This document shows positions 1-64,000 of a DNA stretch of 64,000 nucleotides, piece by piece (within the stretch, counting starts at the first letter, position 1; every line of letters begins with the position of its first letter). The position numbers were made by a program, and so were the translations under genes. The stretch is from positions 2,727,788-2,791,787 of the forward strand of contig OZ253480.1 of NCBI GenBank assembly GCA_965261895.1. The letters are read 5' to 3'. This DNA is from an uncultured Candidatus Binatia bacterium (GTDB taxonomy: Bacteria; Desulfobacterota; Binatia; UBA9968; JAJDTQ01). Under the pieces are notes generated by a model, which had not been told where the DNA came from, did not search any database, and saw nothing but the letters and a program-made list of their open reading frames with translations.

Positions 1-729
1 CTGCACACCCCGCTCCACCATCAAGCCCCGGGCGCCGTTGACGGCCTCCTCGGTGGTGAAGGCATCGGCGATCCGGTAGATGTTGGCGGGCCCGTGGCCG
101 CGCTCGTCGTCGAGCACCACGGTGAAGGCCTCGGCCAACCGGTCGTTGAGCTCGTTGCCGCTCAACTGGGTGGCGGCGTAGAACAGGCCGCAACTGCCGC
201 CTTCGAGCAATCCCTGGGAGTTGATGAGACGCGCCCAGGACTCCTGGCGCGCCTCCTGTTCCTTGAATACCTCCGCCAGCCGTACCCATTCCGTCATATC
301 GGGCAGCGAGGGGTCGGGGTTCCAGCGGTTGTACCGGCGCACCACCTCCTTGATGTCCAGGGGCTCGCCGGTGAGCCACTCGATGATGTCGACGCACCGG
401 TTGCCGTGGTTGAGCTCCTGCTTGGTCCGGAAGAGGTTCTCCTCGAGCCAGTTCCGGTCCACGTCTCCGCCCCACTGGTCGACCCAGTACTGGTCCGATT
501 TGGTGAGGTCCCCGCCCACCTTCTCGACGATCTCCTTGAGGGCGGTGAAGGTGCTCTCGATCTCCCGGCCCGCCTGTTTGGTGAGCCAGATGACCTCCTT
601 GCCGCGGTCCCGCTGGTCCCAGTTGAAATAGGTATCGGCGATCTCCGCCTCGCCCGCGGCGAAGACCGCCGCCACCCGCGCCAACTCCCGGGTTGCCCTT
701 TCGGTAAAACCGTTCCCGGCGTCGCTCAT
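1..729 (-). CDS. Partial CDS (N-terminal 243 codons in window; continues beyond window start): ferritin-like (ExxH-motif) protein of unknown function, paralog of 11965..12813
   Basis: Manual minus-strand translation from ATG at 727-729 is open to the window edge (MSDAGNGFTERATRELARVAAVFAAGEAEIADTYFNW...DDERGHGPANIYRIAD). It shares blocks with the 11965..12813 protein (AGEAE..TYF; EGG..FY; DDERGHGP vs HDEMRHGP). The ATG overlaps the TGA stop of the upstream large-subunit gene (ATGA). Not in the ORF track because it runs off the window edge. Confidence 0.55.
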   Translation of the reverse strand, partial: MSDAGNGFTERATRELARVAAVFAAGEAEIADTYFNWDQRDRGKEVIWLTKQAGREIESTFTALKEIVEKVGGDLTKSDQYWVDQWGGDVDRNWLEENLFRTKQELNHGNRCVDIIEWLTGEPLDIKEVVRRYNRWNPDPSLPDMTEWVRLAEVFKEQEARQESWARLINSQGLLEGGSCGLFYAATQLSGNELNDRLAEAFTVVLDDERGHGPANIYRIADAFTTEEAVNGARGLMVERGVQ

Positions 730-3137
730 CCCTGTTCTCCTGTCGTCTTGATGTTCTGTTCGTGTATCGCCCGCCAGATGTTCTCCGGCTTGAGCGGCAG
801 CCTCATGATCTTCACGCCCAGCGGCGCCAGCGCATCCTCTATGGCGCTGGCCAGGACCACCGGCGGGCCGATGGCGCCGATCTCCCCCACTCCCTTGAAC
901 CCGCCGGGGGTGAAGGGCATGGGCGTCACCATGTGATGGAGCTCCAGATCCGGCATCTCCGCCATGGACGGTATCAGATAGTCGGCGAAGGTGCCTGACA
1001 GGAGCTGTCCCTGCTCGTCATACACCAGCTCTTCGAGAAACGCGCCCCCTACGCCGTGGGAGATGGCGCCGGTGATCTGGGTCTGAACGATCATCGGGTT
1101 CACCATGTTGCCGCAGTCGTCTACGCCGAGATACTTCAGGATCTTTGTCTCACCTGTGGCGACGTCGACCTCCACGTAGGCCACGTGCACCGCATAGGGA
1201 AAGGTGGAGAAGTTCGAGGTCCGGCCCTTGGCGTCGGGCTCGAAGCTGGTGTTGGGGTTGATGAAGTAGTGGGTGTCGTGGAGCCCCGGGTCCATGCCCG
1301 GCGGCAACTGGTTGATGGAGTAGTAGGCCAGGTTGGCGATCTCCTTGACCGTCAGCGCGACGCCGGGCTTTTCCCGGCTCAACACCATGCCGCCGGTGCA
1401 TTCGAGGGCGGCGGGATGGGTTCGCAGCGCGTGCGCGGCGATGGCCAGCATCTTCCTCTGCACCGCCTGACAGGCCTTGATGGCGGCCGAAACCGTCACC
1501 GTGGAGAACCGGCTGGCGTAGGAGCCGCTGGACGACGACACCAGGGCGCTGTCGCCTTCGAACACCTGCACGTCCTCGAAGCGGATGCCGAGCCCGTCCG
1601 CCACCACCTGGGACAGCGTGGTCTTGTGGCTCATGCTCATGTTCACGTCGCCCGAGAACACCCAGGCCTTGCCCACCGGGTCCACCCGCACCGTGACGGT
1701 CTCGTAGCCCGCGTTGTAGGCGTTGGGCCGGAGCGAGCTCAGGGGCTCCAGGATGAACGCCAGGCCGATGCCACGGTAGCGGCCCTCCCGGCGGCAGCGG
1801 TCCCGGTCCGCCAGCAGGCCGCCGTAGTCCGCGTGCTCCAGCGCCTTCCGCAGGCACGTCGGATAGTCGCCGCTGTCGTAGGTGGAGCCCGTGACACAGG
1901 TGTAGGGAAACTCGTGGGGCTGGATCAGGTTACGCAGCCGGATCTCGTCCTTGCCCAGGCCCAACTCCAGGGCGGCCCGGTCCATCACCCGCTCCATGAT
2001 GAAGTTGGACTCGGCCTTGCCGTTGGCCCGGTGGGGGCCGGCGGCGGTCTTGTTGGTGACCACGCCGAAGGACGTGGTGGCGTAGTTGTCGACGCGGTAG
2101 GGCCCGGGAATGAAGTTCGCCGTGACGAAGGCCAGGGAGGTGCCGCCGCTGGGGTAGGCGGCGCCGAGGTCCACGATCACCTTGGTCTTGAGGGCGGTGA
2201 TGCGGCCGGAGCGGTCGAAGCCAGCCTCGACGTAGTCCACCTGCGCCCGGGAATGGTGCGAGGCCACCATGTGCTCGCTGCGGCTCTCCCGCCAGCCCAC
2301 CGGCCGGTTGAGCTGAAGCGACAGCAGCGGCATCAGCACCTCTTCGGGATAGAACGCCCACTTGATGCCGAAGCCGCCGCCCATGGTGGGCGAGATCACC
2401 CGGATCTTGAGATCCGTGCGTCCCAGCGTGTCCAGCACCAGGTTCGGGAGCGCGTGCGGCACCTGGGTGGAACTCCACAGCGTCAGCAGATTGTCCCGCC
2501 GGTCGGCGCTGGCGATGACCCCGCGTGTTTCCATCGGCGTCCCGGTGTAACGGTGCTGCACAATGCGCTCCCGGATCACCACCGGGGCCTCCTTCAGCAG
2601 CTCGTCCACCGGGCCCTCGCTGAAGCGAAACTCGTACTGGATGTTGTCGGGCCACGCCTCGTAGAGCCGGGTGGTCCCCGACTCCAGCGCGGCCTCCACG
2701 TCAACCACCGGCGGCAAGGCTTCGTACTCGACCCGTACCGCCTCCGCCGCGTCCGCCGCCGCGTAACGGTCTTCCGACACCACCACGGCCACCGCCTCGC
2801 CCACGTGGCGCACCCGGTCTACCGCCAGACAGTAGTGGTCGGCGAACCGCACGCGCGGGTAGTCGCTGGTGTACGGCTTGGTCTTGGTGAAGGGAAAAGG
2901 CGACAGGGGACGGGACAGCCGCCGGACGTCCTCGCCACTCATGGCCGCCACGACGCCGGGCTGCGCAAGCGCTTCCGACAGGTCCACTCGCGTCACGCGT
3001 GCGTGGGCGTAGGGACTGCGGTGGATGCAGGCGTGGAGCATCCCGGGCACCTCGATATCGCTGATATAGGTGTTTTTCCCCTGGATGGAGTCGAAGGACT
3101 CCTTCCGCTTGATGCTCTTGCCGACGTAGGTCGCCAT
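726..3137 (-). CDS. Molybdopterin-binding large subunit of a xanthine dehydrogenase / CO dehydrogenase / 4-hydroxybenzoyl-CoA reductase family hydroxylase (CoxL-like)
   Basis: ORF 726..3263 with a GGGFG-containing molybdopterin hydroxylase signature (PTMGGGFGIKW). The likely start is the ATG at 3137 (MATYVGKSIKRKESF); upstream residues of the ORF translate the intergenic palindrome. No VAYRCSFR active-site loop seen, so not called a bona fide CO dehydrogenase. Confidence 0.85.
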   Translation of the reverse strand: MATYVGKSIKRKESFDSIQGKNTYISDIEVPGMLHACIHRSPYAHARVTRVDLSEALAQPGVVAAMSGEDVRRLSRPLSPFPFTKTKPYTSDYPRVRFADHYCLAVDRVRHVGEAVAVVVSEDRYAAADAAEAVRVEYEALPPVVDVEAALESGTTRLYEAWPDNIQYEFRFSEGPVDELLKEAPVVIRERIVQHRYTGTPMETRGVIASADRRDNLLTLWSSTQVPHALPNLVLDTLGRTDLKIRVISPTMGGGFGIKWAFYPEEVLMPLLSLQLNRPVGWRESRSEHMVASHHSRAQVDYVEAGFDRSGRITALKTKVIVDLGAAYPSGGTSLAFVTANFIPGPYRVDNYATTSFGVVTNKTAAGPHRANGKAESNFIMERVMDRAALELGLGKDEIRLRNLIQPHEFPYTCVTGSTYDSGDYPTCLRKALEHADYGGLLADRDRCRREGRYRGIGLAFILEPLSSLRPNAYNAGYETVTVRVDPVGKAWVFSGDVNMSMSHKTTLSQVVADGLGIRFEDVQVFEGDSALVSSSSGSYASRFSTVTVSAAIKACQAVQRKMLAIAAHALRTHPAALECTGGMVLSREKPGVALTVKEIANLAYYSINQLPPGMDPGLHDTHYFINPNTSFEPDAKGRTSNFSTFPYAVHVAYVEVDVATGETKILKYLGVDDCGNMVNPMIVQTQITGAISHGVGGAFLEELVYDEQGQLLSGTFADYLIPSMAEMPDLELHHMVTPMPFTPGGFKGVGEIGAIGPPVVLASAIEDALAPLGVKIMRLPLKPENIWRAIHEQNIKTTGEQG

Positions 3138-3172
3138 GGTCGTCTTCTTGCCTTCTATATCAGACCGGGCCA

Positions 3173-3193
3173 GGGCGGGTTTGAAACCCGCCC
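3173..3193. repeat. Solo 21-bp core palindrome GGGCGGGTTTGAAACCCGCCC (same core as the MITE family)
   Basis: Perfect inverted repeat between the large-subunit start and the small-subunit stop. The adjacent CCTAC supplies the small-subunit TAG stop (3194-3196). Confidence 0.8.
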
Positions 3194-3670
3194 CTACGAG
3201 CGCATCCGCTCCGCCGCCTGCTTGACCGCCTTGATGATGTTCAGATAGCCGGTGCAACGGCACAGGTTGCCGGAGTAGGCCCGGCGGATCTCCTCGTCGG
3301 ATGGGTCAGGGTTCTCGTCGAGAAACGCCACCGTGGTCATCAGCATGCCGGGGGTGCAGAAGCCGCACTCCAGTGCGTCGCATTCCCAGAACGCTTCCTG
3401 GATCGGATGCAGCTCTCCGTTCGGGGCCAGGCCTTCCACCGTGCGGATCTCCGCCCCGTCGGCCCGGGGCGCCAGCACCTGGCACGATTTCACGGTGAGG
3501 CCGTTCATGATGACGGTGCAGGCGCCGCAGTTGCCGGTGTCGCAGCCCACGTGAGTGCCCTTGAGGCCGGCCTTGTCGCGGATGAGATCCACCAGCAGGA
3601 GGCGCGGCTCCACCTCGAACGAGTAAGCCGTTCCGTTGATGGTGGTGTGGACCGTGATCCGTTGCATCAA
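3194..3670 (-). CDS. [2Fe-2S]-binding small subunit of molybdenum hydroxylase (CoxS-like)
   Basis: 158 aa with a plant-type ferredoxin motif ([11 protein letters not shown]) and a second cluster motif (CGFCTPGM...CRCTGY). Confidence 0.9.
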
Positions 3671-3727
3671 CCGTCATCCGTGAAGGGAACCCATTCGGAC
3701 TGCCTGTTGTCGAATGGCTTGACCCGC

Positions 3728-3968
3728 AAATCCAAACCCTCTCCCTTTTGGGAGAGGGTGGCCTGGTTCCGTCCCAAATCCAACCCCTCTCCCTTTGGGA
3801 GAGGGTGGCCGAAGGCCGGGTGAGGGCGCCCCAACAGCCCTCGTTGTCCCATTCCTTGCCGCATCCAAACTGGCAGCTTTCATCGGCGGACCCTCACCCC
3901 AACCCTCTCCCAGAGGGAGAGGGGGTCGGAGGCTGCTTTCTCCAAAACCAGAGAGGGGGTCGGAGGCG
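3728..3968. repeat. Tandem REP-like hairpin repeats (unit about 47 bp; palindrome CCCTCTCCC-TTTT-GGGAGAGGG) in the coxM-like/coxS-like spacer
   Basis: Palindromes at 3735-3761, 3782-3808 and 3901-3933, plus a half copy at 3947-3968. Units start with CAAATCCAA(C)CCCTCTCCC. Seen only at this locus in the window. Confidence 0.75.
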
Positions 3969-3987
3969 TTGCGGAAGAGGTTTTCCT

Positions 3988-4875
3988 TCAAGATACCGGC
4001 CCCTCGTCCAGCCGCGCATGGGCTCTTTCCCGCGCCCGGGTCAGGGCCCGGGTGACCACCACCGGGGTCATTTCCCTGCGGTACTCCGCGGACGCGTGAA
4101 CGTCGCTCACCGGATCCGCAGCCTTTCCGGCCAGCGCGGCGGCTTCCGCCAGGTCGGCGTCCGTCAGCTTCGTGCCCCGGAGCGACCGGCCCGCGGCTTC
4201 ACAGACGAGGGCCGTGGGGCCGACCGCGCAGAGGGCGACGCGGGCATCGCTGCAGGAGCCGTCCGGCGACAGGCTCACCAGCGCCGCGGCACCCACCACC
4301 GCGTAGTCGCCGGCCCGGCGCGTGAGCTTGATGTAGGCGTGGCCCCAGACACCTGCCGGAACCGGGACGTCCACGGACGTTACCATCTCGTCATGGGACA
4401 GACAGGTGTCGAACGGACCGGAAAAGAAATCGTGGGCGGCGATGGTGCGGCTTCCGCCGGCGGATCGGGCCGTCAGGGTGGCCCGTAGTGCCAGCACCGC
4501 GGGGGCGAGGTCGCCCGACGGGTCCGCCTGGCTCAGGGTGCCGCCGAGGGTGCCGAGATTCCGGATGTGGATGTCGCCGATGCTCGCGGCGGCCTCGGAA
4601 AGGAGCGGCTGACGCCGCAGGAACGTACGTTCAAGGGTCCGCTCGGTCACCAGCGCGCCGATCCGCACGGAATCCGCGTCCTCTGTTACGTCGGTCAACT
4701 CCCGGAGTCGTCCGATGTCGATGATCACCCGCGGCCGAATCAGCCTCAGCTTCAGCATCGGCAGGAGGGACTGCCCTCCCGCCATGAGCCGCGCCTCTTC
4801 GCCATACTCGCGGAGCAGCGCGAGCGCTTCGGGAATCGAATCCGGCGCCCGGTACTCGAAGGGAGGGGGGATCAT
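3988..4875 (-). CDS. FAD-binding medium subunit of molybdenum hydroxylase (CoxM-like)
   Basis: 295 aa with FAD-binding PCMH-type motifs (MAGGQSLLPMLKLRL). Confidence 0.85.
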   Translation of the reverse strand: MIPPPFEYRAPDSIPEALALLREYGEEARLMAGGQSLLPMLKLRLIRPRVIIDIGRLRELTDVTEDADSVRIGALVTERTLERTFLRRQPLLSEAAASIGDIHIRNLGTLGGTLSQADPSGDLAPAVLALRATLTARSAGGSRTIAAHDFFSGPFDTCLSHDEMVTSVDVPVPAGVWGHAYIKLTRRAGDYAVVGAAALVSLSPDGSCSDARVALCAVGPTALVCEAAGRSLRGTKLTDADLAEAAALAGKAADPVSDVHASAEYRREMTPVVVTRALTRARERAHARLDEGPVS

Positions 4876-4890
4876 TCGAAAGGGGGCGCG

Positions 4891-5889
4891 CTACCCGCGG
4901 GAGCGCGCCAGCTTCCACTCCTCTCCGCGAACGGTCTCGTGAAAGAGCTCGTCCACGTTGGGTTCCTTCTTGATCATGCCCTGCTCCCGGGAGTAGCGCG
5001 CCAGGGTCCCGAAGTTGTTGCGGTTGGTGTCGTTGAGCCCGTAGACCCACGGGTCCTCGCCCAGCAGCTCGATCTGCTCCTCCCAGGAGTCCCGGAAGAA
5101 CGCCAGCGGCACGACACGGGGATTGTCCATCCTCCGGTAGGCTGCCTGCTTGGACTTCTCGAACGCCACCATCATGTTCATGGGCACCCAGGGGTGCTTG
5201 TCCACGATCTCCTGCTTGATGACCGTGGTGTGCATGATGGGAAAGATGCCGGTGCGCTGGAAATAATCGAGCTCGACCTTCTTGGGATCGTCGAAGATGC
5301 GCTTGACCCGGGTGTCGCCCTCCAGGACCGGCGCGATGATGTCGGGATAGATGACGGCATCCAGCTCGCCCTCGGCGAGCATCTCCTCGACCCGCTTCCC
5401 CTTGGGAAGGCGTTCCATCCGGAGACCTTCCGGCGGATCGAAGGGGACGTCCTCTTCCTTCTCGGCCCGCCATTCAATGTCCTTGAAAGAGACGCCGTAC
5501 TCGTCCTGCAGGGTGCCGCGGATCCACAAGAGCGCCGTGGCTTGCCAGTTCTTGAGCCCCACGGTCTTGCCTTTAAGGTCCTTGGGCTCCTGGATGCCCT
5601 TGTTCGCGTTGATGAAGATGAAGCCGTGGCGGAACCGGCGGTGGAGAAAAACCGGGATGGCCGTGAGATCGTCCGCCTCGCCCCGGTCCTTGGCCAGCAG
5701 ATAGGACGAGCCCGATTGCTCGGCGACGTCGAACTCGCGGAAACGCGACACGCGCCAGTGCCGCGTGGACGAGTCCATGTCCGTCAGCACGGTGAGCTCG
5801 ATGCCGTCCGGCTGCACCGTTCCCTCCTTGAGGGCCCGGATACTCTCGTAGTCGCCGCAAGCCAGTGTCAAATGAAGTTTCTCGGCCAT
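4891..5889 (-). CDS. PhtD/4,5-dihydroxyphthalate decarboxylase-like protein (NMT1/THI5 periplasmic-binding-like fold, no signal peptide)
   Basis: ORF 4891..6009. Probable start is the ATG at 5889 (MAEKLHLTLACGDYE) with a GGAGG RBS. It is a paralog of 47265..48257. The stop lies 15 bp upstream of the coxM-like start, suggesting one operon. The functional name is inferred from family resemblance only. Confidence 0.55.
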   Translation of the reverse strand: MAEKLHLTLACGDYESIRALKEGTVQPDGIELTVLTDMDSSTRHWRVSRFREFDVAEQSGSSYLLAKDRGEADDLTAIPVFLHRRFRHGFIFINANKGIQEPKDLKGKTVGLKNWQATALLWIRGTLQDEYGVSFKDIEWRAEKEEDVPFDPPEGLRMERLPKGKRVEEMLAEGELDAVIYPDIIAPVLEGDTRVKRIFDDPKKVELDYFQRTGIFPIMHTTVIKQEIVDKHPWVPMNMMVAFEKSKQAAYRRMDNPRVVPLAFFRDSWEEQIELLGEDPWVYGLNDTNRNNFGTLARYSREQGMIKKEPNVDELFHETVRGEEWKLARSRG

Positions 5890-5954
5890 TTCGTTACCTC
5901 CGAAGTCTCGCGCGGCCTGGAACCCCGGGAGCCAAAAGCCGCTGGAATACGAGG

Positions 5955-5981
5955 TTGTAGGGGCGGGTTTCAAACCCGCCC
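5955..5981. repeat. Solo core palindrome (TTGTAGGGGCGGGTTTCAAACCCGCCC)
   Basis: Same 21-bp palindrome as 3173..3193, in reverse orientation. Confidence 0.8.
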
Positions 5982-6033
5982 GCGCCCGCATTGCGCCGTC
6001 GCCCGACACGGGCCGGCAGCGCGGAGTATCCGT

Positions 6034-6735
6034 TCAGTCGATGGCGAGCCGTTTCGCCCGCCGCACGAAATAGTCCCACATGCTGCCCAGCCGGTGCGGC
6101 GTGTAGATCTGGTCGTACTTCTCGCGCGCCTCCTCGTCGTTACTCCAGGTGGGATCTCCGGCAGCGGCGGCAAGGAGCTGTATGCGACACGCCTTTTCCA
6201 GAAAGATCGCGTACAGGGTGGCGGTCTCCACCGATTCGGCCACGACGGTGGAGCCGTGGTTTTTCATCAGCACGGCCCGGTACCCTTCCAGCTTCTTGGC
6301 CAGCTCCACCCCCAGCTCGGGCGTCCGGATCAGGATCGTGGTGTAGTCGAAGAGCGGGAGCCCATCGTGGAAGATGGAACCCTCGTGGCTCACGGGGCGC
6401 AGCGGCTGTCTCAGGGAGCCGAATGCGGTGGCGTAGGGCGGATGGCTGTGGATAACGCAGTTCACGTCCGGCCGCGCCCGGTAGATCTCCGTGTGGATGA
6501 ATACCTCGGAGTGGCGCTCGTAATCGCCCTCGATCTTGTTGCCGTCGAAGTCCACCTTGATGATGTGGTACGGGCGGATCTCCTCGAAGCCGTAGCTGTG
6601 GGGCTTCATCAACATGACGTTCTCGCCCGGCACCCGGGCCGACACGTGCCCCAGGATATTGTCCCAGTGCCCTTCGAGGGCCAGGATGTTGCACGAAATC
6701 GCCACCTTGTCTCTCAACGCTACCAAGTCGTCCAT
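6034..6735 (-). CDS. Class II aldolase/adducin-domain protein
   Basis: 233 aa with conserved aldolase II metal-binding histidines (HSHPPYATA). Confidence 0.75.
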   Translation of the reverse strand: MDDLVALRDKVAISCNILALEGHWDNILGHVSARVPGENVMLMKPHSYGFEEIRPYHIIKVDFDGNKIEGDYERHSEVFIHTEIYRARPDVNCVIHSHPPYATAFGSLRQPLRPVSHEGSIFHDGLPLFDYTTILIRTPELGVELAKKLEGYRAVLMKNHGSTVVAESVETATLYAIFLEKACRIQLLAAAAGDPTWSNDEEAREKYDQIYTPHRLGSMWDYFVRRAKRLAID

Positions 6736-6750
6736 GAAACCCCCTTGAAA

Positions 6751-6888
6751 GTCCTTCGACTCCGCTCCGCTTCCTTCGACTCCGCTTCGCTACGCTCAGG
6801 ACGAACGGTTGTGGAAGGCCTCTCTCCGTTCGTCCTGAGCGTAGCGAAGCGGAGTCGAAGGAAGCGGAGCGGAGCGAAGTCGAAGGAC
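6751..6888. repeat. 138-bp near-perfect hairpin (about 58-bp arms, 17-nt loop) between the aldolase start and the CoA-ligase stop
   Basis: The left arm gtccttcgactccgctccgcttccttcgactccgcttcgctacgctcaggacgaacgg is reverse-complementary to 6826-6888. The arms also contain an internal direct repeat. Confidence 0.8.
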
Positions 6889-6897
6889 CGCATTATC

Positions 6898-8442
6898 CTA
6901 TCCCCTGAGCTTGAACCGCTGTATCTTGCCAGTCACCGTCTTGGGCAGATCGTCCACGAATTCCACCCAGCGCGGGTACTTGTACGGTACCAGACTGCCC
7001 TTGACGAAGTCCTGCAGCTCCTGGGCCAGCCCGTCGGCGCCGTGGTGCTCGGTCTTGAGGATGACGTAGGCCTTGGGCTTGATGAGGCCGTCGGCGTCGG
7101 CCTGTCCGGTCACCGCCGCCTCGAGCACCGCCGGATGCTCCATCAGCGCGTTCTCCACCTCAATGGGCGAGACCCACAGGCCGCCCACCTTGAGCATGTC
7201 GTCGGAGCGGCCACAGTACCAGAAATAGCCGTCGTCGTCCCGATAGTACGTGTCGCCGGTCTTGAGCCACTCCCCGAGCATGGTGCGCTGGGTCTGCTCG
7301 TGTTTGTTCCAGTAGTAGGGTGCGGTGGCGTCGCCGCTGACGTACAGGTTGCCCACCTCGCCGTTGGGCACTTCACGTCCCTCGTCGTCCACCACCTTGG
7401 CCACGAAGGCCGGCGTCACCTCGCCGCTGCTTCCCGCCTTTGCCCGTCCCGGCCGGTTGGCGAGGAAATCGTGGGTCGCCTCGGTGGAGCCTACGACGTC
7501 CAGCAGCTCCACGCCGACTTTCTCCCGCCACTGGTTGAAGAGGGCCGGCGGCAGCGGCTCTCCGGAGGACAGGCAGACCTTCAGCGAGCTGAGGTCGTAC
7601 TCCTTCTCCACCCGCAGCATGCGGGCGTAGAGCGTCGGCACCGAGAAGAAGAAGGTGGGCCGGTACCGCTCGATGGTTTGGAGTATTTTTTCCGGATCCG
7701 GCCGTTCGGGCCACAGCACGCCGGCGGCTCCGAAACGGAAGGGGAAGTAAAGGGAGTTCCCCAGCCCGTAGGAAAAGAACAGTTTGGAGGCGGACAGGCA
7801 GACGTCGTCCTCGGTCATGCCGAGCACGGGCTTCACGAACAGATCGGTGATGGTGATCATGTCGTGCTGGAGATGGACCGCGCCCTTGGGGTTGCCTGTG
7901 CTCCCCGAGGTGTAGTTCCACATGACGACGTCGTCGCGTCCGGTGGGTTCCGCTTCGAGCTCCGCGGACTGGCCCTCCAGCAGGGCGTCCCAACCCATGG
8001 CGCTACCCCGCGGGGTTCCCACCACCACCACGTGGCGCAGGTGGCGCGGCCTTTCGCTGATGGCCTCGATCTCGGGCAGCGCGGACTCGTGCACCACGAC
8101 GATGCGAGCCCGGCTGTCGTTGAGGAGGTACTCGTAATCCCCGGCCTTCATCCAGGGATTCACCGGAATGGGGACGGCGCCGATCTTGATGGCGCCGAAG
8201 AAGCTGAAAGCGAACTCCGGGCAGTCGGGAAGCACCAGCAGGACGCGCTGTTCCGTGTCAAGCCCGAGTCCGCGGAATGCGTTCCCGGCGCGGTTGACCG
8301 CCTCCTGGACCTGCCGGTAGGTGATCCGCTGGTCCTCGTACAGGATCGCGGTGCGCTCGCCGCGGCCGGCGGTGACGTTGTCGTCGACGAACGTGGTGGC
8401 CGCGTTGTAGGGGTCCGGCAGTTCGAGTCGCGGAGCGCTCAT
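6898..8442 (-). CDS. AMP-dependent aryl/acyl-CoA synthetase (benzoate-CoA ligase-like)
   Basis: 514 aa with the AMP-binding motif YTSGSTGNPKG and C-terminal GKIQR. Confidence 0.8.
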   Translation of the reverse strand: MSAPRLELPDPYNAATTFVDDNVTAGRGERTAILYEDQRITYRQVQEAVNRAGNAFRGLGLDTEQRVLLVLPDCPEFAFSFFGAIKIGAVPIPVNPWMKAGDYEYLLNDSRARIVVVHESALPEIEAISERPRHLRHVVVVGTPRGSAMGWDALLEGQSAELEAEPTGRDDVVMWNYTSGSTGNPKGAVHLQHDMITITDLFVKPVLGMTEDDVCLSASKLFFSYGLGNSLYFPFRFGAAGVLWPERPDPEKILQTIERYRPTFFFSVPTLYARMLRVEKEYDLSSLKVCLSSGEPLPPALFNQWREKVGVELLDVVGSTEATHDFLANRPGRAKAGSSGEVTPAFVAKVVDDEGREVPNGEVGNLYVSGDATAPYYWNKHEQTQRTMLGEWLKTGDTYYRDDDGYFWYCGRSDDMLKVGGLWVSPIEVENALMEHPAVLEAAVTGQADADGLIKPKAYVILKTEHHGADGLAQELQDFVKGSLVPYKYPRWVEFVDDLPKTVTGKIQRFKLRG

Positions 8443-8491
8443 GCTCGTTTCAATTCGGAGCCCGTACCGGCCGACAGCGCGATACGGGCGC

Positions 8492-8512
8492 GGGCGGGTT
8501 TGAAACCCGCCC
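8492..8512. repeat. Solo core palindrome GGGCGGGTTTGAAACCCGCCC
   Basis: Perfect 21-bp inverted repeat followed by CTACA. Confidence 0.8.
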
Positions 8513-8562
8513 CTACACTCTCGCCTTCCTGCGGCGTCGACACCTGGCGGGACGGGTTCGGG

Positions 8563-10020
8563 CTATTCGCCTCCCACCATCTCCGACCGTTGTTCCGTGG
8601 CCACGACCACGGACTTGACCTCGCTGTAGTGCTCCACCGCCTCGTTGCCGTGCTCCTTGCCGACGCCGCTCTGCTTGACGCCGCCGAAGGGCAGCTCGTC
8701 GTAGATGATCTGCGCCGAGTTGACCCAGGTGTAACCGGCATCGAGCTTCTCGGCGGCGTACAGGGCCTGGTCGATGTCCTGGGTCCAGATCGAGGAGCCC
8801 AGGCCGAAGATGGAATCGTTGGCTTGAGCCAAGCCCTCTTCGAGATTCTTGATCCGAACCACCGGCAGTGCGGGGCCGAACACCTCGTCTTTCAACAGCT
8901 TGGACTCGAGGTCGACATCCACCACGACGGACGGATTCAGAAAGTAGCCCTTGTCGTACTCGTCGCCGGTGGGGCGGTCGCCGCCCACCAGCACCTCGGC
9001 GCCGCGCTGCACCGCGTCCGCCACCTGCTCCTCCACCTCTTCGCGCTGCGCCTTGGTGTGCAGCGGACCGAGCATGGTGCCGCGCGTCAGGCCGTTGCCC
9101 ACCCGCAGCTTGCGGACCTTCTCCACCAGCTTCGCGATGAACTCGTCGGCGATCTTGTCCTGGAGGTAAAGCCGCTTCACCGCCAGGCACGCCTGGCCGC
9201 AGTTGAAAAAACGGCCCACGGAAGCCGCGCTCACCGCCCGATCGATGTTGGCGTCGTCGCACACGATCATGGGGTCGCTGCCGCCCAGCTCGAGGGTGAC
9301 CCGCTTGACCTCCTGGGCGGCCACCTCCATGATCCGTTTGCCGGTATCGGTCGCGCCGGTGAAACCGATCTTCCTGATGACGGGGTGCCGCAGAATCTCC
9401 TCGCCCACGGTCCCGCCCGGCCCGGTCACCATGTTGATGGTGCCCTTGGGAAGGCCCGCCTGCTGCACCAGCTCGACGCACCGGGTCGCGGTCAGCGGCG
9501 TGGTGCTGGCGGGTTTGATGACCATGGCGTTGCCGGCGAGCAGCGCCGGGCCCACCTTGTTGCCCATCAACGACACCGGGAAGTTCCACGGTATGATGGA
9601 GCCCACGACGCCCATGGGCTTGCTGATGATCAACCCGTAGCGCCCGTCATCCAGCTTCACGTAGCCGCCGCGCAAGGTCTTGGCCATGCCGGCGTAGTGC
9701 TCCAGGGTGTGGGCGAAGCGGCGGATTTCCAGCACCGACTCGCGCAATGCCTTGCCCTGCTCCTTGGTGAGTAGCTGGGTGAGCTCCTTCTCGTTCTCCA
9801 GCACCAGACGCGCGGCCTCGGACAGGCAGGCGCCGCGCTTGGCCGCAGAAAATTTACCCCACTCCACCGCCGCCTCTGCCGCGGCCGCCACCGCCCTCTT
9901 GACGTCTTCGGCCGTACCCTTGGGTACGGTATCCACCAACTCGCCGGTGGCGGGGTTGTGGATGGACGTGGTCTCGCCGCTTGCGGTATCCGTATACTCA
10001 CCTGCAATGAACATTTGCAT
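8563..10020 (-). CDS. NAD(P)-dependent aldehyde dehydrogenase
   Basis: ORF 8563..10194. Probable start is the ATG at 10020 (MQMFIAGEY). ALDH motifs are present (catalytic Cys in FFNCGQAC; ELGGS). Confidence 0.85.
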   Translation of the reverse strand: MQMFIAGEYTDTASGETTSIHNPATGELVDTVPKGTAEDVKRAVAAAAEAAVEWGKFSAAKRGACLSEAARLVLENEKELTQLLTKEQGKALRESVLEIRRFAHTLEHYAGMAKTLRGGYVKLDDGRYGLIISKPMGVVGSIIPWNFPVSLMGNKVGPALLAGNAMVIKPASTTPLTATRCVELVQQAGLPKGTINMVTGPGGTVGEEILRHPVIRKIGFTGATDTGKRIMEVAAQEVKRVTLELGGSDPMIVCDDANIDRAVSAASVGRFFNCGQACLAVKRLYLQDKIADEFIAKLVEKVRKLRVGNGLTRGTMLGPLHTKAQREEVEEQVADAVQRGAEVLVGGDRPTGDEYDKGYFLNPSVVVDVDLESKLLKDEVFGPALPVVRIKNLEEGLAQANDSIFGLGSSIWTQDIDQALYAAEKLDAGYTWVNSAQIIYDELPFGGVKQSGVGKEHGNEAVEHYSEVKSVVVATEQRSEMVGGE

Positions 10021-10227
10021 CGAACGAACTCTCCTCGTGTATCTTGATTTGCAGCCCGCGGGACTTGGCCGGAATTTTGCGACCGAACCGGAGAGGGTCC
10101 GTTTCGGCGAATTTTCGTCAGTCGAAGGCTGAAACAGAATGAACCACGTCAGCGCAGGCCTGTCAAGGAACCGTGTTGACCGGACCCGGGGCATTCTGTA
10201 TCAATAAGTCGGGTAGGAGCGATTCAA

Positions 10228-10515
10228 ATGACCGTCGATATTTCGGCAATCGCCATCATCGTGTCAGTCGTGGGGGTGGGGGTCGCGTTGGGCAGAATGA
10301 TACAACGCCTGCGCGCGGACATGCATAGGGAAATGGACCAGCGATTTGCCGAGGTCGGCAGGCGTTTCGTCGATATGGGCCAGCGCATCTCCGACAACGG
10401 CCAGCGTATTTCCGAACTGCGCGAGGACGTGCGCGAGATGCGGCAGGACGTCAGCAGCCTGCGTGAAGAAATGGGGGCTCTGCGCGAGCGCACAACCCAA
10501 GCCGCCTCTGCATGA
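10228..10515 (+). CDS. Small membrane-anchored coiled-coil protein, function unknown
   Basis: 95 aa with an N-terminal hydrophobic helix and then repeated QRISD/QRISEL heptad-like segments. AGGAG RBS 8 nt upstream. Confidence 0.5.
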   Translation: MTVDISAIAIIVSVVGVGVALGRMIQRLRADMHREMDQRFAEVGRRFVDMGQRISDNGQRISELREDVREMRQDVSSLREEMGALRERTTQAASA

Positions 10516-10560
10516 ATCCGAAAGACCCCCGTGTTCCGGGGAGGGCGACCTCGGAACACG

Positions 10561-11772
10561 TCAAAACCGTGTCCGGGTCTCCTTGCCGCTCATCTCGACG
10601 TAGACCTTCTCCGACGTGACCGGCTTGCCGTCGAGGCAGTCCTTGAGCCAGTCCACGATGATGGTGCGCGCCGCCGGGTTGCGGATGGAGTGGCGCTCGC
10701 CCTCGTAGACATAGAGGACCTTGGGACAGGTAGCCTCGTCCATGAGCTGGTAGACGAACTCGATGGGACAGAGCTCGTCGTCTTCTCCCGCCGCCACCAT
10801 GTAGGGGCACTGGATCTTGGCCGCCACCCCTTCGAGGGTCAGGGTCTTGCAGAATTCGTCGAACTTCGCCTCGTCGTCGTAGCCGGCCATGTACATGTAG
10901 TTGAGCTTGAAGGTCGGGGCGGCGGTGTTGAAGATGGTGTACTGGCTGGGCTCCATGCACACGCCGGCCACGGCGCAGGCCTTGAAGCCGGGCTCGGCGG
11001 CCGCCATGCGCGTGCCCCAGTAGGAGCCCATGCTGGAGCCGTAGATGGCCATCCGGTCGCCGTCGATCTCGGGACGGGTCTTGAGATAGGCGTAGGCCGC
11101 CTTGGCGCCGTCCTCGCAGTTGGAGGCGGTGACGGTGATGCCGCGTTCCCGGGTCTCGCCCTGCCCCGGCCCGTCGATGGAGAGGATCGCCATTCCCCGC
11201 TGCAGCAGCGGATCGCCCATGAGCGGATTGTCCTCCTTCACGCCGTCCATGCCCGGCTGATACAGGATGCACGGGAACCGCTCCCCCGGCGCCGGCTTGT
11301 GCGGCAAATGCAACAAAGCCGCCTGCTTACCGCCCGGCACGGAAAGGTCCACCCGTTCGATGGGATGATCGGCGAACCCGATGTAGCGGTCGTAACAGTC
11401 TCGCTTGCTCTCCGCCCAGGCCATCCGCTGCGGGTTGCCGTCCTCGAAGATCCCCCACTGGGCGGCGGTATAGTAGGTCGCCGCCACGTAGTAGTGCTCG
11501 CGGGCCTCCACCGTGTGCCCCAGCGCCTCGGCGGCGCGTCCCTGCTGCTCCCGCTTCTCGGCGGCGCGGGAGAACTCCCGCGGGAAGTCCGTGAACTTCT
11601 GAACCCGCTGTCCGATGCCCCTTAGCTCCCCGGCAATGCCCGGACCGCAGTTCCGCAGCATCTTGCCCGAGCGCCCCTGATCGAAGTCGAGGCCGCTCAC
11701 CTTGATGACCTGATCGAGTATCCAGCGTTGCTCCTGCCAGCGTTTCGTTTTTCTCTCGGTGCTCGCGCGCAT
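10561..11772 (-). CDS. Alpha/beta-hydrolase fold protein (esterase/peptidase-like)
   Basis: 403 aa with a GSSMG nucleophile elbow. Confidence 0.65.
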   Translation of the reverse strand: MRASTERKTKRWQEQRWILDQVIKVSGLDFDQGRSGKMLRNCGPGIAGELRGIGQRVQKFTDFPREFSRAAEKREQQGRAAEALGHTVEAREHYYVAATYYTAAQWGIFEDGNPQRMAWAESKRDCYDRYIGFADHPIERVDLSVPGGKQAALLHLPHKPAPGERFPCILYQPGMDGVKEDNPLMGDPLLQRGMAILSIDGPGQGETRERGITVTASNCEDGAKAAYAYLKTRPEIDGDRMAIYGSSMGSYWGTRMAAAEPGFKACAVAGVCMEPSQYTIFNTAAPTFKLNYMYMAGYDDEAKFDEFCKTLTLEGVAAKIQCPYMVAAGEDDELCPIEFVYQLMDEATCPKVLYVYEGERHSIRNPAARTIIVDWLKDCLDGKPVTSEKVYVEMSGKETRTRF

Positions 11773-11964
11773 GGTGCGTTTCTCCTTGCCGATTGGTGTT
11801 CCGGGTGCCGGCCGATCCGTGGAACGGCATGCGCCGCCGGTTCTTGATTCTTTCGCTCAGGTCTATATACAATCGCCGCGGCCGTAATCAATGTCCGAGA
11901 GCGAAACCCGTAACTTGTCGCCTGCAACAATACCGGCCACCGGCGGCCTTCGAGCGAGGGTGAG

Positions 11965-12813
11965 ATGGCGAGGCTTGAACCGGACGCGAAACTCGATGAG
12001 CGTATAGCGGTGCTCGAAGCCGCCCCCTTGCGCTGGTGGGCCGGGGAGGCCGAAGTGGTCCGGACCTACTTCTCCAATCCCCGGACCCGGGAGGACGACC
12101 TGCACTGGCTAAGGCTGCAGGCGGCGCGGGAGCTGGGTACGGTGGAACGGCTGCTCCAGGCCCTGCCCCACGACCTCGCGCAGATCGAGACGGCAGTCAG
12201 CCGCGGTTCCTTCGAGGCCTCGACGCGGTCCATCTACGAAGAGACGCGGCATTACCGGCTCCTGGCGAACATCATGGAGCAGATCGCCGGGGAGAGACCG
12301 GATCCACAAGAGCTGCTGGCCCTCTCGGGTTGCCAGCGTGAACGCAGGGGGCACCCCGACCTGCCGGCCATGACCGCTGAGATCGAGGCCACCAAGCGGC
12401 TCCACGAAACCTACGGTGATCTTGCGGAGGTGGCACTGGGCTTTTCCGAGGGGGCGGGAGCGGCCATCTTCTACATCGGGAACAGGCTTCTTGAACTCCC
12501 CTACACCTCCTATTCCGGCGGCGCCGTCGAAAGGGCCATCGCCGAGGCTATGGGCGTCATCTTCCACGACGAGATGCGTCACGGACCCGTTCACATTCCC
12601 CGCATCGCCAAGGCGATTCGCAACGACGACGACCTGGAGAAGGCGAGGCAAATCATCACCGAGAAGGCCATTGCCCACCTGAGGCTCCGCAACGAAACCT
12701 TCGGCCATCCGTTGACCGAAGCACGCATGGCCGAGATCGATGCCGGCGTCCATGTCGAGCCTCTGCCGGTGGATTACAGGAACATCACGCCTGTTTCTCC
12801 GTACTCGGCGTGA
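11965..12813 (+). CDS. Ferritin-like (two ExxH motifs) protein of unknown function; paralog of the partial CDS at 1..729
   Basis: 282 aa with EETRHY and HDEMRHGP motifs. Blocks are shared with the 1..729 protein. Confidence 0.55.
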   Translation: MARLEPDAKLDERIAVLEAAPLRWWAGEAEVVRTYFSNPRTREDDLHWLRLQAARELGTVERLLQALPHDLAQIETAVSRGSFEASTRSIYEETRHYRLLANIMEQIAGERPDPQELLALSGCQRERRGHPDLPAMTAEIEATKRLHETYGDLAEVALGFSEGAGAAIFYIGNRLLELPYTSYSGGAVERAIAEAMGVIFHDEMRHGPVHIPRIAKAIRNDDDLEKARQIITEKAIAHLRLRNETFGHPLTEARMAEIDAGVHVEPLPVDYRNITPVSPYSA

Positions 12814-12829
12814 GGCGTCCGCCACTCTT

Positions 12830-12857
12830 CCGTGACCCACGCGTCACGGTCAGTGAC
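12830..12857 (+). terminator. Possible hairpin terminator after 11965..12813 (no T-run)
   Basis: CCGTGAC-CCACGC-GTCACGG is followed by a second small palindrome GTCAC-GGTCA-GTGAC. Confidence 0.25.
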
Positions 12858-12987
12858 TTCGTTCGCTTCCAGACACGTGCCTGCCTGGTGCTCGTCATCA
12901 GGCGGTTGGACACACAATACTTTTCTGGGTTAGGATGCCGCCAGCTCTCGCAAACAATGCCCAAACGGGGGGGTAGTTGGGGTTTTC

Positions 12988-13497
12988 ATGAGGATTCGGC
13001 CGCAGACTGTCTTCAGTTTCCTGGTCCTCCTGTTTTTTGCCTTCGTGATCTGGGGGGCTAAGGATTGGCCCGTGAAGGCGCAGCTCTACCCCTGGGTGAT
13101 CGGCATTCCCATGCTTGTGTTGGCCGCCCTCCATCTCGTCATGGATTTTAAGGAGGGAAGCGGAAAGAGCACTTCTCCGTCCACGCTGGCCAACGCTCCA
13201 GGGACCACGCCGGCCGACTTCCAGTTCACGAAAGGCATCGACCCCGTCCTGGCCAGGCAGCGGACGATCAATATCTTTTCGTGGATTTTCGGTTTCCTCC
13301 TGGCATGCTGGCTCGCCGGTCTTTCCGTGACGGTCCCACCGTTCGTCTTCCTCTACCTTAGGGTCAAGTCGGGCGAGGGATGGGCCCTGTCTCTCGTGCT
13401 GACCGGCGCCATCTGGCTCCTGTATTGGGGTCTCTTCGAACAGTTGCTTCGGCTCCCAATTCCCGAGGGAAAAATCTATTTCTGGCTGGGGCTATGA
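12988..13497 (+). CDS. TctB-family small membrane subunit of a tripartite tricarboxylate-type transporter
   Basis: 169 aa, about 4 TM helices, immediately upstream of the TctA-family gene. Confidence 0.6.
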   Translation: MRIRPQTVFSFLVLLFFAFVIWGAKDWPVKAQLYPWVIGIPMLVLAALHLVMDFKEGSGKSTSPSTLANAPGTTPADFQFTKGIDPVLARQRTINIFSWIFGFLLACWLAGLSVTVPPFVFLYLRVKSGEGWALSLVLTGAIWLLYWGLFEQLLRLPIPEGKIYFWLGL

Positions 13498-13564
13498 CAA
13501 TGTGTGGCGTCTCGAAGCATGGGTTGTGTGACGCATTGGCAGCTTGCCGGCGTAAGAGGGTCCC

Positions 13565-15079
13565 GTGATTGACGCCGCCATAAGTGGTTTGCTCCAGGTA
13601 CTGTCCTGGCCGGCTTTCGGTTTCCTTCTGATCGGCGGAGGAATCGGCTTCGTCGTGGGCATTCTACCCGGCCTTGGGGGGTTGACCACCCTGGCCCTGA
13701 TGCTCCCCTTCGCCTACACGATCCAGGAGCCCATCGCGGCCTTCTGCTTCCTGCTTGGAATGCACGCCATCACCGGTACCACCGGAGACATCACCTCCAT
13801 CCTCTTCGGCATCCCGGGCGAGGGAACCTCGGCAGCTACGATCATGGACGGCTACCCCATGACCAAGAACGGCCAGGCGGGAAGGGCTCTGGGGGCTGCC
13901 CTGATGAGCTCACTCGTAGCCGGACTTGAAGGCGCCGTCATTCTGGCTATCTCGATCCCGATCATGCGGCCTCTCGTCCTGTTTTTCGGCGCACCCGAGC
14001 TTTTCATGCTCGCCATCCTGGGGATCACTTTTCTGGCCACTCTCAGCAGTTCTTCGCTCAGCAAGGGCGTCCTGGCCGGCGGTATCGGGCTCGCGATCTC
14101 CTCGGTTGGCATTGAAGATCATACGGGGACGCTTCGCTATACCATGGGGACCATCTATCTCTGGGAGGGATTGAGTCTGGCGCCTGTCGTCGTGGGGCTC
14201 TTCGCCTTTCCGGAGATCGTGGACCTGGCGGTGAGGGGTTCAAGCATTGCCGAATCCAAGGTGGGCAAAATCAGTGGAGTGATGGAGGGGGTCAAGGATA
14301 CCTTCCGGCATTTCTGGCTCACCATGCGTTGCGGCATGATCGGCGTTCTTGTCGGGGCCGTGCCCGGAGTAGGGGGCGGCGTCTCCCAGTGGATGGCTTA
14401 CGCCCATGCGGTGCAGAGTTCCAAGGACAAGCACCGTTTCGGCAAGGGGGCGGTGGAAGGAGTACTGGGACCCGGCGCCGCGAATAACTCCAAGGAAGGA
14501 GGGAACCTCATCCCGACCGTAGCCTTCGGAGTTCCGGGGACCACAGGAATGGCGATTCTCCTCGGGGCTTTTCTGATCGTCGGCCTGACGCCCGGCCCGG
14601 AAATGCTGACCAAGCACCTCGACGTCACCCTCGCGATGGTCTGGATACTGGTCATCTCCAATATCCTTGCCGCCGGCGTCGCTTTCCTGTTTCTCAGCCA
14701 GCTCGTCAAGCTCACCTTCGTGCGGGGAAATCTGCTCATTCCTTTCCTGGTTGTGTTCGTATTCCTCGGCGCCTTTTCGGCAAACAACGATTTCGCGGAT
14801 ATCGTGGTGGCCTGTGTTTTCGGCGTGCTGGGCTATTTCATGGTCCTTTTCGGATGGCCGAGGGCTCCGTTCGTTCTCGGTCTGGTCTTGGGGCGCCTGG
14901 CGGAGAGGTACCTCGGGATCTCGCTGGGCGCCTACGGCACCGGCTGGCTTCTCCACCCGCCCGTAATCGTCATGATAGTGATATTGTTGGGCAGCGTTTC
15001 CTATAGTGTGTACAAGAGGATGAGAAACAGCGATCAGGCGGTTGAGGGCCGCGTAGAACAGGACGAAGAAGGGGTATGA
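13565..15079 (+). CDS. TctA-family large membrane subunit of a tripartite tricarboxylate-type transporter
   Basis: 504 aa polytopic membrane protein with TctA signature blocks (GIPGEGTSAATIMDGYPM). Confidence 0.85.
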   Translation: MIDAAISGLLQVLSWPAFGFLLIGGGIGFVVGILPGLGGLTTLALMLPFAYTIQEPIAAFCFLLGMHAITGTTGDITSILFGIPGEGTSAATIMDGYPMTKNGQAGRALGAALMSSLVAGLEGAVILAISIPIMRPLVLFFGAPELFMLAILGITFLATLSSSSLSKGVLAGGIGLAISSVGIEDHTGTLRYTMGTIYLWEGLSLAPVVVGLFAFPEIVDLAVRGSSIAESKVGKISGVMEGVKDTFRHFWLTMRCGMIGVLVGAVPGVGGGVSQWMAYAHAVQSSKDKHRFGKGAVEGVLGPGAANNSKEGGNLIPTVAFGVPGTTGMAILLGAFLIVGLTPGPEMLTKHLDVTLAMVWILVISNILAAGVAFLFLSQLVKLTFVRGNLLIPFLVVFVFLGAFSANNDFADIVVACVFGVLGYFMVLFGWPRAPFVLGLVLGRLAERYLGISLGAYGTGWLLHPPVIVMIVILLGSVSYSVYKRMRNSDQAVEGRVEQDEEGV

Positions 15080-15100
15080 GCACCGATAGGTACGGGACCA

Positions 15101-15289
15101 CTAGTGTGGTGTGTCACAAATACGGTTATGAAGATGCGAGGGCATTTTGGTTGTCGGCAAGGCGCGATGACTTGTAGGGGCGACCGGCGGTCGCCCCCCA
15201 GTGGCGTGCACCACGCGAGGAAGAGCAACGCAGCCGACGGCCAAAAGGACCCGCAGATTCATAACCTTATTTGTGAGACACCACACTAG
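15101..15289. mobile_element. MITE copy A (189 bp; TIR CTAGTGTGGTGTGTCACAAATAC; core variant GGGCGACCGGCGGTCGCCC)
   Basis: Terminal inverted repeats ctagtgtggtg...caccacactag. It sits between the TctA-family gene and the DUF1989 gene. ORF-track entry 15104..15289 is its translation. Confidence 0.8.
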
Positions 15290-15304
15290 ATTCAGGGAGG
15301 GCCA

Positions 15305-15937
15305 ATGATGAGCACCGATGCAGACAAGATCCCCGGAAAAATCATCGACGACAGAATCATCGGACCAAGGGGGCATTGCGCCTGGGAAGTCCGGGAAGGA
15401 GAGGTGTTCCGCATCGTCGATATCGAGGGGCAGCAGGTGATGGATTTCCTGGCTTTCAATCTGAATGATTTGGATGAAAGACTCTCCCCGGAGAACACCT
15501 TGAACCTTAACAAGCAGATTTATCCGACGGTCGGCTACACCCTGCTCTCGGATAAAGCCGGCAAGCTCATGACGATTGTGGCGGATACTTGCGGCACCCA
15601 CGACATGCTCGCAGGGGCCTGCTCCAGCTATACCAACGAATACCGCTACGGTGTTCCGGGCGCTGCCAATTGCCGGGACAACTTCGTCGCCGCTCTCAAA
15701 CCGTGGGGACTTGGATGGAAAGACATACCCTACAACATGAACGTCTTTATGAATTGCCCCATCCAGGCTGACGGGACGTTCTCCATCGAACCACCGAAAT
15801 CCAAGGCGGGCGATTACATCGACTTCAGGGCCGACATGGATGTCCTGGTTGCCGGGTCGAACTGCCCCCAGGTGCTCAATCCCTGCAACTCCGGGGATTT
15901 GAAGCCGTTGCGGGTGGTCCACTACAGGCCCGGATAG
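15305..15937 (+). CDS. DUF1989 (urea-carboxylase-associated) family protein
   Basis: 210 aa with the family-typical C-terminal block (GDYIDFRADMDVLVAGSNCPQ). Confidence 0.6.
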   Translation: MMSTDADKIPGKIIDDRIIGPRGHCAWEVREGEVFRIVDIEGQQVMDFLAFNLNDLDERLSPENTLNLNKQIYPTVGYTLLSDKAGKLMTIVADTCGTHDMLAGACSSYTNEYRYGVPGAANCRDNFVAALKPWGLGWKDIPYNMNVFMNCPIQADGTFSIEPPKSKAGDYIDFRADMDVLVAGSNCPQVLNPCNSGDLKPLRVVHYRPG

Positions 15938-15980
15938 CAAGATCTTCTTCTGGTCCCAAACAAGGGGAGCTTCTAACCAT

Positions 15981-17072
15981 ATGAAGGGAGGCAACACCAT
16001 GAAGTGGGCGAGTAAGACCTTGATCCTGGCGGTTGCGGTCTGGGTATTTCAGGGCTCGATGCCGGGAACTCCGGGATCAGCCCAGGCCCAAACGAAACCG
16101 TACTATGAGGGCAAGACCATCCTGGTCATCGTCGGGTCCGGGCCCGGTGCGGGAAATGACATAAGGACGAGGTTGTTTGCCCGGCACGCGGCCAGGCATC
16201 TGCCCGGCAAGCCGCATCTCGTCGTGCAAAACAGGAGCGGGGGCGGTGGTCTCCGAGCGCGCAACTACCTCTACAACATCGCCAAACCGGATGGTTTCAC
16301 CATTGCGGAGATCATCAGAGGCACGGGTCTCCAGCACGCCATCAACGAACCGGCGGCGCGCTTCGAGGCCGACAAGTTCAACTGGATCGGAAACCTGACC
16401 ACGGCGACGGCGATCTGCACGGGTCGTATCGACCGGGTAGGGGCGAATCTCGAAGAGGCTATCAAGCGTTCCAAGAAGACCCAGTTGCGTAGCGGCGAAA
16501 CGAGCGGGAACAGCACCGGCGCGGCCATAGGGAAGATGCTGAAGAGGTTTACCGGCATCAACACGAGGCTGGTGGTGGGCTATCAGGGCGGCGCGCCCAT
16601 CGATCTGGCCATGGAGAAAGGGGAGGTGGACATGCGCTGCGGCTTCGTGTGGAGCTCGGCCAAGACCAGGAAACGGCACTGGTTCGCTCGCCTGGGAAGC
16701 AAGACGCCTTTCACCTCCGTGCTCGTCCAGGTCGCGACGAAGCGGCATCCCGAGCTGTCGGACATTCCAACACTGATAGAACTCGCACCGGACAAGGCAT
16801 CAAAAGATGTCGCGGAGATGCTGACGTTGACGTACCGGAATGCCTACCCGATGCTCGCCCCTCCGGGAACGCCCAAGCACGTGGTAAAGATTTTGCGGGA
16901 TGCCTTTTGGGCCACCGTCAATGACCCGCAGTACCTCGCGGACGCAAAGAAGATCGGCTATCTGGACGACGAACCGCTGAGGGGGCAGGAGGTGCAGGAA
17001 CTCATCGGAAAGATCGTGTCGGCGCCGGAGGAATCCAGAAAACTCATGGCCAAGATCATTGCCGCACAGTGA
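15981..17072 (+). CDS. TctC/Bug-family periplasmic substrate-binding protein
   Basis: 363 aa with a signal peptide and Bug-family fold blocks. Confidence 0.8.
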   Translation: MKGGNTMKWASKTLILAVAVWVFQGSMPGTPGSAQAQTKPYYEGKTILVIVGSGPGAGNDIRTRLFARHAARHLPGKPHLVVQNRSGGGGLRARNYLYNIAKPDGFTIAEIIRGTGLQHAINEPAARFEADKFNWIGNLTTATAICTGRIDRVGANLEEAIKRSKKTQLRSGETSGNSTGAAIGKMLKRFTGINTRLVVGYQGGAPIDLAMEKGEVDMRCGFVWSSAKTRKRHWFARLGSKTPFTSVLVQVATKRHPELSDIPTLIELAPDKASKDVAEMLTLTYRNAYPMLAPPGTPKHVVKILRDAFWATVNDPQYLADAKKIGYLDDEPLRGQEVQELIGKIVSAPEESRKLMAKIIAAQ

Positions 17073-17160
17073 TTTAGCACAGGGCGTCACGGGGGTCGCT
17101 GTCCGGAGTCTTCCCCCGTGACGAAGCCATGCGACAGGTCGAAAAGGAAGGCTGGGAAGG

Positions 17161-18555
17161 ATGTCCTTGTCAATGAAACCGGATCCCGGTTCCGGGGGAG
17201 AAAAGTCCGTGGATGAAAGCCCAAGTACAGCGACGCAAGGTTTGTCTCGTCAAATCGCCGAATTCACCGTGTCATTGAGCCTGGACCGGCTTCCCGCCAA
17301 CGTACTGTCCAACGCCAAACTTGCCATTCTCGACTGTCTCGGCGTGTCCGTTTTGGCCGCGGGTGAAGAGATCGGCGACAAGTTGCTGCGGTACGCCCGC
17401 AACAACCTCGGGCCGGGATCATGTACGGTTTGGGGGTCCGATTTCACGTTGAATCCAAGAGATGCCGCGCTGGTGAACGGGACTCTGGCCCATGGCCTGG
17501 ATTTCGACGACAGGGGCCATGCCTCCACCTACACGTTGGCGGCCGCGTTGGCGGCAAGCGAAGGCTGCCAAGCGTCCGGCGCCAGGACATTGGAGGCGTT
17601 TATCGCGGGTCGCGAAGCCATGATGACCCTGGAACCCCTCTTCGCCAGACGAAGCAGCGGCATTGGGCCTGGGGCGCGGGGGTGGCATAGCAATGGGATC
17701 CTTGGCCCCATCGCGGCTGCCTGTGCCGCAAGCAAGATCCTCGACCTCGATGTCTCGCAGACCCTTACCGCCATCGGGCTTGCCACCGGCTCATGCGGGG
17801 CATTGACCAGAGATGGCGGGACCATGGCGAAACCGTTTCGGGTCGGCCACGCCGCATCCGCGGGCCTCACTTGCGCATACTTGGCCCAGGAGGGGTTCAC
17901 CAGCGATGAGACCGCCGTCGAGGGCTCATACGGCCTTCTGGATGCCGTCGGCCCGCTCCAGGACGATATACTGGAGGCCCTGGGAAGGGGGCTCGGGACC
18001 GATTACCGCCTCGGCAAGGAGGTCAAGCTGAAGCGGTTCGGTTCCTGCACCGCTACGCATGACGGGGTCGAGGCGATGCTGAGGATGGTTCAGGAGAATA
18101 GGCCACTGGCGCCTTCCGAAATAGACTTCATCGAGTGCGACATGCACCCGTACCCGCTGGTGAGAATGCAACCGGAACGGGGTTTTGAAGGACGGTTCAG
18201 CATGGCCTACTGCCTCTCCCTGGCTCTCCTTTACGGAGGACTGGACCCTGAGAACTTCACCGACGAACGAGCCCGGGATCCGGAGTTGAGGAACCTGCTC
18301 GGGCGCGTTCGCCACGTTCCCGGATCGGACTCGCTGGTCGTGCGTTTGAAGGACGGCACAACCGTCACCGAACCTGTTCGAACCCCGGCGGATCTGAAGG
18401 GACGGGAGGCGGTGCTGGACAAGTTCAACGACAGCGTTGACAGGATTCTGTCCGAGGCGCAAAGGGCGGCCGTACCGGACCTCGTGGACCGCCTGGAGCA
18501 AAGCCCCTCGATCGAGCCGTTGATGGAAGCGCTCCGCCGGCAGCCGGCCTACTGA
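17161..18555 (+). CDS. MmgE/PrpD-family protein (2-methylcitrate dehydratase-like)
   Basis: 464 aa with conserved MmgE/PrpD N- and C-terminal domains. Confidence 0.85.
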   Translation: MSLSMKPDPGSGGEKSVDESPSTATQGLSRQIAEFTVSLSLDRLPANVLSNAKLAILDCLGVSVLAAGEEIGDKLLRYARNNLGPGSCTVWGSDFTLNPRDAALVNGTLAHGLDFDDRGHASTYTLAAALAASEGCQASGARTLEAFIAGREAMMTLEPLFARRSSGIGPGARGWHSNGILGPIAAACAASKILDLDVSQTLTAIGLATGSCGALTRDGGTMAKPFRVGHAASAGLTCAYLAQEGFTSDETAVEGSYGLLDAVGPLQDDILEALGRGLGTDYRLGKEVKLKRFGSCTATHDGVEAMLRMVQENRPLAPSEIDFIECDMHPYPLVRMQPERGFEGRFSMAYCLSLALLYGGLDPENFTDERARDPELRNLLGRVRHVPGSDSLVVRLKDGTTVTEPVRTPADLKGREAVLDKFNDSVDRILSEAQRAAVPDLVDRLEQSPSIEPLMEALRRQPAY

Positions 18556-18664
18556 GTCGAGCCCGAGACGTTTACGTTTGCCTACGCCTTCGTCGAGACG
18601 GTACCGCCGAGATCTCCGAACTGCGGGGCGCCGGAGCGCGCCCCGGTTTCGAAATCGCGGAATA

Positions 18665-19816
18665 TCACCCTATTCCATAGAATTTGGCGGCATTCTCCCA
18701 CGTAAGCTGCCGCTCCACCGCATCGGACATACCTTCGAACTGGCGCTTGACGGCCTCCCTTGATTGAGGCCAGGTCGCACCGCCGTGTGGATAGTCACTA
18801 GCCCACATGATGTTGTCGAGCATCCCGAAGACTTCCGCTCCAAGAATGCCGGCGCGATCCTCCTGGAACGTCACGTAAACCTGGCGTCTTATCATTTCAC
18901 TGGGAAGTGCCGAATCCCTACCCGCCACCGAGGCCTCGGATCGGGCTCTTTTCAAGGCGGAATCCATGCAGTTCAAATAGGGCACGATCCAGGAGAGGTC
19001 ATACTCCGCAAAGACCACACGCAGCCGTGGATGATTCTCAAGCGCCCCTCCAAACGTCAGCTCCGTCAGGAGCCCGAGAGGCTCCAGGATGCCGCGTCGC
19101 AACGAGTTTTGACCCTGTTGAACCGGCGAGATCTTCTTGAGCCGCGCCCGCATCCTGTCCACGCCCTGCAGGATATTGACATGAATGTGGATGGGGAAAT
19201 CCATGTCCTCGGCTTTGGTCCACAGGGGTTCAAATTCCGGATCGGCATAGCTCATTCCTTCGGGCAAACCGGAAGGTATGAGCGCGCCTTTATGTCCGAG
19301 CTTGGCACAGCGCTCCATTTCCTTCAGCGACCACTCGACATCGAGCGCCGACAGAATACATAAGGCGACAAGACGATCGGGCGCGACGTTGGCGTATTCG
19401 ATAAGCCAGTCGTTGTATGCGATGAGGCCCGCTTTCTGCAGCTCGGTCTCCTCCCCCTTGAGCGAGAAAAAATTGCGAGTCAGACTCGGGTAGAGCACCT
19501 CCGTCCTGACTCCGTCGAGGTCCATGTCGCTCAAACGTGCCGTGGGGTCCCAGGGACCACGCCAGTCTTCCCACTGGAAATTCTCGATAACATCGATGAT
19601 TTTGCCACCCTTCGCTTGTACCCCGGCGGTAAAGGTCATGCCTACCGGGTCCGGTTCATGGCCATCGAAAACCATGTAGAGACCCTTCTTTCCCGGCGGA
19701 TCCTGGACAAAGTGAGGTCCGTGTTCGCGTAGTCTCTTCGGTATTCGCTCCCAAGCCTCCGGCGGCTCATTGACATGCGAATCCGCGGAGAAGAACCTTA
19801 CCTGTTCCGGTGCCAT
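18665..19816 (-). CDS. Amidohydrolase-2 (ACMSD-like metal-dependent hydrolase/decarboxylase) family protein
   Basis: 383 aa with an N-terminal SHVNEP metal-binding start typical of amidohydrolase 2. Confidence 0.8.
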   Translation of the reverse strand: MAPEQVRFFSADSHVNEPPEAWERIPKRLREHGPHFVQDPPGKKGLYMVFDGHEPDPVGMTFTAGVQAKGGKIIDVIENFQWEDWRGPWDPTARLSDMDLDGVRTEVLYPSLTRNFFSLKGEETELQKAGLIAYNDWLIEYANVAPDRLVALCILSALDVEWSLKEMERCAKLGHKGALIPSGLPEGMSYADPEFEPLWTKAEDMDFPIHIHVNILQGVDRMRARLKKISPVQQGQNSLRRGILEPLGLLTELTFGGALENHPRLRVVFAEYDLSWIVPYLNCMDSALKRARSEASVAGRDSALPSEMIRRQVYVTFQEDRAGILGAEVFGMLDNIMWASDYPHGGATWPQSREAVKRQFEGMSDAVERQLTWENAAKFYGIG

Positions 19817-19837
19817 GGCTTGCCTCCTCTGTTCTCG

Positions 19838-19885
19838 ATTTGAGAACCACCTACACTAGTCATCGCGTCTTGCCGACAAAAGAGT
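19838..19885. repeat. Degenerate MITE remnant (TIR-like ...gagaaccacctacactag joined to internal segment tcatcgcgtcttgccgacaaaag)
   Basis: Resembles the right TIR plus an internal core-flank segment of the MITE family, in the divergent promoter region. Confidence 0.35.
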
Positions 19886-20097
19886 CCCGCGTAGCTTGCC
19901 ACGCGTTGATGTGGTACAGGCCACTACTCAGCCTTTGTGAAACCTTGGTCGTTATGACCGAGGACCGAAGAGAACCCAGTGGAGAGTATCTATAAGTATG
20001 TCCGACTGTCAAACACGCAAAACTCACGGTAGTGCCACACGATATTCTACAACGCGGAGGGCAAAATTCCCCGTCATCTGATTCATGAACGAACAGC

Positions 20098-21249
20098 GTG
20101 AACGAGATGCGGTTCATCGCTGTCCGGTTCTGGCTGATCCTGATCTTGGGAGGCGGTCGCCAGGACTCTCTTGGTGTCACATGCCGGGTTTACTGCTTCT
20201 GCCTGGCGACGGCCCTTTTGTGTCTCTTGCCCGGGCCGGTGCAGCCAGCCTCGCTGGACGACGAGTTCGTTACCTCCAAGCGTCACTGGGCCGTCACCGA
20301 CACGAAGTTCGAGCTCTCGTCCAAGCGCTATCGTCTCAACAAGAATGTACGGCACCCGCAACCCGTCATCCTCATCCACGGCCTGTTGGTGAACAGCGGC
20401 TTCCTCGACTTTGGCGGCGCCAGCCTGGCCGAATACCTGGCAGAGGCGGGGTTCGACGTCTGGAACCTGTCGCTCCGAGGCACCGGCCGGAGCCTCAGCC
20501 CTCTGGGTTGGGGGCAAAAGCCCTGGACCCTGGACGAAATCCTGAAGGACGACCTCCCGACGGTCATCGGATACGTCAAGAAGACCACCGGTAGCGCGAA
20601 CGTCTTTCTGGTGGGTTACGAGCTGGGCGGGGCGTTGGCCTTCGCGCATGTCGGCAAGGATCGAGAGCACGGAGTCGCCGGGATCGTCGGCATCGCCTCG
20701 CCGATGTCCTTCGACAGCCCCGAGCAGGACCGGCTCGACGTCCTGGTCAAGCTCGACCGCCAGCCGGTCCTGCGTAACACCCTTCTCTATGCGAACTCGT
20801 CCGGGCTGAACCGGTTTCTCTTCATGGTTCCCGGGTTCGAGGACACTTTCTACAATCCCGGGAACATGACGGAGCGGGTCAAAAAAGAGTTGCTGGAATC
20901 CCTCCTGGTCTCGGTCAACCCCGGCGTGCTGGATCAACTCATTACAACCGTGAACAAGGACGAGTTCGTCTCCGCCGACGGCGCTTCCAGCTACCGCGAC
21001 ACGCTGTCCGAAATTCGTATCCCGGTTCTCCTGATAGGGGGCGCGGCCGACCCCATCGCACCGCCGGAAGCCCTGAAAAAGCTCTACTCGGAGCTTGGCT
21101 CGGAGGACCGGGACCTCATGATCTTCTGGTCGGATCCCGACGAGGACATCAGCTACGGCCATTTCGACCTGATTCTCGGGAAGAACGCCGAAGCCGACGT
21201 CTTTCCGCTCGTCCGGGGATGGCTCGAATCCAGAAGCCTGTCCCAGTAG
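20098..21249 (+). CDS. Secreted or membrane-anchored alpha/beta-hydrolase fold protein
   Basis: 383 aa with an N-terminal hydrophobic segment. The HGLLVNSG oxyanion region is present, but the nucleophile elbow reads GYELGG (Glu where Ser is expected). Confidence 0.6.
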   Translation: MNEMRFIAVRFWLILILGGGRQDSLGVTCRVYCFCLATALLCLLPGPVQPASLDDEFVTSKRHWAVTDTKFELSSKRYRLNKNVRHPQPVILIHGLLVNSGFLDFGGASLAEYLAEAGFDVWNLSLRGTGRSLSPLGWGQKPWTLDEILKDDLPTVIGYVKKTTGSANVFLVGYELGGALAFAHVGKDREHGVAGIVGIASPMSFDSPEQDRLDVLVKLDRQPVLRNTLLYANSSGLNRFLFMVPGFEDTFYNPGNMTERVKKELLESLLVSVNPGVLDQLITTVNKDEFVSADGASSYRDTLSEIRIPVLLIGGAADPIAPPEALKKLYSELGSEDRDLMIFWSDPDEDISYGHFDLILGKNAEADVFPLVRGWLESRSLSQ

Positions 21250-21368
21250 GCGAATCGTAGCCGATTCGGCTGACTCGCCCAGGTTCCTGGGGACCCACCT
21301 GAATCACCGCTCCCAAAACCTGAATCACCGCTCCTAAAGATTGGCCGTCCGGTGCCGACAATCTTTTT

Positions 21369-22163
21369 ATGGATTCGTTCTTCATGGCCGGCACCATGGT
21401 CACGGAAGTGCTCGAACAGAACTGGGGACCTGTTCTGCTGTTCGTTCTCGGGTCCTGTATCGGGAGCTTCCTGAACGTCTGCATCACGCGCATACCGGCC
21501 GGTGAATCCATCCTCTTCCCCCCATCCCGTTGCCGCGCCTGCAAGACGCGGCTTCGCGGTCGGGCCAACATACCCCTGATCAGCTACATCCTGCTGCGCG
21601 CGCGATGCGCTCACTGCGGCGCCCGCATCTCCCGGCGCTACTTCCTGGTCGAATTGTGCACTGCCGCCATGGCGCCGGCGTGCTACCACCGCTTCGGCCC
21701 GGGCGGACTCTTCTTCGCACGCCTGTCCTTTGCCTGCGCGCTGCTGGTGACGGCGGTCATCGACTTCGAGACGGGTATCATCCCCGATGCCATCAGCGTC
21801 TCCGGCACGGCGGCGGGACTCGTGCTGTCGTGTATCGCCCCCGCGCTCTCGATTCAGGACATGCCGTCACCGGCGAGCGCACTCCTGGGCGCCTTTCTGG
21901 GCGGGGGCTTGTTGTTGGCGACGGCCCGCGGCTACCGCGCCATGACCGGGAGGGACGGCCTGGGCGGCGGCGACGTCAAACTGATGGCGATGATCGGCGC
22001 CTTCGCCGGCTGGGACGGCGTCTCCGGCATTCTATTCTGGAGCGCTCTCACGGGAAGCTTCTGGGGCATCGGGCTCATGATCCTCCGAAAGGACGTTGCG
22101 CTGACGACTCCCTTGCCGTTCGCCCCGTTCCTGTGTCTCGCTGCCCTGCTCCACATGTGTTGA
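21369..22163 (+). CDS. pilD: Prepilin peptidase (A24 family)
   Basis: 264 aa with the N-terminal CxxC...CxxC tetracysteine and a DUF/peptidase A24 core. Confidence 0.85.
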   Translation: MDSFFMAGTMVTEVLEQNWGPVLLFVLGSCIGSFLNVCITRIPAGESILFPPSRCRACKTRLRGRANIPLISYILLRARCAHCGARISRRYFLVELCTAAMAPACYHRFGPGGLFFARLSFACALLVTAVIDFETGIIPDAISVSGTAAGLVLSCIAPALSIQDMPSPASALLGAFLGGGLLLATARGYRAMTGRDGLGGGDVKLMAMIGAFAGWDGVSGILFWSALTGSFWGIGLMILRKDVALTTPLPFAPFLCLAALLHMC

Positions 22164-22177
22164 AGACGGGAGTGCCG

Positions 22178-22636
22178 ATGCTGCAAGCGTTCAAACAAAC
22201 CGCCGGATTCTCATTGCTGGGTCAACTGATCACGCTGACCCTGGCCGGCATCATGCTGTCCATCGCCGTACCGGGTTACCTGAAGGTTATGCCCAGGCAT
22301 CGCCTGAACGGTGCGGTACGGCTACTCACGGGCGATCTCATGTGGGCACGCATGAAAGCCATCGAAAGAAACAACCGCCACCGGATCTTTTTCCTCAACG
22401 ATCACCAGTATCGGATCCTTGACGACGCGGACAACGACGGCGCCGTGGACCCGGGAGAATGGACGCTCACCAGGGACCTGCGAACCGACTATCGAGACGT
22501 GGTGATGAGCTCCACCAACAATCCGGTCTTCAGTCCCAGAGGTACGGCCAGCAGTCTGGCTACCATTACGCTGGCCAATGCCGCCGGCTCGAAACGCATC
22601 AGCATCAGCATTGCCGGCCGCGTGCGGATCCGGTGA
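22178..22636 (+). CDS. GspH/FimT-like minor pseudopilin
   Basis: 152 aa with a prepilin-like N-terminus (QTAG|FSLLGQLITL), but Gly rather than Glu at +5. Confidence 0.55.
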   Translation: MLQAFKQTAGFSLLGQLITLTLAGIMLSIAVPGYLKVMPRHRLNGAVRLLTGDLMWARMKAIERNNRHRIFFLNDHQYRILDDADNDGAVDPGEWTLTRDLRTDYRDVVMSSTNNPVFSPRGTASSLATITLANAAGSKRISISIAGRVRIR

Positions 22637-22647
22637 AGGGACAGGCA

Positions 22648-23016
22648 ATGGAGCCGCTGCGTCCGTCCAGCCAGGGCTTTTCCATGATCGAGCTGCTTGT
22701 GGCGATGTTGATCCTGTCGACGGCGTTATTGGGAATCGGCCGTCTCACCATCGGCGTCATCGAGGGAAACCTCAAAAGCCGGAACCACGGCGTCGCCACC
22801 CTGCTGGCCCAGGACCGGATCGAGGCCCTCAAGGGTCTGGGCGCGGGAAGCGCAACTTCAACCACGGAGGACTATGGGACCATGCCCGGATTCCCGCACT
22901 ACAAGCGAGTCACCGACGTGCGGCGCGATGTGCCCGAGGCCGGCTTGAGCACCATCACCGTAACCGTGTATTGGGACCGAGGCTCGGTCGTCCTGCACAC
23001 CCTGCTGGGCCCATGA
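22648..23016 (+). CDS. pilV: Type IV pilus modification protein PilV-like minor pilin
   Basis: 122 aa with the prepilin motif SQG|FSMIELLVAM. Confidence 0.65.
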   Translation: MEPLRPSSQGFSMIELLVAMLILSTALLGIGRLTIGVIEGNLKSRNHGVATLLAQDRIEALKGLGAGSATSTTEDYGTMPGFPHYKRVTDVRRDVPEAGLSTITVTVYWDRGSVVLHTLLGP

Positions 23017-23657
23017 CGTCGCACACCTCCAGACCCTTGTGGCCGGGTTTCCGGAAGCCAGGTTCCGGCACATCCCGACAGCGGCGCGACGACCGGGGTT
23101 TCACTCTGATCGAGCTGCTCGTGGTCCTGGCGATCCAGGGAATTCTACTGGCGGCGGTGGTCACGAGCTTTACCGGCCAGCTCACCACCCATGACCTCCA
23201 GGAACAGATCAATGCCATGCAACAGAACGCCCGGGCGGCCATAACCCTGGTGATCCGGGACGCGAGAACCGCCGGGTACGACCCAGCGCGGGCGGGGATC
23301 ACCGGTCTGGCATACGCTCCGGCCCGTCTGATCATCGCGGCCGACCACAACGGCGACGGTGACCTCAGCGACGCCAACGAACGGATCGTCTACTTCCACG
23401 ACCCCGCCCGCCTGGTACTCAGGCGCGACACCGGCGGCGGCGGGCAGCCCCTGGCGGAAGACGTGCAGGGGTTCACCGTGGAATACCTCGACGCCGCAGG
23501 CAACGTCACCACCGCAACCACCGCGATTCGGCAGCTCAGGATCAGCGTAACGACACGGACCGGCAAACAGGATCCGCGCTACCCCCGGAACGGCGGTTAC
23601 CGAACCCACACGCTGCGATCGGTCGTGACACCCGCCAACCTGGGGCTGGGACCATGA
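23013..23657 (+). CDS. pilW: Type IV pilus assembly protein PilW-like minor pilin
   Basis: 214 aa with the prepilin motif RG|FTLIELLVVL. ATGA overlap with the pilV-like gene. Confidence 0.65.
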   Translation: MTSHTSRPLWPGFRKPGSGTSRQRRDDRGFTLIELLVVLAIQGILLAAVVTSFTGQLTTHDLQEQINAMQQNARAAITLVIRDARTAGYDPARAGITGLAYAPARLIIAADHNGDGDLSDANERIVYFHDPARLVLRRDTGGGGQPLAEDVQGFTVEYLDAAGNVTTATTAIRQLRISVTTRTGKQDPRYPRNGGYRTHTLRSVVTPANLGLGP

Positions 23658-23663
23658 GGTACG

Positions 23664-23876
23664 TCAAAGGGGTTCCGGAGAATCGTCGCCGGGCCGGACC
23701 AGGACGTATTCGCAACCCTGCTTGTCCGGCAACTCGCGGAGCTGCGCGATGATGCCTTCCGCTTCTTCCCGGGAGTAGTACAGCCCGACGGTGCTGACCT
23801 GGCCGTCGGGCCTGTGCTCATGCAGGTAGAACTTGTCCACGGCTACCGCCTCAGTACGTCGGAGTTTTGTACCCAA
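23664..23876 (-). CDS. Small hypothetical protein (70 aa)
   Basis: ORF only; it overlaps the 3' end of the neighbouring Fe-S protein gene in another frame. Confidence 0.3.
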   Translation of the reverse strand: MGTKLRRTEAVAVDKFYLHEHRPDGQVSTVGLYYSREEAEGIIAQLRELPDKQGCEYVLVRPGDDSPEPL

Positions 23877-24753
23877 CTCGCTTGCGCTCCTTCATGAAGG
23901 TCTTGAAGGTGGTTCGGTGACTGCGCACGTTGTAGGGGCAGACGTCGACGCACAGGTGGCAGTACTCGTCGCGCAAGCGGGAATACGGGTAGCATTTCTC
24001 GAGGTCGATCAACCAGCGCTTGATGCCGTCGGTCATCACGTGGTCCTGGGGAATCGCGTCCCCCGGACAGTTCTGCATGCACACGTTACAGTTCGTGCAG
24101 AAGTCCTGCACGCCGAACTCCCGCGGCTGGTCCTCGTCCAGCGGCAGATCGGTGGTGACGAAACCGGGCCGGAAGTCCGCCCCGTACTTCTCGTTGATGA
24201 GGCTGCCATGCCGCCCCAGCTCGCCGAACCCGACCTGATAGAACACCGGAATGGCCTGCACCTCCCGGACGCCGTTGTGATGGGCCCAGGCGGGATACCC
24301 CAGGTCGCGAATGTAGGCCGCGAGGTCGGTGGAAAGGTCGGAGACCACCGCGTACACCCGCATGGCCTCTTCCTCCACCGCATCGGCGCCGTCCAGGACC
24401 TTGTGGTAGTCCTCGCTCACGCAGGCCGCGATGACGTACTCGTGGGGAACCTCTTTCCCCAAATCGATCATGGACGGCTTGAGCCGGCAGATGCCCACCA
24501 GGTCCGCGCCCAGCTCGCGAGCCTTGGCCTTGATCCGCGCGGTCACGGCGGACCGGTCGGCCACCTCCACCCGTTGCGGGTTTACCGCACCGTCGCGGAA
24601 CTTGGCGTTCTCCACGCATCGGTTGGTGTATCCGACCACGGTCTCCGAACGGCTGGCGTAGTGGGGCACCTCGTCCGCCCCCATGGAATGAACCATGGAG
24701 GCCAGCACGGGATCAGCCATTCCCTGCATTCGTCTCGGCGTTGTACCGCGCAT
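23851..24753 (-). CDS. QueG/reductive-dehalogenase-superfamily iron-sulfur protein (two C-terminal 4Fe-4S ferredoxin motifs)
   Basis: ORF 23851..24939. Probable start at 24753 (MRGTTPRR). Motifs CTNCNVCMQNCP and CHLCVDVCP. The N-terminal extension of the ORF runs into the MITE. Confidence 0.55.
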   Translation of the reverse strand: MRGTTPRRMQGMADPVLASMVHSMGADEVPHYASRSETVVGYTNRCVENAKFRDGAVNPQRVEVADRSAVTARIKAKARELGADLVGICRLKPSMIDLGKEVPHEYVIAACVSEDYHKVLDGADAVEEEAMRVYAVVSDLSTDLAAYIRDLGYPAWAHHNGVREVQAIPVFYQVGFGELGRHGSLINEKYGADFRPGFVTTDLPLDEDQPREFGVQDFCTNCNVCMQNCPGDAIPQDHVMTDGIKRWLIDLEKCYPYSRLRDEYCHLCVDVCPYNVRSHRTTFKTFMKERKRVGYKTPTY

Positions 24754-24922
24754 GGAGAGCTCCTTTGCCAGGCAGGGACGCCGTTTCCAGGCGACCGCGT
24801 CCGGGTGTGTTCGACCTGCACACCCGTACCAGAACCGGCACCCGCATGGCAATACAGACGCGCCCCCGCCGCCTGCCGCGGCCGGTTGGGCAGCCGTCTC
24901 GTTCTCGTGTAATAATATCGTG

Positions 24923-25111
24923 CTAGTGTGGTGTCTCACAAATACGCTTATGAAGCTGCGAGGGCATTTTGGTTGTCGGCAAGGCGCGATGACTTGTAGG
25001 GGCGGGTTTCAAACCCGCCCGTGTGGCGGGCACCACGCGAGGAAGAGCAACGCAGCCGACGGCCAAAAGGACCCGCAGATTCGTAAGCGTATTTGTGAGA
25101 CACCACACTAG
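24923..25111. mobile_element. MITE copy B (189 bp; canonical TIR; core GGGCGGGTTTCAAACCCGCCC)
   Basis: ctagtgtggtgtctcacaaatacg ... cgtatttgtgagacaccacactag. Confidence 0.85.
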
Positions 25112-25293
25112 TGTCCTGTCCGGTTAATTCGCATGGTAAGATGCGCAGGATTTTTCGTCGTCGACAAGGCGCGATGACGTGTAGGGGCGACCGGCGGTCG
25201 CCCCCGTGGCGGGCACCACGCGAGGAAGAGCAACGCAGCCGACGAGAAAAAGACCAGCAGATTACCGTGCGAATTGACCGGACAGGACACTAG
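25108..25293. mobile_element. MITE copy C (186 bp; alternative TIR CTAGTGTCCTGTCCGGTTAATTCGCA; same core family), tandem to copy B and sharing one CTAG
   Basis: ctagtgtcctgtccggttaattcgca ... tgcgaattgaccggacaggacactag. The internal segment is near-identical to copy A. Confidence 0.8.
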
Positions 25294-25301
25294 GGCGTGG
25301 A

Positions 25302-25949
25302 ATGTTGCGTTTCGTGACCATCGAAGGAGGTGGCGGTTCGGGAAAGACCCGTCAGGTCGAGTTGCTCAACGAGTATCTGGGCTCTCGCGGAGTGTCCCGG
25401 CTGCTGACCCGCGAGCCGGGTGATACCCCGCTGGGGAAGGAACTCAGAAGACTCCTGCTCGAAGGCCATCCGGAATCCCTCTCGGACGAGACCGAACTGT
25501 TCCTGATGCTGGCGGACCGGGCACAGCACGTTCGCGAGGTCATCAGGCCCGCCCTCGAGCAGGGCAAGCTGGTGGTTTCGGACCGCTTCGCGGATTCGAC
25601 TTTGGCGTACCAGGGTTACGGCCGGGGCATGGATCTGGCGTTGCTGCGCCGGTTGAATGTCATGGCAACGGGCGGCACCATCCCCGACCTCACCATCATC
25701 CTGGACTGTGCGGTGGAGGTGGCGCTGGCCCGTGCGGCGGAAAGGCGGGACCTGCAGGCGGCGCGCGAAAACCGGTTCGAGGCCGAAGGGATCGCGTTTC
25801 AACGCCGGGTGCGCGAGGGATTCCTCGAGCTGGCCGAGGAGGAGCCTTCACGTTGCGTGGTGGTCCAGACCGACGGTCCGGTGATGGCGGCCCAGGAGAA
25901 GATGAGACGGATCATCGATGAACGGCTTCACGCCGGCGCGGGCCGGTAA
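25302..25949 (+). CDS. tmk: Thymidylate kinase
   Basis: 215 aa with a P-loop (GGGGSGKT) and the DRF/LID region (VVSDRFADSTLAYQG). Confidence 0.85.
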   Translation: MLRFVTIEGGGGSGKTRQVELLNEYLGSRGVSRLLTREPGDTPLGKELRRLLLEGHPESLSDETELFLMLADRAQHVREVIRPALEQGKLVVSDRFADSTLAYQGYGRGMDLALLRRLNVMATGGTIPDLTIILDCAVEVALARAAERRDLQAARENRFEAEGIAFQRRVREGFLELAEEEPSRCVVVQTDGPVMAAQEKMRRIIDERLHAGAGR

Positions 25950-25967
25950 AGCGCGGATGCCGGAGGC

Positions 25968-26954
25968 GTGATGCTGCGATTCCAGGACATCATCGGCCAC
26001 CAGGGACAAATCGAGTTGCTGCGGCGAGCCGTGGACCGCGACCGGCTTCACCACGCCTATCTTTTTGTCGGCCCCGAGGGCACGGGAAAGAGAACCGTGG
26101 CCACCGCCCTGGCGGCCGCCATTCAATGCGAGACCGTCGCCGGCGACGCCTGCGGCGAGTGCCCGAGCTGTCTGTGCATTCGCGACGGGAACCATGCGGA
26201 CGTGCATTGGCTGGAGCAGCGCAAGGGCAAGCGGGACATCACCATCGAGCAGGTGCGGGAGTTGCAGAGACAGTTGGTGCTGCACCGCTTCACGGGGATC
26301 AAGAAGATCGCCATCATCGACCCGTTGACGCTGGTGAACCTCCACGCCCAGAACGCACTCCTCAAGACGCTGGAGGAGCCGCCGGACCATTCCCTGCTGA
26401 TCCTGATCGCGGAGAGCACGGGAGGTGCCCTGCCGACGGTGCTGTCCCGTTGCCTCCGGCTGCAATTCTTCCCTTTGGCGGTGGAGCAGGTCGCCGCCAT
26501 CCTGACCCGGCGCAAGGGGCTTCCCGAAGACCGCGCCCTGCTGCTGGCCGCCCTCAGCTACGGGAGCCTCGGCACCGCGCTGGAGAGCGACGAGGCGGAA
26601 CTGCTGGACCAACGGCAGGACTGCATTCGCAGGCTGGCAGCGCTTTCGTCCGACGACATGCGCGGCATTACAGCGCTGGCCGAGGAAATGGGCAGCGACC
26701 GGGAGAAGGCGTTGAAGTTCCTGGACTGGGTCAAGGGATGGCTGCGCGACGTCATGGTGCTTCAGGTCACGGGCTCCACCGCGACGGTCTACAACCGCGA
26801 CCTGCTGGAACAGCTCCAGCAGGTCGCCGCGGGCCGCCGCGTGCAGCAATCGACGTCCGCCCTGGCCGAGATCGACAACGTGACCCGGGCCATTCACCGG
26901 AACTACAACCGGCGCATGGTGCTGGAGGGCTTTATTCCCAGACTCCTGAACTGA
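25968..26954 (+). CDS. holB: DNA polymerase III delta-prime subunit
   Basis: 328 aa with an AAA+ core (FVGPEGTGKRT) and a zinc-module Cys cluster (CGECPSC). Confidence 0.8.
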   Translation: MMLRFQDIIGHQGQIELLRRAVDRDRLHHAYLFVGPEGTGKRTVATALAAAIQCETVAGDACGECPSCLCIRDGNHADVHWLEQRKGKRDITIEQVRELQRQLVLHRFTGIKKIAIIDPLTLVNLHAQNALLKTLEEPPDHSLLILIAESTGGALPTVLSRCLRLQFFPLAVEQVAAILTRRKGLPEDRALLLAALSYGSLGTALESDEAELLDQRQDCIRRLAALSSDDMRGITALAEEMGSDREKALKFLDWVKGWLRDVMVLQVTGSTATVYNRDLLEQLQQVAAGRRVQQSTSALAEIDNVTRAIHRNYNRRMVLEGFIPRLLN

Positions 26955-26972
26955 AGGGACCCGAAGACTGCC

Positions 26973-28526
26973 ATGGATCGCTTATATTTCACCACGCCGC
27001 TCTACTACGTGAACGCCCAACCGCACCTCGGGCACACCTACACCACCATCATCGCGGACACGCTGAAGCGCTACCACCGGATGCGGGGCAAGGACGTCTA
27101 TCTGCTCACCGGCACGGACGAGCACGGCGACAAGATCGCCCAGGCGGCGGCCGCGGACAACACCGAGCCCAAGGCGTATGCGGACCGGATCAGCGCGCTG
27201 TTCCGGTCCACCTGGGACACCTGCGGCATCGCCTACGACCACTTCATCCGGACCACCGACGACTACCACAAGGCGACGGTCAGCCGGATCCTGCAACACA
27301 TCTACGATGCCGGCGACATCTATTTCGGGGAGTACGGCGGTTACTACTGCTACGGCTGCGAGCGTTTCTACACCGAGAAGGAGCTGCAGGACGGCAAGTG
27401 CCCGGACCACCAGACCGCGGCCACCTACATCGAGGAGAAGAACTACTTCTTCCGCATGAGCAAGTACCAGGACCGCCTGATCGAGCACATCAACGAGGAC
27501 CCCGGCTTCATCACGCCGCAACGGTACCGCACGGAGGTGCTGTCCTTCCTGCGTGAGCCCCTGGAAGACCTGTGCATCTCCCGGCCCAAGAGCCGGCTGG
27601 AGTGGGGTATTCCCTTGCCCTTCGACGGGGACTACGTCACCTACGTGTGGTTCGACGCGCTGATCAACTATGTAAGCGCCGTAGAGATCAAGGGCGCGGA
27701 TTTCTTCAACACCTACTGGCCCTGCGCCAACCACATCATCGCCAAGGACATCCTCAAGCCCCACGGCATCTTCTGGCCCACCATGCTCATGGCCGCGGGG
27801 TTGCCGCTGTACCAGAGGCTCAACGTGCACGGCTACTGGATCATGGACAGCGGCAAGATGTCCAAGAGCCTGGGCAACGTCATCCGCCCGCTCGACATGA
27901 AGGAACGCTACGGCATGGACGCCTTCCGCTACTACCTGCTGCGGGAGATGGTGTTCGGCCAGGACGCGACCTTTTCCCTGGAAGCGTTCGTGAACCGGGT
28001 CAACGCCGACTTGGCCAACAACTTCGGCAACCTGGTGAGCCGCGTCCTCGCCATGCAAAAACGGTATTTCGGCGGGGTCGTTCAACCCATGGGCGACGGC
28101 GCCCGAGCCGAAGACCGGGGATTGAAGGAAGCCTTTCAGACGGCGGCCGCCAACGTGGAAAGGCACATGGAGGAGATGGCCTTCCACCGGGCGCTGGAAT
28201 CGATCTTCGTCGCGCTGGACAAGACGAACCAGTACATCGTGCAGACGGCGCCGTTCACGCTCGTCAAGGAACCGGACCAGAAGGCGCGGGTGGGCGAAAT
28301 CCTGCACCACGTCCTGGAAGGCGTACGTATCACCGGCGAACTGCTGGCGCCCTTCCTCCCGGAGACAGGCTCCGCGGTCCGGAACCTTCTGGGACTCCCC
28401 GCCAGTGACGCGCTCCGGACCGAGTGGGGCGGCTCCTTCCCCGAAGGACACCAGGTCCAACCGCCCGAAATGCTCTTCCCCAGGATCGAGGAAACGGAGA
28501 GCGACGGCGACGGGAGCCCGTCGTAG
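26973..28526 (+). CDS. metG: Methionyl-tRNA synthetase (short form)
   Basis: 517 aa with HLGH (HIGH) and KMSKS motifs. Confidence 0.92.
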   Translation: MDRLYFTTPLYYVNAQPHLGHTYTTIIADTLKRYHRMRGKDVYLLTGTDEHGDKIAQAAAADNTEPKAYADRISALFRSTWDTCGIAYDHFIRTTDDYHKATVSRILQHIYDAGDIYFGEYGGYYCYGCERFYTEKELQDGKCPDHQTAATYIEEKNYFFRMSKYQDRLIEHINEDPGFITPQRYRTEVLSFLREPLEDLCISRPKSRLEWGIPLPFDGDYVTYVWFDALINYVSAVEIKGADFFNTYWPCANHIIAKDILKPHGIFWPTMLMAAGLPLYQRLNVHGYWIMDSGKMSKSLGNVIRPLDMKERYGMDAFRYYLLREMVFGQDATFSLEAFVNRVNADLANNFGNLVSRVLAMQKRYFGGVVQPMGDGARAEDRGLKEAFQTAAANVERHMEEMAFHRALESIFVALDKTNQYIVQTAPFTLVKEPDQKARVGEILHHVLEGVRITGELLAPFLPETGSAVRNLLGLPASDALRTEWGGSFPEGHQVQPPEMLFPRIEETESDGDGSPS

Positions 28527-28529
28527 GAT

Positions 28530-28740
28530 CCCGCTTGGGTACGGGAATGGCACCGACACCCGCATTGTCATTCCCGCGCAAGCGGGAATCCAGGGGTGTG
28601 GAGGGGGCAAACGGGCATGCCTCCCCGCCCCACCCCTCCTGGATTCCCGCTTTCGCGGGAATGACGATTTCGGGGGTCGTTACCTCTCTCGGATGGCGTT
28701 TTGACACACCCTGTTTCGCGGGAATGACCCATGCCGGGCC
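28530..28740. repeat. Cluster of family-2 palindromic repeats (GTCATTCCCGCG-MAAG-CGGGAATCCAGG; ATTCCC-N8-GGGAAT type)
   Basis: Copies at 28567-28594 and 28638-28665, with a half copy at 28713-28728. An approximately 92-bp unit is nearly identical to 55132-55223. Confidence 0.75.
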
Positions 28741-28776
28741 TCGATGGCTTCTCCCTACCAACGACGGGGGTGTGCG

Positions 28777-29592
28777 ATGACTCCCGGCCTCCCACGCCTC
28801 ATCGACACCCACTGCCATATCCAGACCGAGGAGTTCGACGCGGACCGCGATGACGTGCTCGCCCGCGCACAAGAGGCCGGCGTCGACACCCTGATCGTCG
28901 TCGGGGGAGCCGGGGATCTTTCCACCAACGACGCGGCTGTGCGCCTCGCGGAAGCACACGCGAACCTCTACGCCACCGTGGGCATGCACCCGCACGACGC
29001 CAAGGACGTGAGCGCGGAGGCCATGGACCGGTTGCGCGGCCTCGCCGGCCATCCCAAGGTCGTCGCCATCGGTGAGACCGGCCTCGACTTTTACTACGAA
29101 CACTCGCCCCGCCAGGTCCAGAGAGACATGTTCGAGAGATTCGTGGCGTTGGCCGTGGAAACCGGGTTGCCCATCGTGGTCCACAACCGTGAATCGGACC
29201 GCGAGGTGGCGGAGACGATTCGAAACAGGGGCGGCGGAAGCCTGGAGGGGGTGATCCACTGCTTCACCAGCGACGCCGCGGCCGCGCGCACGTTCCTCGA
29301 CCTCGGCTTCTACCTGTCGTTCTCGGGCATCGTCACCTTCAAGACCGCCGAGGCGCTGCGGGACGTCGCCCGTTGGGTTCCTCTGGACCGGCTGCTCATC
29401 GAGACCGACTCGCCGTTCCTGGCGCCTGTTCCCCGGCGGGGCCGGCGCAACGAGCCCGCCTACGTGCGTTTCGTGGCCGAGACCCTGGCCCGGGTCCGGG
29501 GGGTGGGCGTTGACGAAATCGCCGATGCCGCCAGCCGCAACGCCCGGGCGCTGTTTCGGTTGCCGGCCTGCGAGACCACGCGGGAGTCATGA
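28777..29592 (+). CDS. TatD-family metal-dependent hydrolase/DNase
   Basis: ORF 28744..29592. Probable ATG at 28777 (MTPGLPRLIDTHCHI). Confidence 0.85.
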   Translation: MTPGLPRLIDTHCHIQTEEFDADRDDVLARAQEAGVDTLIVVGGAGDLSTNDAAVRLAEAHANLYATVGMHPHDAKDVSAEAMDRLRGLAGHPKVVAIGETGLDFYYEHSPRQVQRDMFERFVALAVETGLPIVVHNRESDREVAETIRNRGGGSLEGVIHCFTSDAAAARTFLDLGFYLSFSGIVTFKTAEALRDVARWVPLDRLLIETDSPFLAPVPRRGRRNEPAYVRFVAETLARVRGVGVDEIADAASRNARALFRLPACETTRES

Positions 29593-30479
29593 TCGACGGC
29601 ACCACGAAACTGCTGGGAGTGCTGGGATGGCCGGTGGAACATTCCATGTCGCCGGTGATGCACAACGCGGCCATCCAGGCCGCAGGCCTGAACGCCTGTT
29701 ACGTCCCCTTCCCGTGTCCGCCCGAGGCTTTGGGCGACGTCATCGCCGGCCTCCGCGGCATGGGGTTCCTCGGCGCCAACGTGACCATCCCGCACAAGCA
29801 GGCGGTCATCGAGCATCTCGATGGGTTGAGCGAGGAATCCCGCTTCACGGGAAGCGTCAACACCCTCTATTGGGAAGGGGACCGGCTGATGGGGACCACC
29901 ACCGACGCCCCGGGCGCCGTGCTGAATCTCCGCCAGGCCGGCATCGAGCTCGACGGCAAGCGAGTCACGATCCTGGGAACCGGCGGCGCGGCCCGGGCGC
30001 TGGCTTTCGTGCTGGTCCGGGGCCATTGCGCGGGCGCGAGCGGCGGGAGGGAGACTTTCCGGCTGCCGGAACTCACCCTACTGGGCCGGGACCCGGGCAA
30101 GGCCGACAGGTTGGCGCGGGACATCGCGGCGGGAAGCGCGGCGGGTACGGCGGTCCGCTCCGGGCTGCTGGCGGATTTCGCAACGCGCGGAAGCGCGGCT
30201 GACCTCATCATCAACTGCACATCGGTGGGCATGACTCCGAGCGTTCAGGGATGCCCCATCGACCCCGCGCTCCTCGAGCCGCGCCACGCCGTCTACGATA
30301 TCGTCTACCAGCCACGTGAAACAGTGCTGCTCAGGGAAGCCAGACGGAAGGGGTGCCGGACCGTGGAGGGCATCGGCATGCTGGTGCACCAGGGAGCCGC
30401 GTCGTTTCGTACCTGGTTCGGCCGTGACCCCGACACAGGGGTCATGTTCGCCGCCCTCGCGGCCTTTGGCTACGGTTGA
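29589..30479 (+). CDS. aroE: Shikimate dehydrogenase
   Basis: 296 aa with the SMSP motif and an NADP-binding GTGGAARA motif. Confidence 0.85.
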   Translation: MIDGTTKLLGVLGWPVEHSMSPVMHNAAIQAAGLNACYVPFPCPPEALGDVIAGLRGMGFLGANVTIPHKQAVIEHLDGLSEESRFTGSVNTLYWEGDRLMGTTTDAPGAVLNLRQAGIELDGKRVTILGTGGAARALAFVLVRGHCAGASGGRETFRLPELTLLGRDPGKADRLARDIAAGSAAGTAVRSGLLADFATRGSAADLIINCTSVGMTPSVQGCPIDPALLEPRHAVYDIVYQPRETVLLREARRKGCRTVEGIGMLVHQGAASFRTWFGRDPDTGVMFAALAAFGYG

Positions 30480-30653
30480 TGGCCGGGGAACGGGACACAT
30501 GGGGAGTCCCGCGCCGTTCAGCAAGACGCTACATGTGGGTGACAGCAATGGTGTCTCGCCCGGCCAATGATTGCTCCCGAATGCCTGCAAGAGCATCTTC
30601 CGGATCTGCGGAAACTCGTCTCGTCCACATCGACCATATACGAGCCGCAGCCT

Positions 30654-31019
30654 TCACCGACCTTCCTCTTCCCCTGTCCCAACATGGCGTATGATGTCCA
30701 TCGAATCGTGCAGGAGCCGGAGGACGTCAATCACAGGCGGCTCCTCTGGTCTGCCGACCCGATACAACACGACGTGCCGGCCTTTCCGCCCCCTGCGCGC
30801 CACGTGCAGTGTCATCAACCCTGCAGCAATTTCATCGCGTCTCCGCGATCCAGGAACCTCCGGCCCCGCCGCCAGCGATTCGATTGCCCAGATCAAGGTC
30901 TCGGCATAGACACGCGCCTGCTCCTCTCCAAACCGTTCGGATGTCCAGCGGAGAATGTTCCGGAAATCGTTTTCTGCCGCCGCTGCCAAACGGACTCGCC
31001 AACGGCCGCCGCTGCCCAT
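30654..31019 (-). CDS. parE: ParE-family type II toxin
   Basis: 121 aa with ParE/RelE-fold blocks (RVRLAAAAENDF...HVVLYRV...IDVLRLLHDSMD). The ATG overlaps the parD stop (TAATG). Confidence 0.8.
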   Translation of the reverse strand: MGSGGRWRVRLAAAAENDFRNILRWTSERFGEEQARVYAETLIWAIESLAAGPEVPGSRRRDEIAAGLMTLHVARRGRKGRHVVLYRVGRPEEPPVIDVLRLLHDSMDIIRHVGTGEEEGR

Positions 31020-31321
31020 TACGTCCTGTCGTCGTTGGATGAACTGCCGCCGAGCGTTTCGGCGGTAAGGGCGGACAGGCTCTCGCGCAGTGCCTCGGCC
31101 GCATCGAACGACCGATAGCGTCCCGCCGCAATATCGGCGATGCCGGCCTCTGCGGCTTCGCGCATGACCTTGAGGCGGATCTCGTCCGCCGCCTCCTGAC
31201 GCTCTATCAGCCTGAGACCTTCACGCATCACTTCGCTCGCATTCTGATAACGACCGGAGTTGACCAGCCTCGCGACCAGGGCCGCCAGATGATCCGAAAG
31301 AACCACGTTGCGCGTCGGCAT
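31019..31321 (-). CDS. parD: ParD-family (RHH) type II antitoxin
   Basis: 100 aa with the family start MPTRNVVLSDHLAALVARLVNSGRYQNASEVMREGLRLI. Confidence 0.8.
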   Translation of the reverse strand: MPTRNVVLSDHLAALVARLVNSGRYQNASEVMREGLRLIERQEAADEIRLKVMREAAEAGIADIAAGRYRSFDAAEALRESLSALTAETLGGSSSNDDRT

Positions 31322-31348
31322 GATCGATTCTCCTTTGCAGGTCTATAT

Positions 31349-31363
31349 TGGCATAATATGCCA
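31349..31363 (-). promoter_or_regulatory. Candidate ParD operator palindrome TGGCAT-AAT-ATGCCA just upstream of parD
   Basis: Perfect 6-bp inverted repeat 28 bp upstream of the parD start, within an AT-rich promoter-like stretch. Confidence 0.4.
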
Positions 31364-31454
31364 TTCCTGCCTGCCATGCAACGCTTTGGCTAGGCCGTTT
31401 TGCAAGAGGTCAGGTTATATATTTCTTGAAACAATTCACAAACTGACCGACAGC

Positions 31455-31488
31455 AAAAAAAGGGGAGGACCGAAGTCCTCCCCTTTTG
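31455..31488 (-). terminator. Rho-independent terminator of groEL (hairpin AGGGGAGGAC-CGAA-GTCCTCCCCT flanked by an A7 run and a T-run)
   Basis: GC-rich perfect stem 31461-31484. On the minus strand it is followed by TTTTTTT, 30 nt after the groEL stop. Confidence 0.85.
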
Positions 31489-31520
31489 GTTATCAGCTCG
31501 GATTTGAGCTTCAACGACGC

Positions 31521-33152
<1,632 letters not shown>

Positions 33153-33443
33153 CTATTCGACGATCCCGAGGATATCGTCTTCCCTCATGATGAGATGCTC
33201 GTCCCCGTCCAGTTCAATCTCCGTGCCGGAATACTTCCCGAACAGGACCTTGTCCCCTGCCTTGACGTCGAGAGCCAACACCTTGCCGTCCTCGCGCTTG
33301 CCCGAACCCACCGCCACCACCATGCCTTCCTGAGGCTTTTCCTTCGCCGCGTCGGGGATGATGATACCGCCCGCCGTCGTCTCCTCCTCGTCGACCCTCT
33401 TGACGATGATCCTGTCGTGCAAAGGCTTCACTTTTGCCGCCAT
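33153..33443 (-). CDS. groES: Co-chaperonin GroES
   Basis: 96 aa with a canonical GroES sequence ([11 protein letters not shown]...GGIIIPD). Confidence 0.95.
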
Positions 33444-33648
33444 AAGAACCTCCCTTTAAGAGTTTAGTGATAGGATTTAACCGAAATCTAAGCACGATTT
33501 GCCCGCAGTCAAGGGGGCGGCCGGGTGCAACCCGTTTGGAGAACGTTTTTGCGGGCCAAATCGTGGACCGAAATTGGCCAAGGCGGCAAAACCGCGTATA
33601 CTGTGTTCGATTTCATGATCGGTCTCATCACCTTGGTCTGGTGGCTAC

Positions 33649-33669
33649 GGGCGGGTTTGAAACCCGCCC
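33649..33669. repeat. Solo core palindrome GGGCGGGTTTGAAACCCGCCC
   Basis: Perfect 21-bp inverted repeat followed by CTACAC, 20 bp upstream of the GST start. Confidence 0.8.
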
Positions 33670-33689
33670 CTACACGGAGGTAACGCAAC

Positions 33690-34310
33690 GTGTTGAAAAT
33701 ATGGGGAAGAAAGACTTCATCCAACGTACAGAAGGTCCTTTGGTGCTGCGGAGAGCTGGAAATTCCGTTCGAGCGCGTGGACCTGGGCGGAGAGTTCGGT
33801 GGGAACAGGGAGCAGCCCTACCTGGACCTGAACCCCAACGGCGTGGTCCCGACCATCGAAGACGGCGACTTCGTCCTGTGGGAGTCCAACAGCATCGTCC
33901 GGTACCTGATCAACAAGTACAACGGCGGCAAGCTCGTCCCCGGCACTCCCGAGGGGCGGGGCAATGCCAACCGCTGGATGGACTGGCAGTTGACCACCCT
34001 GAACACGTTCATGGTGCCGATCTTCTTCGGCATCGTCCGGACCCCGGAAGCCGAACGTGACCCCGCCGCCATCGAGAAGGCGGTGGCGGCAGCGGTGCCC
34101 AAGTGGGAGATGGTCGAGCGTTACCTGGAAGGCCAGAGCTACCTGGCCGGTGATTCCTTCACCATCGGCGACATCCCCGTCGGTATCTGGGCCTACCGCT
34201 GGTTCACCATGCCGATCCAGCGCCCCTCGATGCCCAACGTGGAGGCATGGTACGCGCGCCTGTGCGAGCGCCCGCCTTACAAGGAGCACATCATGATCCC
34301 GCTTTCCTGA
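33690..34310 (+). CDS. Glutathione S-transferase
   Basis: 206 aa with GST N- and C-domains. GTG start. Confidence 0.8.
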   Translation: MLKIWGRKTSSNVQKVLWCCGELEIPFERVDLGGEFGGNREQPYLDLNPNGVVPTIEDGDFVLWESNSIVRYLINKYNGGKLVPGTPEGRGNANRWMDWQLTTLNTFMVPIFFGIVRTPEAERDPAAIEKAVAAAVPKWEMVERYLEGQSYLAGDSFTIGDIPVGIWAYRWFTMPIQRPSMPNVEAWYARLCERPPYKEHIMIPLS

Positions 34311-34316
34311 GCGGGA

Positions 34317-35153
34317 TCATGGCCCCGGTTCCGTCCCGCCCTCGTTCAGAAAGGCCTTGCGGTGGGAGAGCGCCGGCAGCCTGCGCCGCACGTTTTCCAG
34401 GTAGTCGAGGTCGATGGGGGCCAGGACCAAGCCCGGCTCGGTGTCGGCTTCGGCGATGACCTTGCCCCATGGGTCGACGATCATGGAGTGTCCGTAGGCC
34501 GACATGCTGGCCGGATGCTCGCCGGTCTGGTCCGGGGCAATGATGTACACTTGGTTCTCGATGGCGCGGGCGCGCAGCAGCGTTTCCCAGTGTGCCCGGC
34601 CCGTGGGGACCGTGAACACGGACGGCACGAAGATGACCTTGGCGCCGGCGGCGGAGAGCTGGCGGTAGAGCTCGGGGAAGCGCAGGTCGTAGCACACGGA
34701 AAGCCCCATGGGACACAGAGGGGTGTCCGCGACCACGACAGCGTCGCCGGGCCGGCGAAACTCGGATTCGCGGATTGGCGCTTCGCCCTCGATATCGACG
34801 TCGAACAGGTGGATTTTCCGGTACTTGGCGATGATCCCCGTTCCCGGGCGGATGAGCACGCTGGTGTTGAAGGCCCGGCCCGCCGAATCGGAGACTTCCA
34901 GAATCGACCCCGCCAGCACGTACAACCCAAGCTCGGCTGCCAGGGCAGTCATGCGCTCCGTCGAAGGCCCGGGCACCGGTTCGGCATTCGTCGCGGTGTC
35001 CTTGCCGCGCCCGCGCCAGTTGAACACCTCCGGCAGGACCACCAGTTGGGCGCCTTCGGCGTGCGCCCGGCGAATCCACCCTTCGGCTTCGCGAAGATTG
35101 GCTTCCTTATCCGATGTGGCCAGCATCTGGACCGCTGCGGCGAGAAATTGCAT
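34317..35153 (-). CDS. Carbon-nitrogen hydrolase (nitrilase superfamily)
   Basis: ORF 34317..35270. Probable ATG at 35153 (MQFLAAAVQM). Catalytic E-K-C context (VLPE...KIHLFD...SVCYD). Confidence 0.8.
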   Translation of the reverse strand: MQFLAAAVQMLATSDKEANLREAEGWIRRAHAEGAQLVVLPEVFNWRGRGKDTATNAEPVPGPSTERMTALAAELGLYVLAGSILEVSDSAGRAFNTSVLIRPGTGIIAKYRKIHLFDVDIEGEAPIRESEFRRPGDAVVVADTPLCPMGLSVCYDLRFPELYRQLSAAGAKVIFVPSVFTVPTGRAHWETLLRARAIENQVYIIAPDQTGEHPASMSAYGHSMIVDPWGKVIAEADTEPGLVLAPIDLDYLENVRRRLPALSHRKAFLNEGGTEPGP

Positions 35154-35378
35154 GGATTCTCTCCAACGACGCGAGAACACCGGGCGGCGCACAAACAGGG
35201 CTCTAAAACACGATAACAACACGCCGGCGTTTTTGAAACGCCCGAGCTCGTCCCCTGAACAGGGGTTCATACGGACTCGGTGTCTTCGGCTTCGACGGCC
35301 CGCGGCCGAAAAAGCCGTTCACGGAAGCATGACAATCCGATAAAAAAGTGCATATATGTGTGCAGCGGGGAGTTCTCA

Positions 35379-35566
35379 GTGGAAGCCAGGGCCGACCGCA
35401 TCAGGAGCCGGTTGGAAAAGGATGGATGGTTTCTGGCGCGTCACGGATCTGGCCATGACGTTTATAGGCACCCCGTATCAAGGGAATCATTACCCTTCCG
35501 CGGCACAAGACATTGTCACCCGGCGTCGTCCGCTCCATCGCAAGAAAGGCTGGATGGCCGGAATGA
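35379..35566 (+). pseudogene. hicA: hicA-like toxin gene interrupted by a frameshift (N-part in frame with hicB, C-part in the -1 frame)
   Basis: From GTG 35379, frame A gives RIRSRLEKDGWFLARHGSGHDVYRHP. Around 35475-35490 the HicA-like C-terminus continues in another frame (ITLPRHKTLSPGVVRSIARKAGWPE, stop 35564-35566). A possible homopolymer sequencing error cannot be excluded. Confidence 0.55.
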
Positions 35567-35591
35567 CGGAACGCGAAAGGAAACCCACAGG

Positions 35592-35978
35592 ATGGCACGA
35601 TATCCCGCGCTGATCGACGGCAAGAAAGGCGCCTACGGCGTTGCGTTTCCCGACCTGCCCGGTATCGTCGCCATGGGGAAGACCATTGACGAGGCAATGG
35701 TCAACGCCGAGGAAGCGCTTCGCGACTACGCGACCGAGGCGCTCAAGGACGGTGAAAAGATTACCCCGCCGAGCGACCTGGAGCGAGTGGAAACGCGGGC
35801 GGGACAGGCTCTCGTATCCGTTCCGCTAATCCGTCTTTCGGGCCGGAGCGTCCGCACCCATATGACGCTGGACGAGGGGGTCGCTGCCTTCATCGATGGC
35901 GAGGCGCGAAGGCGCGGCATGACCCGCACCGCGTACGTCGAGTGGATGGCGCGCCGCGTTGCGGAAATGGGCGGCTGA
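35592..35978 (+). CDS. hicB: HicB-family antitoxin
   Basis: 128 aa with an N-terminal UPF0150/HicB block (YPALIDGKKGAYGVAFPDLPGIVAMGKTIDEAMVNAEEAL) and a C-terminal RHH-like DNA-binding tail. Confidence 0.75.
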   Translation: MARYPALIDGKKGAYGVAFPDLPGIVAMGKTIDEAMVNAEEALRDYATEALKDGEKITPPSDLERVETRAGQALVSVPLIRLSGRSVRTHMTLDEGVAAFIDGEARRRGMTRTAYVEWMARRVAEMGG

Positions 35979-36016
35979 ATTTTCCAGACTACGCACAATG
36001 ATGATAATATAGGGCC

Positions 36017-36298
36017 ATGGCAGGAAAGACGTCAGCGAAGGACAACCGTCAGGAGAACCTGTTCCGGGAGCTTCGGAGCTTTGCGGAACAGTGCGGCATC
36101 GAGGTCCGGTGCGAGAAGTTGCCGCGCGACTTAGGCTATCGCGTGCGTAGCGGCGGTTGCACGGTCAGAGGAAAGAAGTGGGTGATCGTGGACCGGACGC
36201 TCCCGGCCCGTGACCGGCTGGATCTGCTGGCCGACGAAATCAGGGAGTCGGTGAACGGGGAGTTGGAGATACCTGCCAGCCTTCGACCGTTCCTCTAG
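36017..36298 (+). CDS. Hypothetical protein (93 aa)
   Basis: ORF only; no recognisable motif. Confidence 0.35.
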   Translation: MAGKTSAKDNRQENLFRELRSFAEQCGIEVRCEKLPRDLGYRVRSGGCTVRGKKWVIVDRTLPARDRLDLLADEIRESVNGELEIPASLRPFL

Positions 36299-36328
36299 AG
36301 GTCATTCTCCCCTGCGGGTGCGGGCACG

Positions 36329-36437
36329 GGCGGGTTTGAAACCCGCCCCTACAACAGCCCGACCGAACGAATGCGAAGGGACCTTCGCCCGACGAGCCGT
36401 TGCCGTCGGTGACCCCCTACAACAGCCCGACCGAACA
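36329..36437. repeat. Solo core palindrome (36329-36349) plus direct repeat CCCCTACAACAGCCCGACCGAAC (36347-36369 and 36415-36437) downstream of nuoN
   Basis: Seen directly; it lies in the region between convergent genes. Confidence 0.7.
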
Positions 36438-36469
36438 CCGAGGGACCACCGGAGTGGTTCCGGCCACGC

Positions 36470-37954
36470 CTATTTCATGAAGAATACCAGCGAGCCGCTG
36501 GTATAGTCGAGCAACGGCCCCCAATACACTCCCAGCACCACGGTCAGCACCATGAGGGCACCGAGCAGCGGCACCGCGCTCGCGGTCGCGGCCACTGGAC
36601 CGTCCTCGGGAGTGGGGGCGTCCAGGAACATGGTCCGGACGATCCGCACGTAATAGTACAGCGAGATGACCGTGTTGATGAGCGCCACCACCGCGAGGAC
36701 GTAGAACTCGGCATTGATGATGGCGGCGAAGAGCAGAAACTTGCCGATGAAACCCGCGAAGGGCGGCAGGCCAGTGAGGGAGAAGAGGAACGCCCCCATG
36801 CAGATGGCCGGGAACGCGGCGCCCCGCCAGGCCAGCCCGCGGTAGGCCTCCAAGTCCTCGCGGCCGGTGGCGTTGGCCACCACCATGACCACCAGGAAGG
36901 CGCCCAGGTTCATGATCAGGTAGACCACCACGTAGAAGAGCATGGCGGTCAGCCCGTCGTTGTTCAGCACCACCAGACCCATCATGATGTAGCCCGCGTG
37001 GGCGATGCCGGAATAGGCCAGCAGGCGCTTGACGTTGTTCTGGTTGAGGGCCGAGAGGTTGCCCCAGGTCATGGTGATGATGCTGAGGGCCACCAGCACA
37101 TCCGTCCACTGGAGCGCGGGAAACGCCTGGAACGTCCAGCTCCCATCCGGTCCGAGGGTGGACACCGCGGGGTAGAAGAAGCGGATCAGGATGGCGACGC
37201 CGGCAGCGTTGGAGGCCACCGAAAGAAATCCGGTGAAGGGCGTCGGCGCCCCCTGGTACACGTCCGGCGACCACATGTGGAACGGCGCGAAGGCCATCTT
37301 GTAGCCGAAGCCGGCCAGGATGAAAATGAAGGCGATGAACAACCCTGTCTGGTTGCCGCTCCCTTGAACCATGGCCGCGTTGATGGCCGCGTAGTCGAGG
37401 CTGCCGGCCATGCCGAACACCCAGCTCATGCCGTAGATCATGGTGCCGGACGCGACCCCGCCGTAGATGAGATACTTGAGCGCCGCCTCCGCCGAGCGCC
37501 GGTTGTGCGGCAGCATGCCGGTCAGGATGTAGGACGTCAGGCTCACCAGCTCCAGGCCCAGGTAGGCCATCAGCAGGTTGCTGGCCGAGGCCATGAAGAA
37601 CATCCCCAGTCCGCAGGTCAAGAGCACGATATAGTACTCGCCCAGGTGCACCTGCCGGACCTCGCCGGATCCGATGGACATCCAGATGGCCGCCAGCAAC
37701 GCTGCCAGCGTGATCACCTTGAAGAACAGGCTGAAGTTGTCCAACGCCACCATGCGGTGGAACAGCAACGCCGGAGGCGTCCCGTAGAGTTCCAGGGCAG
37801 CGATCAGGGCGACGGCGCATCCGGCCAGACCCACGTACGCCAGCAGCCGCTTGTTGGCCACCAACAGGTCCAGGATCGTCAGCAGGATGATTGTTCCCGC
37901 GAGGACGATTTCCGGATGGAACAGCTTGATGCTTGCGAGGTTACCGAGGTCCAT
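36470..37954 (-). CDS. nuoN: NADH-quinone oxidoreductase subunit N
   Basis: 494 aa polytopic protein with a NuoN/ND2 signature. Confidence 0.9.
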   Translation of the reverse strand: MDLGNLASIKLFHPEIVLAGTIILLTILDLLVANKRLLAYVGLAGCAVALIAALELYGTPPALLFHRMVALDNFSLFFKVITLAALLAAIWMSIGSGEVRQVHLGEYYIVLLTCGLGMFFMASASNLLMAYLGLELVSLTSYILTGMLPHNRRSAEAALKYLIYGGVASGTMIYGMSWVFGMAGSLDYAAINAAMVQGSGNQTGLFIAFIFILAGFGYKMAFAPFHMWSPDVYQGAPTPFTGFLSVASNAAGVAILIRFFYPAVSTLGPDGSWTFQAFPALQWTDVLVALSIITMTWGNLSALNQNNVKRLLAYSGIAHAGYIMMGLVVLNNDGLTAMLFYVVVYLIMNLGAFLVVMVVANATGREDLEAYRGLAWRGAAFPAICMGAFLFSLTGLPPFAGFIGKFLLFAAIINAEFYVLAVVALINTVISLYYYVRIVRTMFLDAPTPEDGPVAATASAVPLLGALMVLTVVLGVYWGPLLDYTSGSLVFFMK

Positions 37955-37960
37955 ATTGTG

Positions 37961-39481
37961 TTACGACAGGTGCGTGATGACCATCTGGTTGATGTTGTTG
38001 AGGGAGGCCTGGAGCAGGTCGAGCACCACCCGAGGATACACGCCGACGATCACCACGATCACTCCCAGCGGGAACAACGTAAAGATCTCGCGGCCGTTGA
38101 TCTCGGGCAACGACCGGTACTTCTCGTTGGGCGGGCCGAGATAGACCCGCTGCATCATCCACAGCATGTAGCCCGCGGTGATGACGATGCCCAGGGCCGC
38201 GATGACGGTCAGGGCATGGTACCTCGGCCAGGCGCCCAGCAGGACCAGCACCTCGGAGACGAAGCCCGACAGCCCCGGAAGTCCCATGGAGGCGAAAAAG
38301 GCCAGCGCCGTAAAGCCGGCGTACACCGGCATGATGCCGGCCAGGCCGCCGAAGCCGTTGATGTCACGATGATGGGCGCGGTCGTAGATCACCCCCACGA
38401 GCAGGAAGAGCATGGCGGTGATGCAGCCGTGATTGAACATCTGGAGCACCGCGCCGTTGATGCCCTGGGTGTTGAAGGCCGCCATCCCCAGCATGACGTA
38501 GCCCATGTGGCTCACGCTGGAGTAGGCCACCAGCTTCTTCATATCCGTCTGCGCCATGGCGCAAAGGCCGCCATAGACGATGTTCCACGTTCCCAGGGCC
38601 GCGAGGAAGTAGAAGGCCAGGTCTGCCGTGGCCACCGGCAGCATGGGATAGTTGATCCGCAGGATGCCGTAGGTGCCCATCTTCAGGAGGATGCCCGCCA
38701 GGATCACGGAGATGGCGGTAGGCGCCTCCACGTGGGCGTCGGGCAGCCAGGTGTGGAACGGAAAGGCCGGAATCTTGATGGCGAAGCCGATGAACAGCGC
38801 CATCCACACCACGTGCTGGAAGCCCCATCCCCACACGTTGAACGGCCACATGGCCAGCGGCGTGGTGCTGTAGAGGCTGCTCCGGTCCATCAGCTTGGTC
38901 ATGTCGAAGGTGTTGGGCTCGGAGTAGAAATGCAGCGCCAGGATGGCGACCAGCATCAGCACGCTCCCGAGCAGCGTGTAGAGGAAGAACTTGATGGCGG
39001 CGTATTCCTTGCGCGGGCCGCCCCAGATGCCGATGAGGAAATACATGGGAAGCAGCATGACTTCCCAGAACACGTAGAAGAGCACGAAATCCAGCGCCAC
39101 GAACACCCCGGTCATGCCGGTGTCCAGGAGCAGGAACAGCGCGAAATAACCCTTGACCCCCTTGTCGATACCCCAGGAAGCGAAGATACAGATAAACGAC
39201 AGCAGCGCCGTCAGCAGCAGCATGGAGACGCTGAGGCCGTCGACGCCGATGAAGTACTCGATGTTGAACGCGGGGATCCACTCTGCCCGCTCGACGAACT
39301 GCATGGAGGTGGTGGCGGTGTCGAAGTTGGCGTACAGCCAGACGCCCAGAATCAGCGGCGGCACCGTGGCTGCGGCTGACACCCAGCGAATGAGATCATG
39401 GCGTCCGCTGGGCAGGATCAACACGACCAGCATCCCGGCCAAGGGGAAGAAGACCATGTAGCTCAGCACATGTTCGGTCAT
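37961..39481 (-). CDS. nuoM: NADH-quinone oxidoreductase subunit M
   Basis: 506 aa with a NuoM/ND4 signature. Confidence 0.9.
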   Translation of the reverse strand: MTEHVLSYMVFFPLAGMLVVLILPSGRHDLIRWVSAAATVPPLILGVWLYANFDTATTSMQFVERAEWIPAFNIEYFIGVDGLSVSMLLLTALLSFICIFASWGIDKGVKGYFALFLLLDTGMTGVFVALDFVLFYVFWEVMLLPMYFLIGIWGGPRKEYAAIKFFLYTLLGSVLMLVAILALHFYSEPNTFDMTKLMDRSSLYSTTPLAMWPFNVWGWGFQHVVWMALFIGFAIKIPAFPFHTWLPDAHVEAPTAISVILAGILLKMGTYGILRINYPMLPVATADLAFYFLAALGTWNIVYGGLCAMAQTDMKKLVAYSSVSHMGYVMLGMAAFNTQGINGAVLQMFNHGCITAMLFLLVGVIYDRAHHRDINGFGGLAGIMPVYAGFTALAFFASMGLPGLSGFVSEVLVLLGAWPRYHALTVIAALGIVITAGYMLWMMQRVYLGPPNEKYRSLPEINGREIFTLFPLGVIVVIVGVYPRVVLDLLQASLNNINQMVITHLS

Positions 39482-39503
39482 TTTCGCATCTCTCCTCTTC
39501 GAC

Positions 39504-41537
39504 TCAGCTCCAGTAGCGCAGCTTGATGATCAGGACGGCGACCACGGCTCCCACCACCACGTAGAGGTAGCTGTTGATGTTCCCGGTCTGGACCCTTCGG
39601 AAGTTGTTGCCTACCGCGAAGGTCACGTTGGCAACGGCGTTGACCAGCATGTCGACGACGTACTGGTCGAACAGGCCGTTGAACCAGGAGACGACGATAG
39701 TGAGCTTGGCCGTTCCGTCCACGATGGTGTCGATGATGTAGCGATCGAACGCCGCTCCGATCCGCGCCAGCAACAGGGTGCCGCCGACGAAAACGAACTG
39801 GTAGACCTCGTCCACGTAGTACTTGTTGTAGAGCAGGCGGTATGCGAACCCACGGGCCTCCGGCGACTCGTCCCGGGATGGGGTCCGGACGTAGTACAGG
39901 AACCACGCCAGCGCGACGCCCGCGACGCCGGCGACGATGGCCACGCTCATGACCCCGACCTCTTCCATCATCGCGTGGTGCTCGACGTGGGGGACGTGGA
40001 TCACCGGATCGAGCCAGTGGTCGAGCATGCTGCCGCCCATGAACGCCGGCAGCCCGATATAACCCACGACCACGGAGCCGGCCGCGAGAATCCACAGCGG
40101 ATAGGTCATGATCTTCGGAGACTCGTGCAGGTGCTCCTGCACGTGGTGGTCGGCGCGGCATTCGCCGAAGAACACCATGAAGAACTGGCGGAACATGTAG
40201 AAGGCCGTGAGCCCCGCCACGAACACGGCTACCCCCCACAGCGCTACGTTGTGAGTGGCCCAGGCCTGCCACAGGATCGCATCCTTGGAGAAGAAGCCCG
40301 CCAGGAAAGGCGCTCCGGCGATGGCCAGGACGGCGATGGTGAAGGTCCAGAAGGTCGCCGGCATCACCTTCCTCAAGCCGCCCATCTGCCGCATGTCCTG
40401 CTCCCCCTGCATGGCGTGGATGATGCTTCCGGAGCCCAGGAAGAGGCAGGCCTTGAAAAACGCGTGGGTCAGCAGGTGGAAGACTCCGGCGGAGTAGGCG
40501 GCCACGCCCATGGCCAGGAACATGTAGCCGAGCTGGCTGATGGTGGAGTAGGCCAGGACGCGCTTGATGTCGGTCTGGGTCACCGCGACGGTGGCGGCGA
40601 AGAACGCAGTGGCGGCGCCGACCACGGCGATGATCCCCAGGGTCACGGGAGCCGCGGAGAAGAGCGGGTTCAGCCGCGCGATCATGTAGACCCCGGCCGT
40701 CACCATGGTGGCGGCGTGGATCAGCGCACTCACGGGGGTCGGGCCCTGCATGGCGTCCGGCAGCCAGACGTAGAGCGGGATCTGCGCCGACTTGCCGGCG
40801 GCCCCGATGAACATCAGGATCGTCACCAGCGTGACCACGCCGATGCCCCAAAGCTCCATGTTGGCCAACAGCCCCACGTGCTCCTGGATCTCACGGAACG
40901 CCAGCGTTCCCTGGCCGTGCTCCGTCAGGCTCCAGAAAAGCAGGAAGATGCCCAGGACGAAGCCGAAGTCGCCGACGCGGTTGACGATGAAGGCCTTGTT
41001 GCCGGCGCGGGTGTTGGTGTGGTCCGTGTACCAGAACCCGATGAGCGCCCAAGAGCAGAGCCCCACGCCCTCCCAGCCCACGAACATCAGCAGCAGGTTG
41101 TCGCCGGTCACCAGCAGCAGCATGGAGAAGGTGAACAGGTTCAGGTAGGCGAAGTAGCGCCACAAGGACCGGTCCTCGTGCATGTAACCGATGGAGTAGA
41201 AGTGGATCAGTCCGCCGATGCCGCTCACCACCAGGATCATGATGGCCGACAGCGGATCCACCCAGAAGGCCACGTCCACGTTGAAGGAGCCCATGGGGAT
41301 CCAACTGTAGAAGTGGTCGATGAGAAACCGATCCTTGGCCGGCAGGGACAGCAACCGGCCAAAGGCCCACAGCGAGAACAGAAACGACAGGGTCACCGGG
41401 GCGCAGGCGATAACGGCCACCATCCGCTTGCCCGCGCGCTCCTGTATGCGGGCCCCCAGCAGACCGTTCACCGCGGCGCCCAGCAGCGGGAACAACACGA
41501 TCCAACGCAGAAAATCGGTTTGAACGGGGTGATCCAT
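39504..41537 (-). CDS. nuoL: NADH-quinone oxidoreductase subunit L
   Basis: 677 aa with a NuoL/ND5 signature including the C-terminal long helix. Confidence 0.9.
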   Translation of the reverse strand: MDHPVQTDFLRWIVLFPLLGAAVNGLLGARIQERAGKRMVAVIACAPVTLSFLFSLWAFGRLLSLPAKDRFLIDHFYSWIPMGSFNVDVAFWVDPLSAIMILVVSGIGGLIHFYSIGYMHEDRSLWRYFAYLNLFTFSMLLLVTGDNLLLMFVGWEGVGLCSWALIGFWYTDHTNTRAGNKAFIVNRVGDFGFVLGIFLLFWSLTEHGQGTLAFREIQEHVGLLANMELWGIGVVTLVTILMFIGAAGKSAQIPLYVWLPDAMQGPTPVSALIHAATMVTAGVYMIARLNPLFSAAPVTLGIIAVVGAATAFFAATVAVTQTDIKRVLAYSTISQLGYMFLAMGVAAYSAGVFHLLTHAFFKACLFLGSGSIIHAMQGEQDMRQMGGLRKVMPATFWTFTIAVLAIAGAPFLAGFFSKDAILWQAWATHNVALWGVAVFVAGLTAFYMFRQFFMVFFGECRADHHVQEHLHESPKIMTYPLWILAAGSVVVGYIGLPAFMGGSMLDHWLDPVIHVPHVEHHAMMEEVGVMSVAIVAGVAGVALAWFLYYVRTPSRDESPEARGFAYRLLYNKYYVDEVYQFVFVGGTLLLARIGAAFDRYIIDTIVDGTAKLTIVVSWFNGLFDQYVVDMLVNAVANVTFAVGNNFRRVQTGNINSYLYVVVGAVVAVLIIKLRYWS

Positions 41538-41558
41538 GGCGAGGCAGTTCGTGAAAGG

Positions 41559-41891
41559 CTAGTCCCTGAGCGTCTCGGTGGCCTCGACGTCGATGGTGGC
41601 GAAGAGCTGGTAGATGGAGAGCACGATGGCCAGGCCGATGGCGGCTTCGGAGGCCGCCAGCATGATGATGAAGACCGTGTAGATCTGCCCATCCACGTTC
41701 CCGGTGCTGAAGTGCGAGAACGCGACGTAGTTCAGTCCCGCCGAATTGAGGATGAGCTCGACACCCAGAAGAATGCTGATGGCATTGCGCCGGGTAAGAA
41801 CGATGTAGATGCCCAGCGCGAACAGGATGCCCGCGACCACCAGGTAGTGCCTCAGTCCGACGTCCGTCAACAGTGCAACGTATTCAGCCAT
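41559..41891 (-). CDS. nuoK: NADH-quinone oxidoreductase subunit K
   Basis: 110 aa with a NuoK/ND4L signature. Confidence 0.85.
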   Translation of the reverse strand: MAEYVALLTDVGLRHYLVVAGILFALGIYIVLTRRNAISILLGVELILNSAGLNYVAFSHFSTGNVDGQIYTVFIIMLAASEAAIGLAIVLSIYQLFATIDVEATETLRD

Positions 41892-41906
41892 CTCGCGAAA
41901 CTCTCG

Positions 41907-42425
41907 CTATTCCTTGATTTCCTTGCGCGACAGCGTGATGGCGCCGATGAGCGCCACCAACAGCACCACCGCGGCGATCTGGAACGGCAGCAGGTAGTCG
42001 CCGAGGAAGAGGTTGCCGATGGCCGCCGTGGTGGGCGCGAACGCCACTTCCTTGACCTGCACCCAGCCGGTCTCGCCGATGGCGTAGACCAGGATGCCAA
42101 GGAAGACCGCCACTGCCGCAAGCGCGGGAATGCGGCCCACCGTGCGGTTGGTGATCTCGATTTCGCTGATCCGATGGGTCAACATGACCGCGAACAGGAT
42201 CAGTACGAGAATGCCGCCGACGTAGATCAATACCTGCACCGCCGCCACGAAGTCCGCGCCGAGAAACACGTAGAGGCCGGCCACCCCGCCGAACGTACCC
42301 AGCAGCGAGAAGGCCGAATGCACGATGTTCCGGGAGAACGCGACGATGCAAGCGGACCCTATCACGACGAGGGAAACCAGATAGAAGATCAGGACGCCTA
42401 TGGAAATCTCCATGATCAAAACCAC
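41907..42425 (-). CDS. nuoJ: NADH-quinone oxidoreductase subunit J
   Basis: 172 aa with a NuoJ/ND6 signature. Confidence 0.85.
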   Translation of the reverse strand: MVLIMEISIGVLIFYLVSLVVIGSACIVAFSRNIVHSAFSLLGTFGGVAGLYVFLGADFVAAVQVLIYVGGILVLILFAVMLTHRISEIEITNRTVGRIPALAAVAVFLGILVYAIGETGWVQVKEVAFAPTTAAIGNLFLGDYLLPFQIAAVVLLVALIGAITLSRKEIKE

Positions 42426-42531
42426 CCTTTTACTTAGAAACCGGGAGGGTTGCGCCGTTTACGGTCGGCGGTGGGGCCAGGAGCGTGTCCGACGAAAAAG
42501 TCTCGTGAATCCTGCCATGGCCGGCGGGCCG

Positions 42532-43071
42532 TCATTTCTCCGGTTCGGCCACCTCGTCCAGGTACCTCAGTCCGATATCCACCTTCTGAACCATTCGGGG
42601 TTCCGTTTCCCCACCCTTCTTCGGCTTGTAGAGAGGCACTGTCTCGGTAACGAAATGCCGCACCAGACCGGCGGGATTGTTGCAGGCGCCCTCGAACTCC
42701 TGAGTGTGACGAATGGAGCCCGTGGGGCAGGCCTCCATGCACAGCCCACAATACATGCACTTGCAAATGTCGATGTCAAATTGGGTGAAGTCGCGCTGGT
42801 TCGTCTCCGCGTTCTTCTCGATGCCGATGGCGATGCAGTTGATCGGGCAGACCCTCTCGCACGCCAGGCAGCCCGTGCAGATGTCCATGTCGACCTCGAG
42901 GATGCCGCGGTAACGCAAGGGCAGGGTCGCCTGCACCTGTTGCGCGATGCGGTCGGGATACTGGATCGTCGACGGCTTGCGGACGAAGTGCGAGAAGGTG
43001 ATGGACATGCCTTCGAAGATGCTCGTCACCGTGTCTCGCACGTTCTGAAAGTATTCGATGACTCCATTCAT
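42532..43071 (-). CDS. nuoI: NADH-quinone oxidoreductase subunit I (2x[4Fe-4S])
   Basis: ORF 42532..43206. Probable start at 43071 (MNGVIEYFQ). Two CxxCxxCxxxCP motifs. Confidence 0.88.
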   Translation of the reverse strand: MNGVIEYFQNVRDTVTSIFEGMSITFSHFVRKPSTIQYPDRIAQQVQATLPLRYRGILEVDMDICTGCLACERVCPINCIAIGIEKNAETNQRDFTQFDIDICKCMYCGLCMEACPTGSIRHTQEFEGACNNPAGLVRHFVTETVPLYKPKKGGETEPRMVQKVDIGLRYLDEVAEPEK

Positions 43072-43099
43072 GGACGTTTCCCCGGACGATCGTTGGACC

Positions 43100-44311
43100 C
43101 TACACGTAGGGCTTGAGATACAGGGTCGGACGCGAGTGAATGATCTGAAAGACCACCCGCCAAAAAAAATAAAGGACCACGAGACCCGAAAACGCCAACG
43201 TGGCAACGGTCAGCGCGGTATTCCCTTCGGGCCAGAGCACCAACAGCGAAATCGTTCCGAACATGCAGACGAACGCGATGGGGACCATGTATTTCCAGCA
43301 CATGGCCATGAGCTGGTCCACCCGCACCCGCGGCAGGGTGCCCCGTACCCACATGGCGACGAAGGCCCACATGTACGCCTTGATGAAGAAGACCGTGAAC
43401 TCCAGCACACCCTTGAGCAGCGGGTGGTCCGCCATGACCACGCCGAAGATCGCCGCCGGTATCTGCCAGCCGCCGAGAAACAGGGTGGCCGCGATGGCGC
43501 CGATGACGTACAGATTGCCCCACTCCGCAAAGAAGAAGAATAGGAAGCGCATGCCGCTGTACTCGGTCACGTAGCCGGCTACCAACTCCGATTCGGCTTC
43601 GGGAATGTCGAACGGCGTCCGGTTACCCTCGGCCAGAGCCGCGGTGAAGAAGAGGAAGAAGGCCACCAGGGTGAAGGGGTTGTAGAAGATGAACCAGTTC
43701 CAGGGGGCCCATCCCTGGGCCTCGATGATCCCCTGCATGCTGAGGGTGCCCGACAGGAAGATCACCGTCAGCACCGCGAGCCCCGCGGGGATCTCGTAAC
43801 TGACGATCTGCGCAGCCGAGCGCATCCCCCCCAACAGCGACCATTTGTTGTTGGACGACCAGCCCGCCATCAGGATACCCACCACCGGCAGAGAGGTAAT
43901 GGCCAGGAGGTAAAGGATGCCGATGTTGAGGTCCGCGGCGATCAGCCAACTGCCGAACGGTATCACGACGAAGGCGCCGAGAAACCCCGAGAAGACGATA
44001 TAAGGGGCCAGCAGGAAGAGTTTCCGGTCGGCCGCAGTCGGGATGATGTCCTCTTTCTGGATGTTCTTGACCCCGTCGGCGAGCCACTGAAGCACTCCCT
44101 GCGGGCCGACCCGGTTGGGACCGACCCGGGACTGCATGCGCGCCCACACGCGCCGCTCCAGCCAGCTCGTCACGCCGGCGAGCGGCGCCACGAAGGCCGA
44201 CAGCACGACGACGGCCACCAGCACCACCGCAAGGGCATAGCCCAGGGCCGCCGGAACGGCCCCCGGCAGCAACCCCTGAATCAAGTCTTGAACGGTGAAT
44301 TCCATCGGCAC
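43100..44311 (-). CDS. nuoH: NADH-quinone oxidoreductase subunit H
   Basis: 403 aa with a NuoH/ND1 signature. GTG at 44311 or ATG at 44305. Confidence 0.9.
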   Translation of the reverse strand: MPMEFTVQDLIQGLLPGAVPAALGYALAVVLVAVVVLSAFVAPLAGVTSWLERRVWARMQSRVGPNRVGPQGVLQWLADGVKNIQKEDIIPTAADRKLFLLAPYIVFSGFLGAFVVIPFGSWLIAADLNIGILYLLAITSLPVVGILMAGWSSNNKWSLLGGMRSAAQIVSYEIPAGLAVLTVIFLSGTLSMQGIIEAQGWAPWNWFIFYNPFTLVAFFLFFTAALAEGNRTPFDIPEAESELVAGYVTEYSGMRFLFFFFAEWGNLYVIGAIAATLFLGGWQIPAAIFGVVMADHPLLKGVLEFTVFFIKAYMWAFVAMWVRGTLPRVRVDQLMAMCWKYMVPIAFVCMFGTISLLVLWPEGNTALTVATLAFSGLVVLYFFWRVVFQIIHSRPTLYLKPYV

Positions 44312-44314
44312 AGC

Positions 44315-44504
44315 CTCAGTGTCGTGTCCCGGAAATTGGCATGATCATTTGCTTGTCCTTTTTACCGTCGGCTACGTTGCTCTTCCTCACGTGGTGGCCG
44401 CCACACGGGCGGGTTTGAAACCCGCCCCTACAAGTCATCGCGCCTTGCCGACGACAAAAATTCCTGCGCAACTAATCATGCCAATTTCCGGGACACGACA
44501 CTAG
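44315..44504. mobile_element. MITE copy D (third TIR variant CAGTGTCGTGTCCCGGAAATTGGCATGAT; core GGGCGGGTTTGAAACCCGCCC) between nuoH and nuoD
   Basis: cagtgtcgtgtcccggaaattggcatgat ... atcatgccaatttccgggacacgacactag. The terminal CTAG (44501-44504) provides the nuoD TAG stop. Confidence 0.8.
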
Positions 44505-45637
44505 CGATCGATCTCGGGAGCGTCCACATCGAGGCTCGCGATCAAGGCGATCAGATCGGCGACCATGATTCCCGGGCTGATCTTGTCGATGATGCTCATG
44601 GCGGTGAAGGAACCGGTGCGGATCCTCACCCGGTAAGGATACTCGCTGCCGTCGCTGACCACGTAATAGCCCATGTCTCCGCGCGGCGCTTCGACGCGCA
44701 CGTAGGTTTCGCCTGCCGGCGGCTTGAACTTGCGCGCGACCTTGGCGACGGCCGGCCCGTCGGGTATCTTGTCGAGGCACTGGCGGAGAATCTTGCAACT
44801 CTCCATCAATTCCTCGATCCGGACCTGGTAGCGGTCGTAGGAGTCGCCCACGGTCCCCCGCACGCCCCGGCCCACCGGCACCTCGAAGTCGAGCTCGGGA
44901 TAGACCGAATAGGGAATGTCCCGGCGGATGTCCCACTGGATGCCGCACGCACGCAGGTTCGGACCCACCAGGTTGTACTGGAGAGCATCCTCCTTCGAGA
45001 TCACCGCGACGTTGGCCAGCCGCTCGATGAAGATCTTGTTGTACGACAAGAGCCGGTTGTATTCGTCGACGATGAGCTCGAAGTGGTCCAGGAACGCCGT
45101 AATCCGGCCGCACGTCTCCGGCTTGATGTCGTAGCCGACGCCGCCGATCCGGAGGTAGTTGTAGGTGAGGCGGGCGCCGCAGATCTCCTCCATGAGATCG
45201 TTGATGCTTTCCCGCTCCCGGAGCGCGTGCAGAAAAGGAGTGATGGCGCCGATATCCTGCCCGAAGGTGCCCACGGCGATGAGGTGGCTGGCGACGCGGT
45301 TGAGCTCGCAGGCGATCACGCGGCAGTACTCGGCGCGGGGCGGCACCTCGATGTTGCCCAGCCGCTCCGCCGCCATGCAGAAGCCCTGATTGGCGAACAT
45401 GGCGGCGAGATAGTCGGCCCGGTCGGTGTACGGGACGTAACCGTGCCACGTGCACTTCTCGCCGATCTTCTCGATGGAGCGGTGCAGGTAGCCGACGTCC
45501 GGGATGGCTTCGTTGATGACCTCGCCGTCCGTCTTGACCACGAACCGCAGCACGCCGTGGGTGCTCGGATGCTGCGGCCCCACGTTCAGCGTCATGTCTT
45601 CCGTGTGCAAGCCGGTCCTGGCGGTAGCCTCGCTCAT
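44501..45637 (-). CDS. nuoD: NADH-quinone oxidoreductase subunit D
   Basis: 378 aa with a NuoD/49-kDa signature. Confidence 0.9.
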
Positions 45638-45681
45638 GATATCATTCCTTCGTCAACCGACCCGATTGCGATGGTGGACGC

Positions 45682-45702
45682 GGGCGGATTTGAAATCCGC
45701 CC
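45682..45702. repeat. Degenerate solo core palindrome GGGCGGATTTGAAATCCGCCC
   Basis: A variant of the core with MITE-like flanks, next to MITE copy E. Confidence 0.6.
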
Positions 45703-45739
45703 CGACAAATCCATCGCGGCACACTGCCGACAAAAGGGT

Positions 45740-45928
45740 CTAGTGTGGTGTCTCACAAATACGCTTACGAATCTGCGGGTCCTTTTGGCCGTCGGCTGCG
45801 TTGCTCTTCCTCGCGTGGTGCACGCCACTGAGGGGCGACCGCAGGTCGCCCCTACAAGTCATCGCGCCTTGCCGACGACCAAAATGCCCTCGCATCTTCA
45901 TAACCGTATTTGTGAGACACCACACTAG
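45740..45928. mobile_element. MITE copy E (189 bp; canonical TIR; core variant GGGCGACCGCAGGTCGCCC) between nuoD and nuoC
   Basis: ctagtgtggtgtctcacaaatacgc ... gtatttgtgagacaccacactag. The terminal CTAG provides the nuoC TAG stop (45925-45927). Confidence 0.85.
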
Positions 45929-46431
45929 CGCATGTTCTCCGGGACCAACGGCTCGCGCTCGGTGCTGATGCCGTCGTACTCTTCCTGCTCCACGAAGTCC
46001 TTGCGCAGCGGATAACCCACCCAGTCCTCGGGCAACAGTATCCGCCGGAGGTCCGAATGCCCTTCGAAGATGACCCCGAAGAGATCGAACACTTCCCGCT
46101 CGAACCAGTTGGCGACCTTCCAGATGTCTTCCACCGTCGCGATCCGCGGCGCTTCCCGGTCCAAGTCGACCTTGATCACGGTCTGTTGCCGGGACTCGTA
46201 CGAGTACAGATGGTAGACGACCTGTATGATCTCCTCCTTCGGAAAATCCACGGCCGTCAGATCGGAGAGCACGTCAAATTTCAGCACGTCGTCGTCGCGC
46301 AGCGCCAGGAGCAACTCCTTGAGGCTGGCCGCCTTGACCTTGAAGAAAGGGTCCAGAACCTGCTCGTCAAGGTCGTCCACGCCCCCGGGACAAAGCTCCC
46401 TGGCGCGCTCGTATATCTCTTTTGCGGTCAT
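45925..46431 (-). CDS. nuoC: NADH-quinone oxidoreductase subunit C
   Basis: ORF 45925..46569. Probable ATG at 46431 (MTAKEIYERAREL); the upstream part of the ORF translates the MITE. NuoC/30-kDa signature. Confidence 0.85.
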   Translation of the reverse strand: MTAKEIYERARELCPGGVDDLDEQVLDPFFKVKAASLKELLLALRDDDVLKFDVLSDLTAVDFPKEEIIQVVYHLYSYESRQQTVIKVDLDREAPRIATVEDIWKVANWFEREVFDLFGVIFEGHSDLRRILLPEDWVGYPLRKDFVEQEEYDGISTEREPLVPENMR

Positions 46432-46480
46432 GTCGTCGCTATCTGCCCGGAAATCCTGCCCGTCCGAGCCGGCTGATGTC

Positions 46481-46669
46481 CTAGTGTGGTGTCTCACAAA
46501 TACGCTTACGAATCTGCGGGTCCTTTTGGCCGTCGGCTGCGTTGCTCTTCCTCGCGTGGTAACCGCCACACGGGCGGGTTTGAAACCCGCCCCTACTCGT
46601 CATCGCGCCTTGCCGACAACCAAAATGCCCTCGCATCTTCATAACCGTATTTGTGAGACACCACACTAG
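46481..46669. mobile_element. MITE copy F (189 bp; canonical TIR; core GGGCGGGTTTGAAACCCGCCC) between nuoC and nuoA
   Basis: ctagtgtggtgtctcacaaatacgc ... gtatttgtgagacaccacactag. The terminal CTAG provides the nuoA TAG stop (46666-46668). Confidence 0.85.
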
Positions 46670-47043
46670 TTCTTCACCCACTCCAGATCGCCCTTGCACC
46701 AGTCGTAGATGAGACCCAGAAACACGATCATGGTGAAGATGGAGATGGCCCCGAACGCAAAAAGTCCCGCGTCGTTCTGAAGCCAGTTGCGGAAGACCAC
46801 GGCCACCGGGAAAATGAAGGCGATCTCCACCTCGAAGATGATGAAGATGAGGGCGATGAAGTAGAACCGGACGTTGAAGTTGACCCAGGCACTCCCGGTC
46901 GCGGGCTCGCCGCACTCGTAGGTCGAGAGCTTTCTGAGCTGGGGATTGTTGGGCCGCAGCAAGCGGCCGATCAACAGGTTCACCCAGACGAAGGCCGCCC
47001 CCAACAACGTGAAAACCAGTACACTGGCGAAGTCGAAAAGCAT
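46666..47043 (-). CDS. nuoA: NADH-quinone oxidoreductase subunit A
   Basis: 125 aa with a NuoA/ND3 signature (STYECGEP). Confidence 0.88.
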   Translation of the reverse strand: MLFDFASVLVFTLLGAAFVWVNLLIGRLLRPNNPQLRKLSTYECGEPATGSAWVNFNVRFYFIALIFIIFEVEIAFIFPVAVVFRNWLQNDAGLFAFGAISIFTMIVFLGLIYDWCKGDLEWVKN

Positions 47044-47264
47044 TTGTCCTCGGGTAAGATAAAGAAATCAATAACCTTTTTCAGAGGGTCTTTATATACA
47101 CAAAAGCCTGTCCCGGTCAACAAACCGGCCGGTGTGCCTCCAGGACAGCCTTACACTCCCCAACCATTCCTGTTAGTTTGCTAACGAGCGGAGGAGGGGC
47201 GCCGATGCGGCTCCCGAGCTTCCGCGCCCGCGACAACCCGACCAAATGGGAGAACTGAACCGCC

Positions 47265-48257
47265 ATGTCCAATGTTAGCATCACCGTCGCCTGTTGGGAC
47301 TATGACCGGACACGCCCCTTGCAGGAGGGCCGCGTCCCCGTGGAAGGGGTCGACCTGACCTACCTGCCGTTCCGCGTGGAGGAAACCTTCTGGCGCATGC
47401 TGCGCTACCAGGATTTCGACGCCGCCGAGATGTCCATGGGGTCCTACCTGATGTCGAAGGACAAGGGAACCCCGCGGTTCGTGGCGATTCCCGTGTTCCC
47501 CTCCCGCGCCTTCCGGCACTCCGGGATCTACATCCACACCGGTTCCGGCATCAAGGAAGCCGGCGACCTTACAGGCAAGCGGGTCGGCGTCCCCGAGTAC
47601 CAGATGACCGCGGCCATCTGGCAACGTGGCATCCTGCAGCACGAGTACGGCGTGGAGCTCGATAAAGTGAACTGGTTCACGGGTGGGGAAGAGACCCCCG
47701 GCCGGGAGGAAAAGCTCCGTCCGGACCTGCCCGAGACCCTCTCCATCACCCCCATCGGCCCGGAACAGACACTGTCCTCCATGCTGGAGAACGGCGACCT
47801 CGACGCCATGATCTCGGCTCACATGCCGTCGCCGTTCGTGCGCCGCTCGCCCAAGGTGGCGCGGCTGTTCCCGGACTTCCGTTCGGTGGAGGAGGACTAC
47901 TTCCGCAAAACGGGCATCTTCCCCATCATGCACACCGTGGTCTTTCGGGAGGACGTGTACGAACGCCATCCCTGGGTGGCCCAGAACCTCTACAAGGCCT
48001 TCTGCGAATCCAAGCGGCTCTGCGCCGAGTCCATGTACGAGTACTCCGCGCTCAAGTACATGCTGGCCTGGTCCATCGAGCAGATGGAGAAGGAGAAGGA
48101 TCTCATGGGACCCGACCCCTGGTCCTACGGGCTGGAGCCCAACCGCCATATCCTGGAGACGCTGGTGGGCTACGCCCACGAGCAGGGCCTCATCAAGCAG
48201 CGGCTCGAGGTGGACAGCCTGTTCGCCCCCAGCACGCTGAACGAGTTCAAGGTGTAG
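47265..48257 (+). CDS. PhtD/4,5-dihydroxyphthalate decarboxylase-like protein (second paralog)
   Basis: 330 aa, clearly a paralog of 4891..5889 (shared KTGIFPIMHT, DPW.YGL blocks). Confidence 0.6.
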   Translation: MSNVSITVACWDYDRTRPLQEGRVPVEGVDLTYLPFRVEETFWRMLRYQDFDAAEMSMGSYLMSKDKGTPRFVAIPVFPSRAFRHSGIYIHTGSGIKEAGDLTGKRVGVPEYQMTAAIWQRGILQHEYGVELDKVNWFTGGEETPGREEKLRPDLPETLSITPIGPEQTLSSMLENGDLDAMISAHMPSPFVRRSPKVARLFPDFRSVEEDYFRKTGIFPIMHTVVFREDVYERHPWVAQNLYKAFCESKRLCAESMYEYSALKYMLAWSIEQMEKEKDLMGPDPWSYGLEPNRHILETLVGYAHEQGLIKQRLEVDSLFAPSTLNEFKV

Positions 48258-48334
48258 CGTCTCTTACAGGAGGCTTGCCGACGAAGAGGCACGGAATGAC
48301 TTGTCACCGGCAGGGCCCGGCCAAGGGTTTGTAG

Positions 48335-48355
48335 GGGCGGGTTTCAAACCCGCCC
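48335..48355. repeat. Solo core palindrome GGGCGGGTTTCAAACCCGCCC
   Basis: Perfect 21-bp inverted repeat preceded by TTGTAG. Confidence 0.8.
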
Positions 48356-48409
48356 GTGCCCAACGACGCGGGTCCGTGCGGCCAGACGAGAACCTTCCAC
48401 GAGAACGCC

Positions 48410-48994
48410 ATGTCCGATCCCGACAAACCCGAAGTTGAATCCCCCGCCACCGAGACAGCGGACGTCGGCGCCGGCGACACCACCGTTCAAGAGGTGAAGT
48501 GGTGGATCGACACAGGAAACAAGCAACAGTCGGAAACGGATGAACGGGTCCCCAAGGGCGTGATCGAGCGCTGGGCCTTCGACCTGCTGAAGGATTACCG
48601 GCAGGAACGGGCGCTGCAGAACATCGTGGATATCAACGGCCAGGTCCTGCGCGAGCTCGGCAACAACGAGGAAAGGTGGGTCTACCTGTCCCTCGGCGTC
48701 GGCGAGTTCCCCCCGAAACGGCTCAACTACATCAAGGATTCGCTGAGAATTCCGCGCTACGCCCGCGCCCTGGCCATTGACGCCGGCTATTCGATCCGTG
48801 TCCTCATCACCGGCAACCCTCCGGGCGAAAAAGTGCTGGACATCAACTTCACCGAAGCTCCGTCCATGGACTACTGGAACAGCGGCGAGCTGATCGAGGA
48901 GCAGATGTTCCGCTCCATCGAGGACGCCCTCAAACGGTTGCGGAACTCGATCCACCGCTACTTGCGCAAGAGCACCGTGGAGACGCAAATATGA
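48410..48994 (+). CDS. Hypothetical protein (about 195 aa)
   Basis: ORF 48356..48994. Probable ATG at 48410 (MSDPDKPEV). The stop overlaps the ATG of a small ORF (48991) leading into the DUF2384 frame. Confidence 0.5.
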   Translation: MSDPDKPEVESPATETADVGAGDTTVQEVKWWIDTGNKQQSETDERVPKGVIERWAFDLLKDYRQERALQNIVDINGQVLRELGNNEERWVYLSLGVGEFPPKRLNYIKDSLRIPRYARALAIDAGYSIRVLITGNPPGEKVLDINFTEAPSMDYWNSGELIEEQMFRSIEDALKRLRNSIHRYLRKSTVETQI

Positions 48995-49130
48995 AGACCA
49001 AGGCCGTGGAGCGTAGGTGCTCTGGCAGGGCTCTTGATGTCCTGACGGAAAGAAGGATTACGGACGAGGAGATCGGCTGCCCGATCATGAAACCCCGACC
49101 CTTTCCTACCAAAAAGCAGGGGGCGGGAGG

Positions 49131-49346
49131 TTGACGGTCGAAGAATCCGACCGCGCGGTACGGGTGGCTCGGGTCATCGCGCTGGCGGAGAGAACTTTCG
49201 CCAACCAGGACAAGGCCCACCGCTGGCTTCACAAGAACCTCGTTGCGTTGGATGATCGCCGGCCCATCGACATGATCCAAACGACAGCCGGAACCCGCTT
49301 GGTTGAAGACATGCTGGCAAAGATCGCCTGGGGCGCAGCGGCGTGA
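49131..49346 (+). CDS. DUF2384 (Xre/MbcA/ParS antitoxin C-terminal domain) protein fragment; the N-terminal part lies in a different frame (48991..49134)
   Basis: TTG start. The FANQDKAHRWLHKNLVALDDRRPIDMIQTTAGTRLVEDMLAKIAWG block matches the toxin-binding domain of RES-partner antitoxins. No RES toxin ORF follows. Confidence 0.5.
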   Translation: MTVEESDRAVRVARVIALAERTFANQDKAHRWLHKNLVALDDRRPIDMIQTTAGTRLVEDMLAKIAWGAAA

Positions 49347-49491
49347 TGGGTCTGTGGGGACTTTGAGACGCCGAGGATGCCGAATGCGATCCAAGGCTCC
49401 TCGCATGGGTTGACCGGGTGGCTCTCCCGCACGTCCATGTGCTTCTTAGGTCTCTTTTTGACTTAGATGGACTCGAAAAAACGCTCTTCGA

Positions 49492-49860
49492 TTACGATCT
49501 CTTCCTTTTCGATCCTGGGCGTCTTAACGCCTGTTCCCTTGCGTCCGCTTCTCTGACTCGTTGGTCTGAATCGAGACTTCGGCCGTGATCGGTTATTGAC
49601 CAAATCCCGCGTCTGCGTTTGTCAACGGCTCCGACATGCTTCAGGCGTGTTCTTGCCCATCCCGCTCTATAATCAAGCTTCGGTTGTCGGCTCTCTCCCT
49701 GAAGCTCCTCGAGGACCTCATCGGAAAGCTCCATGATCTCAGCAATCTCTTTCGAGATCTCCTGGACCGAAGCAGACCCGCCAGTCTTGACCAGGGCCTG
49801 CAATGTAGGCCACATCAAGTCGATTTGTGTTGGCATTCTGTGGTTGCTCACGTGAATCAC
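49492..49860 (-). CDS. Stand-alone Mrr N-terminal winged-helix domain protein (no nuclease domain)
   Basis: 122 aa with the family block IDLMWPTLQALVKTGGSASVQEISKEI...YRAGWARTRLKHVG...RGIWSITDHG. It lies in the lower-GC stretch. Confidence 0.55.
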   Translation of the reverse strand: MIHVSNHRMPTQIDLMWPTLQALVKTGGSASVQEISKEIAEIMELSDEVLEELQGESRQPKLDYRAGWARTRLKHVGAVDKRRRGIWSITDHGRSLDSDQRVREADAREQALRRPGSKRKRS

Positions 49861-49867
49861 TATTCAC

Positions 49868-50653
49868 TCAAGCAGATACGCGACTGAGAATCTTTCGCTC
49901 AAGATCGCCGGTCGATTCGAGCGAAGAGACCATTTCCCCGCCCACATCTGACAACCGTGCAAGATCCAGTCGTGGGATCTCTGCCTGATCTTCAAAGACC
50001 AGTATGGAATCGAACTTGAGACTATTCCGGTGGAAGTGTGACAGTATGATAGTGGTAAGTCGGGCCTTGTCTCGGTTCGGAATGCCGTAGAGGAACAACG
50101 GTCGATCATACCGTCCCTCAATTCTGTAGTCGACAGGGTAGGCTTGGGGATTCGGCAACCCCTCCGGCAGATAGTCGGCCTGTATCTTGTCCTCGTCGAT
50201 CCGGCTCTTCAGAAAGTCGGCAAGGTCGTCGTAGAAGGTCGACCTGACACGCGATCGAGACAAAAACGTCAAATCGTGGATTCTCGTCAACGCTTGTCCA
50301 AAGCGGAAGATAGCCTCAGGCAGCCGTTCGATAGGAGCATCCACATGGAACGCACCGCCATCCCGCTCGATTCCAGTCTCGCCGACGATGCGCTCCAACA
50401 GCTCTCCCCGCGCACCTTCCAGAAACGAGTCAATATCGTGGTCGTAGCTGAGGTGCGTGAGAGTATGGCCGCTATCCGACAGGCGAATGCCTCCGGTACC
50501 GGCTTCCGAGACATGCATCGGGAACCGGTCTCCGTCGGGAAACTCAAATTGCGTACGCAACATTAATGCGCCGTCAGGCCGTTCCGTTAGCTGAACATCC
50601 TCGCACAAACGTTCACACAAGAGCCGCTGCAGCGCATTTGTGTTGATCGGCAT
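49868..50653 (-). CDS. Hypothetical protein (261 aa), second gene of a coupled pair
   Basis: ORF 49868..50704. The ATG at 50651-50653 overlaps the TGA of the upstream gene (ATGA). Lower GC than flanking genes; no recognisable motif. Confidence 0.5.
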   Translation of the reverse strand: MPINTNALQRLLCERLCEDVQLTERPDGALMLRTQFEFPDGDRFPMHVSEAGTGGIRLSDSGHTLTHLSYDHDIDSFLEGARGELLERIVGETGIERDGGAFHVDAPIERLPEAIFRFGQALTRIHDLTFLSRSRVRSTFYDDLADFLKSRIDEDKIQADYLPEGLPNPQAYPVDYRIEGRYDRPLFLYGIPNRDKARLTTIILSHFHRNSLKFDSILVFEDQAEIPRLDLARLSDVGGEMVSSLESTGDLERKILSRVSA

Positions 50654-51126
50654 CAGAGTAACCTCGGGTGATCGTGGGCCGCAGTAAGTCCGACGACGTT
50701 GCAATCGTCAATCAGACAGGCCAATGCCCCCTCCAGGGTTTCGTAGCGACCCGTTTCTTCCGCTTCGCGTTCTGGCTTCAGCCCAGCCGCGATCGCTCTT
50801 TCCGTCGCCCGGTGGATATGTACCCGATAGTGTATGTCGCCGTGTTCGTGCCCCGGGCCGTTGTAGCGGGCCAGTGTGAGTCTGGAGCCGTCCAGGGCGA
50901 CGTAGACGATCCCGCAGGAGAAGTCCGACTGATCCAACAGACCCTCGCGTTGATAGATCTCGAATCGAGATTCCTCTCCCCCCTCGCCTACGGCCTTGAA
51001 CGATCGTTGCTTGTGAACCGGTGCTACGGTCGGCTTTTCCGACCATCGTGAGTTTACATTGGATACCCGTTTGCGCACGGAACGAAGTCGGTCCAACTCT
51101 TCGTCCGTATATAGCCGTTGCACCAC
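50653..51126 (-). CDS. Hypothetical protein (157 aa), first gene of a coupled pair
   Basis: ORF with a His-rich segment (YNGPGHEHGDIHYRVHIH). Lower GC; no recognisable family. Confidence 0.5.
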   Translation of the reverse strand: MVQRLYTDEELDRLRSVRKRVSNVNSRWSEKPTVAPVHKQRSFKAVGEGGEESRFEIYQREGLLDQSDFSCGIVYVALDGSRLTLARYNGPGHEHGDIHYRVHIHRATERAIAAGLKPEREAEETGRYETLEGALACLIDDCNVVGLTAAHDHPRLL

Positions 51127-51266
51127 GTCTTCAACCAGCCTGGCCGAATTCCGATATCACAGTCGGCTCGTCGATGGATAGCCGGTGAAATCGCTCATGC
51201 TGCTCGACACGCAAGCGAAACTGCCTAGCGACAACTACGGGCCACTTCTTTGTCCCGGCCACCGGG

Positions 51267-52376
51267 TCAACCGGCGGCGCCGCCCCGCCGGATGGTGCCG
51301 GGGCGCATGGGGAAGGGGACCGAGTCGGTGATCTCCAGGCCGTAGCCGGAGAGGCCCACGAGGTTTCTGGGGTTGTTGGTGACGAGCCGGAGCTTGCGCA
51401 CGCCCAGGTCGCGCAGGATCTGGGCGCCGATGCCGAAGTCGCGGAAGTTCCTGGCCTCTCTGGCTTCGGCGGTGCGCAGGCCCTTGCCTTCGGGCTGGAG
51501 GTAGAGCAGGACGCCCGCGCCTTCCTTGGCGATCAACTCCATGGACTGCTTGATGACCGACCCGGTGTCGAAGAACTCGAAGCCGAACACGTCGCCGGGG
51601 AGGAACTTGGTGCACACCCGCACCAGGGTCTCGCGGTCCTCGGAGATCTCACCCTTGATGAGGGCCAGGTGCTCGGCGGAATCCACGTGGGTGTTGTAGA
51701 CCACTGCCCGAAACTCGCCGCCGTAGCGCGTCGGCAAGCGGGTGGTGGCCACCCGGTGGATCAGCGAGTCGTGCTTGAGGCGGTACTGGATGAGGTCGGC
51801 GATGGTGCAGATCTTGAGGTCGTACTTCTCGCCGAACTCCTCGAGGTCCGCCAGCCGCGCCATGGTGCCGTCATCCTTCATGATCTCGCAGATCACGCTG
51901 GCGGGCCTGAGCCCCGCCAGCCGGCAAAGGTCCACGGAGCCTTCGGTCTGACCCGTGCGTACCAGCACGCCGCCTTCCCTCGCCCGCAACGGGAAGATGT
52001 GCCCGGGCGTGCACAGGTCGGCGGGTCCGGCGTCGTCGGCAATGGCGGCGAGGATGGTCTCGGCCCGGTCGGAGGCCGAGATGCCGGTGGTAACGTTCTT
52101 GACGCCGTCGATGGAGACCGTGAACGCGGTGCCGAAGGGCGCCGTGTTGTCCCTCACCATCATGGTGAGGCCGAGCTGGTCGACCTTGTCCTGGGTAAGC
52201 GGCAGGCAGATCAGGCCCCTCCCCCAGGTGGCCATGAAGTTGATGGCCTCCGGGGTGACCAGTTCCGCGGCCATGGTCAGGTCACCCTCGTTCTCGCGGT
52301 TCTGGTCATCCATCAGGATGACCATCTTGCCTTGCCTGATGTCTTCAAGCGCTTCTTCTATGGTGGCTACGGGCAT
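51267..52376 (-). CDS. ribBA: 3,4-dihydroxy-2-butanone-4-phosphate synthase fused to a GTP cyclohydrolase II-like domain lacking the zinc-binding Cys triad
   Basis: 369 aa. The N-terminal DHBP synthase is intact (RENEGDL, TAFTVSID). In the C-terminal domain the expected CxxGC...C pattern reads VCTKFLPGDVFGFEFFDTG. Confidence 0.8.
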   Translation of the reverse strand: MPVATIEEALEDIRQGKMVILMDDQNRENEGDLTMAAELVTPEAINFMATWGRGLICLPLTQDKVDQLGLTMMVRDNTAPFGTAFTVSIDGVKNVTTGISASDRAETILAAIADDAGPADLCTPGHIFPLRAREGGVLVRTGQTEGSVDLCRLAGLRPASVICEIMKDDGTMARLADLEEFGEKYDLKICTIADLIQYRLKHDSLIHRVATTRLPTRYGGEFRAVVYNTHVDSAEHLALIKGEISEDRETLVRVCTKFLPGDVFGFEFFDTGSVIKQSMELIAKEGAGVLLYLQPEGKGLRTAEAREARNFRDFGIGAQILRDLGVRKLRLVTNNPRNLVGLSGYGLEITDSVPFPMRPGTIRRGGAAG

Positions 52377-52467
52377 GGGTTCCTAACCTAACATTTCGCT
52401 TGCCAAGGTCAAAGATGGCGACGGAATCCCCCGGGGCAACTCCGAATCTTCCGCGCGACCGCCACAC

Positions 52468-52488
52468 GGGCGGGTTTGAAACCCGCCC
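52468..52488. repeat. Solo core palindrome GGGCGGGTTTGAAACCCGCCC
   Basis: Perfect 21-bp inverted repeat. The adjacent CCTAC supplies the pyrF TAG stop (52489-52491). Confidence 0.8.
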
Positions 52489-53220
52489 CTACAACAGCGT
52501 ACCAGCCATCTCGGCGACCACCGACCGAGCCGCGGCGACCGGGTCGTCCGCGGCGGTGATGGGCCTGCCCACGACGATGAAGTCGATGCCCGCGCGAACC
52601 GCGTCTCCCGGGGTCATGACCCGCTTCTGGTCGCCTGCCTGCTGACCCGCGGGCCGGATGCCCGGCGTGACCAGCATGAAGGAATCGCCGCAGGCGCGCC
52701 GGATCTCCGGGACCTCCTGGGCGGAGCAGACGACGCCCGCCAGACCCGCCTCCTGCGCCATGCCGGCCAGCCGTACGACCTGGGCGGGCACGCCGTTCCG
52801 GATCCCCAGCGCATCGAGGTCCGACCCGTCGAGGCTGGTGAGGACGGTCACGCCCAGCACCGACGGCCGCCGCAGTCCTTCCTTCCCGCACACTTCCTCG
52901 ACCGCCGCCGCGGTCTGCCGCATCATCTCCCGGCCGCCGGAGATGTGCAGGTTGAACAGCCGGACCCCGAGCCGGGCGGCTTCCACGGCCGCCGCCGCCA
53001 CGGTGTTGGGAATGTCGTGGAACTTGAGGTCGAGGAAGACCTCGCCGCCGAGATCGTGGATCATGCGGACGACGTTCGGCCCGGCGTTCACGAAGAGCTG
53101 CTTGCCGACCTTGAACATCCCCACTTCCGGGGCGAGGAGGGTGGCGAGGGTTCTCGCTTTCGCCGGATCGGCCAGGTCCAGGGCCACGATCAGGCGCTGC
53201 TTGATATCCGTGGCCGTCAT
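52489..53220 (-). CDS. pyrF: Orotidine-5'-phosphate decarboxylase
   Basis: Probable ATG at 53220 (MTATDIKQRLIVALD). DLKFHDIPNT and catalytic Lys context. The longer ORF 52489..54267 is an out-of-frame artefact overlapping proS. Confidence 0.85.
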   Translation of the reverse strand: MTATDIKQRLIVALDLADPAKARTLATLLAPEVGMFKVGKQLFVNAGPNVVRMIHDLGGEVFLDLKFHDIPNTVAAAAVEAARLGVRLFNLHISGGREMMRQTAAAVEEVCGKEGLRRPSVLGVTVLTSLDGSDLDALGIRNGVPAQVVRLAGMAQEAGLAGVVCSAQEVPEIRRACGDSFMLVTPGIRPAGQQAGDQKRVMTPGDAVRAGIDFIVVGRPITAADDPVAAARSVVAEMAGTLL

Positions 53221-54935
53221 GTCCGTCCGTTGCCGAGGGCCGCGCCGATGCGCGCCACGGCCTCGTCCACCGGGACTTCGGAGGTGGCGCCGTCCCCGCG
53301 CCAACGCAACTCCACGATGCCCTTGGCCAGACCCCTGGCGCCGATGGTGACCCGCAAGGGGATGCCCACGAGGTCGGCGTCCTTGAACTTGACGCCCGGG
53401 CGTTCGTCGCGGTCGTCCAGCAAGACCTCGTGTCCGGCCTCGCTCAGCCCCTGATAGATGTGGTCGGTGACTTCCCGAACGGCTTCTTCCTTGTAGTTGA
53501 GGGGCAATAGCTCGACGGAGAAAGGCGCGATGGAGGCGGGCCAGATGATACCGTTGGCGTCGTTGTTCTGCTCGATGGCGGCCGCCATGAGCCGGGTGAC
53601 GCCGATACCATAGCAACCCATCTCCATGAAGCGCTCGTGCCCCTCCGAGTCGAGTACCGTGGCGCCCATGGCCTCGCTGTACTTGCGCCCGAGGTAGAAT
53701 ACATGGCCTACCTCGATGCCGCGGTACTCTTCGATGACGCCAGCCTCGCAGCGCGGACACGGGTCCCCCGCCTTCACCAGGCGCAGGTCGGCAAAGCGGG
53801 CGGGGGTGAAATCCCTCGACTGGTTCACGTGGATGGTGTGGGCGTCGGGCTGGTTGGCGCCGGTGACGGCGTCGGTCATGCCCCGGACGGCATGATCGGC
53901 CCACACCTCCAAGGGCAGGTTCACGGGACCCAGAAAGCCCGGCGGCGCCCCCACCGCCTGCTGCACCTCGTCCTCGTCCGCCAGCTCCACCGCTATGGCG
54001 TCCAGCAGATTGCCCAGCTTGGTCTCGTTGACCTCGTGGTCGCCGCGCACGAGCACCGCCAACAACCCCCCGGACGGCGTCCGGTAGATCATGGTCTTGA
54101 TGAATCGCTCCGGTGGAACCTTCAAGAACTCGGCGACCTCCGGTACCGTCTTGAGTCCCGGCGTGGCCACGGTCTCGGGCGGGGCGTCCGCGTCGCCGCC
54201 GTCTTCTGGCGCCGGCTGGCGTGATTCCGCCTTCTGAACGTTGGCCGCGTAGTCGCACGAACCGCACGCGGCCAGCGCGTCCTCGCCCGATTCCGCCAGC
54301 ACCTGGAACTCGTGCGACAGGCTGCCGCCGATGGCCCCGGAGTCGGCCTCCACCGCGCGGAACTCCAGGCCGCAGCGGGTGAAGATCCGCCGGTAGGTGT
54401 CGTACATGTTCCGGTACTCGCGCTCCGCGTCCTCCCGGTCCAGGTGAAAGCTGTAGGCGTCCTTCATGATGAACTCGCGCCCACGCATCAAGCCGAAGCG
54501 CGGGCGCACCTCATCCCGGAACTTGGTCTGGATCTGGTAGAGGTTCATGGGGAGCTCCCGGTAGGAGCGGACGTCCCGGCGCACCAGATCGGTGATGACC
54601 TCCTCGTGGGTGGGAGCGAGACAGAAATCCCGCTCGTGGCGGTCCTTGAAGCGCAGCAGCTCCTTGCCGTAGATCTCCCAGCGGCCGCTGTCCTGCCACA
54701 GCTCCGCCGGCGACGTGACGGGCATCAACAACTCCTGGGCGCCGGCCCGGTTCATCTCCTCCCGCACGATGCCCTCGATCTTCCGCAGAGTCCGGAGCGC
54801 CAGCGGCAGAAAGTCGTACACCCCGCGGCTGACCTGCCGGATCATGCCGGCGCGCACCAGCAGCCGGTGGCTCGTCACCTCGGCATCCGACGGTACTTCC
54901 TTGAGGGTGGGTATGAATGACGTTCGCCAGCGCAT
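53217..54935 (-). CDS. proS: Prolyl-tRNA synthetase
   Basis: ORF 53217..55124. Probable ATG at 54935 (MRWRTSFIPTLKEVP); the upstream extension translates the repeat cluster. Class II aaRS motifs and a YbaK-like insertion are present. Confidence 0.9.
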   Translation of the reverse strand: MRWRTSFIPTLKEVPSDAEVTSHRLLVRAGMIRQVSRGVYDFLPLALRTLRKIEGIVREEMNRAGAQELLMPVTSPAELWQDSGRWEIYGKELLRFKDRHERDFCLAPTHEEVITDLVRRDVRSYRELPMNLYQIQTKFRDEVRPRFGLMRGREFIMKDAYSFHLDREDAEREYRNMYDTYRRIFTRCGLEFRAVEADSGAIGGSLSHEFQVLAESGEDALAACGSCDYAANVQKAESRQPAPEDGGDADAPPETVATPGLKTVPEVAEFLKVPPERFIKTMIYRTPSGGLLAVLVRGDHEVNETKLGNLLDAIAVELADEDEVQQAVGAPPGFLGPVNLPLEVWADHAVRGMTDAVTGANQPDAHTIHVNQSRDFTPARFADLRLVKAGDPCPRCEAGVIEEYRGIEVGHVFYLGRKYSEAMGATVLDSEGHERFMEMGCYGIGVTRLMAAAIEQNNDANGIIWPASIAPFSVELLPLNYKEEAVREVTDHIYQGLSEAGHEVLLDDRDERPGVKFKDADLVGIPLRVTIGARGLAKGIVELRWRGDGATSEVPVDEAVARIGAALGNGRT

Positions 54936-54939
54936 GCCA

Positions 54940-55255
54940 TCACTTATAGGAAGCCCCTGGGGACCTGTCAAATTCCGTCTGCCCTCCGCCCCCAACCCCG
55001 CCTGGATTCCCGCTTGCCAGGGTGTGTCAAAACTCAACTTCGGGGGACGAAAGGCCTCTCTGTCATTCCCGCGAAAGCGGGAATCCAGGGGTCCTGGAGG
55101 GGTCCCCACGCGCCGTTTCCCCACTCCACCCCGCCTGGATTCCCGCTTTCGCGGGAATGACGATTTCGGGGGCCGTTGCCCCTCTCGGATGGGGTTTTGA
55201 CACAGCCTGTTTCGCGGGAATGACGGAGTGGAGCACTACTGCCCAATGACGGAGT
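54940..55255. repeat. Second cluster of family-2 palindromic repeats (GTCATTCCCGCGAAAGCGGGAATCCAGG)
   Basis: Copies at about 55003-55020 (variant), 55061-55088 and 55132-55160, with a half copy at 55210-55225. A unit is near-identical to 28638-28728. Confidence 0.75.
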
Positions 55256-55299
55256 GGGGCGCCCTGCCTTTGCGTCGGGCAGCACACCGCTCCCGGTCC

Positions 55300-58200
55300 T
55301 TACGAATGCTCCGCGACGACTCCGTCGGGCGCCGCCGCGCCGAAGCGGAACCATCTCCGGGCTATCCCCTTGGCGTCGTCGAGCATGGCGTAGAGACAGG
55401 GGGTGAGGATCAGCGTGAGAACGGTGGCGAAGGACAGCCCCCAGACCACGGAGATGGCCATGGGCGAGAGGAACTTGGCCTGACCGGTGGCGAAGAAGGC
55501 CAGCGGAACAAGGCCGCCCACGGTGGTGACGGTGGTCAACATGACGGGCCTCAGGCGCACGACGCCGGACTGGATGATGGAGTCGTACGCCGACGTGCCG
55601 CTTCTTCGGCTGCGGTTGATGAAGTCCACCAGGATGAGGGAATCGTTGACGACGACTCCCGCGAGGGCGATGAAGCCCAGGAGGGACATGAAGCTCAGGT
55701 TCTCGCCCATGACGAGATGCCCGATCACGACGCCGCCGAGGCCGAAGGGAATCGCGGCCATGACGATGAACGGTTGTATGAACGATTTGAAGAGGGAACC
55801 CAGCACGAAGTAGATGACGAGCAACGTGATCAGAGAGATTTGCGGCAGGGAAGCCAGGGACTCCTCCATCTCCTGCCGTTCGCCCTTGACCACGACCCGC
55901 TGGCCGGGATAGCGCCGGCCGGCGTCGGCGAACTGCCGCTTCAAGGCGTCCGTGGCCTCCACCACGGTGGTTTTCCCCGTCTCCACCTCGGCAAAGACGC
56001 TCAGCGTCCGCTTGCGGTCGTCCCGGTTGATCTGGCTGGCGCTGATGCCGGTGCGAATGTCGGCGACGTCACGCAGGAAGACGCGCTCGCCGGAGGGCAG
56101 CGTGAGCTTCAGCCGCGACACGGTGTCGACGTGGCTGCGCTGGTCCCGGGGGAACCGGACGACGATGGGCACATCCTCGTCTCCGCGCTGGATGCTCGAG
56201 GCCTCGACCCCCTGGAAGCCCTGCTGCACCTGGCGCGCGAGGCCCCTCAGGTCGAGACCCAGGGTGCGGCCTTCCGGCTTGAGCCTGATGCGGATTTCCT
56301 CCTTGCCCGCGACGAGGTCATCGCGGATGTCCCGTACCCCGGGCAGGGTGGCCAGGAAGCCCTTGACCTCTTCGGTCAGGCGCCTGATGCTTGCGAGGTC
56401 CTCGCCGATGATCCGGGCCTCGATGGCGGGGCCTCCGGGCCCGGCCTGGAGACCGAGGAACTGGAGCTTGGTGATACCCGGTATCCGTTCCATCTTCCCC
56501 CGGAGATCGTCGATGACCTCGGCCGCCGTTCGGCTGTGGTCGTCGTGAAGCTCCAGCGTGAGCTGTCCCACGTTGCTTCCCCGCACCACCCGATTCACGT
56601 CGAGGAACGCGATGCCGACGGTCGTGGCCATGGACTTGAGCTCACCGGGGGGCAAACCCAGCACGATCTCTTCGGCCTGAACGGCCACGGCCTCGGTGTC
56701 TTCCAGCTTGGCGTTGGCCGAAGTCTCGAAGTTCACGAAGAACTGGCTCGACTCGAACTCGCGAAAGAGCACGAAGGGCACCCGGTACTGGGCCGCCGCG
56801 GCCAGCAGCACGCTCGCCGCCACGATCACGGTCACCGCCACGTAACGCCAGCGGACCGCGACTCCCAGGACCTTCTCATAGACATGGCGCAGGCTGGTCA
56901 ACCACAGGCGCTGGCCGGGCACGTGCAAACGGCGGAGACCGGTCAGCCGCTCCCGATGGCGCAGCCGGGTAAGCCACAGACGCTCGCCGCGGCGCAGCTT
57001 GTTGGCATAGGCGGGCGTGATGACGTCCGAAAGATGCGAGGGCAGGATGAACAACACCTCCAGCAGCGAGAGCAGCAGCGCGAAGGTCACCACGAAGGGG
57101 AGAGGCCGCAGGAAGAAGCCGATGGTTCCCGGGAGCAGCAGGAACGGGACGAACGCGGCGACGGTGGTCAGCACGGTGGTGACCACCGGCCAGGCAACCT
57201 CGTAGGTGCCCTGGAGGGCCGCCTCCTTGGGAGGCATGCCCTGCTCGACGTAGCGGTACACGTTTTCCGTAACGATGACGGCGTCGTCCACCAGAAGGCC
57301 GAGGACCAGGATCAGGCCGAATGCGGAGATCATGTTGAGGCTGAGGCCGATAACCGACATCAAGACCAGACAACCCAGCACCGCGAACGGAATGCCGAGG
57401 GAGGTCAGCAGGGCAATCCGTCCGCGGACGAAGACACAGAGCGTCGCGAGCACTATGGCCAGGCCGATGGCGCCGCTCTCGCCCAGGGTGCTCAAACGGT
57501 TTCGGATGAACACCGAGAAGTCATTGAAAACTCCCACGGAAACGGTCCCCGGCAAGGTCTTGCGGATTTCCGCCACGGAGTCGCGGACGCGTTCCGCGAC
57601 GCTGATGGTATCGCCGCTCCGCTCCTTGACGACCACAAGGTTGATCGACGGCTTTCCGTCGAAACGCGCCAGGAACGTCGGGTCCTCGAAGGACTCGCGC
57701 ACGGCGGCGACATCCCCCACCGTGAGAGCGTGTCCGGTGTCGGTGGAACGAAGGATCATGCGCTCCACGTCGGCCACGCCTGCGGCCACCCCCAGGGTCC
57801 GCACCAGGACCTCGCCCCGGGCGGTCTTGAGCGCGCCGCCGGGCACGTTGCGGTTCTGATTGTTCACGGCGGCGCGAATCTCGTCCAGGCTCAGCCGGTA
57901 CTGGTCGAGCTGTTCCGGGTCGATCTCGATGAGTATCCGGCTCTCGCGGATGCCGAAGATCGACACGGTGGCGACACCGTCGACGCGCCTGAGCTGATCC
58001 CGCACATCCTTGGCGATCTCCCGCAGCTCCTGCTCGAGTATGTCGCCGCTCAATGAGACGGTGATCACCGGGATGGTGGACACGACCTCGCTCACCCGGG
58101 GCTCTTCCGCCTCCTCCGGCAGGCCGACGACCCGGTCCAGGGCGGCTCTCACGTCCCCCAGAGCCCGGCTCATCTCGGTGTCCGACTGCATCTGCAGGCG

Positions 58201-58476
58201 GATTTCGGATTGCCCCTCGCGAGAGGTGGAGAGCATCTCGTTGACGCCGTCGACGTTGCGGACCTGGTCCTCGATCCTGGCGGTGATGAGCCCCTCCACC
58301 TCCTCGGGCGAGGCGCCCGCGTAGCGCGTATCGATGCGGACCACTCGGCGGGAGAAGTCGGGGAACAGCTCTCGCTTCAACCGCACGTAGGAGACCGCGC
58401 CGGAGATGAGGATCAGGAGCACCAGCAGGTTGACGATGACGGGGTTCCCGATGGAGAACTCGATCAGCTTCTTCAT
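55300..58476 (-). CDS. RND-family efflux transporter permease (AcrB/CzcA-like)
   Basis: 1058 aa with 12 TM helices and two large periplasmic loops; AcrB-family blocks. Confidence 0.9.
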   Translation of the reverse strand: MKKLIEFSIGNPVIVNLLVLLILISGAVSYVRLKRELFPDFSRRVVRIDTRYAGASPEEVEGLITARIEDQVRNVDGVNEMLSTSREGQSEIRLQMQSDTEMSRALGDVRAALDRVVGLPEEAEEPRVSEVVSTIPVITVSLSGDILEQELREIAKDVRDQLRRVDGVATVSIFGIRESRILIEIDPEQLDQYRLSLDEIRAAVNNQNRNVPGGALKTARGEVLVRTLGVAAGVADVERMILRSTDTGHALTVGDVAAVRESFEDPTFLARFDGKPSINLVVVKERSGDTISVAERVRDSVAEIRKTLPGTVSVGVFNDFSVFIRNRLSTLGESGAIGLAIVLATLCVFVRGRIALLTSLGIPFAVLGCLVLMSVIGLSLNMISAFGLILVLGLLVDDAVIVTENVYRYVEQGMPPKEAALQGTYEVAWPVVTTVLTTVAAFVPFLLLPGTIGFFLRPLPFVVTFALLLSLLEVLFILPSHLSDVITPAYANKLRRGERLWLTRLRHRERLTGLRRLHVPGQRLWLTSLRHVYEKVLGVAVRWRYVAVTVIVAASVLLAAAAQYRVPFVLFREFESSQFFVNFETSANAKLEDTEAVAVQAEEIVLGLPPGELKSMATTVGIAFLDVNRVVRGSNVGQLTLELHDDHSRTAAEVIDDLRGKMERIPGITKLQFLGLQAGPGGPAIEARIIGEDLASIRRLTEEVKGFLATLPGVRDIRDDLVAGKEEIRIRLKPEGRTLGLDLRGLARQVQQGFQGVEASSIQRGDEDVPIVVRFPRDQRSHVDTVSRLKLTLPSGERVFLRDVADIRTGISASQINRDDRKRTLSVFAEVETGKTTVVEATDALKRQFADAGRRYPGQRVVVKGERQEMEESLASLPQISLITLLVIYFVLGSLFKSFIQPFIVMAAIPFGLGGVVIGHLVMGENLSFMSLLGFIALAGVVVNDSLILVDFINRSRRSGTSAYDSIIQSGVVRLRPVMLTTVTTVGGLVPLAFFATGQAKFLSPMAISVVWGLSFATVLTLILTPCLYAMLDDAKGIARRWFRFGAAAPDGVVAEHS

Positions 58477-59726
58477 GAGGACAGATCCCGGCGCGTGACC
58501 ATGCGGATGCGGGCGCCGTCCAGCAGCAGGCGCTGTCCGGCGGTCACGAGGAGGTCCCCGGGTTCAAGGCCCGCGGCGATCATGTAACGCGCCCCGAACC
58601 GCCGGGCGATGCGGATCGGGCGTCGCGTCGCCAGCCCCGAATCAGGATTCGCCACGAAGACGCTCGGCTTGTCGTCCTCGAAGATGACGCTTTCCCGCGG
58701 AATCATGATGGCCCCGGGATAGTTGCGGACCGGGATGACGGCCCGCGCGAACGTCCCGGGAAGAAGCTTGCGGCCCGGGGAGTTGGACATGTAGATCTCG
58801 ACCGGAAACGAACGGGTTTGCTGGTCCGCTCGCGGGCCGATGTTGGCGACCCGTCCGGTAAATGTCTCGTCCAAACCACGCACCCGAACGTTGGCAACGA
58901 TTCGAGAGTCGAGCCGGTGGATGTCCGCGGCCGGAATGCGCACGTCGAGTTTCACCGTCTCGACATCGGCCAGTTGGAAGAGCACCTGGCCCGGAGCGAC
59001 ACGCTCCCCGAGAGTCACGTTCTTGCGCGCGATGACGCCGGCGAAAGGCGCGCGGATCTCGGTATCTTTCAGGGTCGCTTGCGCCTGCTCCAGTTGAACG
59101 TTGGCCAGGGCGAGATCCGCCTCGGCGATGGCGTGTAGCGCTTCCGTCTCCCGCTCTCCGCTCTTGGCCGACTCGAGCTCTTCCTCGATTCGCCGCCAGG
59201 CCAGTTCCTGCCGCTCCGCCGCCTGGTTGGACACCAGCTCCTTCTTCAGGAGCTTGGTAAACCGCTCGTGCTCCGCGCGCGCCAGCCGCAACTGTTGGCG
59301 GTTCAGTTGCACCGACTTGCGCTGCCTTTCGATATCCACCGAAGCCTTCCGGACCCTTGCCTTCGCGCCGGCCACCTGCGCCGCCGCTTTCCGCACGGCG
59401 ATCTCGTAGTCCCGGGACTCCACTTGTGACAGCAGCTCGCCGGCCCGAACCACGCTGCCGAGATCGATATTCGGGGGAATCCGGACGATCCGGCCGCTGA
59501 TCTCCGCGCTGACCGGACCTTCCCGCACGGGGGAGATCGTCCCCAAAGCCTCGATCCGGTGGACGAAATCGGTGGCCACCACCACGCCCACCTCCACCGG
59601 CACGGGCGCGGCTGCCGGTTCCAGCCGGGGCTTCTCTTCGACATCGCTGATGACGTACACGCCGACAGCGGCGACGGCGCTCACCAGGAGGATGAGCAAT
59701 ATCGAGATGGCGATCCGGACCTTCAT
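58473..59726 (-). CDS. RND efflux periplasmic adaptor (membrane fusion protein, HlyD family)
   Basis: 417 aa with a signal anchor, coiled-coil hairpin and beta-barrel domains. ATGA coupling with the permease gene. Confidence 0.8.
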   Translation of the reverse strand: MKVRIAISILLILLVSAVAAVGVYVISDVEEKPRLEPAAAPVPVEVGVVVATDFVHRIEALGTISPVREGPVSAEISGRIVRIPPNIDLGSVVRAGELLSQVESRDYEIAVRKAAAQVAGAKARVRKASVDIERQRKSVQLNRQQLRLARAEHERFTKLLKKELVSNQAAERQELAWRRIEEELESAKSGERETEALHAIAEADLALANVQLEQAQATLKDTEIRAPFAGVIARKNVTLGERVAPGQVLFQLADVETVKLDVRIPAADIHRLDSRIVANVRVRGLDETFTGRVANIGPRADQQTRSFPVEIYMSNSPGRKLLPGTFARAVIPVRNYPGAIMIPRESVIFEDDKPSVFVANPDSGLATRRPIRIARRFGARYMIAAGLEPGDLLVTAGQRLLLDGARIRMVTRRDLSS

Positions 59727-60322
59727 TCAAGGCTCCTCATGACCGTTCGTGTGAGGAAGTCCGTCATCTCGTCCAGGTCGAAGGCCTGCTGGTCGTACAG
59801 CCAGTGCAGCGCCAACCCGTCGACGCACGCGAGGATGTGTTCGGCGGCGAGCCTCGGGTGGTCGCAGTGGAAGAAGCCGCCGGCGACACCCGCCTCGACC
59901 ACCAGCACCAGGTCGTCGATGGAGGATTGGTAGGCGTCCCGCAACTGCATGCGCAAAAGGCTCTGCTGCTCGGCCCGGCCGGCTTCGGCCCAAACATCGC
60001 AGAAAACGTAGAAGAAGGGCTCCCATTGACGGAAGCTGGCGAGAGCGGCGGCCAGGAAACCCGCGATGATCTCGGGAGGCTCCTCGATGCCCTTCAGTTT
60101 CTCGGCATAGTAGTCCTTGAGCTTGGCCAGCATGTAGCCGTGCAGCGCCTGGAGGAGTTGATGCTTGCTCTCGAAGTACTCGTAGATGGTCCCCTTGCCG
60201 ATCTTGGCGGCAGCCGCTACTTCCTCCATCTTCGAACGATGGAAGCCCTTGCTGGCAACGACGGTCATTGCCGCTTCCAGGATCTCCGAGCTCTTGCGCT
60301 CCTTGTCGACGACGATAGGCAT
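59723..60322 (-). CDS. TetR-family transcriptional regulator
   Basis: 199 aa with an N-terminal TetR HTH (GFHRSKMEEVAAAAKIGKGTIYEYFESK). Overlaps the adaptor gene start. Confidence 0.8.
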   Translation of the reverse strand: MPIVVDKERKSSEILEAAMTVVASKGFHRSKMEEVAAAAKIGKGTIYEYFESKHQLLQALHGYMLAKLKDYYAEKLKGIEEPPEIIAGFLAAALASFRQWEPFFYVFCDVWAEAGRAEQQSLLRMQLRDAYQSSIDDLVLVVEAGVAGGFFHCDHPRLAAEHILACVDGLALHWLYDQQAFDLDEMTDFLTRTVMRSLE

Positions 60323-60325
60323 TTT

Positions 60326-60394
60326 TCAATAGGCATTCGTCAATAGACACTCGTCAATAGAGGCATTTGTCGATTGACCGGTCAGCCGGTCAAT
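60326..60394 (-). promoter_or_regulatory. Candidate TetR operator/promoter: direct repeats TCGTCAATAG (x2-3) and palindrome ATTGACCGG-TCAG-CCGGTCAAT
   Basis: Perfect 9-bp-arm inverted repeat at 60373-60394. TCAATAG repeats at 60327-60360, immediately upstream of the tetR-like start. Confidence 0.45.
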
Positions 60395-60451
60395 TTAAAA
60401 ACTATATCCACGCACCCCACAAGTCAATGATTCATTCACTGCTTTGCCGCT

Positions 60452-61294
60452 CTACTGATCGTCGCCGGCGGGTTCCGCCCCGGTGGCCTTCCGGTCCCCT
60501 TCAGGGATGATCAGAAGCCGGCGGAAGGCACCGCTGCCGACGCTTTCGGTGGTGAGCCAGGGGTCATCCTTCAGGGCCAGATGAACGACACGCCGGTCCC
60601 GGGCGCTGAGGGCGTCGAGCTCCTGGGTCTTGCGGCTGCGCTTGGCGTTCTCGCCCATGCGCAATGCCATGTCCTCCAGGGATCTCACACGCTTGCCGCG
60701 GTAGTCTTCCGCATCGACGATGGGCTGAGGGTCGTCCGGCCCCAGTTTCTCGGCCACGATACGGCTCAGGATGTGCTGGAGAGCCTCCAAGGTCTGACCC
60801 CTCCGGCCTATGAGCAGGGCGGTGCTGTCGCCCCGGATATCGAGGACGAACTCCGACGGACCCGTGCCCGGCTTGACCACCACCTCCGCGGCCACACCCA
60901 TGAGCCGGAGTATCTCCGTGAGCACGTCGACGCTGACCCTGCGGATCTCCGCGAAGTCTTCATCCGTGTCCGCGAATTCCTCAACCGCCTCGCTGTCTTC
61001 AGGCTCGCTCGCCGGGGGCTCGGGCGGCGCGGGCTCCGCCTGCGGCGTTTCGGCCGGCTTGTTTGACGGCGCCCCGGCGGCCTGGCTGTCCCTGGGATCT
61101 TCGGCCGGCGCTACCGCCACCGCCTCCCGGATCGTGGCGCGGACGCGGGCGTTCTGGCGTCCAAAGCCGAGCAGACCCACCTTTTCCTCTGCCAGGATGT
61201 CCAGCGACACTCTGTCCCGCTCGACGCCCAGCAGGTTCAGGGCCTTGGTGATGGCCTCGTCAAGGGTTTCTCCTTCCGTCTCCACTTGCTTCAT
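60452..61294 (-). CDS. jag: Jag/KhpB-like R3H/KH RNA-binding protein
   Basis: Probable ATG at 61294 with a GGAGGAGAGG RBS. N-terminal Jag domain, acidic linker, KH and R3H motifs (GRRGQTLEALQHIL). Confidence 0.8.
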   Translation of the reverse strand: MKQVETEGETLDEAITKALNLLGVERDRVSLDILAEEKVGLLGFGRQNARVRATIREAVAVAPAEDPRDSQAAGAPSNKPAETPQAEPAPPEPPASEPEDSEAVEEFADTDEDFAEIRRVSVDVLTEILRLMGVAAEVVVKPGTGPSEFVLDIRGDSTALLIGRRGQTLEALQHILSRIVAEKLGPDDPQPIVDAEDYRGKRVRSLEDMALRMGENAKRSRKTQELDALSARDRRVVHLALKDDPWLTTESVGSGAFRRLLIIPEGDRKATGAEPAGDDQ

Positions 61295-61349
61295 CACAAA
61301 CCTCTCCTCCACGGGGCGCGACAGACCTGGGGTTGCCGGGCGCAGGCCG

Positions 61350-62981
61350 TCAACGCTCTTTTCGGTTGATCAAGTATTGCTGAAGGATGCTCAGAAGATT
61401 GTTCACGAACCAATAGATCGTGAGCCCGGATGGGAAGCTCACGAAGATCACGGTAAACACCAGCGGCATGAGCATCATCATGCGCCGCTGGTTCGGATCG
61501 CCGACGGCCGGGGACATCCACTGCTGGATGAACATGCTCGCGCCCATGAGCAGAACGAGCACCGGAATGCCCACGTCATAGCCGAAAGCGGAGAAGGGGA
61601 GCGCTTCCCAGTCCGGACGGGAAAGGTCCTTGATCCACAGAAAGGTCGCGTGACGCAGTTCGATGGGTGTGAGCAGGGCGTTGTAGAATCCGATGAAAAA
61701 GGGAAATTGAAGGAGCATGGGCAGACAGCCTCCAAGCGGGTTCGCCTTGTTCCGCTTGTAGAGGTCCATCATCTCCTTGTTGAGCCGGGTCTTGTCGTCT
61801 CCGAACTTTTCCTTGAGGCGCTGCATCTGCGGCTGAAGCTTCTGCATCCGCTTCATGGAGACGAAGCTCTTTTGCGTCAGCGGCCACAACAGCAGCTTGA
61901 TGACAAGCGTGAGCAGGATGATGGCCAGACCGTAGTTGCCCGTGTACGTCTGGAGAAAATGCAGCGCGCGCAGCATCGGCACCGAGATGAAGCCGAAGTA
62001 ACCGAAGTCGATGGACTGCTCGAGATCCAGTTCGAAGGACTTGAGCAGGTTGAGCGCCTTGGGGCCCATGAAGAGCTGGTAGCGGGCGGTGCGTTCCTGA
62101 CTCGAGATGAGCCGGCCGCGGGTTTCCAGGACAAAACCCCCATCCCGGCCCGCACTTGGCGCCACCGTCGCATCCGCCTCCACTCCTTCCGCGGGGATGA
62201 GGGCCGAAAAGAAATAGGTGTAGCCGAAGCCGACCCACGAAAGCGGAGCGTTGAGGTTGATCCGGGCTTCGATGTCGTCCGGCCATTCCCGTGTCAGATC
62301 GCCCTCGTGCAGCGCGATGACGCCCTCGAAAAGAGCATCGCCCTTGACGCCCTTGTTCTTGCCACTGGTGGTCAAGAGCAACGTGGCGCCCTGCGGCGAC
62401 CCCGCGATCGAGACGCCCACGTCCACCGCGTAGCTCGAACCGCTGAAGGTGAACTGCTTGACCACACGTTGACCCGACGGCGTCGCGCCGACGAAGGTGA
62501 GACTCCCGTCACGACCCTCCTGCAGGTTCAGGTCCGCGCCCCGGACTTTGTAGACGATGCCTTGATCGGTACCGGTGGGCGTATCGGCCAGGCGGAGGCC
62601 CAGGGGATGTTCCATCCCGGGTCCACGGGTAACCATCTCGATCAACGGGCTGTCGACGTCCACCCCGGCGCGGTACCGCGTCAAACGGAAGCTCTTGAGC
62701 CGGGCCCCCTGATTGGTAAAGCGTGCGATGTAGTCAGGGGTCTCCACCGTCACTTCCCGGATCGGGACGACCGGGACGTTCCGGGCCGCCTCGGCGGGAG
62801 CGGCCTGTGCTACCGGCGGCGGCTTCGGCGCCGCCCGCGGGGCAGGGGGCTGCTCCAGAGGCCGTGTTGCGGTCTCCTTGGCCGGAGGCGCCACCGGCGG
62901 ATAGAAACGCCTCATGTACTCCTGGTAGAGGATGATGACGAGGATCGAGATGACGACTGCTATGAAGGCTCGCTTTTCCAT
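61350..62981 (-). CDS. yidC: Membrane protein insertase YidC
   Basis: 543 aa with an N-terminal TM, a periplasmic domain and a conserved 5-TM C-terminal core. Confidence 0.9.
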   Translation of the reverse strand: MEKRAFIAVVISILVIILYQEYMRRFYPPVAPPAKETATRPLEQPPAPRAAPKPPPVAQAAPAEAARNVPVVPIREVTVETPDYIARFTNQGARLKSFRLTRYRAGVDVDSPLIEMVTRGPGMEHPLGLRLADTPTGTDQGIVYKVRGADLNLQEGRDGSLTFVGATPSGQRVVKQFTFSGSSYAVDVGVSIAGSPQGATLLLTTSGKNKGVKGDALFEGVIALHEGDLTREWPDDIEARINLNAPLSWVGFGYTYFFSALIPAEGVEADATVAPSAGRDGGFVLETRGRLISSQERTARYQLFMGPKALNLLKSFELDLEQSIDFGYFGFISVPMLRALHFLQTYTGNYGLAIILLTLVIKLLLWPLTQKSFVSMKRMQKLQPQMQRLKEKFGDDKTRLNKEMMDLYKRNKANPLGGCLPMLLQFPFFIGFYNALLTPIELRHATFLWIKDLSRPDWEALPFSAFGYDVGIPVLVLLMGASMFIQQWMSPAVGDPNQRRMMMLMPLVFTVIFVSFPSGLTIYWFVNNLLSILQQYLINRKER

Positions 62982-62987
62982 GGAATT

Positions 62988-63209
62988 TCACGGAACGGGG
63001 TCGTACCCTCCGGCGTGGAGCGGGTGGCAGCGCAGAATTCTGAAGGCGCCCAGGCGAAGCCCCTTGACAACGCCGTGACGGTCCACCGCCTGCAACGCGT
63101 AGGCCGAGCACGTCGGAAAGAACCGGCAAGAGCGCGGCAGCAACGGCGAGAGAAACCGCTGGTAGGCCCGGATGCAGATTCGCACGGCGGTACGGGCAAT
63201 CGTGGTCAT
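62988..63209 (-). CDS. yidD: Membrane protein insertion efficiency factor YidD
   Basis: 73 aa with the family block [26 protein letters not shown]. Confidence 0.85.
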
Positions 63210-63213
63210 TGGA

Positions 63214-63570
63214 TCATCGGGACTGTCCGTTCGGGCCGACTACTTTGCGGAGTTCTGCGGTCATCTCCGCGTGACTCAACTCTCCCGCCCCTCTGCGGGC
63301 AATGACGACCGTATCCTGGTCGGGGCGAAAATTTTTGCGCCCGCGACGGAAGAACTCGCGCAGCCCGCGCTTCACGCGGTTGCGCACCACCGCGTTCCCC
63401 ACCTTGGAACTGACCGTGACTCCCAGCCGTTTCCCCAGATGGTCGTTGTGGTTTCGGATTATGATGAAGTGCGGCGTGTAGAATTTCCTGCCCCTGCGAG
63501 ACAGCAGCAGGAACTCGGAACGTCTAGTCAGGCGGGCTTCCCTTGGGAAACTCTCGCGGACACAGGACAA
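63214..63570 (-). CDS. rnpA: RNase P protein component
   Basis: 118 aa with the RNR motif region ([15 protein letters not shown]). TTG start as listed; the exact start is uncertain. Confidence 0.78.
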
Positions 63571-63579
63571 CGGCTTGTC

Positions 63580-63741
63580 CTAGGAACGAGGACCCTTTGG
63601 TGGGATGACGACGGTCAACCGCTTTCTTCCCTTGGCCCTCCGGCGCCTCAGCACATTGCGTCCGCCAGGGGTCTCCATTCGCGCAAAAAAGCCGTGGGTT
63701 CTTTTTCGTTTCAGATTGCTTGGTTGATAAGTCCGTTTCAT
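63580..63741 (-). CDS. rpmH: 50S ribosomal protein L34
   Basis: Manual translation gives [53 protein letters not shown] (53 aa). Below the ORF-track size cut-off. Canonical rpmH-rnpA order. Confidence 0.85.
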
Positions 63742-64000
63742 TTCCGCACCCTCATTTTCTTCAGTGCTCTATTTCAAGCATACGCGGGAGGGCTTGTCAA
63801 TTTGCGGAAGGCGCCGGGTGAATCTACCGGAAAGGGTTTTGGATTGCCCGGCGACGGGAGCCGCCACGCTTCCGCGCCCACGGCTTACACCGCTCGACGC
63901 ACCTTCGGTGCTAGTTAGTGTCTGCCAGAAAACCCCCACTTGTGCACGGGAACTGCGACGAACCGCGACAGTTTCGGCGAGGTTTCAGCCACGGAACGGG

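Follow-up and report, generated by a model that had tools for sequence, protein, structure and literature searches.

The hmf pathway for furoate and HMF (hmfABCDE-FG), described in Cupriavidus basilensis and Pseudomonas (PMC8091172), is the known system closest in its logic to the locus reported here, which comes from an uncultured soil bacterium of the Binatia and carries two copies, A and B, of a putative diiron protein. As in hmf, a CoA ligase, a three-subunit Mo dehydrogenase, a crotonase-family enzyme, a UbiD decarboxylase and an aldehyde dehydrogenase are found together, and among solved structures the UbiD is closest to HmfF (6H6X/6H6V, 2.6e-55; Pcd only 1e-16), being ~100 aa longer than PtHmfF. 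The large subunit of the Mo enzyme has ~803 aa against 1015 aa for HmfA (PMC8091172), and no UbiX gene (HmfG) was seen within 10 kb of the operon. The hmf clusters as described lack a diiron protein, a PhtD-like decarboxylase, a class II aldolase and a Tct module. The first-pass annotation had suggested an aromatic-acid catabolic pathway, and the neighbouring genes do form an aromatic/heteroaromatic acid catabolic cluster. It had found no described pathway for the components; these are now partly placed, by gene combination, nearest to furoate/HMF catabolism with phthalate-type decarboxylases added.

The aryl-CoA epoxidases PaaAC and BoxB offer a second comparison, as the operon also has an aryl-CoA ligase, a crotonase-family enzyme and an aldehyde dehydrogenase. 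However, the A/B family gave no PF05138 match, the operon is without PaaB/PaaD partners, the crotonase (an ordinary protein of 260 aa) does not match the BoxC type in size, and no PaaE/BoxA-type reductase or ferredoxin gene was found, either inside the operon or in the 10 kb around it (locus L001).

The features of the window, by which we mean the whole stretch of 64,000 nucleotides that was analysed, are as follows; those after B are from gene calls and Pfam searches on an identical contig.

1..729, minus strand: paralog A, diiron-type motif; 243 stop-free codons for the N-terminal part of a protein of ~287 aa
726..3263, minus strand: Mo-hydroxylase large subunit, CoxL/xanthine oxidase family (Pfam Ald_Xan_dh_C, MoCoBD_1, MoCoBD_2); the true start is likely the ATG at 3137
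3194..3670, minus strand: Mo-hydroxylase [2Fe-2S] small subunit (Pfam Fer2_2, Fer2)
3988..4875, minus strand: Mo-hydroxylase FAD-binding medium subunit (Pfam FAD_binding_5, CO_deh_flav_C)
4891..6009, minus strand: PhtD-like decarboxylase with periplasmic-binding-protein fold (PDB 9JP7, 4,5-dihydroxyphthalate decarboxylase, E=1.5e-55); the true start is probably later (orthologs ~332 aa)
6034..6735, minus strand: class II aldolase/adducin-family protein (Pfam Aldolase_II), with a sub-threshold match to the model of the 3,4-dihydroxyphthalate decarboxylase PhtC
6898..8442, minus strand: aryl-CoA ligase, benzoate-CoA ligase family (TIGR02262, 602 bits versus a cutoff of 375)
8563..10194, minus strand: aldehyde dehydrogenase (Pfam Aldedh, 1.5e-163); the true start is probably later
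10561..11772, minus strand: alpha/beta hydrolase (Peptidase_S9/DLH-like), first gene of the core operon, as in orthologous loci
11773..11964, no strand: divergent intergenic region with a conserved promoter-like block, TTGATT...GGTCTATATACAATC, from 11844, seen in an alignment of five orthologous intergenic regions
11965..12813, plus strand: paralog B, complete 282-aa ORF with diiron-type motif, opening the accessory B-Tct module
12988-13497, plus strand: TctB, B module
13565-15079, plus strand: TctA, B module
15305-15937, plus strand: DUF1989, B module
15981-17072, plus strand: TctC, B module
17161-18555, plus strand: MmgE/PrpD, B module
18665-19816, minus strand: Amidohydro_2, B module

The PhtD-like, ligase and aldehyde dehydrogenase neighbours named by the first-pass annotation were thus recovered by profile and structure matches, as was the position of B beside the Tct genes.

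A and B are true, distantly related paralogs, in agreement with the earlier proposal (28% identity over 232 residues, E=3e-21), and tblastn found no third copy in the window. That proposal had the upstream part of A missing; it is the 3′ end that is cut off, with the C-terminal ~44 aa lying beyond the window edge, as full-length orthologs (81-91% identity) have 287 aa. Neither protein matched Pfam, NCBIfam or PDB sequences. They belong to an uncurated, unnamed and rare family of cytosolic helical-bundle proteins of ~250-290 aa, comprising 467 clusters (50% identity) out of 1.84e9, with members chiefly from Candidatus Binatia MAGs.

All sequence blocks on which a diiron-carboxylate reading had first been based were found in the pair, namely AGEAEIADTYF in A versus AGEAEVVRTYF in B, ELNH versus ETRH, and DDERGHGP versus HDEMRHGP, and they are conserved across the family rather than shared by chance. 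In an alignment of 79 diverse members (mean column identity 22%; positions as in P0082, a full-length ortholog of A), 12 columns were at least 90% conserved, half of which are E56, E105, H108, E176, E209 and H212; E56 and H108 are invariant. The complete E/ExxH/E/ExxH set is carried by both paralogs, as E56, E105xxH108, E176 and E209xxH212 in A and as E56, E93xxH96, E162 and E203xxH206 in B. W48, Q52, R248 and F252 are conserved as well without belonging to the putative ligand set. Models of P0082 (pLDDT 91.3) and B (pLDDT 90.3) are both helical bundles, in which the putative ligands lie mid-helix on long helices arranged as two hairpins with a long linker between them. From motif and helix positions only, the six residues would converge in space. 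The diiron-carboxylate interpretation is thus strengthened by the full conserved ligand set, the confident helical models and weak links to ferritin-like families. In this family, the E, ExxH, E and ExxH residues most likely coordinate a dimetal centre (Fe/Fe or Mn/Fe) with carboxylate bridges.

The family profile gave a borderline match to R2lox (e.g. M. tuberculosis Rv0233, PDB 3EE4/4AC8; E=0.0065, also 0.022), which aligns the ExxH, E and ExxH positions with the R2lox stretches EEAKH, VEG and DDERRH. Unlike A and B, R2lox has no known operon link to aromatic catabolism, and only the A/B family has the motifs AGEAE (N-terminal) and RLRMRNEQFGxPL (C-terminal). DUF455 matched 8 of the 79 members (best E=4.4e-6), with none of the matches from A or B, and Rubrerythrin and Ferritin each weakly matched two. 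Compared with the ferritin-like diiron proteins of the MiaE, DUF455 and aldehyde-deformylating-oxygenase-like groups, A and B reach the threshold of no Pfam model, have ~60-80 more residues and additional helices at both termini, and are placed in another genomic context.

These ferritin-like families are the sole sequence-level links of the family, which makes it unlikely that A and B are instead haem-oxygenase-like diiron oxidases (HDOs) of the UndA/BesC/CADD/SznF type, catalysing oxidative decarboxylation, C-C cleavage or N-oxygenation. A hint of such a relationship comes from one Binatia clade, in which a family member directly follows a PF14518 (Haem_oxygenas_2) gene, but hhalign of the family profile against that adjacent protein gave a probability of 0.3%, and Haem_oxygenas_2 or TENA_THI-4 matched none of the 79 members. 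HDOs use three His and three carboxylates with an HxxxD/ExxH helix. The conserved set here is two His and four Glu in two ExxH motifs, and a third His is not conserved, position 201 being H in B and D in A. Likewise, no sequence or profile similarity was found to TenA, CADD, UndA, BesC or HrmI.

The core operon runs in the order hydrolase, aldehyde dehydrogenase, benzoate-CoA-ligase family protein, class II aldolase, PhtD-like decarboxylase, A, crotonase (ECH), HmfF-like UbiD and TauE. Within the reach of their flanks, the 25 orthologous loci retrieved all have this order; the crotonase follows A in every one of them, and UbiD and TauE were present in all but one. No other neighbour accompanies the family as persistently as the PhtD-like decarboxylase, which is found in Binatia, Dehalococcoidia and distant B-like clades, and PhtD-like or NMT1-fold neighbours occur in five separate clades. 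For A-like genes that are more distant, the neighbours are an ADP-forming CoA ligase, ECH, a TPP enzyme, TctC and TauE. This fixed place in catabolic operons of several clades, beside decarboxylases, CoA ligases, crotonases, Rieske oxygenases and ring-cleavage enzymes, speaks against A and B being passengers of the operon, whether ferritin-like proteins with a ligand-binding or protective function (R2lox, rubrerythrin or Dps type) or dimetal enzymes without redox chemistry. Such a function would fit R2lox as the closest relative with a structure, the weak Rubrerythrin and Ferritin matches and the missing reductase gene; R2lox has no known enzymatic role. However, at 250-290 aa with extra helices the proteins are larger than storage or Dps proteins, and the conserved W48, Q52, R248 and F252 suggest a substrate pocket. 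We regard a non-catabolic role as highly improbable.

Between the PhtD-like gene and A lies the Mo hydroxylase. Its large subunit scored under every NCBIfam equivalog cutoff, has neither of the CODH loops AYRCSFR and AYRGAGR, and found its best PDB matches in CoxL, quinoline 2-oxidoreductase and Kdh. The start codon of A (729-727) does overlap the TGA of this gene (728-726; gATGAgc), as first noticed, and the ORF does carry Mo-hydroxylase domains. With the window, 26 operons were compared, and an overlap of the coxL stop and the A start (ATGA or TGATG) was found in 18 of the 21 with intact coxL; the Shine-Dalgarno sequence of A lies within the CoxL tail.

The first-pass annotation took this coupling as a sign of partnership between the diiron-type protein and the Mo hydroxylase. 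For A this is not supported. The coxMSL cassette is cleanly absent from four of the 25 orthologous loci and decayed in a fifth, and A is intact in all five. Therefore, A is not an obligate Mo-hydroxylase partner, and the ATGA overlap is best read as close packing of the operon wherever the cox cassette is present, not as proof of an obligate partnership. The four cox-less loci also lack the entire 8-kb B-Tct module. They do not group as a single clade in an NJ tree built on A (one 243-aa protein), as would fit independent losses. In the decayed locus, L016, the two regions are down to codons 1-34 of B, a CoxM with an internal deletion and residues 652-802 of CoxL; the core genes are still >90% identical. 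B co-varies with the Mo hydroxylase, over five affected loci (four lacking both, one decayed) from related genomes. Across the family, co-occurrence is not consistent: in most other clades examined, a Mo hydroxylase is not found in the vicinity, CoxS/CoxM homologs lie ~9 kb off on the opposite strand in one Binatia clade, and only B orthologs co-vary with cox. The copy that co-varies with the Mo enzyme is not the copy that overlaps coxL.

The same loci bear on whether the diiron protein is the redox partner of the Mo hydroxylase, with electrons from CoxLMS reducing the diiron centre, to be dumped on O2 or used for a second oxygenation by a reductase-free hydroxylase-oxygenase pair. The frequent coxL-A overlap, the position of the Shine-Dalgarno sequence, the absence of a dedicated reductase gene and the joint loss of B and coxMSL are in line with such a pair. 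The five operons that keep A with cox missing or decayed, and the rarity of nearby Mo hydroxylases in other clades, argue against it, and the link of B is one of covariation, involving the whole 8-kb module and not B alone. A pairing of this kind seems rather improbable.

The explanation that we favour, by a modest degree of confidence, is that A and B represent a family of dimetal, O2-using oxygenases, with A in the core operon and the B module associated with the Mo hydroxylase. The dimetal centre would use O2 for the hydroxylation or another oxidation of a (hetero)aromatic carboxylate or its CoA thioester. A is most likely an O2-dependent oxygenase of (hetero)aromatic carboxylate catabolism and is a fixed component of the core CoA-dependent catabolic operon, where it probably works alongside the PhtD-like decarboxylase. 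B heads an accessory module (TctBAC, DUF1989, PrpD-like and Amidohydro_2), which would serve uptake and the upper pathway and work together with the three-subunit Mo hydroxylase.

A bolder version, which we consider very unlikely, is that the three-subunit Mo hydroxylase is coupled in redox terms, with no reductase between, to B and possibly to A, in a family joining a ferritin-type ligand set to a TenA/haem-oxygenase-like architecture. Water-dependent hydroxylation at Mo would yield two electrons, which would pass through the [2Fe-2S] and FAD subunits to the diiron centre, and this centre would then activate O2 for a second oxygenation of the ring. If true, a single substrate-derived electron pair would pay for both hydroxylations of the (hetero)aromatic acid, and a two-enzyme oxygenation system of this type would be new.

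Two related proteins are encoded in the window, one of them overlapping a molybdenum hydroxylase gene and the other heading a transporter gene cluster:

1-729, minus strand: paralog A, translated as 243 residues with no internal stop
726-3263, minus strand: CoxL, with all three domains of a molybdenum hydroxylase large subunit
11965-12813, plus strand: paralog B, 282 residues, followed by TctB, TctA, DUF1989, TctC and a MmgE/PrpD protein

A and B aligned over 232 residues with 28% identity (E=3e-21), as expected from the first-pass annotation, which had described two related proteins with shared conserved blocks and had placed B beside the Tct genes; every block it named was found in both proteins, and TctB, TctA and TctC indeed lie downstream of B. 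It had taken the upstream part of the 1-729 gene to be missing; it is the 3′ end that is cut by the window, and since the orthologs are 287 aa long about 44 C-terminal residues are lacking. No third paralog was found in a search of the whole window, and a 282-aa ORF at 28744-29592, considered as a candidate, was rejected as it encodes TatD.

Searches with A, B and a 32-sequence profile gave nothing significant in Pfam, NCBIfam or PDB sequences. Homologs, wherever named, are labelled hypothetical protein, and for the family there is neither a Pfam or NCBIfam model nor a solved structure or characterised member. In searches of the literature on DUF455, on Binatia aromatic degradation and on phthalate/UbiD hybrid pathways, neither the family nor the operon was found described. 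An exhaustive HMM search among 1.84 billion representatives found 467 clusters at 50% identity. Scanning of GTDB species genomes yielded 361 stretches encoding a family relative, the best loci being mostly from Candidatus Binatia MAGs and a few from Dehalococcoidia, Alphaproteobacteria and Burkholderiales. Proteins of the window are 95-99% identical to those of Binatia chromosome OZ244869.1 (loci L008/L056). The A/B family is an uncharacterised and uncurated one within a known kind of enzyme. Domain fusions were discarded as a functional clue, since gene-call artefacts seem to account for those of P0245 (methyltransferase) and P0177 (CN_hydrolase fragment).

An alignment of 79 diverse members, with a mean column identity of 22%, contained only twelve columns conserved at 90% or above, six of which are E56, E105, H108, E176, E209 and H212 (numbered on P0082, a full-length A ortholog), equivalent to E56, E93, H96, E162, E203 and H206 of B. 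In sequence, these six residues match the E / ExxH / E / ExxH arrangement seen in carboxylate-bridged diiron enzymes exactly. AlphaFold predicts B (pLDDT 90.3) and the A ortholog (pLDDT 91.3) to be all-helical; in the models, the six residues lie mid-helix on two helix hairpins with a 25-residue linker between them, and the third and fourth helices are broken at the ligand positions. Comparison of the 79-sequence profile with the PDB found R2-like ligand-binding oxidase (R2lox; E=0.0065 and 0.022), with the ExxH, E and ExxH of the family aligned to R2lox EEAKH, VEG and DDERRH, which we take to be the metal ligands E101/H104, E167 and E202/H205. The diiron assignment of the first-pass annotation is supported at the motif level.

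Fold-class matches included haem-oxygenase-like diiron oxidases (CADD, HrmI, UndA and BesC) as well as ferritin-like enzymes (MiaE-like ADO, PaaC, CmlI, R2lox and RNR R2), and for A the latter carried the top sequence identities of the list, 15-17%. That A and B are enzymes of the haem-oxygenase-like type is unlikely, since this reading fails both the ligand-pattern test and the Pfam test, in which none of the 79 members matched a haem-oxygenase-like family. Weak matches to DUF455 were seen in 8 of the 79 (best 4.4e-6). A few members matched Rubrerythrin or Ferritin. A non-catalytic or protective ferritin-like protein is a very improbable identity for A and B. On our reading, the two proteins have a putative diiron-type site whose ligands are of the ferritin type, and their membership of the ferritin-like superfamily is favoured, not proven. 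At the level of enzyme class, we lean on balance towards A and B acting as O2-activating dimetal-carboxylate oxygenases.

The ATG of A (729-727) overlaps the TGA of coxL (728-726) in the sequence gATGAgc, as had been noticed at first reading. Among the 21 operons with an intact coxL, the window included, the overlap is ATGA in 14 and TGATG in four, and the Shine-Dalgarno sequence of A (cAGGAGa) lies within the tail of CoxL; the coxL-A coupling is therefore real and conserved. CoxL scored below all NCBIfam equivalog cutoffs, with the glyceraldehyde dehydrogenase alpha model on top, and was rejected as a CO dehydrogenase because it has no CODH active-site loop (AYRCSFR or AYRGAGR); its true start is probably the ATG at 3137. 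The 318-nt coxM-coxS gap holds, at window 3725-3930, three copies of a palindromic REP-like element of about 40 nt with the core CCCTCTCCC-N3-4-GGGAGAGGG, a pattern confined to this gap within the window (0 expected by chance) and also present in the hydrolase/B intergenic region of loci L062 and L073. A 105-aa ORF at 3674-3991 on the minus strand was rejected as a gene, being a translation of these palindromes with a GC3 of 0.52.

The coupling had been taken to make A a partner of the molybdenum hydroxylase, with co-occurrence as the check. The coupling held, but co-occurrence did not: in four loci (L001, L020, L024 and L026) A directly follows the PhtD-like gene with no trace of cox, and the partner idea needs revising. 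A and B as direct redox partners of the molybdenum hydroxylase, for which the conserved coupling speaks, are quite unlikely. Evidently, the cox cassette is dispensable. The same four loci also lack the whole B-headed module of about 8 kb (B, TctB, TctA, DUF1989, TctC, PrpD-like and Amidohydro_2), and in them the hydrolase gene lies directly next to the genes for alpha/beta-hydrolase and prepilin peptidase, which in the window border the module. Locus L016 (OY729432.1, 1-10000) is an intermediate in which both accessory units have partly decayed: of B, only codons 1-34 are left; TctBA, TctC, PrpD and Amidohydro_2 are gone and DUF1989 remains; CoxM is internally deleted, and of CoxL only residues 652-802 survive. 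The core genes, A among them, are intact at >90% identity. Wherever the upstream sequence of a cox-positive genome could be seen, the B module was there (the window, L056/L008, L062/L004, L073/L006 and L069/L007). A neighbour-joining tree of A has the cox-less loci at three or more separate positions. Because cox and the B module are lost together while A stays, we place A in the core pathway and B with the molybdenum hydroxylase. These data suggest, without proving it, that the coxL-coupled paralog A belongs to a core pathway independent of cox, and that B, transcribed divergently, its transporter module and the molybdenum hydroxylase form one accessory unit, the sample being small and phylogenetically related.

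A promoter-like block, TTGATT-N14-18-TATATACAAT, is located at window 11844-11878 and holds the 15-nt sequence GGTCTATATACAATC, which five orthologous hydrolase/B intergenic regions share without a difference; the block may serve the B-Tct operon as promoter or operator.

Within the span of their flanks, all 25 fetched orthologous loci (80-100% identity to P0082) have a single gene order: alpha/beta hydrolase, aldehyde dehydrogenase, AMP-forming ligase, class II aldolase and PhtD-like protein, then [coxM-coxS-coxL], A, crotonase, UbiD decarboxylase and TauE permease. The crotonase follows A in 25 of 25 loci, and UbiD and TauE do likewise except in L014. The ligase scored above the benzoate-CoA ligase family cutoff (602 versus 375 bits), and the PhtD-like protein matched a solved 4,5-dihydroxyphthalate decarboxylase at 1.5e-55. 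UbiD matched the furandicarboxylate decarboxylase HmfF (6H6X/6H6V) at 2.6e-55 and phthaloyl-CoA decarboxylase at only 1e-16, and was rejected as the latter. Like the furoate/HMF pathway hmfABCDE-FG (PMC8091172), the operon has a CoA ligase, a three-subunit molybdenum dehydrogenase, a crotonase, UbiD and an aldehyde dehydrogenase, a likeness of gene set; unlike it, the operon adds two phthalate-type decarboxylase homologs and a diiron-type protein. No UbiX was seen within 10 kb of the operon, and no reductase gene is present in it.

The A-crotonase junction, which lies beyond the window's end inside A, is a hotspot of variable 1-4-kb insertions of lower GC3 (L008, L010, L011, L014, L016, L023 and L026; A ends at about 10861). 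They carry AAA_21/AbiEii-like ATPases, DUF4276, DNA methylase and DUF900; a hidden reductase was rejected here, as AAA_21, DUF4276 and DNA methylase are defence or mobile-type genes. The 1735-codon open frame at 4567-9774 on the plus strand was dismissed as a high-GC shadow ORF, antisense to four real minus-strand genes and with a GC3 of 0.65 versus about 0.9 in true genes. ORFs sampled in window 22000-64000 are of the housekeeping type and encode thymidylate kinase, DNA polymerase III delta′, MetRS, TatD, shikimate dehydrogenase, GroEL, a nitrilase-family protein and two subunits of NADH dehydrogenase (complex I). The catabolic island seems to extend no further than about 21 kb.

No neighbour recurs across the family as persistently as a PhtD-like or NMT1-fold protein, which accompanies the A orthologs, a Dehalococcoidia locus (Rieske LigXa, ADH, PhtD-like, A-like), a 47% relative, and B-like proteins of 55-64% identity in a triplet with a MobA-like NTP transferase (PF12804). 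The triplet is conserved in distant Binatia lineages (L083-L086, L045 and L071) with no molybdenum hydroxylase nearby, and is sometimes followed by an amidohydrolase or GalT/HIT-like transferase. In the neighbourhoods examined, no molybdenum hydroxylase adjoins a family member outside the Binatia operon; in one Binatia clade, CoxS/CoxM homologs are encoded on the opposite strand at a distance of about 9 kb. The second recurrent partner is a ThDP-dependent enzyme of about 565 aa, immediately 3′ of A-like (56% identity) and B-like (66% identity) relatives (L078, 10001-18931; L092, 6713-9283), with TctC nearby; TauE, an ADP-forming CoA ligase and crotonase also occur in such contexts. Rieske oxygenases are further neighbours. 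A third paralog of about 273 aa, 37-40% identical to A, occurs in the same Binatia genomes as the A loci (L030-L040), and in the one locus examined (L031) the order is glyoxalase, FAA hydrolase, Amidohydro_2, paralog and aminotransferase. In another Binatia clade, at L047 (9246-10756) and the similar loci L048-L067, a family member lies directly 3′ of a PF14518 gene (Haem_oxygenas_2, iron-containing redox enzyme) in a MaoC/HpcH/thiolase/luciferase-like cluster; hhalign found no homology between the family profile and the adjacent PF14518 protein, and the two might be dissimilar helical-bundle iron proteins that pair as a heteromer. The common theme of these contexts is aromatic or organic acid catabolism, often via CoA thioesters.

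As O2-activating dimetal-carboxylate enzymes, A and B would be oxygenases of a (hetero)aromatic carboxylate or of its CoA ester. A would act in the core pathway, probably up- or downstream of the PhtD-like decarboxylase, and B in an upper or uptake branch alongside the molybdenum hydroxylase. A textbook O2-activating dimetal motif is kept in a family with neither model nor characterised member, which occurs in Binatia, a soil and sediment phylum without cultured members and with little-explored catabolic chemistry. A has a fixed place in a CoA-dependent operon mixing furoate/HMF and phthalate elements, and the B-Tct module and the molybdenum hydroxylase cassette have repeatedly been lost together, which points to two separable functional units. 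A new step of ring oxygenation, acting on furan, phthalate or pyridine-type (di)carboxylates, might come to light if the family were characterised; such compounds are relevant to lignocellulose inhibitors and plastic monomers.

Follow-up and report, generated by a model that had tools for sequence, protein, structure and literature searches.

The palindrome GGGCGGGTTTSAAACCCGCCC, a 21-mer that recurs in this window (the whole 64-kb stretch of Binatia DNA analysed here), is with a probability of roughly 80% the stem-loop of a GTAG-tagged REP. It would belong to a large family framed GTAG-GGGC...GCCC(-CTAC), whose partner is a clade of RayT transposases (REP-associated tyrosine, HUH-Y1) and whose spread by RayT and effects at the RNA level we infer. 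The identity of the repeat, its tag, hairpin, positions, overlap with stop codons and fixation, as well as its link to RayT genes in other genomes, were established. The solo element has the defining features of GTAG-tagged REPs that were tested, which supports the original prediction of a solo REP-like element lending its TAG to upstream genes.

The 21-mer has 10 exact matches in the window, seven solo and intergenic and three in the cores of 189-bp MITEs, compared with 0 in 100 dinucleotide shuffles; a compensatory variant at 45682 brings the number in the 64 kb to 11, where 0 are expected. A related Binatia genome holds 4 copies in 21 kb. The oriented unit is 25 nt long and consists of 5'-GTAG followed by GGGCGGGTTTCAAACCCGCCC. 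The tag (GTAG, or CTAC on the other strand) is found on one side only in 10 of the 11 copies, in agreement with the earlier remark that CTACA usually follows the repeat; the exception, at 45682, bears CGAC, which is CTAC in sister strains (L138/L140). The hairpin has a perfect GC-rich stem of 9-10 bp and a 3-nt loop, and its predicted energy, taken alone, is about -17 to -18 kcal/mol as RNA (centroids) and -11 as ssDNA. No T-run was present within 12 nt downstream on the transcribed strand at any window site. The 21-mer was assigned to the GTAG-tagged REPs because its oriented unit is GTAG plus a perfect GC-rich hairpin without a U-tract; PMC2817692 describes the head of a REP as GT(A/G)G, with a palindrome that is perfect and GC-rich after it.

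The present repeat resembles known GTAG-tagged REPs (Di Nocera, De Gregorio & Rocco 2013), among them Stenotrophomonas SMAGs and the REPs of Pseudomonas and E. coli. In both, the unit measures 20-40 bp and one of its ends is an unpaired GTAG, the stem is GC-rich and 6-13 bp long with a loop of 2-4 nt, and sub-families show complementary stem changes. The tetranucleotide GTAG (GTRG), present in more than 90% of their copies, is matched here by 10/11. Both are intergenic and mostly found downstream of coding regions and between genes that are unidirectional or convergent, and in both the TAG of the tag serves as a stop and copies occasionally lie within ORFs. The repeat differs from them in that its window copies are almost all singletons, not dimers or clusters, and in that the identical 21-mer occurs in far more phyla than reported for any family. 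The exact stem had no match in the searchable literature text, a comparison outside which stand the 24 consensus sequences in the figures of Di Nocera.

When gene starts were taken from Pfam matches and start lists, all eight non-MITE copies were intergenic, as had been claimed; the neighbouring genes are unidirectional at six sites, convergent at one and divergent at one. The first copy (minus strand; hairpin 3173-3193, tag 3194-3197, CTAC on the plus and GTAG on the minus strand) is followed after 35 nt by the coxL-like start at 3137. The copy at 5957..5981 (plus strand, GTAG 5957-5960) separates a class II aldolase gene (minus strand, stop 6034) from a binding-protein gene (minus strand, start 5889), and that at 8492..8516 (minus strand) an aldehyde dehydrogenase gene (minus strand, stop 8563) from an AMP-ligase gene (minus strand, start 8442). 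The copy at 33649..33673 (minus strand) is located between the divergent groES (minus strand) and GST (plus strand, start 33690) genes, some 20 nt upstream of the ribosome-binding site of GST, and the copy at 36328..36352 (minus strand) between a hypothetical gene (plus strand, stop 36298) and the convergent nuoN (minus strand, stop 36470). The variant GGGCGGATTTGAAATCCGCCC, with a compensatory A:T pair, is found at 45682..45706 (minus strand) between nuoC and nuoD. The two remaining copies are at 48331..48355 (plus strand), between a binding-protein gene (plus strand, stop 48257) and a hypothetical gene (plus strand, likely start 48410), and at 52468..52492 (minus strand), next to pyrF and upstream of the ribBA start at 52376.

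The original list of solo copies was exact for those beginning at 3173, 5961, 8492, 33649, 48335 and 52468, placed the hairpin of 36328-36348 at 36329-36349 and missed 45682-45702, whose two changes keep the pairing. It also counted a degenerate copy near 35218-35240, upstream of the CN-hydrolase gene. This segment was rejected as a family member, as it has no match to the 21-mer at up to 3 mismatches (by eye, about 7 of 21 positions differ) and no CTAC tag; it forms a weak, unrelated GGCGTTTTTGAAACGCC hairpin (-10 kcal/mol, z -1.4). A CRISPR array was ruled out by the spacings, from 0.9 to 25 kb, and by the mixed orientations. REPINs (Bertels & Rainey 2011) are also built of REPs, and their long vertical persistence at fixed sites fits the present copies. 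A REPIN, however, is an inverted REP doublet with a short spacer, while no inverted pair of the 21-mer was found within hundreds of bases in the window, where the copies are singletons, no two of them are closer than 0.9 kb, and nearest neighbours mostly share their orientation.

As the tag contains TAG, a copy that adjoins a gene and is in frame with it gives the gene its stop codon or preserves it. This is the case for the coxS-like gene (stop 3194-3196) and pyrF (stop 52489-52491), as originally proposed from the adjacent CCCCTAC: the stop is the TAG of the tag, and the C-termini of both proteins are normal compared with PDB homologues. The real stops of these two genes are thus fixed by the REP analysis. 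Across phyla, the distances from REP to stop showed a spike at 0 (9/120), every other single distance being represented 3 times or fewer, and in-frame stops at the tag were counted for 9 ORFs, compared with 2 cases of read-through close to the 3' end of a gene. Such overlap is a published property of GTAG REPs, whose tag TAG is frequently the stop codon of a flanking ORF (Di Nocera et al. 2013, PMC3733652), and is not new. The identification of the REP also explains the spurious N-terminal extensions in the window: mechanical ORF calling reads through the repeat and so produces the recurring extensions, RGGFQTRP among them, as had been suggested for GLKPAPT/GFKPAR.

When transcribed, a copy would form a very stable hairpin lacking a U-tract. 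Because the U-tract is missing, the solo REPs were ruled out as intrinsic (Rho-independent) terminators in the window. The hairpins may act as barriers to 3' exonucleases and, at the two stop-overlapping sites, could obstruct the terminating ribosome and damp the upstream gene, as was shown for E. coli REPs no more than 15 nt away from a stop. E. coli REPs (Newbury 1987; Liang, Rudd & Deutscher 2015) likewise form stable hairpins 0-15 nt after the stop inside operons, as at coxS/coxL and pyrF/ribBA here, and a passage in PMC12306157, citing Liang 2015, states that REPs whose distance to the stop is under 16 nt stall ribosomes. The window stem differs in being a perfect 9-10 bp GC-rich helix that begins 1 nt after the stop. 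The prediction is that CoxS and PyrF, compared with their downstream partners, are dampened in a way that depends on the hairpin.

Hairpins of this kind might instead have been evolved by the host as terminators, attenuators or RNA stabilisers, arising in place or spreading by recombination, and not be mobile REPs. Their great stability, their position mostly downstream of genes and inside operons, and the fixation of the sites between strains would agree with such an origin; moreover, in locus L080 two copies are followed by a T-run and therefore could terminate there. We nevertheless consider this very unlikely. An independent origin of 11 copies with the tag is not credible when 0 are expected, no U-tract was found in the Binatia genome, and the copy at 33649 lies between divergent genes. 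The same sequence with its GTAG/CTAC tags is also found in many phyla, in a physical and co-varying association with RayT genes. Even less probable, indeed the least probable of the explanations considered, is that the palindrome is the operator or binding site of a dimeric DNA-binding protein (regulon or partition-type). It is a perfect 21-bp palindrome and the copy at 33649 is in a divergent promoter region, but the majority of copies lie 3' of genes or separate operon genes whose functions are unrelated. The unit is asymmetric because its tag is one-sided, the compensatory stem change points to a constraint on the hairpin and not on the duplex sequence, and the spread across phyla and the RayT link also speak against an operator.

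All strains hold the solo REPs at fixed sites, and so does a Binatia genome about 90-95% identical (OZ244869.1). The copy at 3173 is present in all strains, with its left arm shortened in L126-L133, and that at 36328..36352 is kept in OZ244869.1 (L221). No insertion polymorphism was detected at any solo site among the strains and the ~90-95% identical genome, and there is therefore no direct sign of recent mobility in the Binatia lineage: the solo copies are old and fixed in this type of genome.

The exact 21-mer was found in at least 20 phylum-level lineages, in many of them with GTAG/CTAC tags; most other genomes have a tag at either end of it (GTAG...CTAC). In L017, L134 and L135 it lies both inside a RayT ORF and 18-38 nt upstream of it, and in L080 inside such an ORF. 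Among PDB entries, these RayT proteins match TnpA-REP 4ER8 best, in an alignment that takes in the HUH as well as the Tyr motif, and they carry the name RayT at JGI; with the NCBIfam model REP_Tyr_transpos they score 51.7 and 77.9 bits, under its 80-bit cut-off. From the homology to 4ER8 with both catalytic motifs aligned, RayT of this clade would putatively bind and cleave GTAG-hairpin ssDNA. As in the REP-RAYT system or REPtron (Nunvar 2010; Ton-Hoang 2012; Messing 2012, PDB 4ER8), the partners share the HUH and Tyr motifs and match 4ER8 and NF047646, and RayT genes in other genomes are flanked by cognate GTAG REPs within about 20-100 nt. A RayT gene flanked by the same REPs occurs in other genomes (L017, L134 and 20/28 metagenomic loci). 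The clade differs from known REPtrons in having a perfect cognate REP in-frame inside the ORF, in the linker after the HUH motif.

In the Binatia genome, copies were probably spread by a RayT acting on the hairpin in single-stranded DNA, landing in intergenic DNA and mostly just downstream of genes. We know of no direct in vivo demonstration of RayT-mediated REP transposition in any system. A search of the 64-kb window and of some 200 kb from loci of strains and relatives found no RayT gene, and none on the source contig was among the best 120 matches of two protein searches. A genuine REP could accordingly have been multiplied here without RayT, by hitch-hiking in a larger element, by gene conversion, or by a RayT since lost. 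REPs do stand at the apex of two larger repeated palindromes, the MITE and a composite repeat of about 75 nt, which has the REP at 5957..5981 as its centre (5938-6013) and recurs at 8460-8535, around the REP at 8492, and in Binatia locus L004. In addition, the solo sites are all old and REPtrons are known to have been lost in some strains (PMC3733652). We regard this possibility as unlikely, given that only some 4% of the genome (chromosome 5.68 Mb) was covered and that RayTs are, according to a passage in PMC5581495, usually single-copy, and that the tag and stem are framed exactly as in the REPs flanking RayTs elsewhere.

Many RayT genes hold the 21-mer in-frame. AG(L/F)KPA or GGF(Q/E)TR is encoded in the linker after the HUH motif and before the helix in 71/120 homologues among the matches listed. 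Of 77 metagenomic RayT loci, 55 have an internal GTAG hairpin, located at +237 to +396 nt; in these loci the density of GTAG hairpins was 1.58 per kb inside RayT, compared with 0.06 per kb at distances above 300 nt from the gene. The internal stem was the same as the flanking stem in 20 of 28 RayT loci, and the internal REP was found in either orientation, sometimes in two copies. No description of a perfect cognate REP in-frame inside a RayT ORF was found in the literature searched. Few REP sequences seen so far are shared as widely as the 21-mer, and it is tied to a RayT clade whose own reading frame holds the cognate REP. We tentatively propose, at somewhat less than even odds, that each RayT of the REP family carries such an in-frame perfect cognate REP (VGAG[L/F]KPAPT for the 21-mer) in the permissive HUH-to-helix linker, co-varying with the flanking REPs. 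The internal copy could be the footprint of cis-acting self-insertion by RayT, or a selected seed or autoregulatory site that might let a horizontally transferred RayT re-found a REP population. If the proposal is true, it would explain the dispersal of the identical tagged 21-mer over so many lineages, and a self-insertion footprint would be direct natural evidence of REP insertion by RayTs. Internal REPs may serve as a natural record of REP insertion events and as a built-in label for pairing RayTs with REPs in uncultured phyla, and the clade as a handle on the co-evolution of REP-RayT specificity and on its survival through horizontal transfer.

The 189-bp MITE (IS630/Tc1-type) has terminal inverted repeats of about 47 nt and a CTAG target with duplication, and is polymorphic between strains. 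Like the solo REP it is palindromic, intergenic and placed over TAG stops, and it has a REP at its centre; the solo REP differs in being fixed and in having no terminal inverted repeats or target-site duplication common to its flanks. The MITE arms are constant, and the central cassette swaps among three unrelated palindromes. The identical 21-mer is carried by all three A-type cores, at 24996..25020 (plus strand; MITE 24923-25111), 44407..44431 (minus strand; MITE 44316-44504, nuoD/nuoH junction) and 46572..46596 (minus strand; MITE 46481-46669, nuoA/nuoC junction). A second REP type, GTAG plus GGGCGACCGGCGGTCGCCC, forms the core of MITE 15101-15290 (15174..15197, plus strand) and further cores at 25181-25204 and 45832-45855; a near-identical REP is found in and beside a RayT gene in L179.

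Whether the MITE core derives from the REP or the solo copies are collapsed MITEs had been left open, and is now largely settled for the former. Deleted remnants of the MITE with only the central hairpin left would share its core, and the solo copy at 52468 does share 36 nt with it (CCGCCACAC + REP + CTACAA), as all A-type cores share the 21-mer. Such an origin is hardly credible, however, as no arm remnants or CTAG duplications surround any solo copy. MITE 46481-46669 has a clean empty site in L138/L140, MITE 44316-44504 is not present in L221 and L122 has an extra copy, all signs of recent insertion, whereas the solo copies are fixed even in OZ244869.1. The REP at 45682 is present in strains without the adjoining MITE, and is older than it. 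Because the core swaps between constant arms, the MITEs are polymorphic while the solos are fixed, and the 21-mer is dispersed in many phyla while MITE-like matches occur in only a handful of fetched loci, the MITE is concluded to have captured REPs. It is a separate, currently mobile, CTAG-targeting element with captured REPs at its apex.

Two look-alike repeat systems are thereby separated, the REP by its own GTAG tag and the MITE by its CTAG target. The stop overlap of the solo REPs does not, as had been thought, mirror that of the MITEs in mechanism, since MITEs overlap stops because their insertion target is CTAG. This tetranucleotide is 11-fold under-represented, and its checked occurrences outside MITE ends (36295 and 41559) are at TAG stops.

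The 21-mer GGGCGGGTTTSAAACCCGCCC was found at 10 exact positions in the 64-kb window, against none in 100 dinucleotide-preserving shuffles. Seven of these are solo copies (3173, 5961, 8492, 33649, 36328, 48335 and 52468), and those at 25000, 44407 and 46572 form the cores of 189-bp MITEs. When up to 3 mismatches were allowed, the window yielded one further copy at 45682-45702 (GGGCGGATTTGAAATCCGCCC), in which both substitutions are complementary, so that the stem is preserved. Of the eight solo sites listed in the original prediction, seven are exact copies, one of them with its coordinate off by one (36328, not 36329), but the "degenerate copy" at 35218-35240 is absent at 3 mismatches, tagless and weakly folding, and was excluded from the count. 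The orientation of the unit was set by the central base and the flank. Since CTAC(A) directly follows the G-centred form in 10 of the 11 copies, the unit on the opposite strand is (T)GTAG followed by GGGCGGGTTTCAAACCCGCCC. The side opposite the tag mostly reads GYGCCC, without complementarity to the tag.

The "head plus palindrome" definition of REP elements requires GTAG and then a perfect GC-rich palindrome with a centre of 2-4 nt (Nunvar 2010, PMC2817692), and the same architecture defines the GTAG-tagged REP superfamily (Di Nocera 2013, PMC3733652). The tag, the palindrome and the intergenic sites of the solo copies fit the published definition; the finding is real and its reading as a REP is correct. 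Neither the 21-mer nor the peptides it encodes had a relevant match in the literature searched. Scanning the window against Rfam and for tRNAs gave no hits, so the REP is not a catalogued RNA family. Operator and CRISPR readings of the 21-mer were both rejected. Folded alone as RNA, the hairpin has a 9-10 bp stem and a 3-nt loop, with about -17 to -18 kcal/mol (centroids); values range from -19 to -27 kcal/mol when the flanks are included and reach about -11 kcal/mol for single-stranded DNA. As the transcribed strand has no T-run after the hairpin at any of the window sites, the solo REPs are not intrinsic terminators, and this reading was rejected.

Gene context was established by scanning the ORFs around each copy with Pfam, counted from their real start codons. 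All eight solo copies, including 45682, lie between genes. Six separate co-directional genes: coxS-like and coxL-like (3173), aldolase and binding protein (5961), aldehyde dehydrogenase and AMP-ligase (8492), nuoC and nuoD (45682), binding protein and hypothetical gene (48335), and pyrF and ribBA (52468). The copy at 33649 lies between the divergent groES and GST genes, and that at 36328 between a hypothetical gene and the convergent nuoN. The TAG of the tag is indeed the stop codon of the coxS-like gene (3194-3196) and of pyrF (52489-52491). The C-termini of both proteins coincide with those of PDB homologues, neither being truncated nor extended. The recurring ORF "extensions" (a 25-residue stretch and RGGFQTRP) are, as predicted, artefacts of mechanical ORF calls that read through the repeat.

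Stop overlap was also tested outside the window, on GTAG-first copies in the GC-rich loci among 119 listed from other genomes. A crude frame control was uninformative because long spurious ORFs are common at 63% GC, and the test was therefore GC3-filtered to stops with coding signal. The distance from the tag TAG to the upstream coding-signal stop showed a spike at 0 (9/120), every other single distance having at most 3. Among the ORFs reaching the tag, 9 stop in-frame there, 2 read through and end within ~40 nt, and 2 copies are truly intragenic. One of the two window cases escaped the test, which makes these counts conservative. As TAG acting as a stop is stated for the published superfamily, the stop overlap is a known property, and the 21-mer is a REP of a well-known kind. 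An unrelated GTAG with a 7-bp hairpin at 21246-21268 also provides, with its TAG, the stop of ORF 20098-21249, which may be due to chance.

MITE copies are located at 15101-15290, 24923-25111, 25108-25296, 44316-44504, 45740-45928 and 46481-46669 of the window and at 1137-1329 of strain locus L122. Their target is CTAG, of which TA or CTAG is duplicated, as in IS630-like elements; the tandem pair 24923/25108 has a single CTAG in common. Strain loci L138/L140 have clean MITE-empty sites at nuoA|nuoC and nuoC|nuoD (...GTCCTAGTTC... and ...GGTCTAGCGCA...), while L122 has an additional MITE at the CTAG ending the hypothetical gene at 36296. The window contains 19 CTAG tetranucleotides where 217 are expected, an 11-fold deficit. 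MITE ends account for ten of them, and the two others checked (36295 and 41559) are TAG stops. MITEs thus fall on stop codons because their target is rare and its checked non-MITE occurrences are at TAG stops. The stop overlap of the solo copies had been said to mirror that of the full MITEs in the nuo operon, but the causes differ: the MITE owes it to the CTAG target and the REP to its own tag.

The original prediction left open whether the MITE core derives from the REP or the solo copies are collapsed MITEs. In nine aligned MITEs the arms are constant and the centre swaps among three palindromes, namely the 21-mer REP in three MITEs, the second GTAG hairpin GGGCGACCGSNGGTCGCCC in five and, in locus L093, a palindrome also found at window 6760-6874. 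The REP at 45682 exists in strains without the adjacent MITE. Moreover, a composite repeat of ~75 nt, with the REP at its apex and the outer stem GCCGnCAG/CTGCGGC, is present at 5938-6013 and 8460-8535 (sites 5961 and 8492) and, at a non-orthologous place, in another Binatia genome (L004:1021-1100). The REP therefore came first, and the MITE core is REP-derived. A plausible capture route would be insertion of a REP into a long palindrome at its single-stranded apex. The reading of solo copies as collapsed MITEs was rejected, since solo sites are fixed and MITEs polymorphic, and since REP 45682 occurs without a neighbouring MITE.

Clusters of window proteins at >90% include 'Deltaproteobacteria bacterium' MAGs and the Candidatus Binatia chromosome OZ244869.1. 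The window was aligned with loci of the same genome (L124, L139), of strains at ~95-99% identity (L120-L123, L125-L133, L138, L140) and of OZ244869.1 (L221), at roughly 90-95% identity. Every comparable solo REP site was occupied in every genome aligned, and neither a clean empty site nor any sign of recent REP movement was found in these strains and OZ244869.1. At site 3173 the left arm is shortened in eight contigs, and copy 45682 has diverged in OZ244869.1. The solo REPs are old, vertically inherited and slowly drifting. OZ244869.1 gives no information on the pyrF site, since a gene replacement has put a non-orthologous OMP decarboxylase gene, encoded on the opposite strand, in the place of pyrF between proS and ribBA (L221:3513-4337). 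The stop of the acrB-like gene has the same position in the two genomes (window 55285-55305, L221:1585-1640), but it is TAA followed by a 16-nt stretch in the window and is provided by the TAG of a complete REP in OZ244869.1. Either a REP has decayed or one was inserted beside a pre-existing stop, and the two sites are not a clean filled/empty pair. Two other differences were noted. A 58-69-nt indel right of REP 36328 (36353-36430), flanked by the direct repeat CCCCTACAACAGCCCGACCGAAC, is absent from OZ244869.1. The window, L121 and L122 share a 192-bp stretch just upstream of hicB (35355-35546) that L120 and L123 lack and that may be a small hicA-like ORF.

A scan with one genome per species and at least 119 stretches placed the exact 21-mer in at least 20 phylum-level lineages, counted from record titles. 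They include Chloroflexota classes, Binatia, Thermodesulfobacteriota, Myxococcota, Nitrospirota, several Pseudomonadota classes, Bacteroidota, Actinomycetota, Bacillota, Planctomycetota, Omnitrophota, Deinococcota, Acidobacteriota and others. Roughly 75% of the listed copies in other genomes are tagged on both sides, by GTAG and CTAC, whereas the tag is one-sided in the source genome.

An IS200-like ORF lies beside or around the repeat in 2 of the 119 listed loci (L017:4463-4909, L080:649-1263). These ORFs match Pfam Y1_Tnp and, below its cut-off, NCBIfam REP_Tyr_transpos. Their best PDB match, E. coli TnpA-REP (4ER8), aligns with them in both the HUH and the Tyr motif, and JGI names the homologues RayT, the REP-associated tyrosine transposase. 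Further RayT genes are found at L134:10001-10546, at L135:8801-9436 and in L141-L220. At L080:646-4145, a 965-aa ORF, which by eye resembles a SNF2-type helicase, shares its last 16 nt with the RayT-like ORF; the two may form an operon.

An exact hexapeptide encoded by the 21-mer is present in 81 of the best 120 homologues, and in 71 it falls within the linker between the HUH motif and the RHGLxEIVRAxK helix. It occurs in either orientation (L 45, F 36), sometimes twice, the in-frame copy of this 21-mer reading VGAG[L/F]KPAPT. The query carries its insert in a different frame, and the result is therefore not a search artefact. In alignment A3 the same peptide is also seen at both the N-terminal and the C-terminal edge, where the ORF extends into flanking REPs. 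RayT ORFs contain the exact 21-mer in L080, L134 and L135-L137; in L017 and L134 it lies 18-38 nt upstream of the ORF, and among 77 metagenomic RayT loci it was present in only 10. As the internal REP varies among genomes, a generic GTAG-hairpin detector was used for the RayT census. A GTAG-tagged perfect hairpin was detected inside the ORF in 55 of the 77 loci, always between +237 and +396 nt (median +276), and hairpin density was 1.58 per kb in RayT ORFs versus 0.06 per kb at distances above 300 nt from them. The inner stem varies by locus around a constant GGGC...GCCC, and internal and flanking stems are identical in 20 of the 28 loci having both. A near-identical form of the second MITE core (GGGCGACCGGCGGTCGCCC type) occurs in and beside the RayT gene of L179. 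Taken together, the genes of one large RayT clade carry a perfect in-frame cognate GTAG REP after the HUH motif, co-varying with the flanking REPs. No account of REPs inside RayT genes was met in the literature searched, which does not prove novelty. This in-frame co-varying copy and the cross-phylum identity of the 21-mer are the most interesting aspects of the element.

In the source genome the RayT search covered about 4% of the sequence. With E. coli RayT and the two RayTs found as queries, tblastn gave matches in L017 and L080 only and none in the window or strain loci; in two protein searches, none of the best 120 hits of either was on the source contig (5,675,913 bp) or OZ244869.1.

Other palindromic repeats were also observed. 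A perfect 49-nt inverted repeat (CCGTTCGTCCTGAGCGTAGCGAAGCGGAGTCGAAGGAAGCGGAGCGGAG) at 6760-6874 has the L093 MITE centre as its core and also matches L101. A CCCTCTCCC(T/A)nnGGGAGAGGGTGGCCGAAGGCCGG family is found between the cox genes (3770-3960), in L003:6040-6135 and as tandem arrays in the acrB|proS spacer (L138/L140, around 2950-3400). Finally, the GTCATTCCCGCGAAAGCGGGAATCCAGG family (families D5, D11 and D19) is located at 28566-28728 and 54983-55224 and also in L120 and L123.

Follow-up and report, generated by a model that had tools for sequence, protein, structure and literature searches.

The window, a stretch of 64,000 nucleotides of DNA, carries a long palindrome in the spacer between two genes of one operon. 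The locus raises the question whether this palindrome is a signal made for the operon, or a repeat that came to lie in it. The first-pass annotation had left three options for its nature: a MITE of another family, an RNase III processing site, or a bidirectional terminator.

The hairpin and its operon

A near-perfect hairpin of 138 bp had been described at 6751-6888, with arms of about 58 nt, a loop of 17 nt and an internal direct repeat, and all of these features were borne out by repeat search and folding. The repeat search gave a perfect inverted repeat of 49 nt (6760-6808 versus 6826-6874, 17 nt apart). Folding lengthens the stem to the entire element (6751-6888), which has a left arm of 58 nt (6751-6808), a loop (6809-6825) and a right arm of 63 nt (6826-6888) with a single 5-nt bulge at about 6873-6879. 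The direct repeat, TCCTTCGACTCCGCTYCGCT, occupies 6752-6771 and 6772-6791, and the right arm holds its mirror image. The minimum free energy of the sense (minus-strand) RNA was -125.8 kcal/mol, compared with -60.7 ± 4.2 kcal/mol for 200 dinucleotide shuffles (z = -15.5), none of which was as stable as the hairpin. The DNA fold gave -82.1 kcal/mol (z = -19.3). The invariant core hairpin (6795-6839) is composed of CTCAGGACGAACGG, the 17-nt loop and CCGTTCGTCCTGAG. A GTAG tag on the plus strand (6841-6844) stands directly outside the core in the right arm, and its mirror, CTAC, can be read directly from the sequence in the left arm (6790-6793).

The hairpin did not match any entry of Rfam 15 at the gathering threshold. 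In E-value mode only sub-threshold matches to generic miRNA precursors appeared, which any long hairpin gives, and the Betaproteobacteria-1 entry, at 20 bits, stayed well below its cut-off of 49. Seventeen loci of the repeat family described below likewise gave zero matches in gathering mode.

The operon context was also as first described, with the hairpin in a gap of 162 bp between the stop codon of a CoA ligase and the start codon of a class II aldolase, save that the two genes are encoded by the minus strand. The upstream gene encodes an AMP-binding CoA ligase of 514 aa (6898..8442, stop codon TAG at 6898-6900), and the downstream gene encodes the aldolase of 233 aa (6034..6735, ATG at 6735). 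The stem base is 9 nt from the ligase stop codon. On the other side, the aldolase Shine-Dalgarno sequence AAGGGGG (6740-6746) is located 4 nt past the stem base and is not sequestered by the stem. The nearest named homologues of the aldolase belong to Candidatus Binatia (77-79% identity), and the gene order of aldehyde dehydrogenase, CoA ligase, aldolase and a 332-aa protein is kept among relatives.

Four orthologous operons were compared, and neither the hairpin nor words of its family were found in the ligase-aldolase spacer of any of them. The aldolases of these operons are 95% (L107), 89% (L108), 83% (L111) and 79% (L112) identical to that of the window. The spacer measures 83 nt in L107, 31 nt in L108 and 7 nt in L111, and the two genes overlap in L112. 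Judged from these sequences, the presence of the hairpin in the ligase-aldolase spacer is lineage-specific. When the window was compared with L107, homology resumed downstream of the hairpin at GGGGGTTTCATG and ended upstream near the ancestral stop codon. The window ligase ends in ...KLRG*; the three orthologues nearest to it (L107, L108 and L111) have 3 aa more and end in ...RLRESNS*, ...KLREKTP* and ...RLREQQG*. Because the ancestral stop position abuts the hairpin, the insertion seems to have brought a new TAG upstream of it. No empty site, target-site duplication (TSD) or exact insertion point could be reconstructed from the orthologous ligase-aldolase spacers, since these spacers are not alignable.

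The neighbouring spacers of the operon were also inspected. In the window, the two of them each contain a GTAG-type REP, GGGGCGGGTTTSAAACCCGCCCC, at 5962-5980 and 8493-8511. In relatives, the neighbouring spacers hold other palindromes or are almost absent. Three consecutive operon spacers thus carry different palindromes and the orthologues carry others or none, which marks these spacers as recurrent landing pads for repeats. Two palindromes in the relatives were recorded in their own right. One, CCAGGCGGGCCCTGG, in an operon spacer of L107 (2417-2501), is different from and unrelated to the hairpin. The other, in a spacer of L108 (3195-3360), is an unrelated palindrome, GACGCGCTACTGGCG...CGCCAGTAGCGCGT, with GTAG/CTAC tags.

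A dispersed family of palindromes

The inner part of the hairpin (6772-6862) matches a family consensus with 95.6% identity over 91 nt (blastn, E = 1.8e-36). The canonical consensus reads ATGGCGTCCTTCGACTTCGCTTCGCTACGCTCAGGACGAACGG, followed by a variable loop and the mirror arm CCGTTCGTCCTGAGCGTAGCGAAGCGAAGTCGAAGGACGCCAT. When one genome per species was scanned with the core pattern (CTCAGGACGAACGG, 4-30 nt, CCGTTCGTCCTGAG), the core hairpin was present at more than 105 loci among the matches listed. The family occurs in at least 13 separate 8-kb blocks of the closed Binatia MAG chromosome OZ244869.1 (5.36 Mb), and in at least 16 separate 8-kb blocks of the closed MAG chromosome OZ220710.1. 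Further copies were present in the fetched loci at 18 per 460 kb, including solo arms and forms with long loops. This density suggests about a hundred or more copies per genome, a rough figure that is biased by clustering.

The canonical form was found, among the matches listed, in Binatia MAGs, in two MAGs labelled Thermodesulfobacteriota and in sponge-associated 'Deltaproteobacteria' MAGs. Variants with the 14-nt core and GTAG were listed for Lysobacter, Herbaspirillum, Sphingomonadales and Methylococcales, and the matches listed from the core-anchored scan include core-sharing relatives in Alpha-, Beta- and Gammaproteobacteria, Lentisphaerae and Fibrobacteres. No family match was found in a plasmid collection by blastn or in viral contigs by pattern scan. 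Within the 64-kb window, no second copy was detected by 15-mers with up to 3 mismatches, by nhmmer with one arm, or by blastn-short with the consensus and five variant modules as queries. The chromosome OZ220710.1 also has the other MITE family of the window at 85-97% identity. Together with the Binatia homologues of the aldolase, this makes it probable that the window organism is within the repeat-rich clade that bears the hairpin family. The hairpin had been called unrelated to the other repeat families of the window. This holds at the level of sequence, but in the related MAG OZ220710.1 the CTAGTGTGG... MITE family is joined, at L019, L048 and L059, to a left arm of the hairpin family.

No name for the family was found in the literature by its DNA words or by the words of the encoded peptides. 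Word searches in the text of Di Nocera et al. 2013 (PMC3733652), which treats 24 GTAG families, found no match to the family either. As far as these word searches can tell, this REP/REPIN-like family appears to be unnamed so far. One property of the core complicates literature searches. The invariant core GCTCAGGACGAACG (6794-6807 and 6827-6840) is identical to the 5' end of 16S rRNA after primer 27F in many Gram-positive bacteria, which is probably a coincidence. Because of this identity, the literature matches to words of the core are tables of 16S primers.

The anatomy of the family was derived from an alignment of 20 copies, the window copy and 19 from other genomes. The alignment has 63 invariant columns; the arms are near-invariant and the loop cannot be aligned. 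Pairing was kept in 94.9% of the cells, and double changes were observed at 7 pairs. Changes on both sides of a pair were counted in 18 cells, compared with 7.1 ± 2.2 in shuffled alignments, and none of the 500 shuffles reached 18. The loops fall into recurrent types, and the window loop, TTGTGGAAGGCCTCTCT, belongs to the commonest, the 'TTGTG..CT' type (18 of 63 copies). This indicates that the loop is passed on as part of the element, to which it lends a polarity. Some copies take a branched form through optional side modules such as CCCTTCGACAGGCTCAGGAC.

A GTAG/CTAC tag adjoins the core in 137 of the 214 arms sampled (CGTAG in 103, overlapping (G)TAG in 34). Some variants (those of Lysobacter and Herbaspirillum, and a few MAG copies) have the layout of a classical REP, with a short GC-rich stem-loop after the tag, such as GTAG-CGCCGC-GTCA-GCGGCG or GTAG-GCGC-GAA-GCGCC. 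The palindrome after GTAG is degenerate in the canonical Binatia type (CGAAGCGAAGTCG), and neither arm of the window copy has the small REP palindrome, a stem-loop of 5 bp or more that follows GTAG. A strict test for this stem-loop was passed by only 6 of the 214 arms. At 147 element ends, conservation fades past ..GGACGCCAT and the flanks are mirror images, not direct repeats; no target-site duplication was found at any of these ends. The flanks of the window element, GATAATGCG and TTTCAAGG, have nothing in common.

The placement of copies relative to genes was determined with a crude GC3-based gene caller, which reproduced the genes of the window. Almost all of the classified copies are intergenic (57 of 58): 40 were between co-directional genes, 13 between convergent genes and 4 between divergent genes, and 1 was apparently intragenic. 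The median gap to the stop codon upstream was 32 nt, and that to the next start codon was 45 nt. REPs show the same bias towards unidirectional and convergent spacers near the upstream 3' end, according to Di Nocera et al. 2013 (PMC3733652). The orientation of the loop relative to transcription was 10:8, and G.U versus A.C mismatches on the sense strand were 10:7. In these small samples there is no bias of orientation or G.U pairing, so nothing points to a strand-specific RNA function.

The window copy is longer than the canonical form. It consists of a canonical copy at 6772-6862 (TCCTTCGACTCCGCTTCGCTACGCTCAGGACGAACGG, loop and mirror arm), defined by the consensus match and the alignment, with a partial outer-arm unit on each side. 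The left unit (6751-6771, GTCCTTCGACTCCGCTCCGCT) matches consensus positions 77-97 in reverse orientation, and the right unit (6863-6888, AGCGGAGCGGAGCGAAGTCGAAGGAC) has an additional pentamer, which forms the bulge. The unusual length therefore results from a doubling of the outer-arm unit of about 20 nt on both arms. Other copies multiply the outer unit as well: L003 and L120 have it doubled on a single arm, and the Lysobacter locus L072 has a tandem of three. This indicates that tandem duplication of this pentamer-rich unit is recurrent in the family. In the window, the tandem duplication would have come first, on one arm. It may then have been copied to the opposite arm through template switching within the palindrome, and the bulge pentamer would be a later slippage event. 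The proposed template switching is based on the quasipalindrome-correction model, which is established. If this proposal is true, the mirrored duplication is a tidy case of palindrome self-correction. An origin of the long form by nested insertion was also considered and is less parsimonious than tandem duplication, given the one-armed cases elsewhere. When JGI metagenomes were scanned for the duplication junction GTCGAAGGAAGCGRAGCGRAG, six matches were obtained, three of them chance or coding matches and three related repeats, and none was a similar long hairpin. Thus, the long form looks like a one-off rather than a propagating subfamily.

Nature of the element

The hairpin probably belongs to a dispersed family of non-autonomous palindromes of the REP/REPIN kind, which is abundant in Binatia-like genomes. 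A copy of such a family that landed between the genes of an operon would be an unremarkable repeat, selfish or neutral, rather than a regulatory signal made for the place.

REPINs are REP doublets that form hairpins (Bertels & Rainey 2011, PMC3116915). The family resembles them in its conserved inverted ends with a less conserved spacer, in its long hairpin with compensatory changes, in its dispersed extragenic copies on chromosomes and in being missing from the plasmids and viral contigs searched, and it carries the GTAG tag. It differs from REPINs in that the REP unit is not itself a short imperfect palindrome beside the tag: the window arms are without their own small REP palindrome, and the stem is far longer and perfect (49-58 bp). 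The likeness to GTAG-tagged REP dimers, as described in PMC3733652, includes a GTAG/CTAC tag on each arm, an inverted dimer and a placement near the upstream 3' end. The variants of Lysobacter, Herbaspirillum and some MAGs are like GTAG REPs in having GTAG followed by a GC-rich stem-loop of 5-6 bp. The canonical Binatia type departs from them in that its tags point towards a further invariant hairpin in the centre (CTCAGGACGAACGG / CCGTTCGTCCTGAG).

By analogy with REPINs (PMC3116915), the family would spread via a single-stranded hairpin that is handled by a Y1 (RAYT-type) transposase. A scan for the HUH...YxxNP motif and tblastn with E. coli RayT found no RAYT/Y1 transposase in the window and about 0.85 Mb of family loci. 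The RayT positive control was recovered in this search; a RAYT, being a single-copy gene that the repeats usually flank, may lie elsewhere in these genomes. There is a slim chance that the family is not RAYT-driven at all, and that it depends on a mobilising enzyme not yet known or on a conserved host factor that uses it as operon 'punctuation'. This reading draws on the canonical Binatia arms, which are without the REP hairpin that RAYTs recognise. It also draws on the near-invariance of the arms and the 14-nt core across Binatia-like MAGs and on the occurrence of the core in other phyla, which would suit a new enzyme or a host factor. A host factor could be, for example, a nuclease or a protein that binds dsRNA or cruciforms. 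If the family is indeed not RAYT-driven, active arm-to-arm homogenisation would explain the perfectly mirrored duplication of the window copy.

It is unlikely that the hairpin is a locus-specific regulatory RNA, which would act as an RNase III site, as an mRNA stabiliser or as an attenuator that uncouples ligase and aldolase expression. In the sense transcript, the hairpin fits exactly between the ligase stop codon and the aldolase Shine-Dalgarno sequence, and its stability is extreme. RNase III binding or cleavage of repeat hairpins also has a precedent in Correia elements (PMC2649163). However, an element built for this operon is hard to reconcile with the same sequence at more than 100 unrelated loci among the matches listed, in both orientations and with no G.U strand bias. 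The hairpin is also missing from the four orthologous operons, even from the one whose aldolase protein is 95% identical, and the neighbouring spacers hold other, unrelated repeats in different lineages.

Among the three options of the first-pass annotation, the MITE of another family came closest, as the element is dispersed and multi-copy; but there is no TSD and the anatomy is that of a GTAG-REP dimer or REPIN. Genome-wide copies with TSDs had been proposed as the sign of a plain MITE, and dispersed copies were indeed found in other genomes, but the TSDs are absent. A classical TIR-MITE, derived from an insertion sequence with a DDE transposase and inserted with a TSD, is accordingly improbable, although the long terminal inverted repeats, the small size and the many dispersed copies would agree with it. 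The flanks show no direct duplication and are themselves palindromic, the inverted repeat covers the whole element, no parent IS was noticed in passing among 0.85 Mb of loci, and the plasmids and viral contigs searched had no match to the family.

An intrinsic terminator, in one direction or in both, is very improbable. The GC-rich stem is very strong, and UUUC follows it on the sense strand, but neither 3' flank has a U/T run (UUUCAAGG, sense; CGCAUUAU, antisense), nor do the flanks of the consensus (ATGGC / GCCAT). A terminator scan of 6000-8500 gave no site at the hairpin. The bidirectional terminator of the first-pass annotation is not supported for these reasons, and also because the two genes are co-directional members of a conserved operon.

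A fold-back chimera of the assembly is hardly credible: assemblers can yield perfect long palindromes, and a suspicious one of 116 nt stands at the contig start of L069, but the hairpin is mid-contig between intact genes, an 87-kb contig of an ENA metagenome (ERZ25068816 contig_76) has an identical hairpin along with the same genes, and several closed MAG chromosomes contain canonical copies. The palindrome of L069 (1-270, Herbaspirillum MAG) is perfect over its 116 nt, reaches far past the repeat, and most likely arose itself by fold-back during assembly, with the hairpin as the seed.

Effects on the mRNA, other repeats and wider meaning

A repeat copy of the REP/REPIN kind may still act on the mRNA in which it is transcribed. 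RNase III requires about 20 bp or more of near-perfect dsRNA, and the folded sense RNA contains 58 bp. An RNase III site is thus structurally plausible, since transcription in the sense direction would yield this duplex. By analogy, the duplex in the polycistronic mRNA could plausibly be cut by RNase III, which would be a side effect of the repeat. The Correia elements (CREE, NEMIS) of Neisseria are dispersed hairpins of 100-150 bp, co-transcribed with neighbouring genes, that can be bound or cleaved by RNase III (PMC2649163). They are the best analogue for the action of the hairpin on mRNA, and the sequences are unrelated.

The duplex of 58 bp could also be a barrier to 3'-exonucleases. In E. 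coli, intercistronic REPs reportedly shield the upstream mRNA from 3' exonucleases, and a REP within about 15 nt of the stop codon is said to depress translation of the upstream gene. The window hairpin is like the E. coli REP/BIME elements (e.g. malE-malF) in being an intercistronic palindrome, and with a stem base only 9 nt from the stop codon it could obstruct ribosomes that terminate on the ligase. In contrast to the REP stems, which are about 10-15 bp and imperfect, the window stem has 58 bp. These consequences for the operon would be incidental, and the aldolase ribosome-binding site stays free. Correia elements are further marked by target duplications of TA, by IHF sites and by ends that create promoters; the window family showed none of these.

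Several other repeats were recorded in the window. The classical GTAG-type REP, (GTAG)GGGCGGGTTTSAAACCCGCCC, has 11 copies in the window versus 0 expected and is also present at several Binatia loci. Its 19-nt cores in the window are at 3174, 5962, 8493, 25001, 33650, 36329, 44408, 45683, 46573, 48336 and 52469. MITE-like elements of about 190 nt, with the terminal inverted repeats CTAGTGTGGTGTCTCACAAATACG..., are at 15101-15289, 24923-25111, 45729-45939 and 46471-46679, and also at 25108-25293 and 44318-44502. A REP is at the centre of at least three of these copies (24923-25111, 46471-46679 and 44318-44502). A third hairpin repeat, GTCATTCCCGCGAAAGCGGGAATCCAGG..., is at 28564-28668 and 55062-55161, and also at the Binatia and sponge-MAG loci L012, L034, L035 and L054.

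In annotation, the element is best entered as a member of a repeat family, and labels such as terminator, riboswitch-like element or small-RNA gene should be avoided. Together with its relatives that have the CTCAGGACGAACGG core, the family is abundant in genomes of uncultured Binatia-like bacteria; it has no Rfam entry and is therefore likely to give rise to spurious ORFs and assembly breaks. The operon, with different repeats in its spacers in different lineages, is a convenient natural system for asking whether spacer repeats alter the relative expression of neighbouring genes.

What the first reader, a model, noticed from the sequence alone, without database searches (positions are those of the whole stretch)
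15101..46669. Modular ~189-bp MITE family: one conserved core, three interchangeable terminal-inverted-repeat arm types
Six full copies and at least two remnants lie in this 64-kb window. Full copies are at 15101-15289, 24923-25111, 25108-25293, 44315-44504, 45740-45928 and 46481-46669. Remnants are at 19838-19885 and 45682-45702. Each copy is bounded by CTAG. Each carries long TIRs around a near-identical ~100-bp core, and that core contains the 21-bp palindrome GGGCGGGTTTSAAACCCGCCC or the compensated variant GGGCGACCGSMGGTCGCCC. Three different arm sequences share the same core: TAGTGTGGTGTCTCACAAATAC (copies A, B, E and F), TAGTGTCCTGTCCGGTTAATTCGCA (copy C) and CAGTGTCGTGTCCCGGAAATTGGCATGAT (copy D). 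That points to a modular, recombining non-autonomous element rather than a single decaying IS. There is no transposase ORF. Every copy is intergenic, and its orientation follows the transcription direction of the host operon (plus in the tct operon, reversed in the minus-strand nuo operon). The elements would therefore be co-transcribed as long hairpin RNAs. The six-frame ORFs beginning MWCLTNT... are translations of these elements.
Basis: seen in the sequence. Interest (0 to 1): 0.72.

Follow-up and report, generated by a model that had tools for sequence, protein, structure and literature searches.

The report
IS630-type MITE family with nested REP hairpin
The repeats are real, recently mobile miniature transposons of uncultured Binatia bacteria that borrow an IS630-family transposase; the odd part is a near-invariant middle between many different, perfectly matched end sequences.

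Summary
Six full copies lie at the stated coordinates, and each folds into a 32-bp stem around a shared core.

They are MITEs. A related strain has a clean empty site (gaagaaCTAGgacatc) where the window has copy F, and an extra copy where the window has none. The duplication is TA, inside a preferred CTAG target. The termini (CTAGTGTnnnGTC..AAAT) match full-length IS630-family elements, one of which abuts a copy in a Binatia genome.

A genome scan found more than 94 stretches, with true copies in 13 assemblies, nearly all Binatia.

- The ancestral element is 165 bp. The central "core palindrome" is a separate GTAG-headed REP-like hairpin nested at its apex, and the same hairpin occurs alone seven times in the window.
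- There are at least 24 arm types, not three. Arms are about 62% identical between types and the core about 95%.
- Copies B and C sit in a divergent promoter region, not in the tct operon. Orientation follows transcription only as a bias (25:9).

This is an undescribed member of a known kind. Why the core is conserved, and why orientation is biased, remain open.

The parts
15101..15289 (+). MITE copy A. Arm type 1, nested hairpin hp2. Lies between tctA and a DUF1989 gene, both on the plus strand.
24923..25111 (+). MITE copy B. Arm type 1, nested hairpin hp1. Lies in the divergent region between a minus-strand Fer4 gene and plus-strand tmk. Its left arm supplies a -35-like TTGTGA facing the Fer4 gene.
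25108..25293 (+). MITE copy C. Arm type 2, hp2, 186 bp. In tandem with B, sharing the CTAG at 25108-25111. Ends 8 nt before the tmk ATG.
44315..44504 (-). MITE copy D. Arm type 3, hp1. Lies between nuoD and nuoH. The TAG at 44501-44503 (minus strand) is the nuoD stop codon. The far end is CTCAG rather than CTAG.
45740..45928 (-). MITE copy E. Arm type 1, hp2 variant. Lies between nuoC and nuoD. Its terminal TAG is the nuoC stop codon.
46481..46669 (-). MITE copy F. Arm type 1, hp1. Lies between nuoA and nuoC. Its terminal TAG is the nuoA stop codon. The orthologous site in strain L002 is empty.
19830..19926 (-). Decayed half copy: left arm of a fourth type (TAGTGGCCTGTACCAC...), left core and a degenerate hairpin.
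45664..45739 (-). Armless remnant (inner arm, left core and a degenerate hp1) abutting copy E. Strain L002 carries the product of recombination between this remnant and E.
15174..15196 (+). Nested GTAG-headed hairpin hp2 in copy A (GTAGGGGCGACCGGCGGTCGCCC).
24996..25020 (+). Nested GTAG-headed hairpin hp1 in copy B (GTAGGGGCGGGTTTCAAACCCGCCC).
25181..25203 (+). Nested hp2 in copy C.
44407..44431 (-). Nested hp1 in copy D.
45833..45855 (-). Nested hp2 variant in copy E.
46572..46596 (-). Nested hp1 in copy F.
3173..3197 (-). Solo GTAG REP-like hairpin, same sequence as hp1, not inside a MITE.
5957..5981 (+). Solo GTAG REP-like hairpin. Part of a 76-nt inverted pair with the one at 8492.
8492..8516 (-). 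Solo GTAG REP-like hairpin.
33649..33673 (-). Solo GTAG REP-like hairpin.
36328..36352 (-). Solo GTAG REP-like hairpin.
48331..48355 (+). Solo GTAG REP-like hairpin.
52468..52492 (-). Solo GTAG REP-like hairpin. Its flank CCGCCACAC matches the MITE core flank.

Best explanation
These are copies of a non-autonomous miniature transposon (MITE) family of Binatia (candidate phylum Binatota). The family is mobilised in trans by IS630-family DDE transposases.

The ancestral element is 165 bp. It has two near-perfectly complementary 32-33-bp arms that begin (C)TAGTGTnnnGTC..AAAT, like the ends of IS630-family insertion sequences. Inside the arms are about 25 bp of imperfectly paired, conserved inner arm. 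At the centre is an asymmetric, almost invariant stretch: GGCAAGGCGCGATGACGAGCA-GTGGCnnnnACCAC-GCGAGGAAGAGCAACGCAGCC.

The element inserts at a TA and duplicates it, with a strong preference for CTAG. CTAG is about 11-fold depleted in this genome. The usable sites are therefore mostly C-TAG stop codons, which the element's own end regenerates, and the ends of resident copies, which produces tandem arrays.

In the window's lineage a second small repeat has been nested at the apex of the fold-back: a GTAG-headed REP-like hairpin of 21-24 nt net. That gives the 186-190-bp copies seen here.

Shown: mobility, TA duplication, CTAG preference, termini like IS630-family ends, the nested hairpin, many arm types around one core, and an orientation bias relative to flanking genes.

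Inferred:
- Arm types track the binding preferences of different resident IS630 lineages. Both ends are made identical because two optimal ends transpose best.
- The core is kept either by a cis requirement for spread or by selection against harmful copies.
- Copies inside operons are transcribed into long hairpin RNAs that RNase III would be expected to cut.
For: Mobility and duplication. Strain contig L002 is 95% identical in DNA to the window and encodes an identical NuoD. It has gaagaaCTAGgacatc where the window has gaagaaCTAG[185 bp]CTAGgacatc, which is copy F. L002 also has an extra arm-1 copy inserted in the CTAG at the end of the D-type copy. The outermost C and G of the termini vary (CTAA, CTAC, TTAG, ATAG), so they are flank. 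The duplication is therefore TA at NTAN.

Parent. L093 (OZ220712.1) holds a 1155-bp element bounded by CTAGTGTACTGTCCCACAAATAAC and its inverted partner CTAGTGTCGCGTCCCGCAAATAT. It encodes a 365-aa protein that scores 254.8 bits against NF033545 'IS630 family transposase' (cut-off 100) and matches DDE_3. It directly abuts a MITE copy at a shared CTAG. Eighty relatives from metagenomes were fetched; the 39 whose ends I printed, and 68 full-length copies (1147-1187 bp) then extracted, have the same kind of termini. MITE arms match such ends at 18-23 of 27 variable positions.

Spread. True copies come from 13 assemblies, all labelled Binatia, 'Thermodesulfobacteriota' or 'Deltaproteobacteria' except one labelled Syntrophobacterales.

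Anatomy. Of 87 extracted copies, 52 are exactly 165 bp and 57 are 164-166 bp. Twenty are 185-190 bp and carry a hairpin between GATGAC(GAG) and GTGGCG, in three versions. Four are 219-224 bp and carry another small repeat. Arms have 0-4 mismatches in 33 nt, against 5-15 for the two ends of full-length elements. Twenty-four of the 32 arm pairs show changes on both sides, with 92-100% of cells paired at positions 2-32. There are 24 arm clusters. Between clusters, arm identity is 0.62 and identity of the unforced core is 0.95.

CTAG occurs 19 times against 217 expected, and ten of the 19 are ends of full copies. The terminal TAG is the stop codon of a flanking ORF in 32 of 79 copies.

Orientation. 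In co-directional gene contexts the count is 25 against 9 (p = 0.009). At stop codons it is 25 against 7. There is no link to local GC skew (38 of 79).

Precedents. RUP and IS630-Spn1 with TA targets (PMC2229807). GTAG REPs inserted within palindromes (PMC3733652, section 7). RNase III cleavage of Correia-containing transcripts at the TIRs (PMC10969869).
Against: No IS630-family transposase lies in the window or in the 21 kb of L001 and L002 that I could read. A cognate transposase in the source genome is therefore assumed, not shown.

The MITE interior is not clearly derived from any sampled element. A profile of IS630 3' coding ends found nothing in the core. The best pairwise similarities are only marginal: a 12-nt match CGCGATGACGAG at the start codon of L129-type elements, and a score of 18.5 against a null of 13.2 +/- 1.4 with a maximum of 17.

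A trans-mobilised MITE is normally expected to conserve its ends and let its interior drift. Here it is the reverse, and my explanation for that is inference.

The genome scan required an exact 19-mer in the core. That inflates core conservation near that site, although the 40 nt next to it were free to vary.

The gene calls behind the orientation statistics are a GC3 heuristic with known false positives.
Confidence: 0.85

Rival explanations
1. The conserved core is a functional, strand-specific RNA or DNA module that rides on the MITE. It could buffer or tune expression of flanking genes when co-transcribed. Host-level selection, not only transposition, would then explain its near-invariance and the orientation bias. 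This rival is compatible with the MITE explanation and adds to it.
For: The core is about 95% identical across 24 arm types, while the arms are about 62% identical. Within the core, variation is concentrated in the loop of the small hairpin GTGGC-nnnn-ACCAC.

Orientation is biased relative to transcription (25:9 and 25:7) and not relative to GC skew. The target is palindromic and the arms are symmetric, so only the core can tell the two orientations apart.

Copies sit 8-50 nt from downstream start codons.
Against: No Rfam family matches. The best hit is a generic long-hairpin match to MIR1858, at 42.8 bits against a gathering score of 137.

No covariation is available inside the core, because it hardly varies. 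Decayed copies with degraded cores persist, so not every copy is under selection.

No promoter-like site lies in the copies within the nuo operon. The orientation statistics rest on heuristic gene calls.
Confidence: 0.25
2. One reading: a modular element in which one core is repeatedly recombined with unrelated pairs of terminal inverted repeats.
For: Many arm types share one core. The boundary between the variable part (positions 8-33) and the conserved part (from 34) is sharp on both sides. The same hairpin versions occur with different arms, and different hairpins with the same arms. One orthologous site holds different arm types in two genomes (L058 and L078).
Against: The arms are not unrelated. 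All fit CTAGTGTnnnGTCnnnnnAAT and resemble IS630-family ends, so divergence from one ancestor explains them as well as swapping does.

Swapping needs both arms to be replaced by the same sequence, and no hybrid with mismatched arms was seen. Only 1 of 57 canonical copies has more than 6 mismatches.

The L058/L078 case is equally explained by independent insertions at a rare CTAG.
Confidence: 0.3
3. The elements move as single-stranded DNA through an IS200/IS605-type (Y1 HUH) enzyme. They would insert 3' of a CTAG and end in CTAG, like palindrome-associated transposable elements, rather than through a DDE transposase.
For: The filled and empty sites are formally compatible with insertion of 185 nt ending in CTAG next to a CTAG. 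The whole element is a strong single-strand hairpin. GTAG-type REPs, which are linked to Y1 transposases, are present in the same genome.
Against: The termini match IS630-family ends over about 24 nt. The flanking bases vary as expected for TA duplication at NTAN: when one flank is A the element is still bounded by TA. Orientation shows no strand bias relative to GC skew. IS200/IS605 elements lack long terminal inverted repeats (established knowledge of that family).
Confidence: 0.04
4. The copies are a family of immobile structured non-coding RNA genes, or the remnant of a protein-coding mini-gene (MWCLTNT... / MTSSGGHHARKSNAADG...).
For: Very stable folds. An ATG preceded by AAGG opens a 32-codon frame that ends exactly at the terminal TAG. 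It is intact in 53 of 77 copies, and most hairpin insertions are in frame: 17 of 20 add 21 or 24 nt.
Against: Presence/absence differences with target duplication show the elements move.

Both strands are equally open, with a median of 54 codons. Copy C shifts frame through the core. The C-terminal half of the peptide changes with arm type.

A protein search found only 20 tiny unannotated ORFs and no longer parent. Rfam has no match.
Confidence: 0.03

Closest known systems
RUP (repeat unit of pneumococcus) with IS630-Spn1, Streptococcus pneumoniae
   Same: A small non-coding element whose ends resemble those of an IS630-family insertion sequence. It inserts at TA, is multi-copy and intergenic, appears to have moved recently, and tends to land next to or inside other mobile elements (PMC2229807).
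   Different: RUP is 107 bp, and only 9 bp of its ends are contiguously paired. The present element is 165 bp with 32-bp near-perfect arms, at least 24 arm types around one invariant core, a strong CTAG preference and a nested REP. The two share no sequence similarity.
Correia / NEMIS elements of Neisseria
   Same: An element of 100-200 bp with terminal inverted repeats of about 24-26 bp and TA at the termini. It is often inside operons and close to start codons, is transcribed into hairpins that RNase III cleaves at the TIRs, and can contribute promoter elements (PMC10969869, PMC2229807).
   Different: No parent transposase is known for Correia. Here an IS630-family parent kind is identified. 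Correia keeps its ends conserved and varies its interior, which is the opposite of what is seen here. RNase III processing is not tested here.
IS630 family insertion sequences (IS630 / Tc1 / mariner superfamily)
   Same: The termini CTAGTGT...; TA duplication with a preference for CTAG (for IS630 itself this is established knowledge: Tenzen et al. 1990, recalled from memory and not re-read here); and a transposase ORF that ends in the terminal TAG.
   Different: The MITE has no transposase. Its two ends are almost identical (0-4 mismatches in 33 nt), whereas the autonomous elements have 5-15. The interior is not clearly derived from the sampled elements.
GTAG-tagged REP sequences (REP/RAYT system)
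   Same: The nested and solo hairpins are G+C-rich palindromes of about 21 nt, preceded by an unpaired GTAG, multi-copy and extragenic. Insertion of GTAG REPs inside larger palindromes has been described for Anabaena variabilis and Thermomicrobium roseum (PMC3733652, section 7).
   Different: No RAYT gene was seen. The hairpins are mostly single, not paired. The host palindrome here is itself an active MITE, so the REP is carried around by it.

Membership tests
MITE (non-autonomous TIR transposon) | Small size and no transposase gene | tested here: met
   165-190 bp. Only spurious short ORFs that are open on both strands.
MITE (non-autonomous TIR transposon) | Terminal inverted repeats | tested here: met
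   32-33-nt arms with 0-4 mismatches in 55 of 57 canonical copies.
MITE (non-autonomous TIR transposon) | Target-site duplication shown by an empty site | tested here: met
   L002 has the empty site gaagaaCTAGgacatc; the window has the filled site. Variable outer bases show that the duplication is TA.
MITE (non-autonomous TIR transposon) | Multi-copy, with insertion differences between related genomes | tested here: met
   More than 94 stretches; true copies in 13 assemblies. Copy F is absent from L002, and L002 has an extra copy.
MITE (non-autonomous TIR transposon) | An autonomous element with matching ends | tested here: met
   The 1155-bp element in L093 and 68 full-length relatives share CTAGTGTnnnGTCCCnnAAATA ends.
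Mobilised by an IS630-family transposase | TA duplication at NTAN or CTAG targets | tested here: met
   77 of 87 left ends and 64 of 87 right ends are CTAG. The exceptions keep TA.
Mobilised by an IS630-family transposase | The transposase belongs to the IS630 family | tested here: met
   NF033545, 254.8 bits against a cut-off of 100; DDE_3 and HTH domains.
Mobilised by an IS630-family transposase | A cognate transposase is present in the same genome as the window | not tested
   None in the 64-kb window. The rest of the source genome could not be read. Co-occurrence is shown only for OZ220712.1 (L093).
Mobilised by an IS630-family transposase | The transposase binds and moves the element | not testable with these tools
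   Needs a binding or transposition assay.
GTAG-type REP | Unpaired 5' GTAG followed by a G+C-rich palindrome of 20-40 nt | tested here: met
   GTAG+GGGCGGGTTTSAAACCCGCCC and GTAG+GGGCGACCnGCGGTCGCCC. The definition is from PMC3733652.
GTAG-type REP | High-copy extragenic distribution | tested here: inconclusive
   13 in 64 kb (7 solo, 6 nested), all intergenic. No genome-wide count.
GTAG-type REP | An associated RAYT (Y1 transposase) gene | not tested
   The 20 window ORFs scanned against Pfam include none. The whole genome was not available.
Correia-like RNase III-processed operon MITE | Co-transcription and cleavage at the paired TIRs | not testable with these tools
   Only the position inside the nuo operon and the 32-bp perfect RNA stem are shown.
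Known structured RNA family (Rfam 15) | A match at or above the family's gathering score | tested here: not met
   No match at the gathering threshold. The best sub-threshold hit is MIR1858, at 42.8 bits against 137.

The most novel reading that the evidence does not exclude
The roughly 75-nt invariant core is a strand-specific functional module, most likely an RNA element. It would make a long intercistronic hairpin tolerable or useful when it is transcribed with the flanking genes. It would have been carried through Binatia genomes on a succession of IS630-type arms, as a mobile cis-regulatory cassette whose delivery ends evolve fast while its payload stays fixed.
Probability: 0.2. Interest if true: 0.7.

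Novelty: new member of a known kind. Interest (0 to 1): 0.42.

Why it matters
The result gives a concrete, checkable description of an active MITE family in Binatota, a phylum with no cultured members. My one literature search for this (Binatia plus 'miniature inverted-repeat') found no paper.

It has practical uses. The copies explain the spurious 'MWCLTNT...' and 'MTSSGGHHARKSNAADG...' ORFs and probably some assembly breaks. They differ between strains that are 95% identical, so they can serve as strain markers.

It also shows three layers of selfish DNA together: an IS630-family element, its MITE, and a REP-like hairpin nested at the MITE's apex.

The biologically interesting residue is that the usual MITE pattern is reversed, with hypervariable but perfectly matched ends and an invariant middle, alongside a transcription-linked orientation bias. 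If the core proves to be required in cis or to act as RNA, the family would be a good system for asking what internal sequences do for MITE success.

Tried and rejected
1. Rfam, at the gathering threshold over the whole window and at a permissive E-value on single copies. Nothing meaningful was found.

2. The rve-family insertion sequence next to nuoA in L002 as the parent. Its ends are unrelated.

3. Full-length elements bounded by the MITE arms within the fetched loci. None were found; the only long 'pairs' are neighbouring MITE copies.

4. Homology of the core to the 3' coding end of IS630 transposase genes. My first reading by eye, in reverse orientation, was not supported by a profile search. 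A later pairwise scan gave only marginal hits, in the forward orientation.

5. Coding potential of the ATG-to-terminal-TAG frame. Rejected.

6. Replication-strand bias as the cause of the orientation bias. No association with local GC skew.

7. Presence on viral contigs or plasmids. None.

8. Hammerhead-like motifs in the core, checked by eye. The order of helices does not fit, and Rfam is silent.

9. Promoter and terminator scans. There is only one hybrid promoter-like site, at the left end of B, and weak terminator-like hits.

Full report
**1. The observation**

Automatic repeat detection recovers them as direct and inverted repeats of 186-190 nt that are 73-97% alike. Aligned in one orientation they share an almost invariant interior and three clearly different arm sequences.

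Each copy folds into a perfect stem of about 32 bp closed by a partly paired interior. RNA energies are -108 to -123 kcal/mol, with z-scores of -12.7 to -14.2 and no shuffle out of 200 folding as well. The same holds for single-stranded DNA.

Small corrections:
- Copy D ends in CTCAG at one side.
- The remnants are longer than stated: about 19830-19926 and about 45664-45739.
- The 'core palindrome' also occurs alone at seven other places in the window, always with a GTAG head.

**2. They move**

A look-up of the window's NuoD protein returned two long contigs from other metagenome assemblies. L001 carries the same three nuo-operon copies with the same flanks as the window. L002 is 95% identical to the window in DNA. 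Three differences stand out.
- Between nuoA and nuoC, L002 reads gaagaaCTAGgacatc. The window reads gaagaaCTAG-[185 bp]-CTAGgacatc. L002 is therefore a clean empty site for copy F.
- Downstream of nuoD, L002 has an additional arm-1 copy inserted precisely in the CTAG at the end of the D-type copy.
- Downstream of nuoC, L002 has a half copy that looks like the product of recombination between copy E and the adjacent remnant.

A more distant genome, 88-89% identical, has a copy at another nuo intergenic site where the window has none.

**3. Target and duplication**

Across 87 extracted copies the ends are usually CTAG...CTAG. The outermost C and G, however, vary (CTAA, CTAC, TTAG, ATAG) while TA stays. 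The duplication is therefore TA, at NTAN with a strong CTAG preference.

CTAG occurs 19 times in the window against 217 expected from base composition. Ten of the 19 are ends of full copies, and one more lies in remnant R1. This scarcity explains two things.
- Tandem arrays form because each insertion creates a new CTAG. Examples are B-C here and the tandem in L002, L013 and L059.
- The terminal TAG doubles as the stop codon of a flanking ORF in 32 of 79 copies, including nuoA, nuoC and nuoD here. The element regenerates the stop codon, so the upstream protein is unchanged.

**4. The parent kind**

In L093 (OZ220712.1) a MITE copy abuts, at a shared CTAG, a 1155-bp element. That element has ends CTAGTGTACTGTCCCACAAATAAC and CTAGTGTCGCGTCCCGCAAATAT, and a 365-aa ORF whose stop is the terminal TAG. 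The protein is an IS630-family transposase: NF033545 at 254.8 bits against a cut-off of 100, plus DDE_3 and HTH domains.

I fetched 80 relatives from metagenomes, at 62-79% identity. The 39 whose ends I printed, and the 68 full-length copies of 1147-1187 bp I then extracted, have ends of the same kind. MITE arm types match one or another of these ends at 18-23 of 27 variable positions.

TA duplication at CTAG is what is known for IS630 itself. That is established knowledge recalled from memory. RUP with IS630-Spn1 is the bacterial precedent for a MITE of this family (PMC2229807). The window itself holds no such transposase.

**5. Distribution**

True copies come from 13 assemblies, all labelled Binatia, 'Thermodesulfobacteriota' or 'Deltaproteobacteria' except one labelled Syntrophobacterales. 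A few other hits are chance matches in coding DNA. Binatia is a class of the candidate phylum Binatota.

Nothing was found on viral contigs or plasmids. My one literature search for this (Binatia plus 'miniature inverted-repeat') returned no paper.

**6. What the wider sample changes**

(a) The ancestral element is 165 bp and has no central palindrome. Its core reads ...GATGACGAGCAGTGGCGGGCACCAC... (52 of 87 copies are exactly 165 bp). The window's copies belong to a 185-190-bp class of 20 copies. In these, a GTAG-headed hairpin replaces 2-7 nt between GATGAC(GAG) and GTGGCG, in three versions: hp1, hp2 and an hp3 not present in the window.

Because the same hairpin is scattered alone through the window, the simplest reading is that a REP-like element has been nested at the apex of the fold-back. 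GTAG REPs inserted inside larger palindromes are on record (PMC3733652, section 7). Another small repeat, CCTTCGACTCCGCTTCGCTACGCTCAGGA, is solo at window 6760-6874 and is likewise found inside some copies elsewhere.

(b) There are many arm types. The 57 canonical copies form 24 clusters at 85% identity. Between clusters the arms are 62% identical, the inner arms 83%, and the part of the core that my search pattern did not force 95%. Variation within the core is concentrated in the loop of a small hairpin.

Yet within each copy the arms pair almost perfectly, with 0-4 mismatches in 33 nt. Twenty-four of the 32 pairs show changes on both sides. The autonomous relatives have 5-15 mismatches between their own two ends.

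(c) Decayed copies with degraded cores exist, so conservation is not universal.

**7. Orientation**

A, D, E and F follow the flanking genes. B and C lie between a minus-strand Fer4 gene and plus-strand tmk.

With heuristic gene calls over all loci, copies between co-directional genes are co-oriented 25 times against 9 (p = 0.009). At stop codons the count is 25 against 7. There is no association with local GC skew (38 of 79). The target is palindromic and the arms symmetric, so only the asymmetric core can distinguish the two orientations. This points to an effect at the level of transcription or RNA, but it does not identify that effect.

**8. Mechanism**

Shown: a TA-duplicating, CTAG-preferring, non-autonomous element with IS630-type ends that has moved since two 95%-identical strains diverged.

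Inferred:
- Mobilisation in trans by resident IS630-family transposases.
- Arms that track different transposase lineages and are kept identical at both ends because two good ends transpose better. This is known for mariner elements, from memory.
- A core retained because it is needed in cis, or because copies lacking it are more harmful.
- For D, E and F, transcription within the nuo mRNA into 32-bp double-stranded stems that RNase III should cut, as shown for Correia elements (PMC10969869).

One hybrid promoter-like site uses a -35-like TTGTGA in B's arm together with a flanking TATTAT, facing the Fer4 gene. This is a consensus match only.

**9. Origin of the interior**

The left half resembles the 5' end of L129-type elements, up to and including the start codon: TIR, then CTGCGG, then CGCGATGACGAG. 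The core weakly resembles the 3' coding end of L149/L166-type elements, with a score of 18.5 against a null of 13.2 +/- 1.4 and a maximum of 17. A profile of 3' coding ends finds nothing.

If the similarity is real, the element is an old internal-deletion derivative, and its ATG-to-terminal-TAG frame is a relic of the transposase ORF. That frame is not evidence of coding:
- both strands are equally open;
- copy C shifts frame;
- the protein database holds only 20 tiny unannotated ORFs like it.

**10. Verdict**

This is a real, active and apparently undescribed MITE family of the IS630 kind, with a nested REP-like hairpin in the window's lineage. The central palindrome, the number and nature of the arm types, and the orientation rule need revising. 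It is ordinary in kind. It is unusual in that the ends vary while the middle does not, and that is the part worth an experiment.

Noticed in passing
window 3173-3197, 5957-5981, 8492-8516, 33649-33673, 36328-36352, 48331-48355, 52468-52492: Seven solo copies of a GTAG-headed hairpin (GTAGGGGCGGGTTTSAAACCCGCCC), all intergenic. This is the same sequence that is nested in MITE copies B, D and F. The two at 5957 and 8492 are part of a 76-nt inverted pair (5938-6013 and 8460-8535, 86% complementary) that brackets an aldolase gene and an AMP-binding enzyme gene. None of the 20 window ORFs I scanned against Pfam is a RAYT.
   Followed up: partly
window 6760-6874: A 49-nt perfect inverted repeat with a 17-nt spacer (CTCCGCTCCGCTTCCTTCGACTCCGCTTCGCTACGCTCAGGACGAACGG). 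A closely related sequence is inserted inside MITE copies in other Binatia genomes (L012, L013, L017, L038, L055, L085, L087, L099). It is therefore a second small repeat family that nests in the MITE.
   Followed up: partly
window 28622-28728 and 55118-55224; also 54983-55022: A direct repeat of 107 nt (93% identical) whose start recurs a third time (CCTCCCCGCCCCACCCCTCCTGGATTCCCGCTTTCGCGGG). It is another dispersed repeat, unrelated to the MITE.
   Followed up: no
whole window: CTAG is about 11-fold under-represented: 19 occurrences against 217 expected from base composition at 63% G+C. Most of the CTAG sites that exist belong to the MITE copies.
   Followed up: yes
L002 7300-8930, just upstream of nuoA; corresponds to window about 47050-47180: The related strain carries an insertion encoding a 421-aa protein with a faint rve (integrase-core) match. 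It is absent from the window and from L001, and its ends are unrelated to the MITE.
   Followed up: partly
window 36400-47050 (nuo operon, minus strand); gene list for L001: The operon encodes NuoA, C, D, H, I, J, K, L, M and N. No NuoB lies between NuoA and NuoC, and there is no NuoE, F or G. Three of its intergenic gaps hold MITE copies.
   Followed up: no
window 24912-24941 (minus strand): A promoter-like site made of a -35-like TTGTGA inside the left arm of copy B and a TATTAT in the flank, with an 18-nt spacer. It points towards the Fer4 gene at 23851-24939. This is a consensus match only.
   Followed up: no
L013 (just after its copy), L063 (just after its copy): Collapsed elements such as CTAGTGTCAGGACACTAG and CTAGTGCCCTGTCCTCCGCATCTTGTCATGCGAATGAACCGGACAGGACGCTAG. 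Only the bases of the two arms remain, as if the hairpin interior had been deleted. They could be deletion products or excision footprints.
   Followed up: no
L058 578-741 and L078 3582-3746: The same orthologous gene end (left flanks 90% identical) is occupied by copies with different arm types (arms 52% identical) in two genomes. Either the rare CTAG was hit twice independently or the arms were replaced in place.
   Followed up: partly
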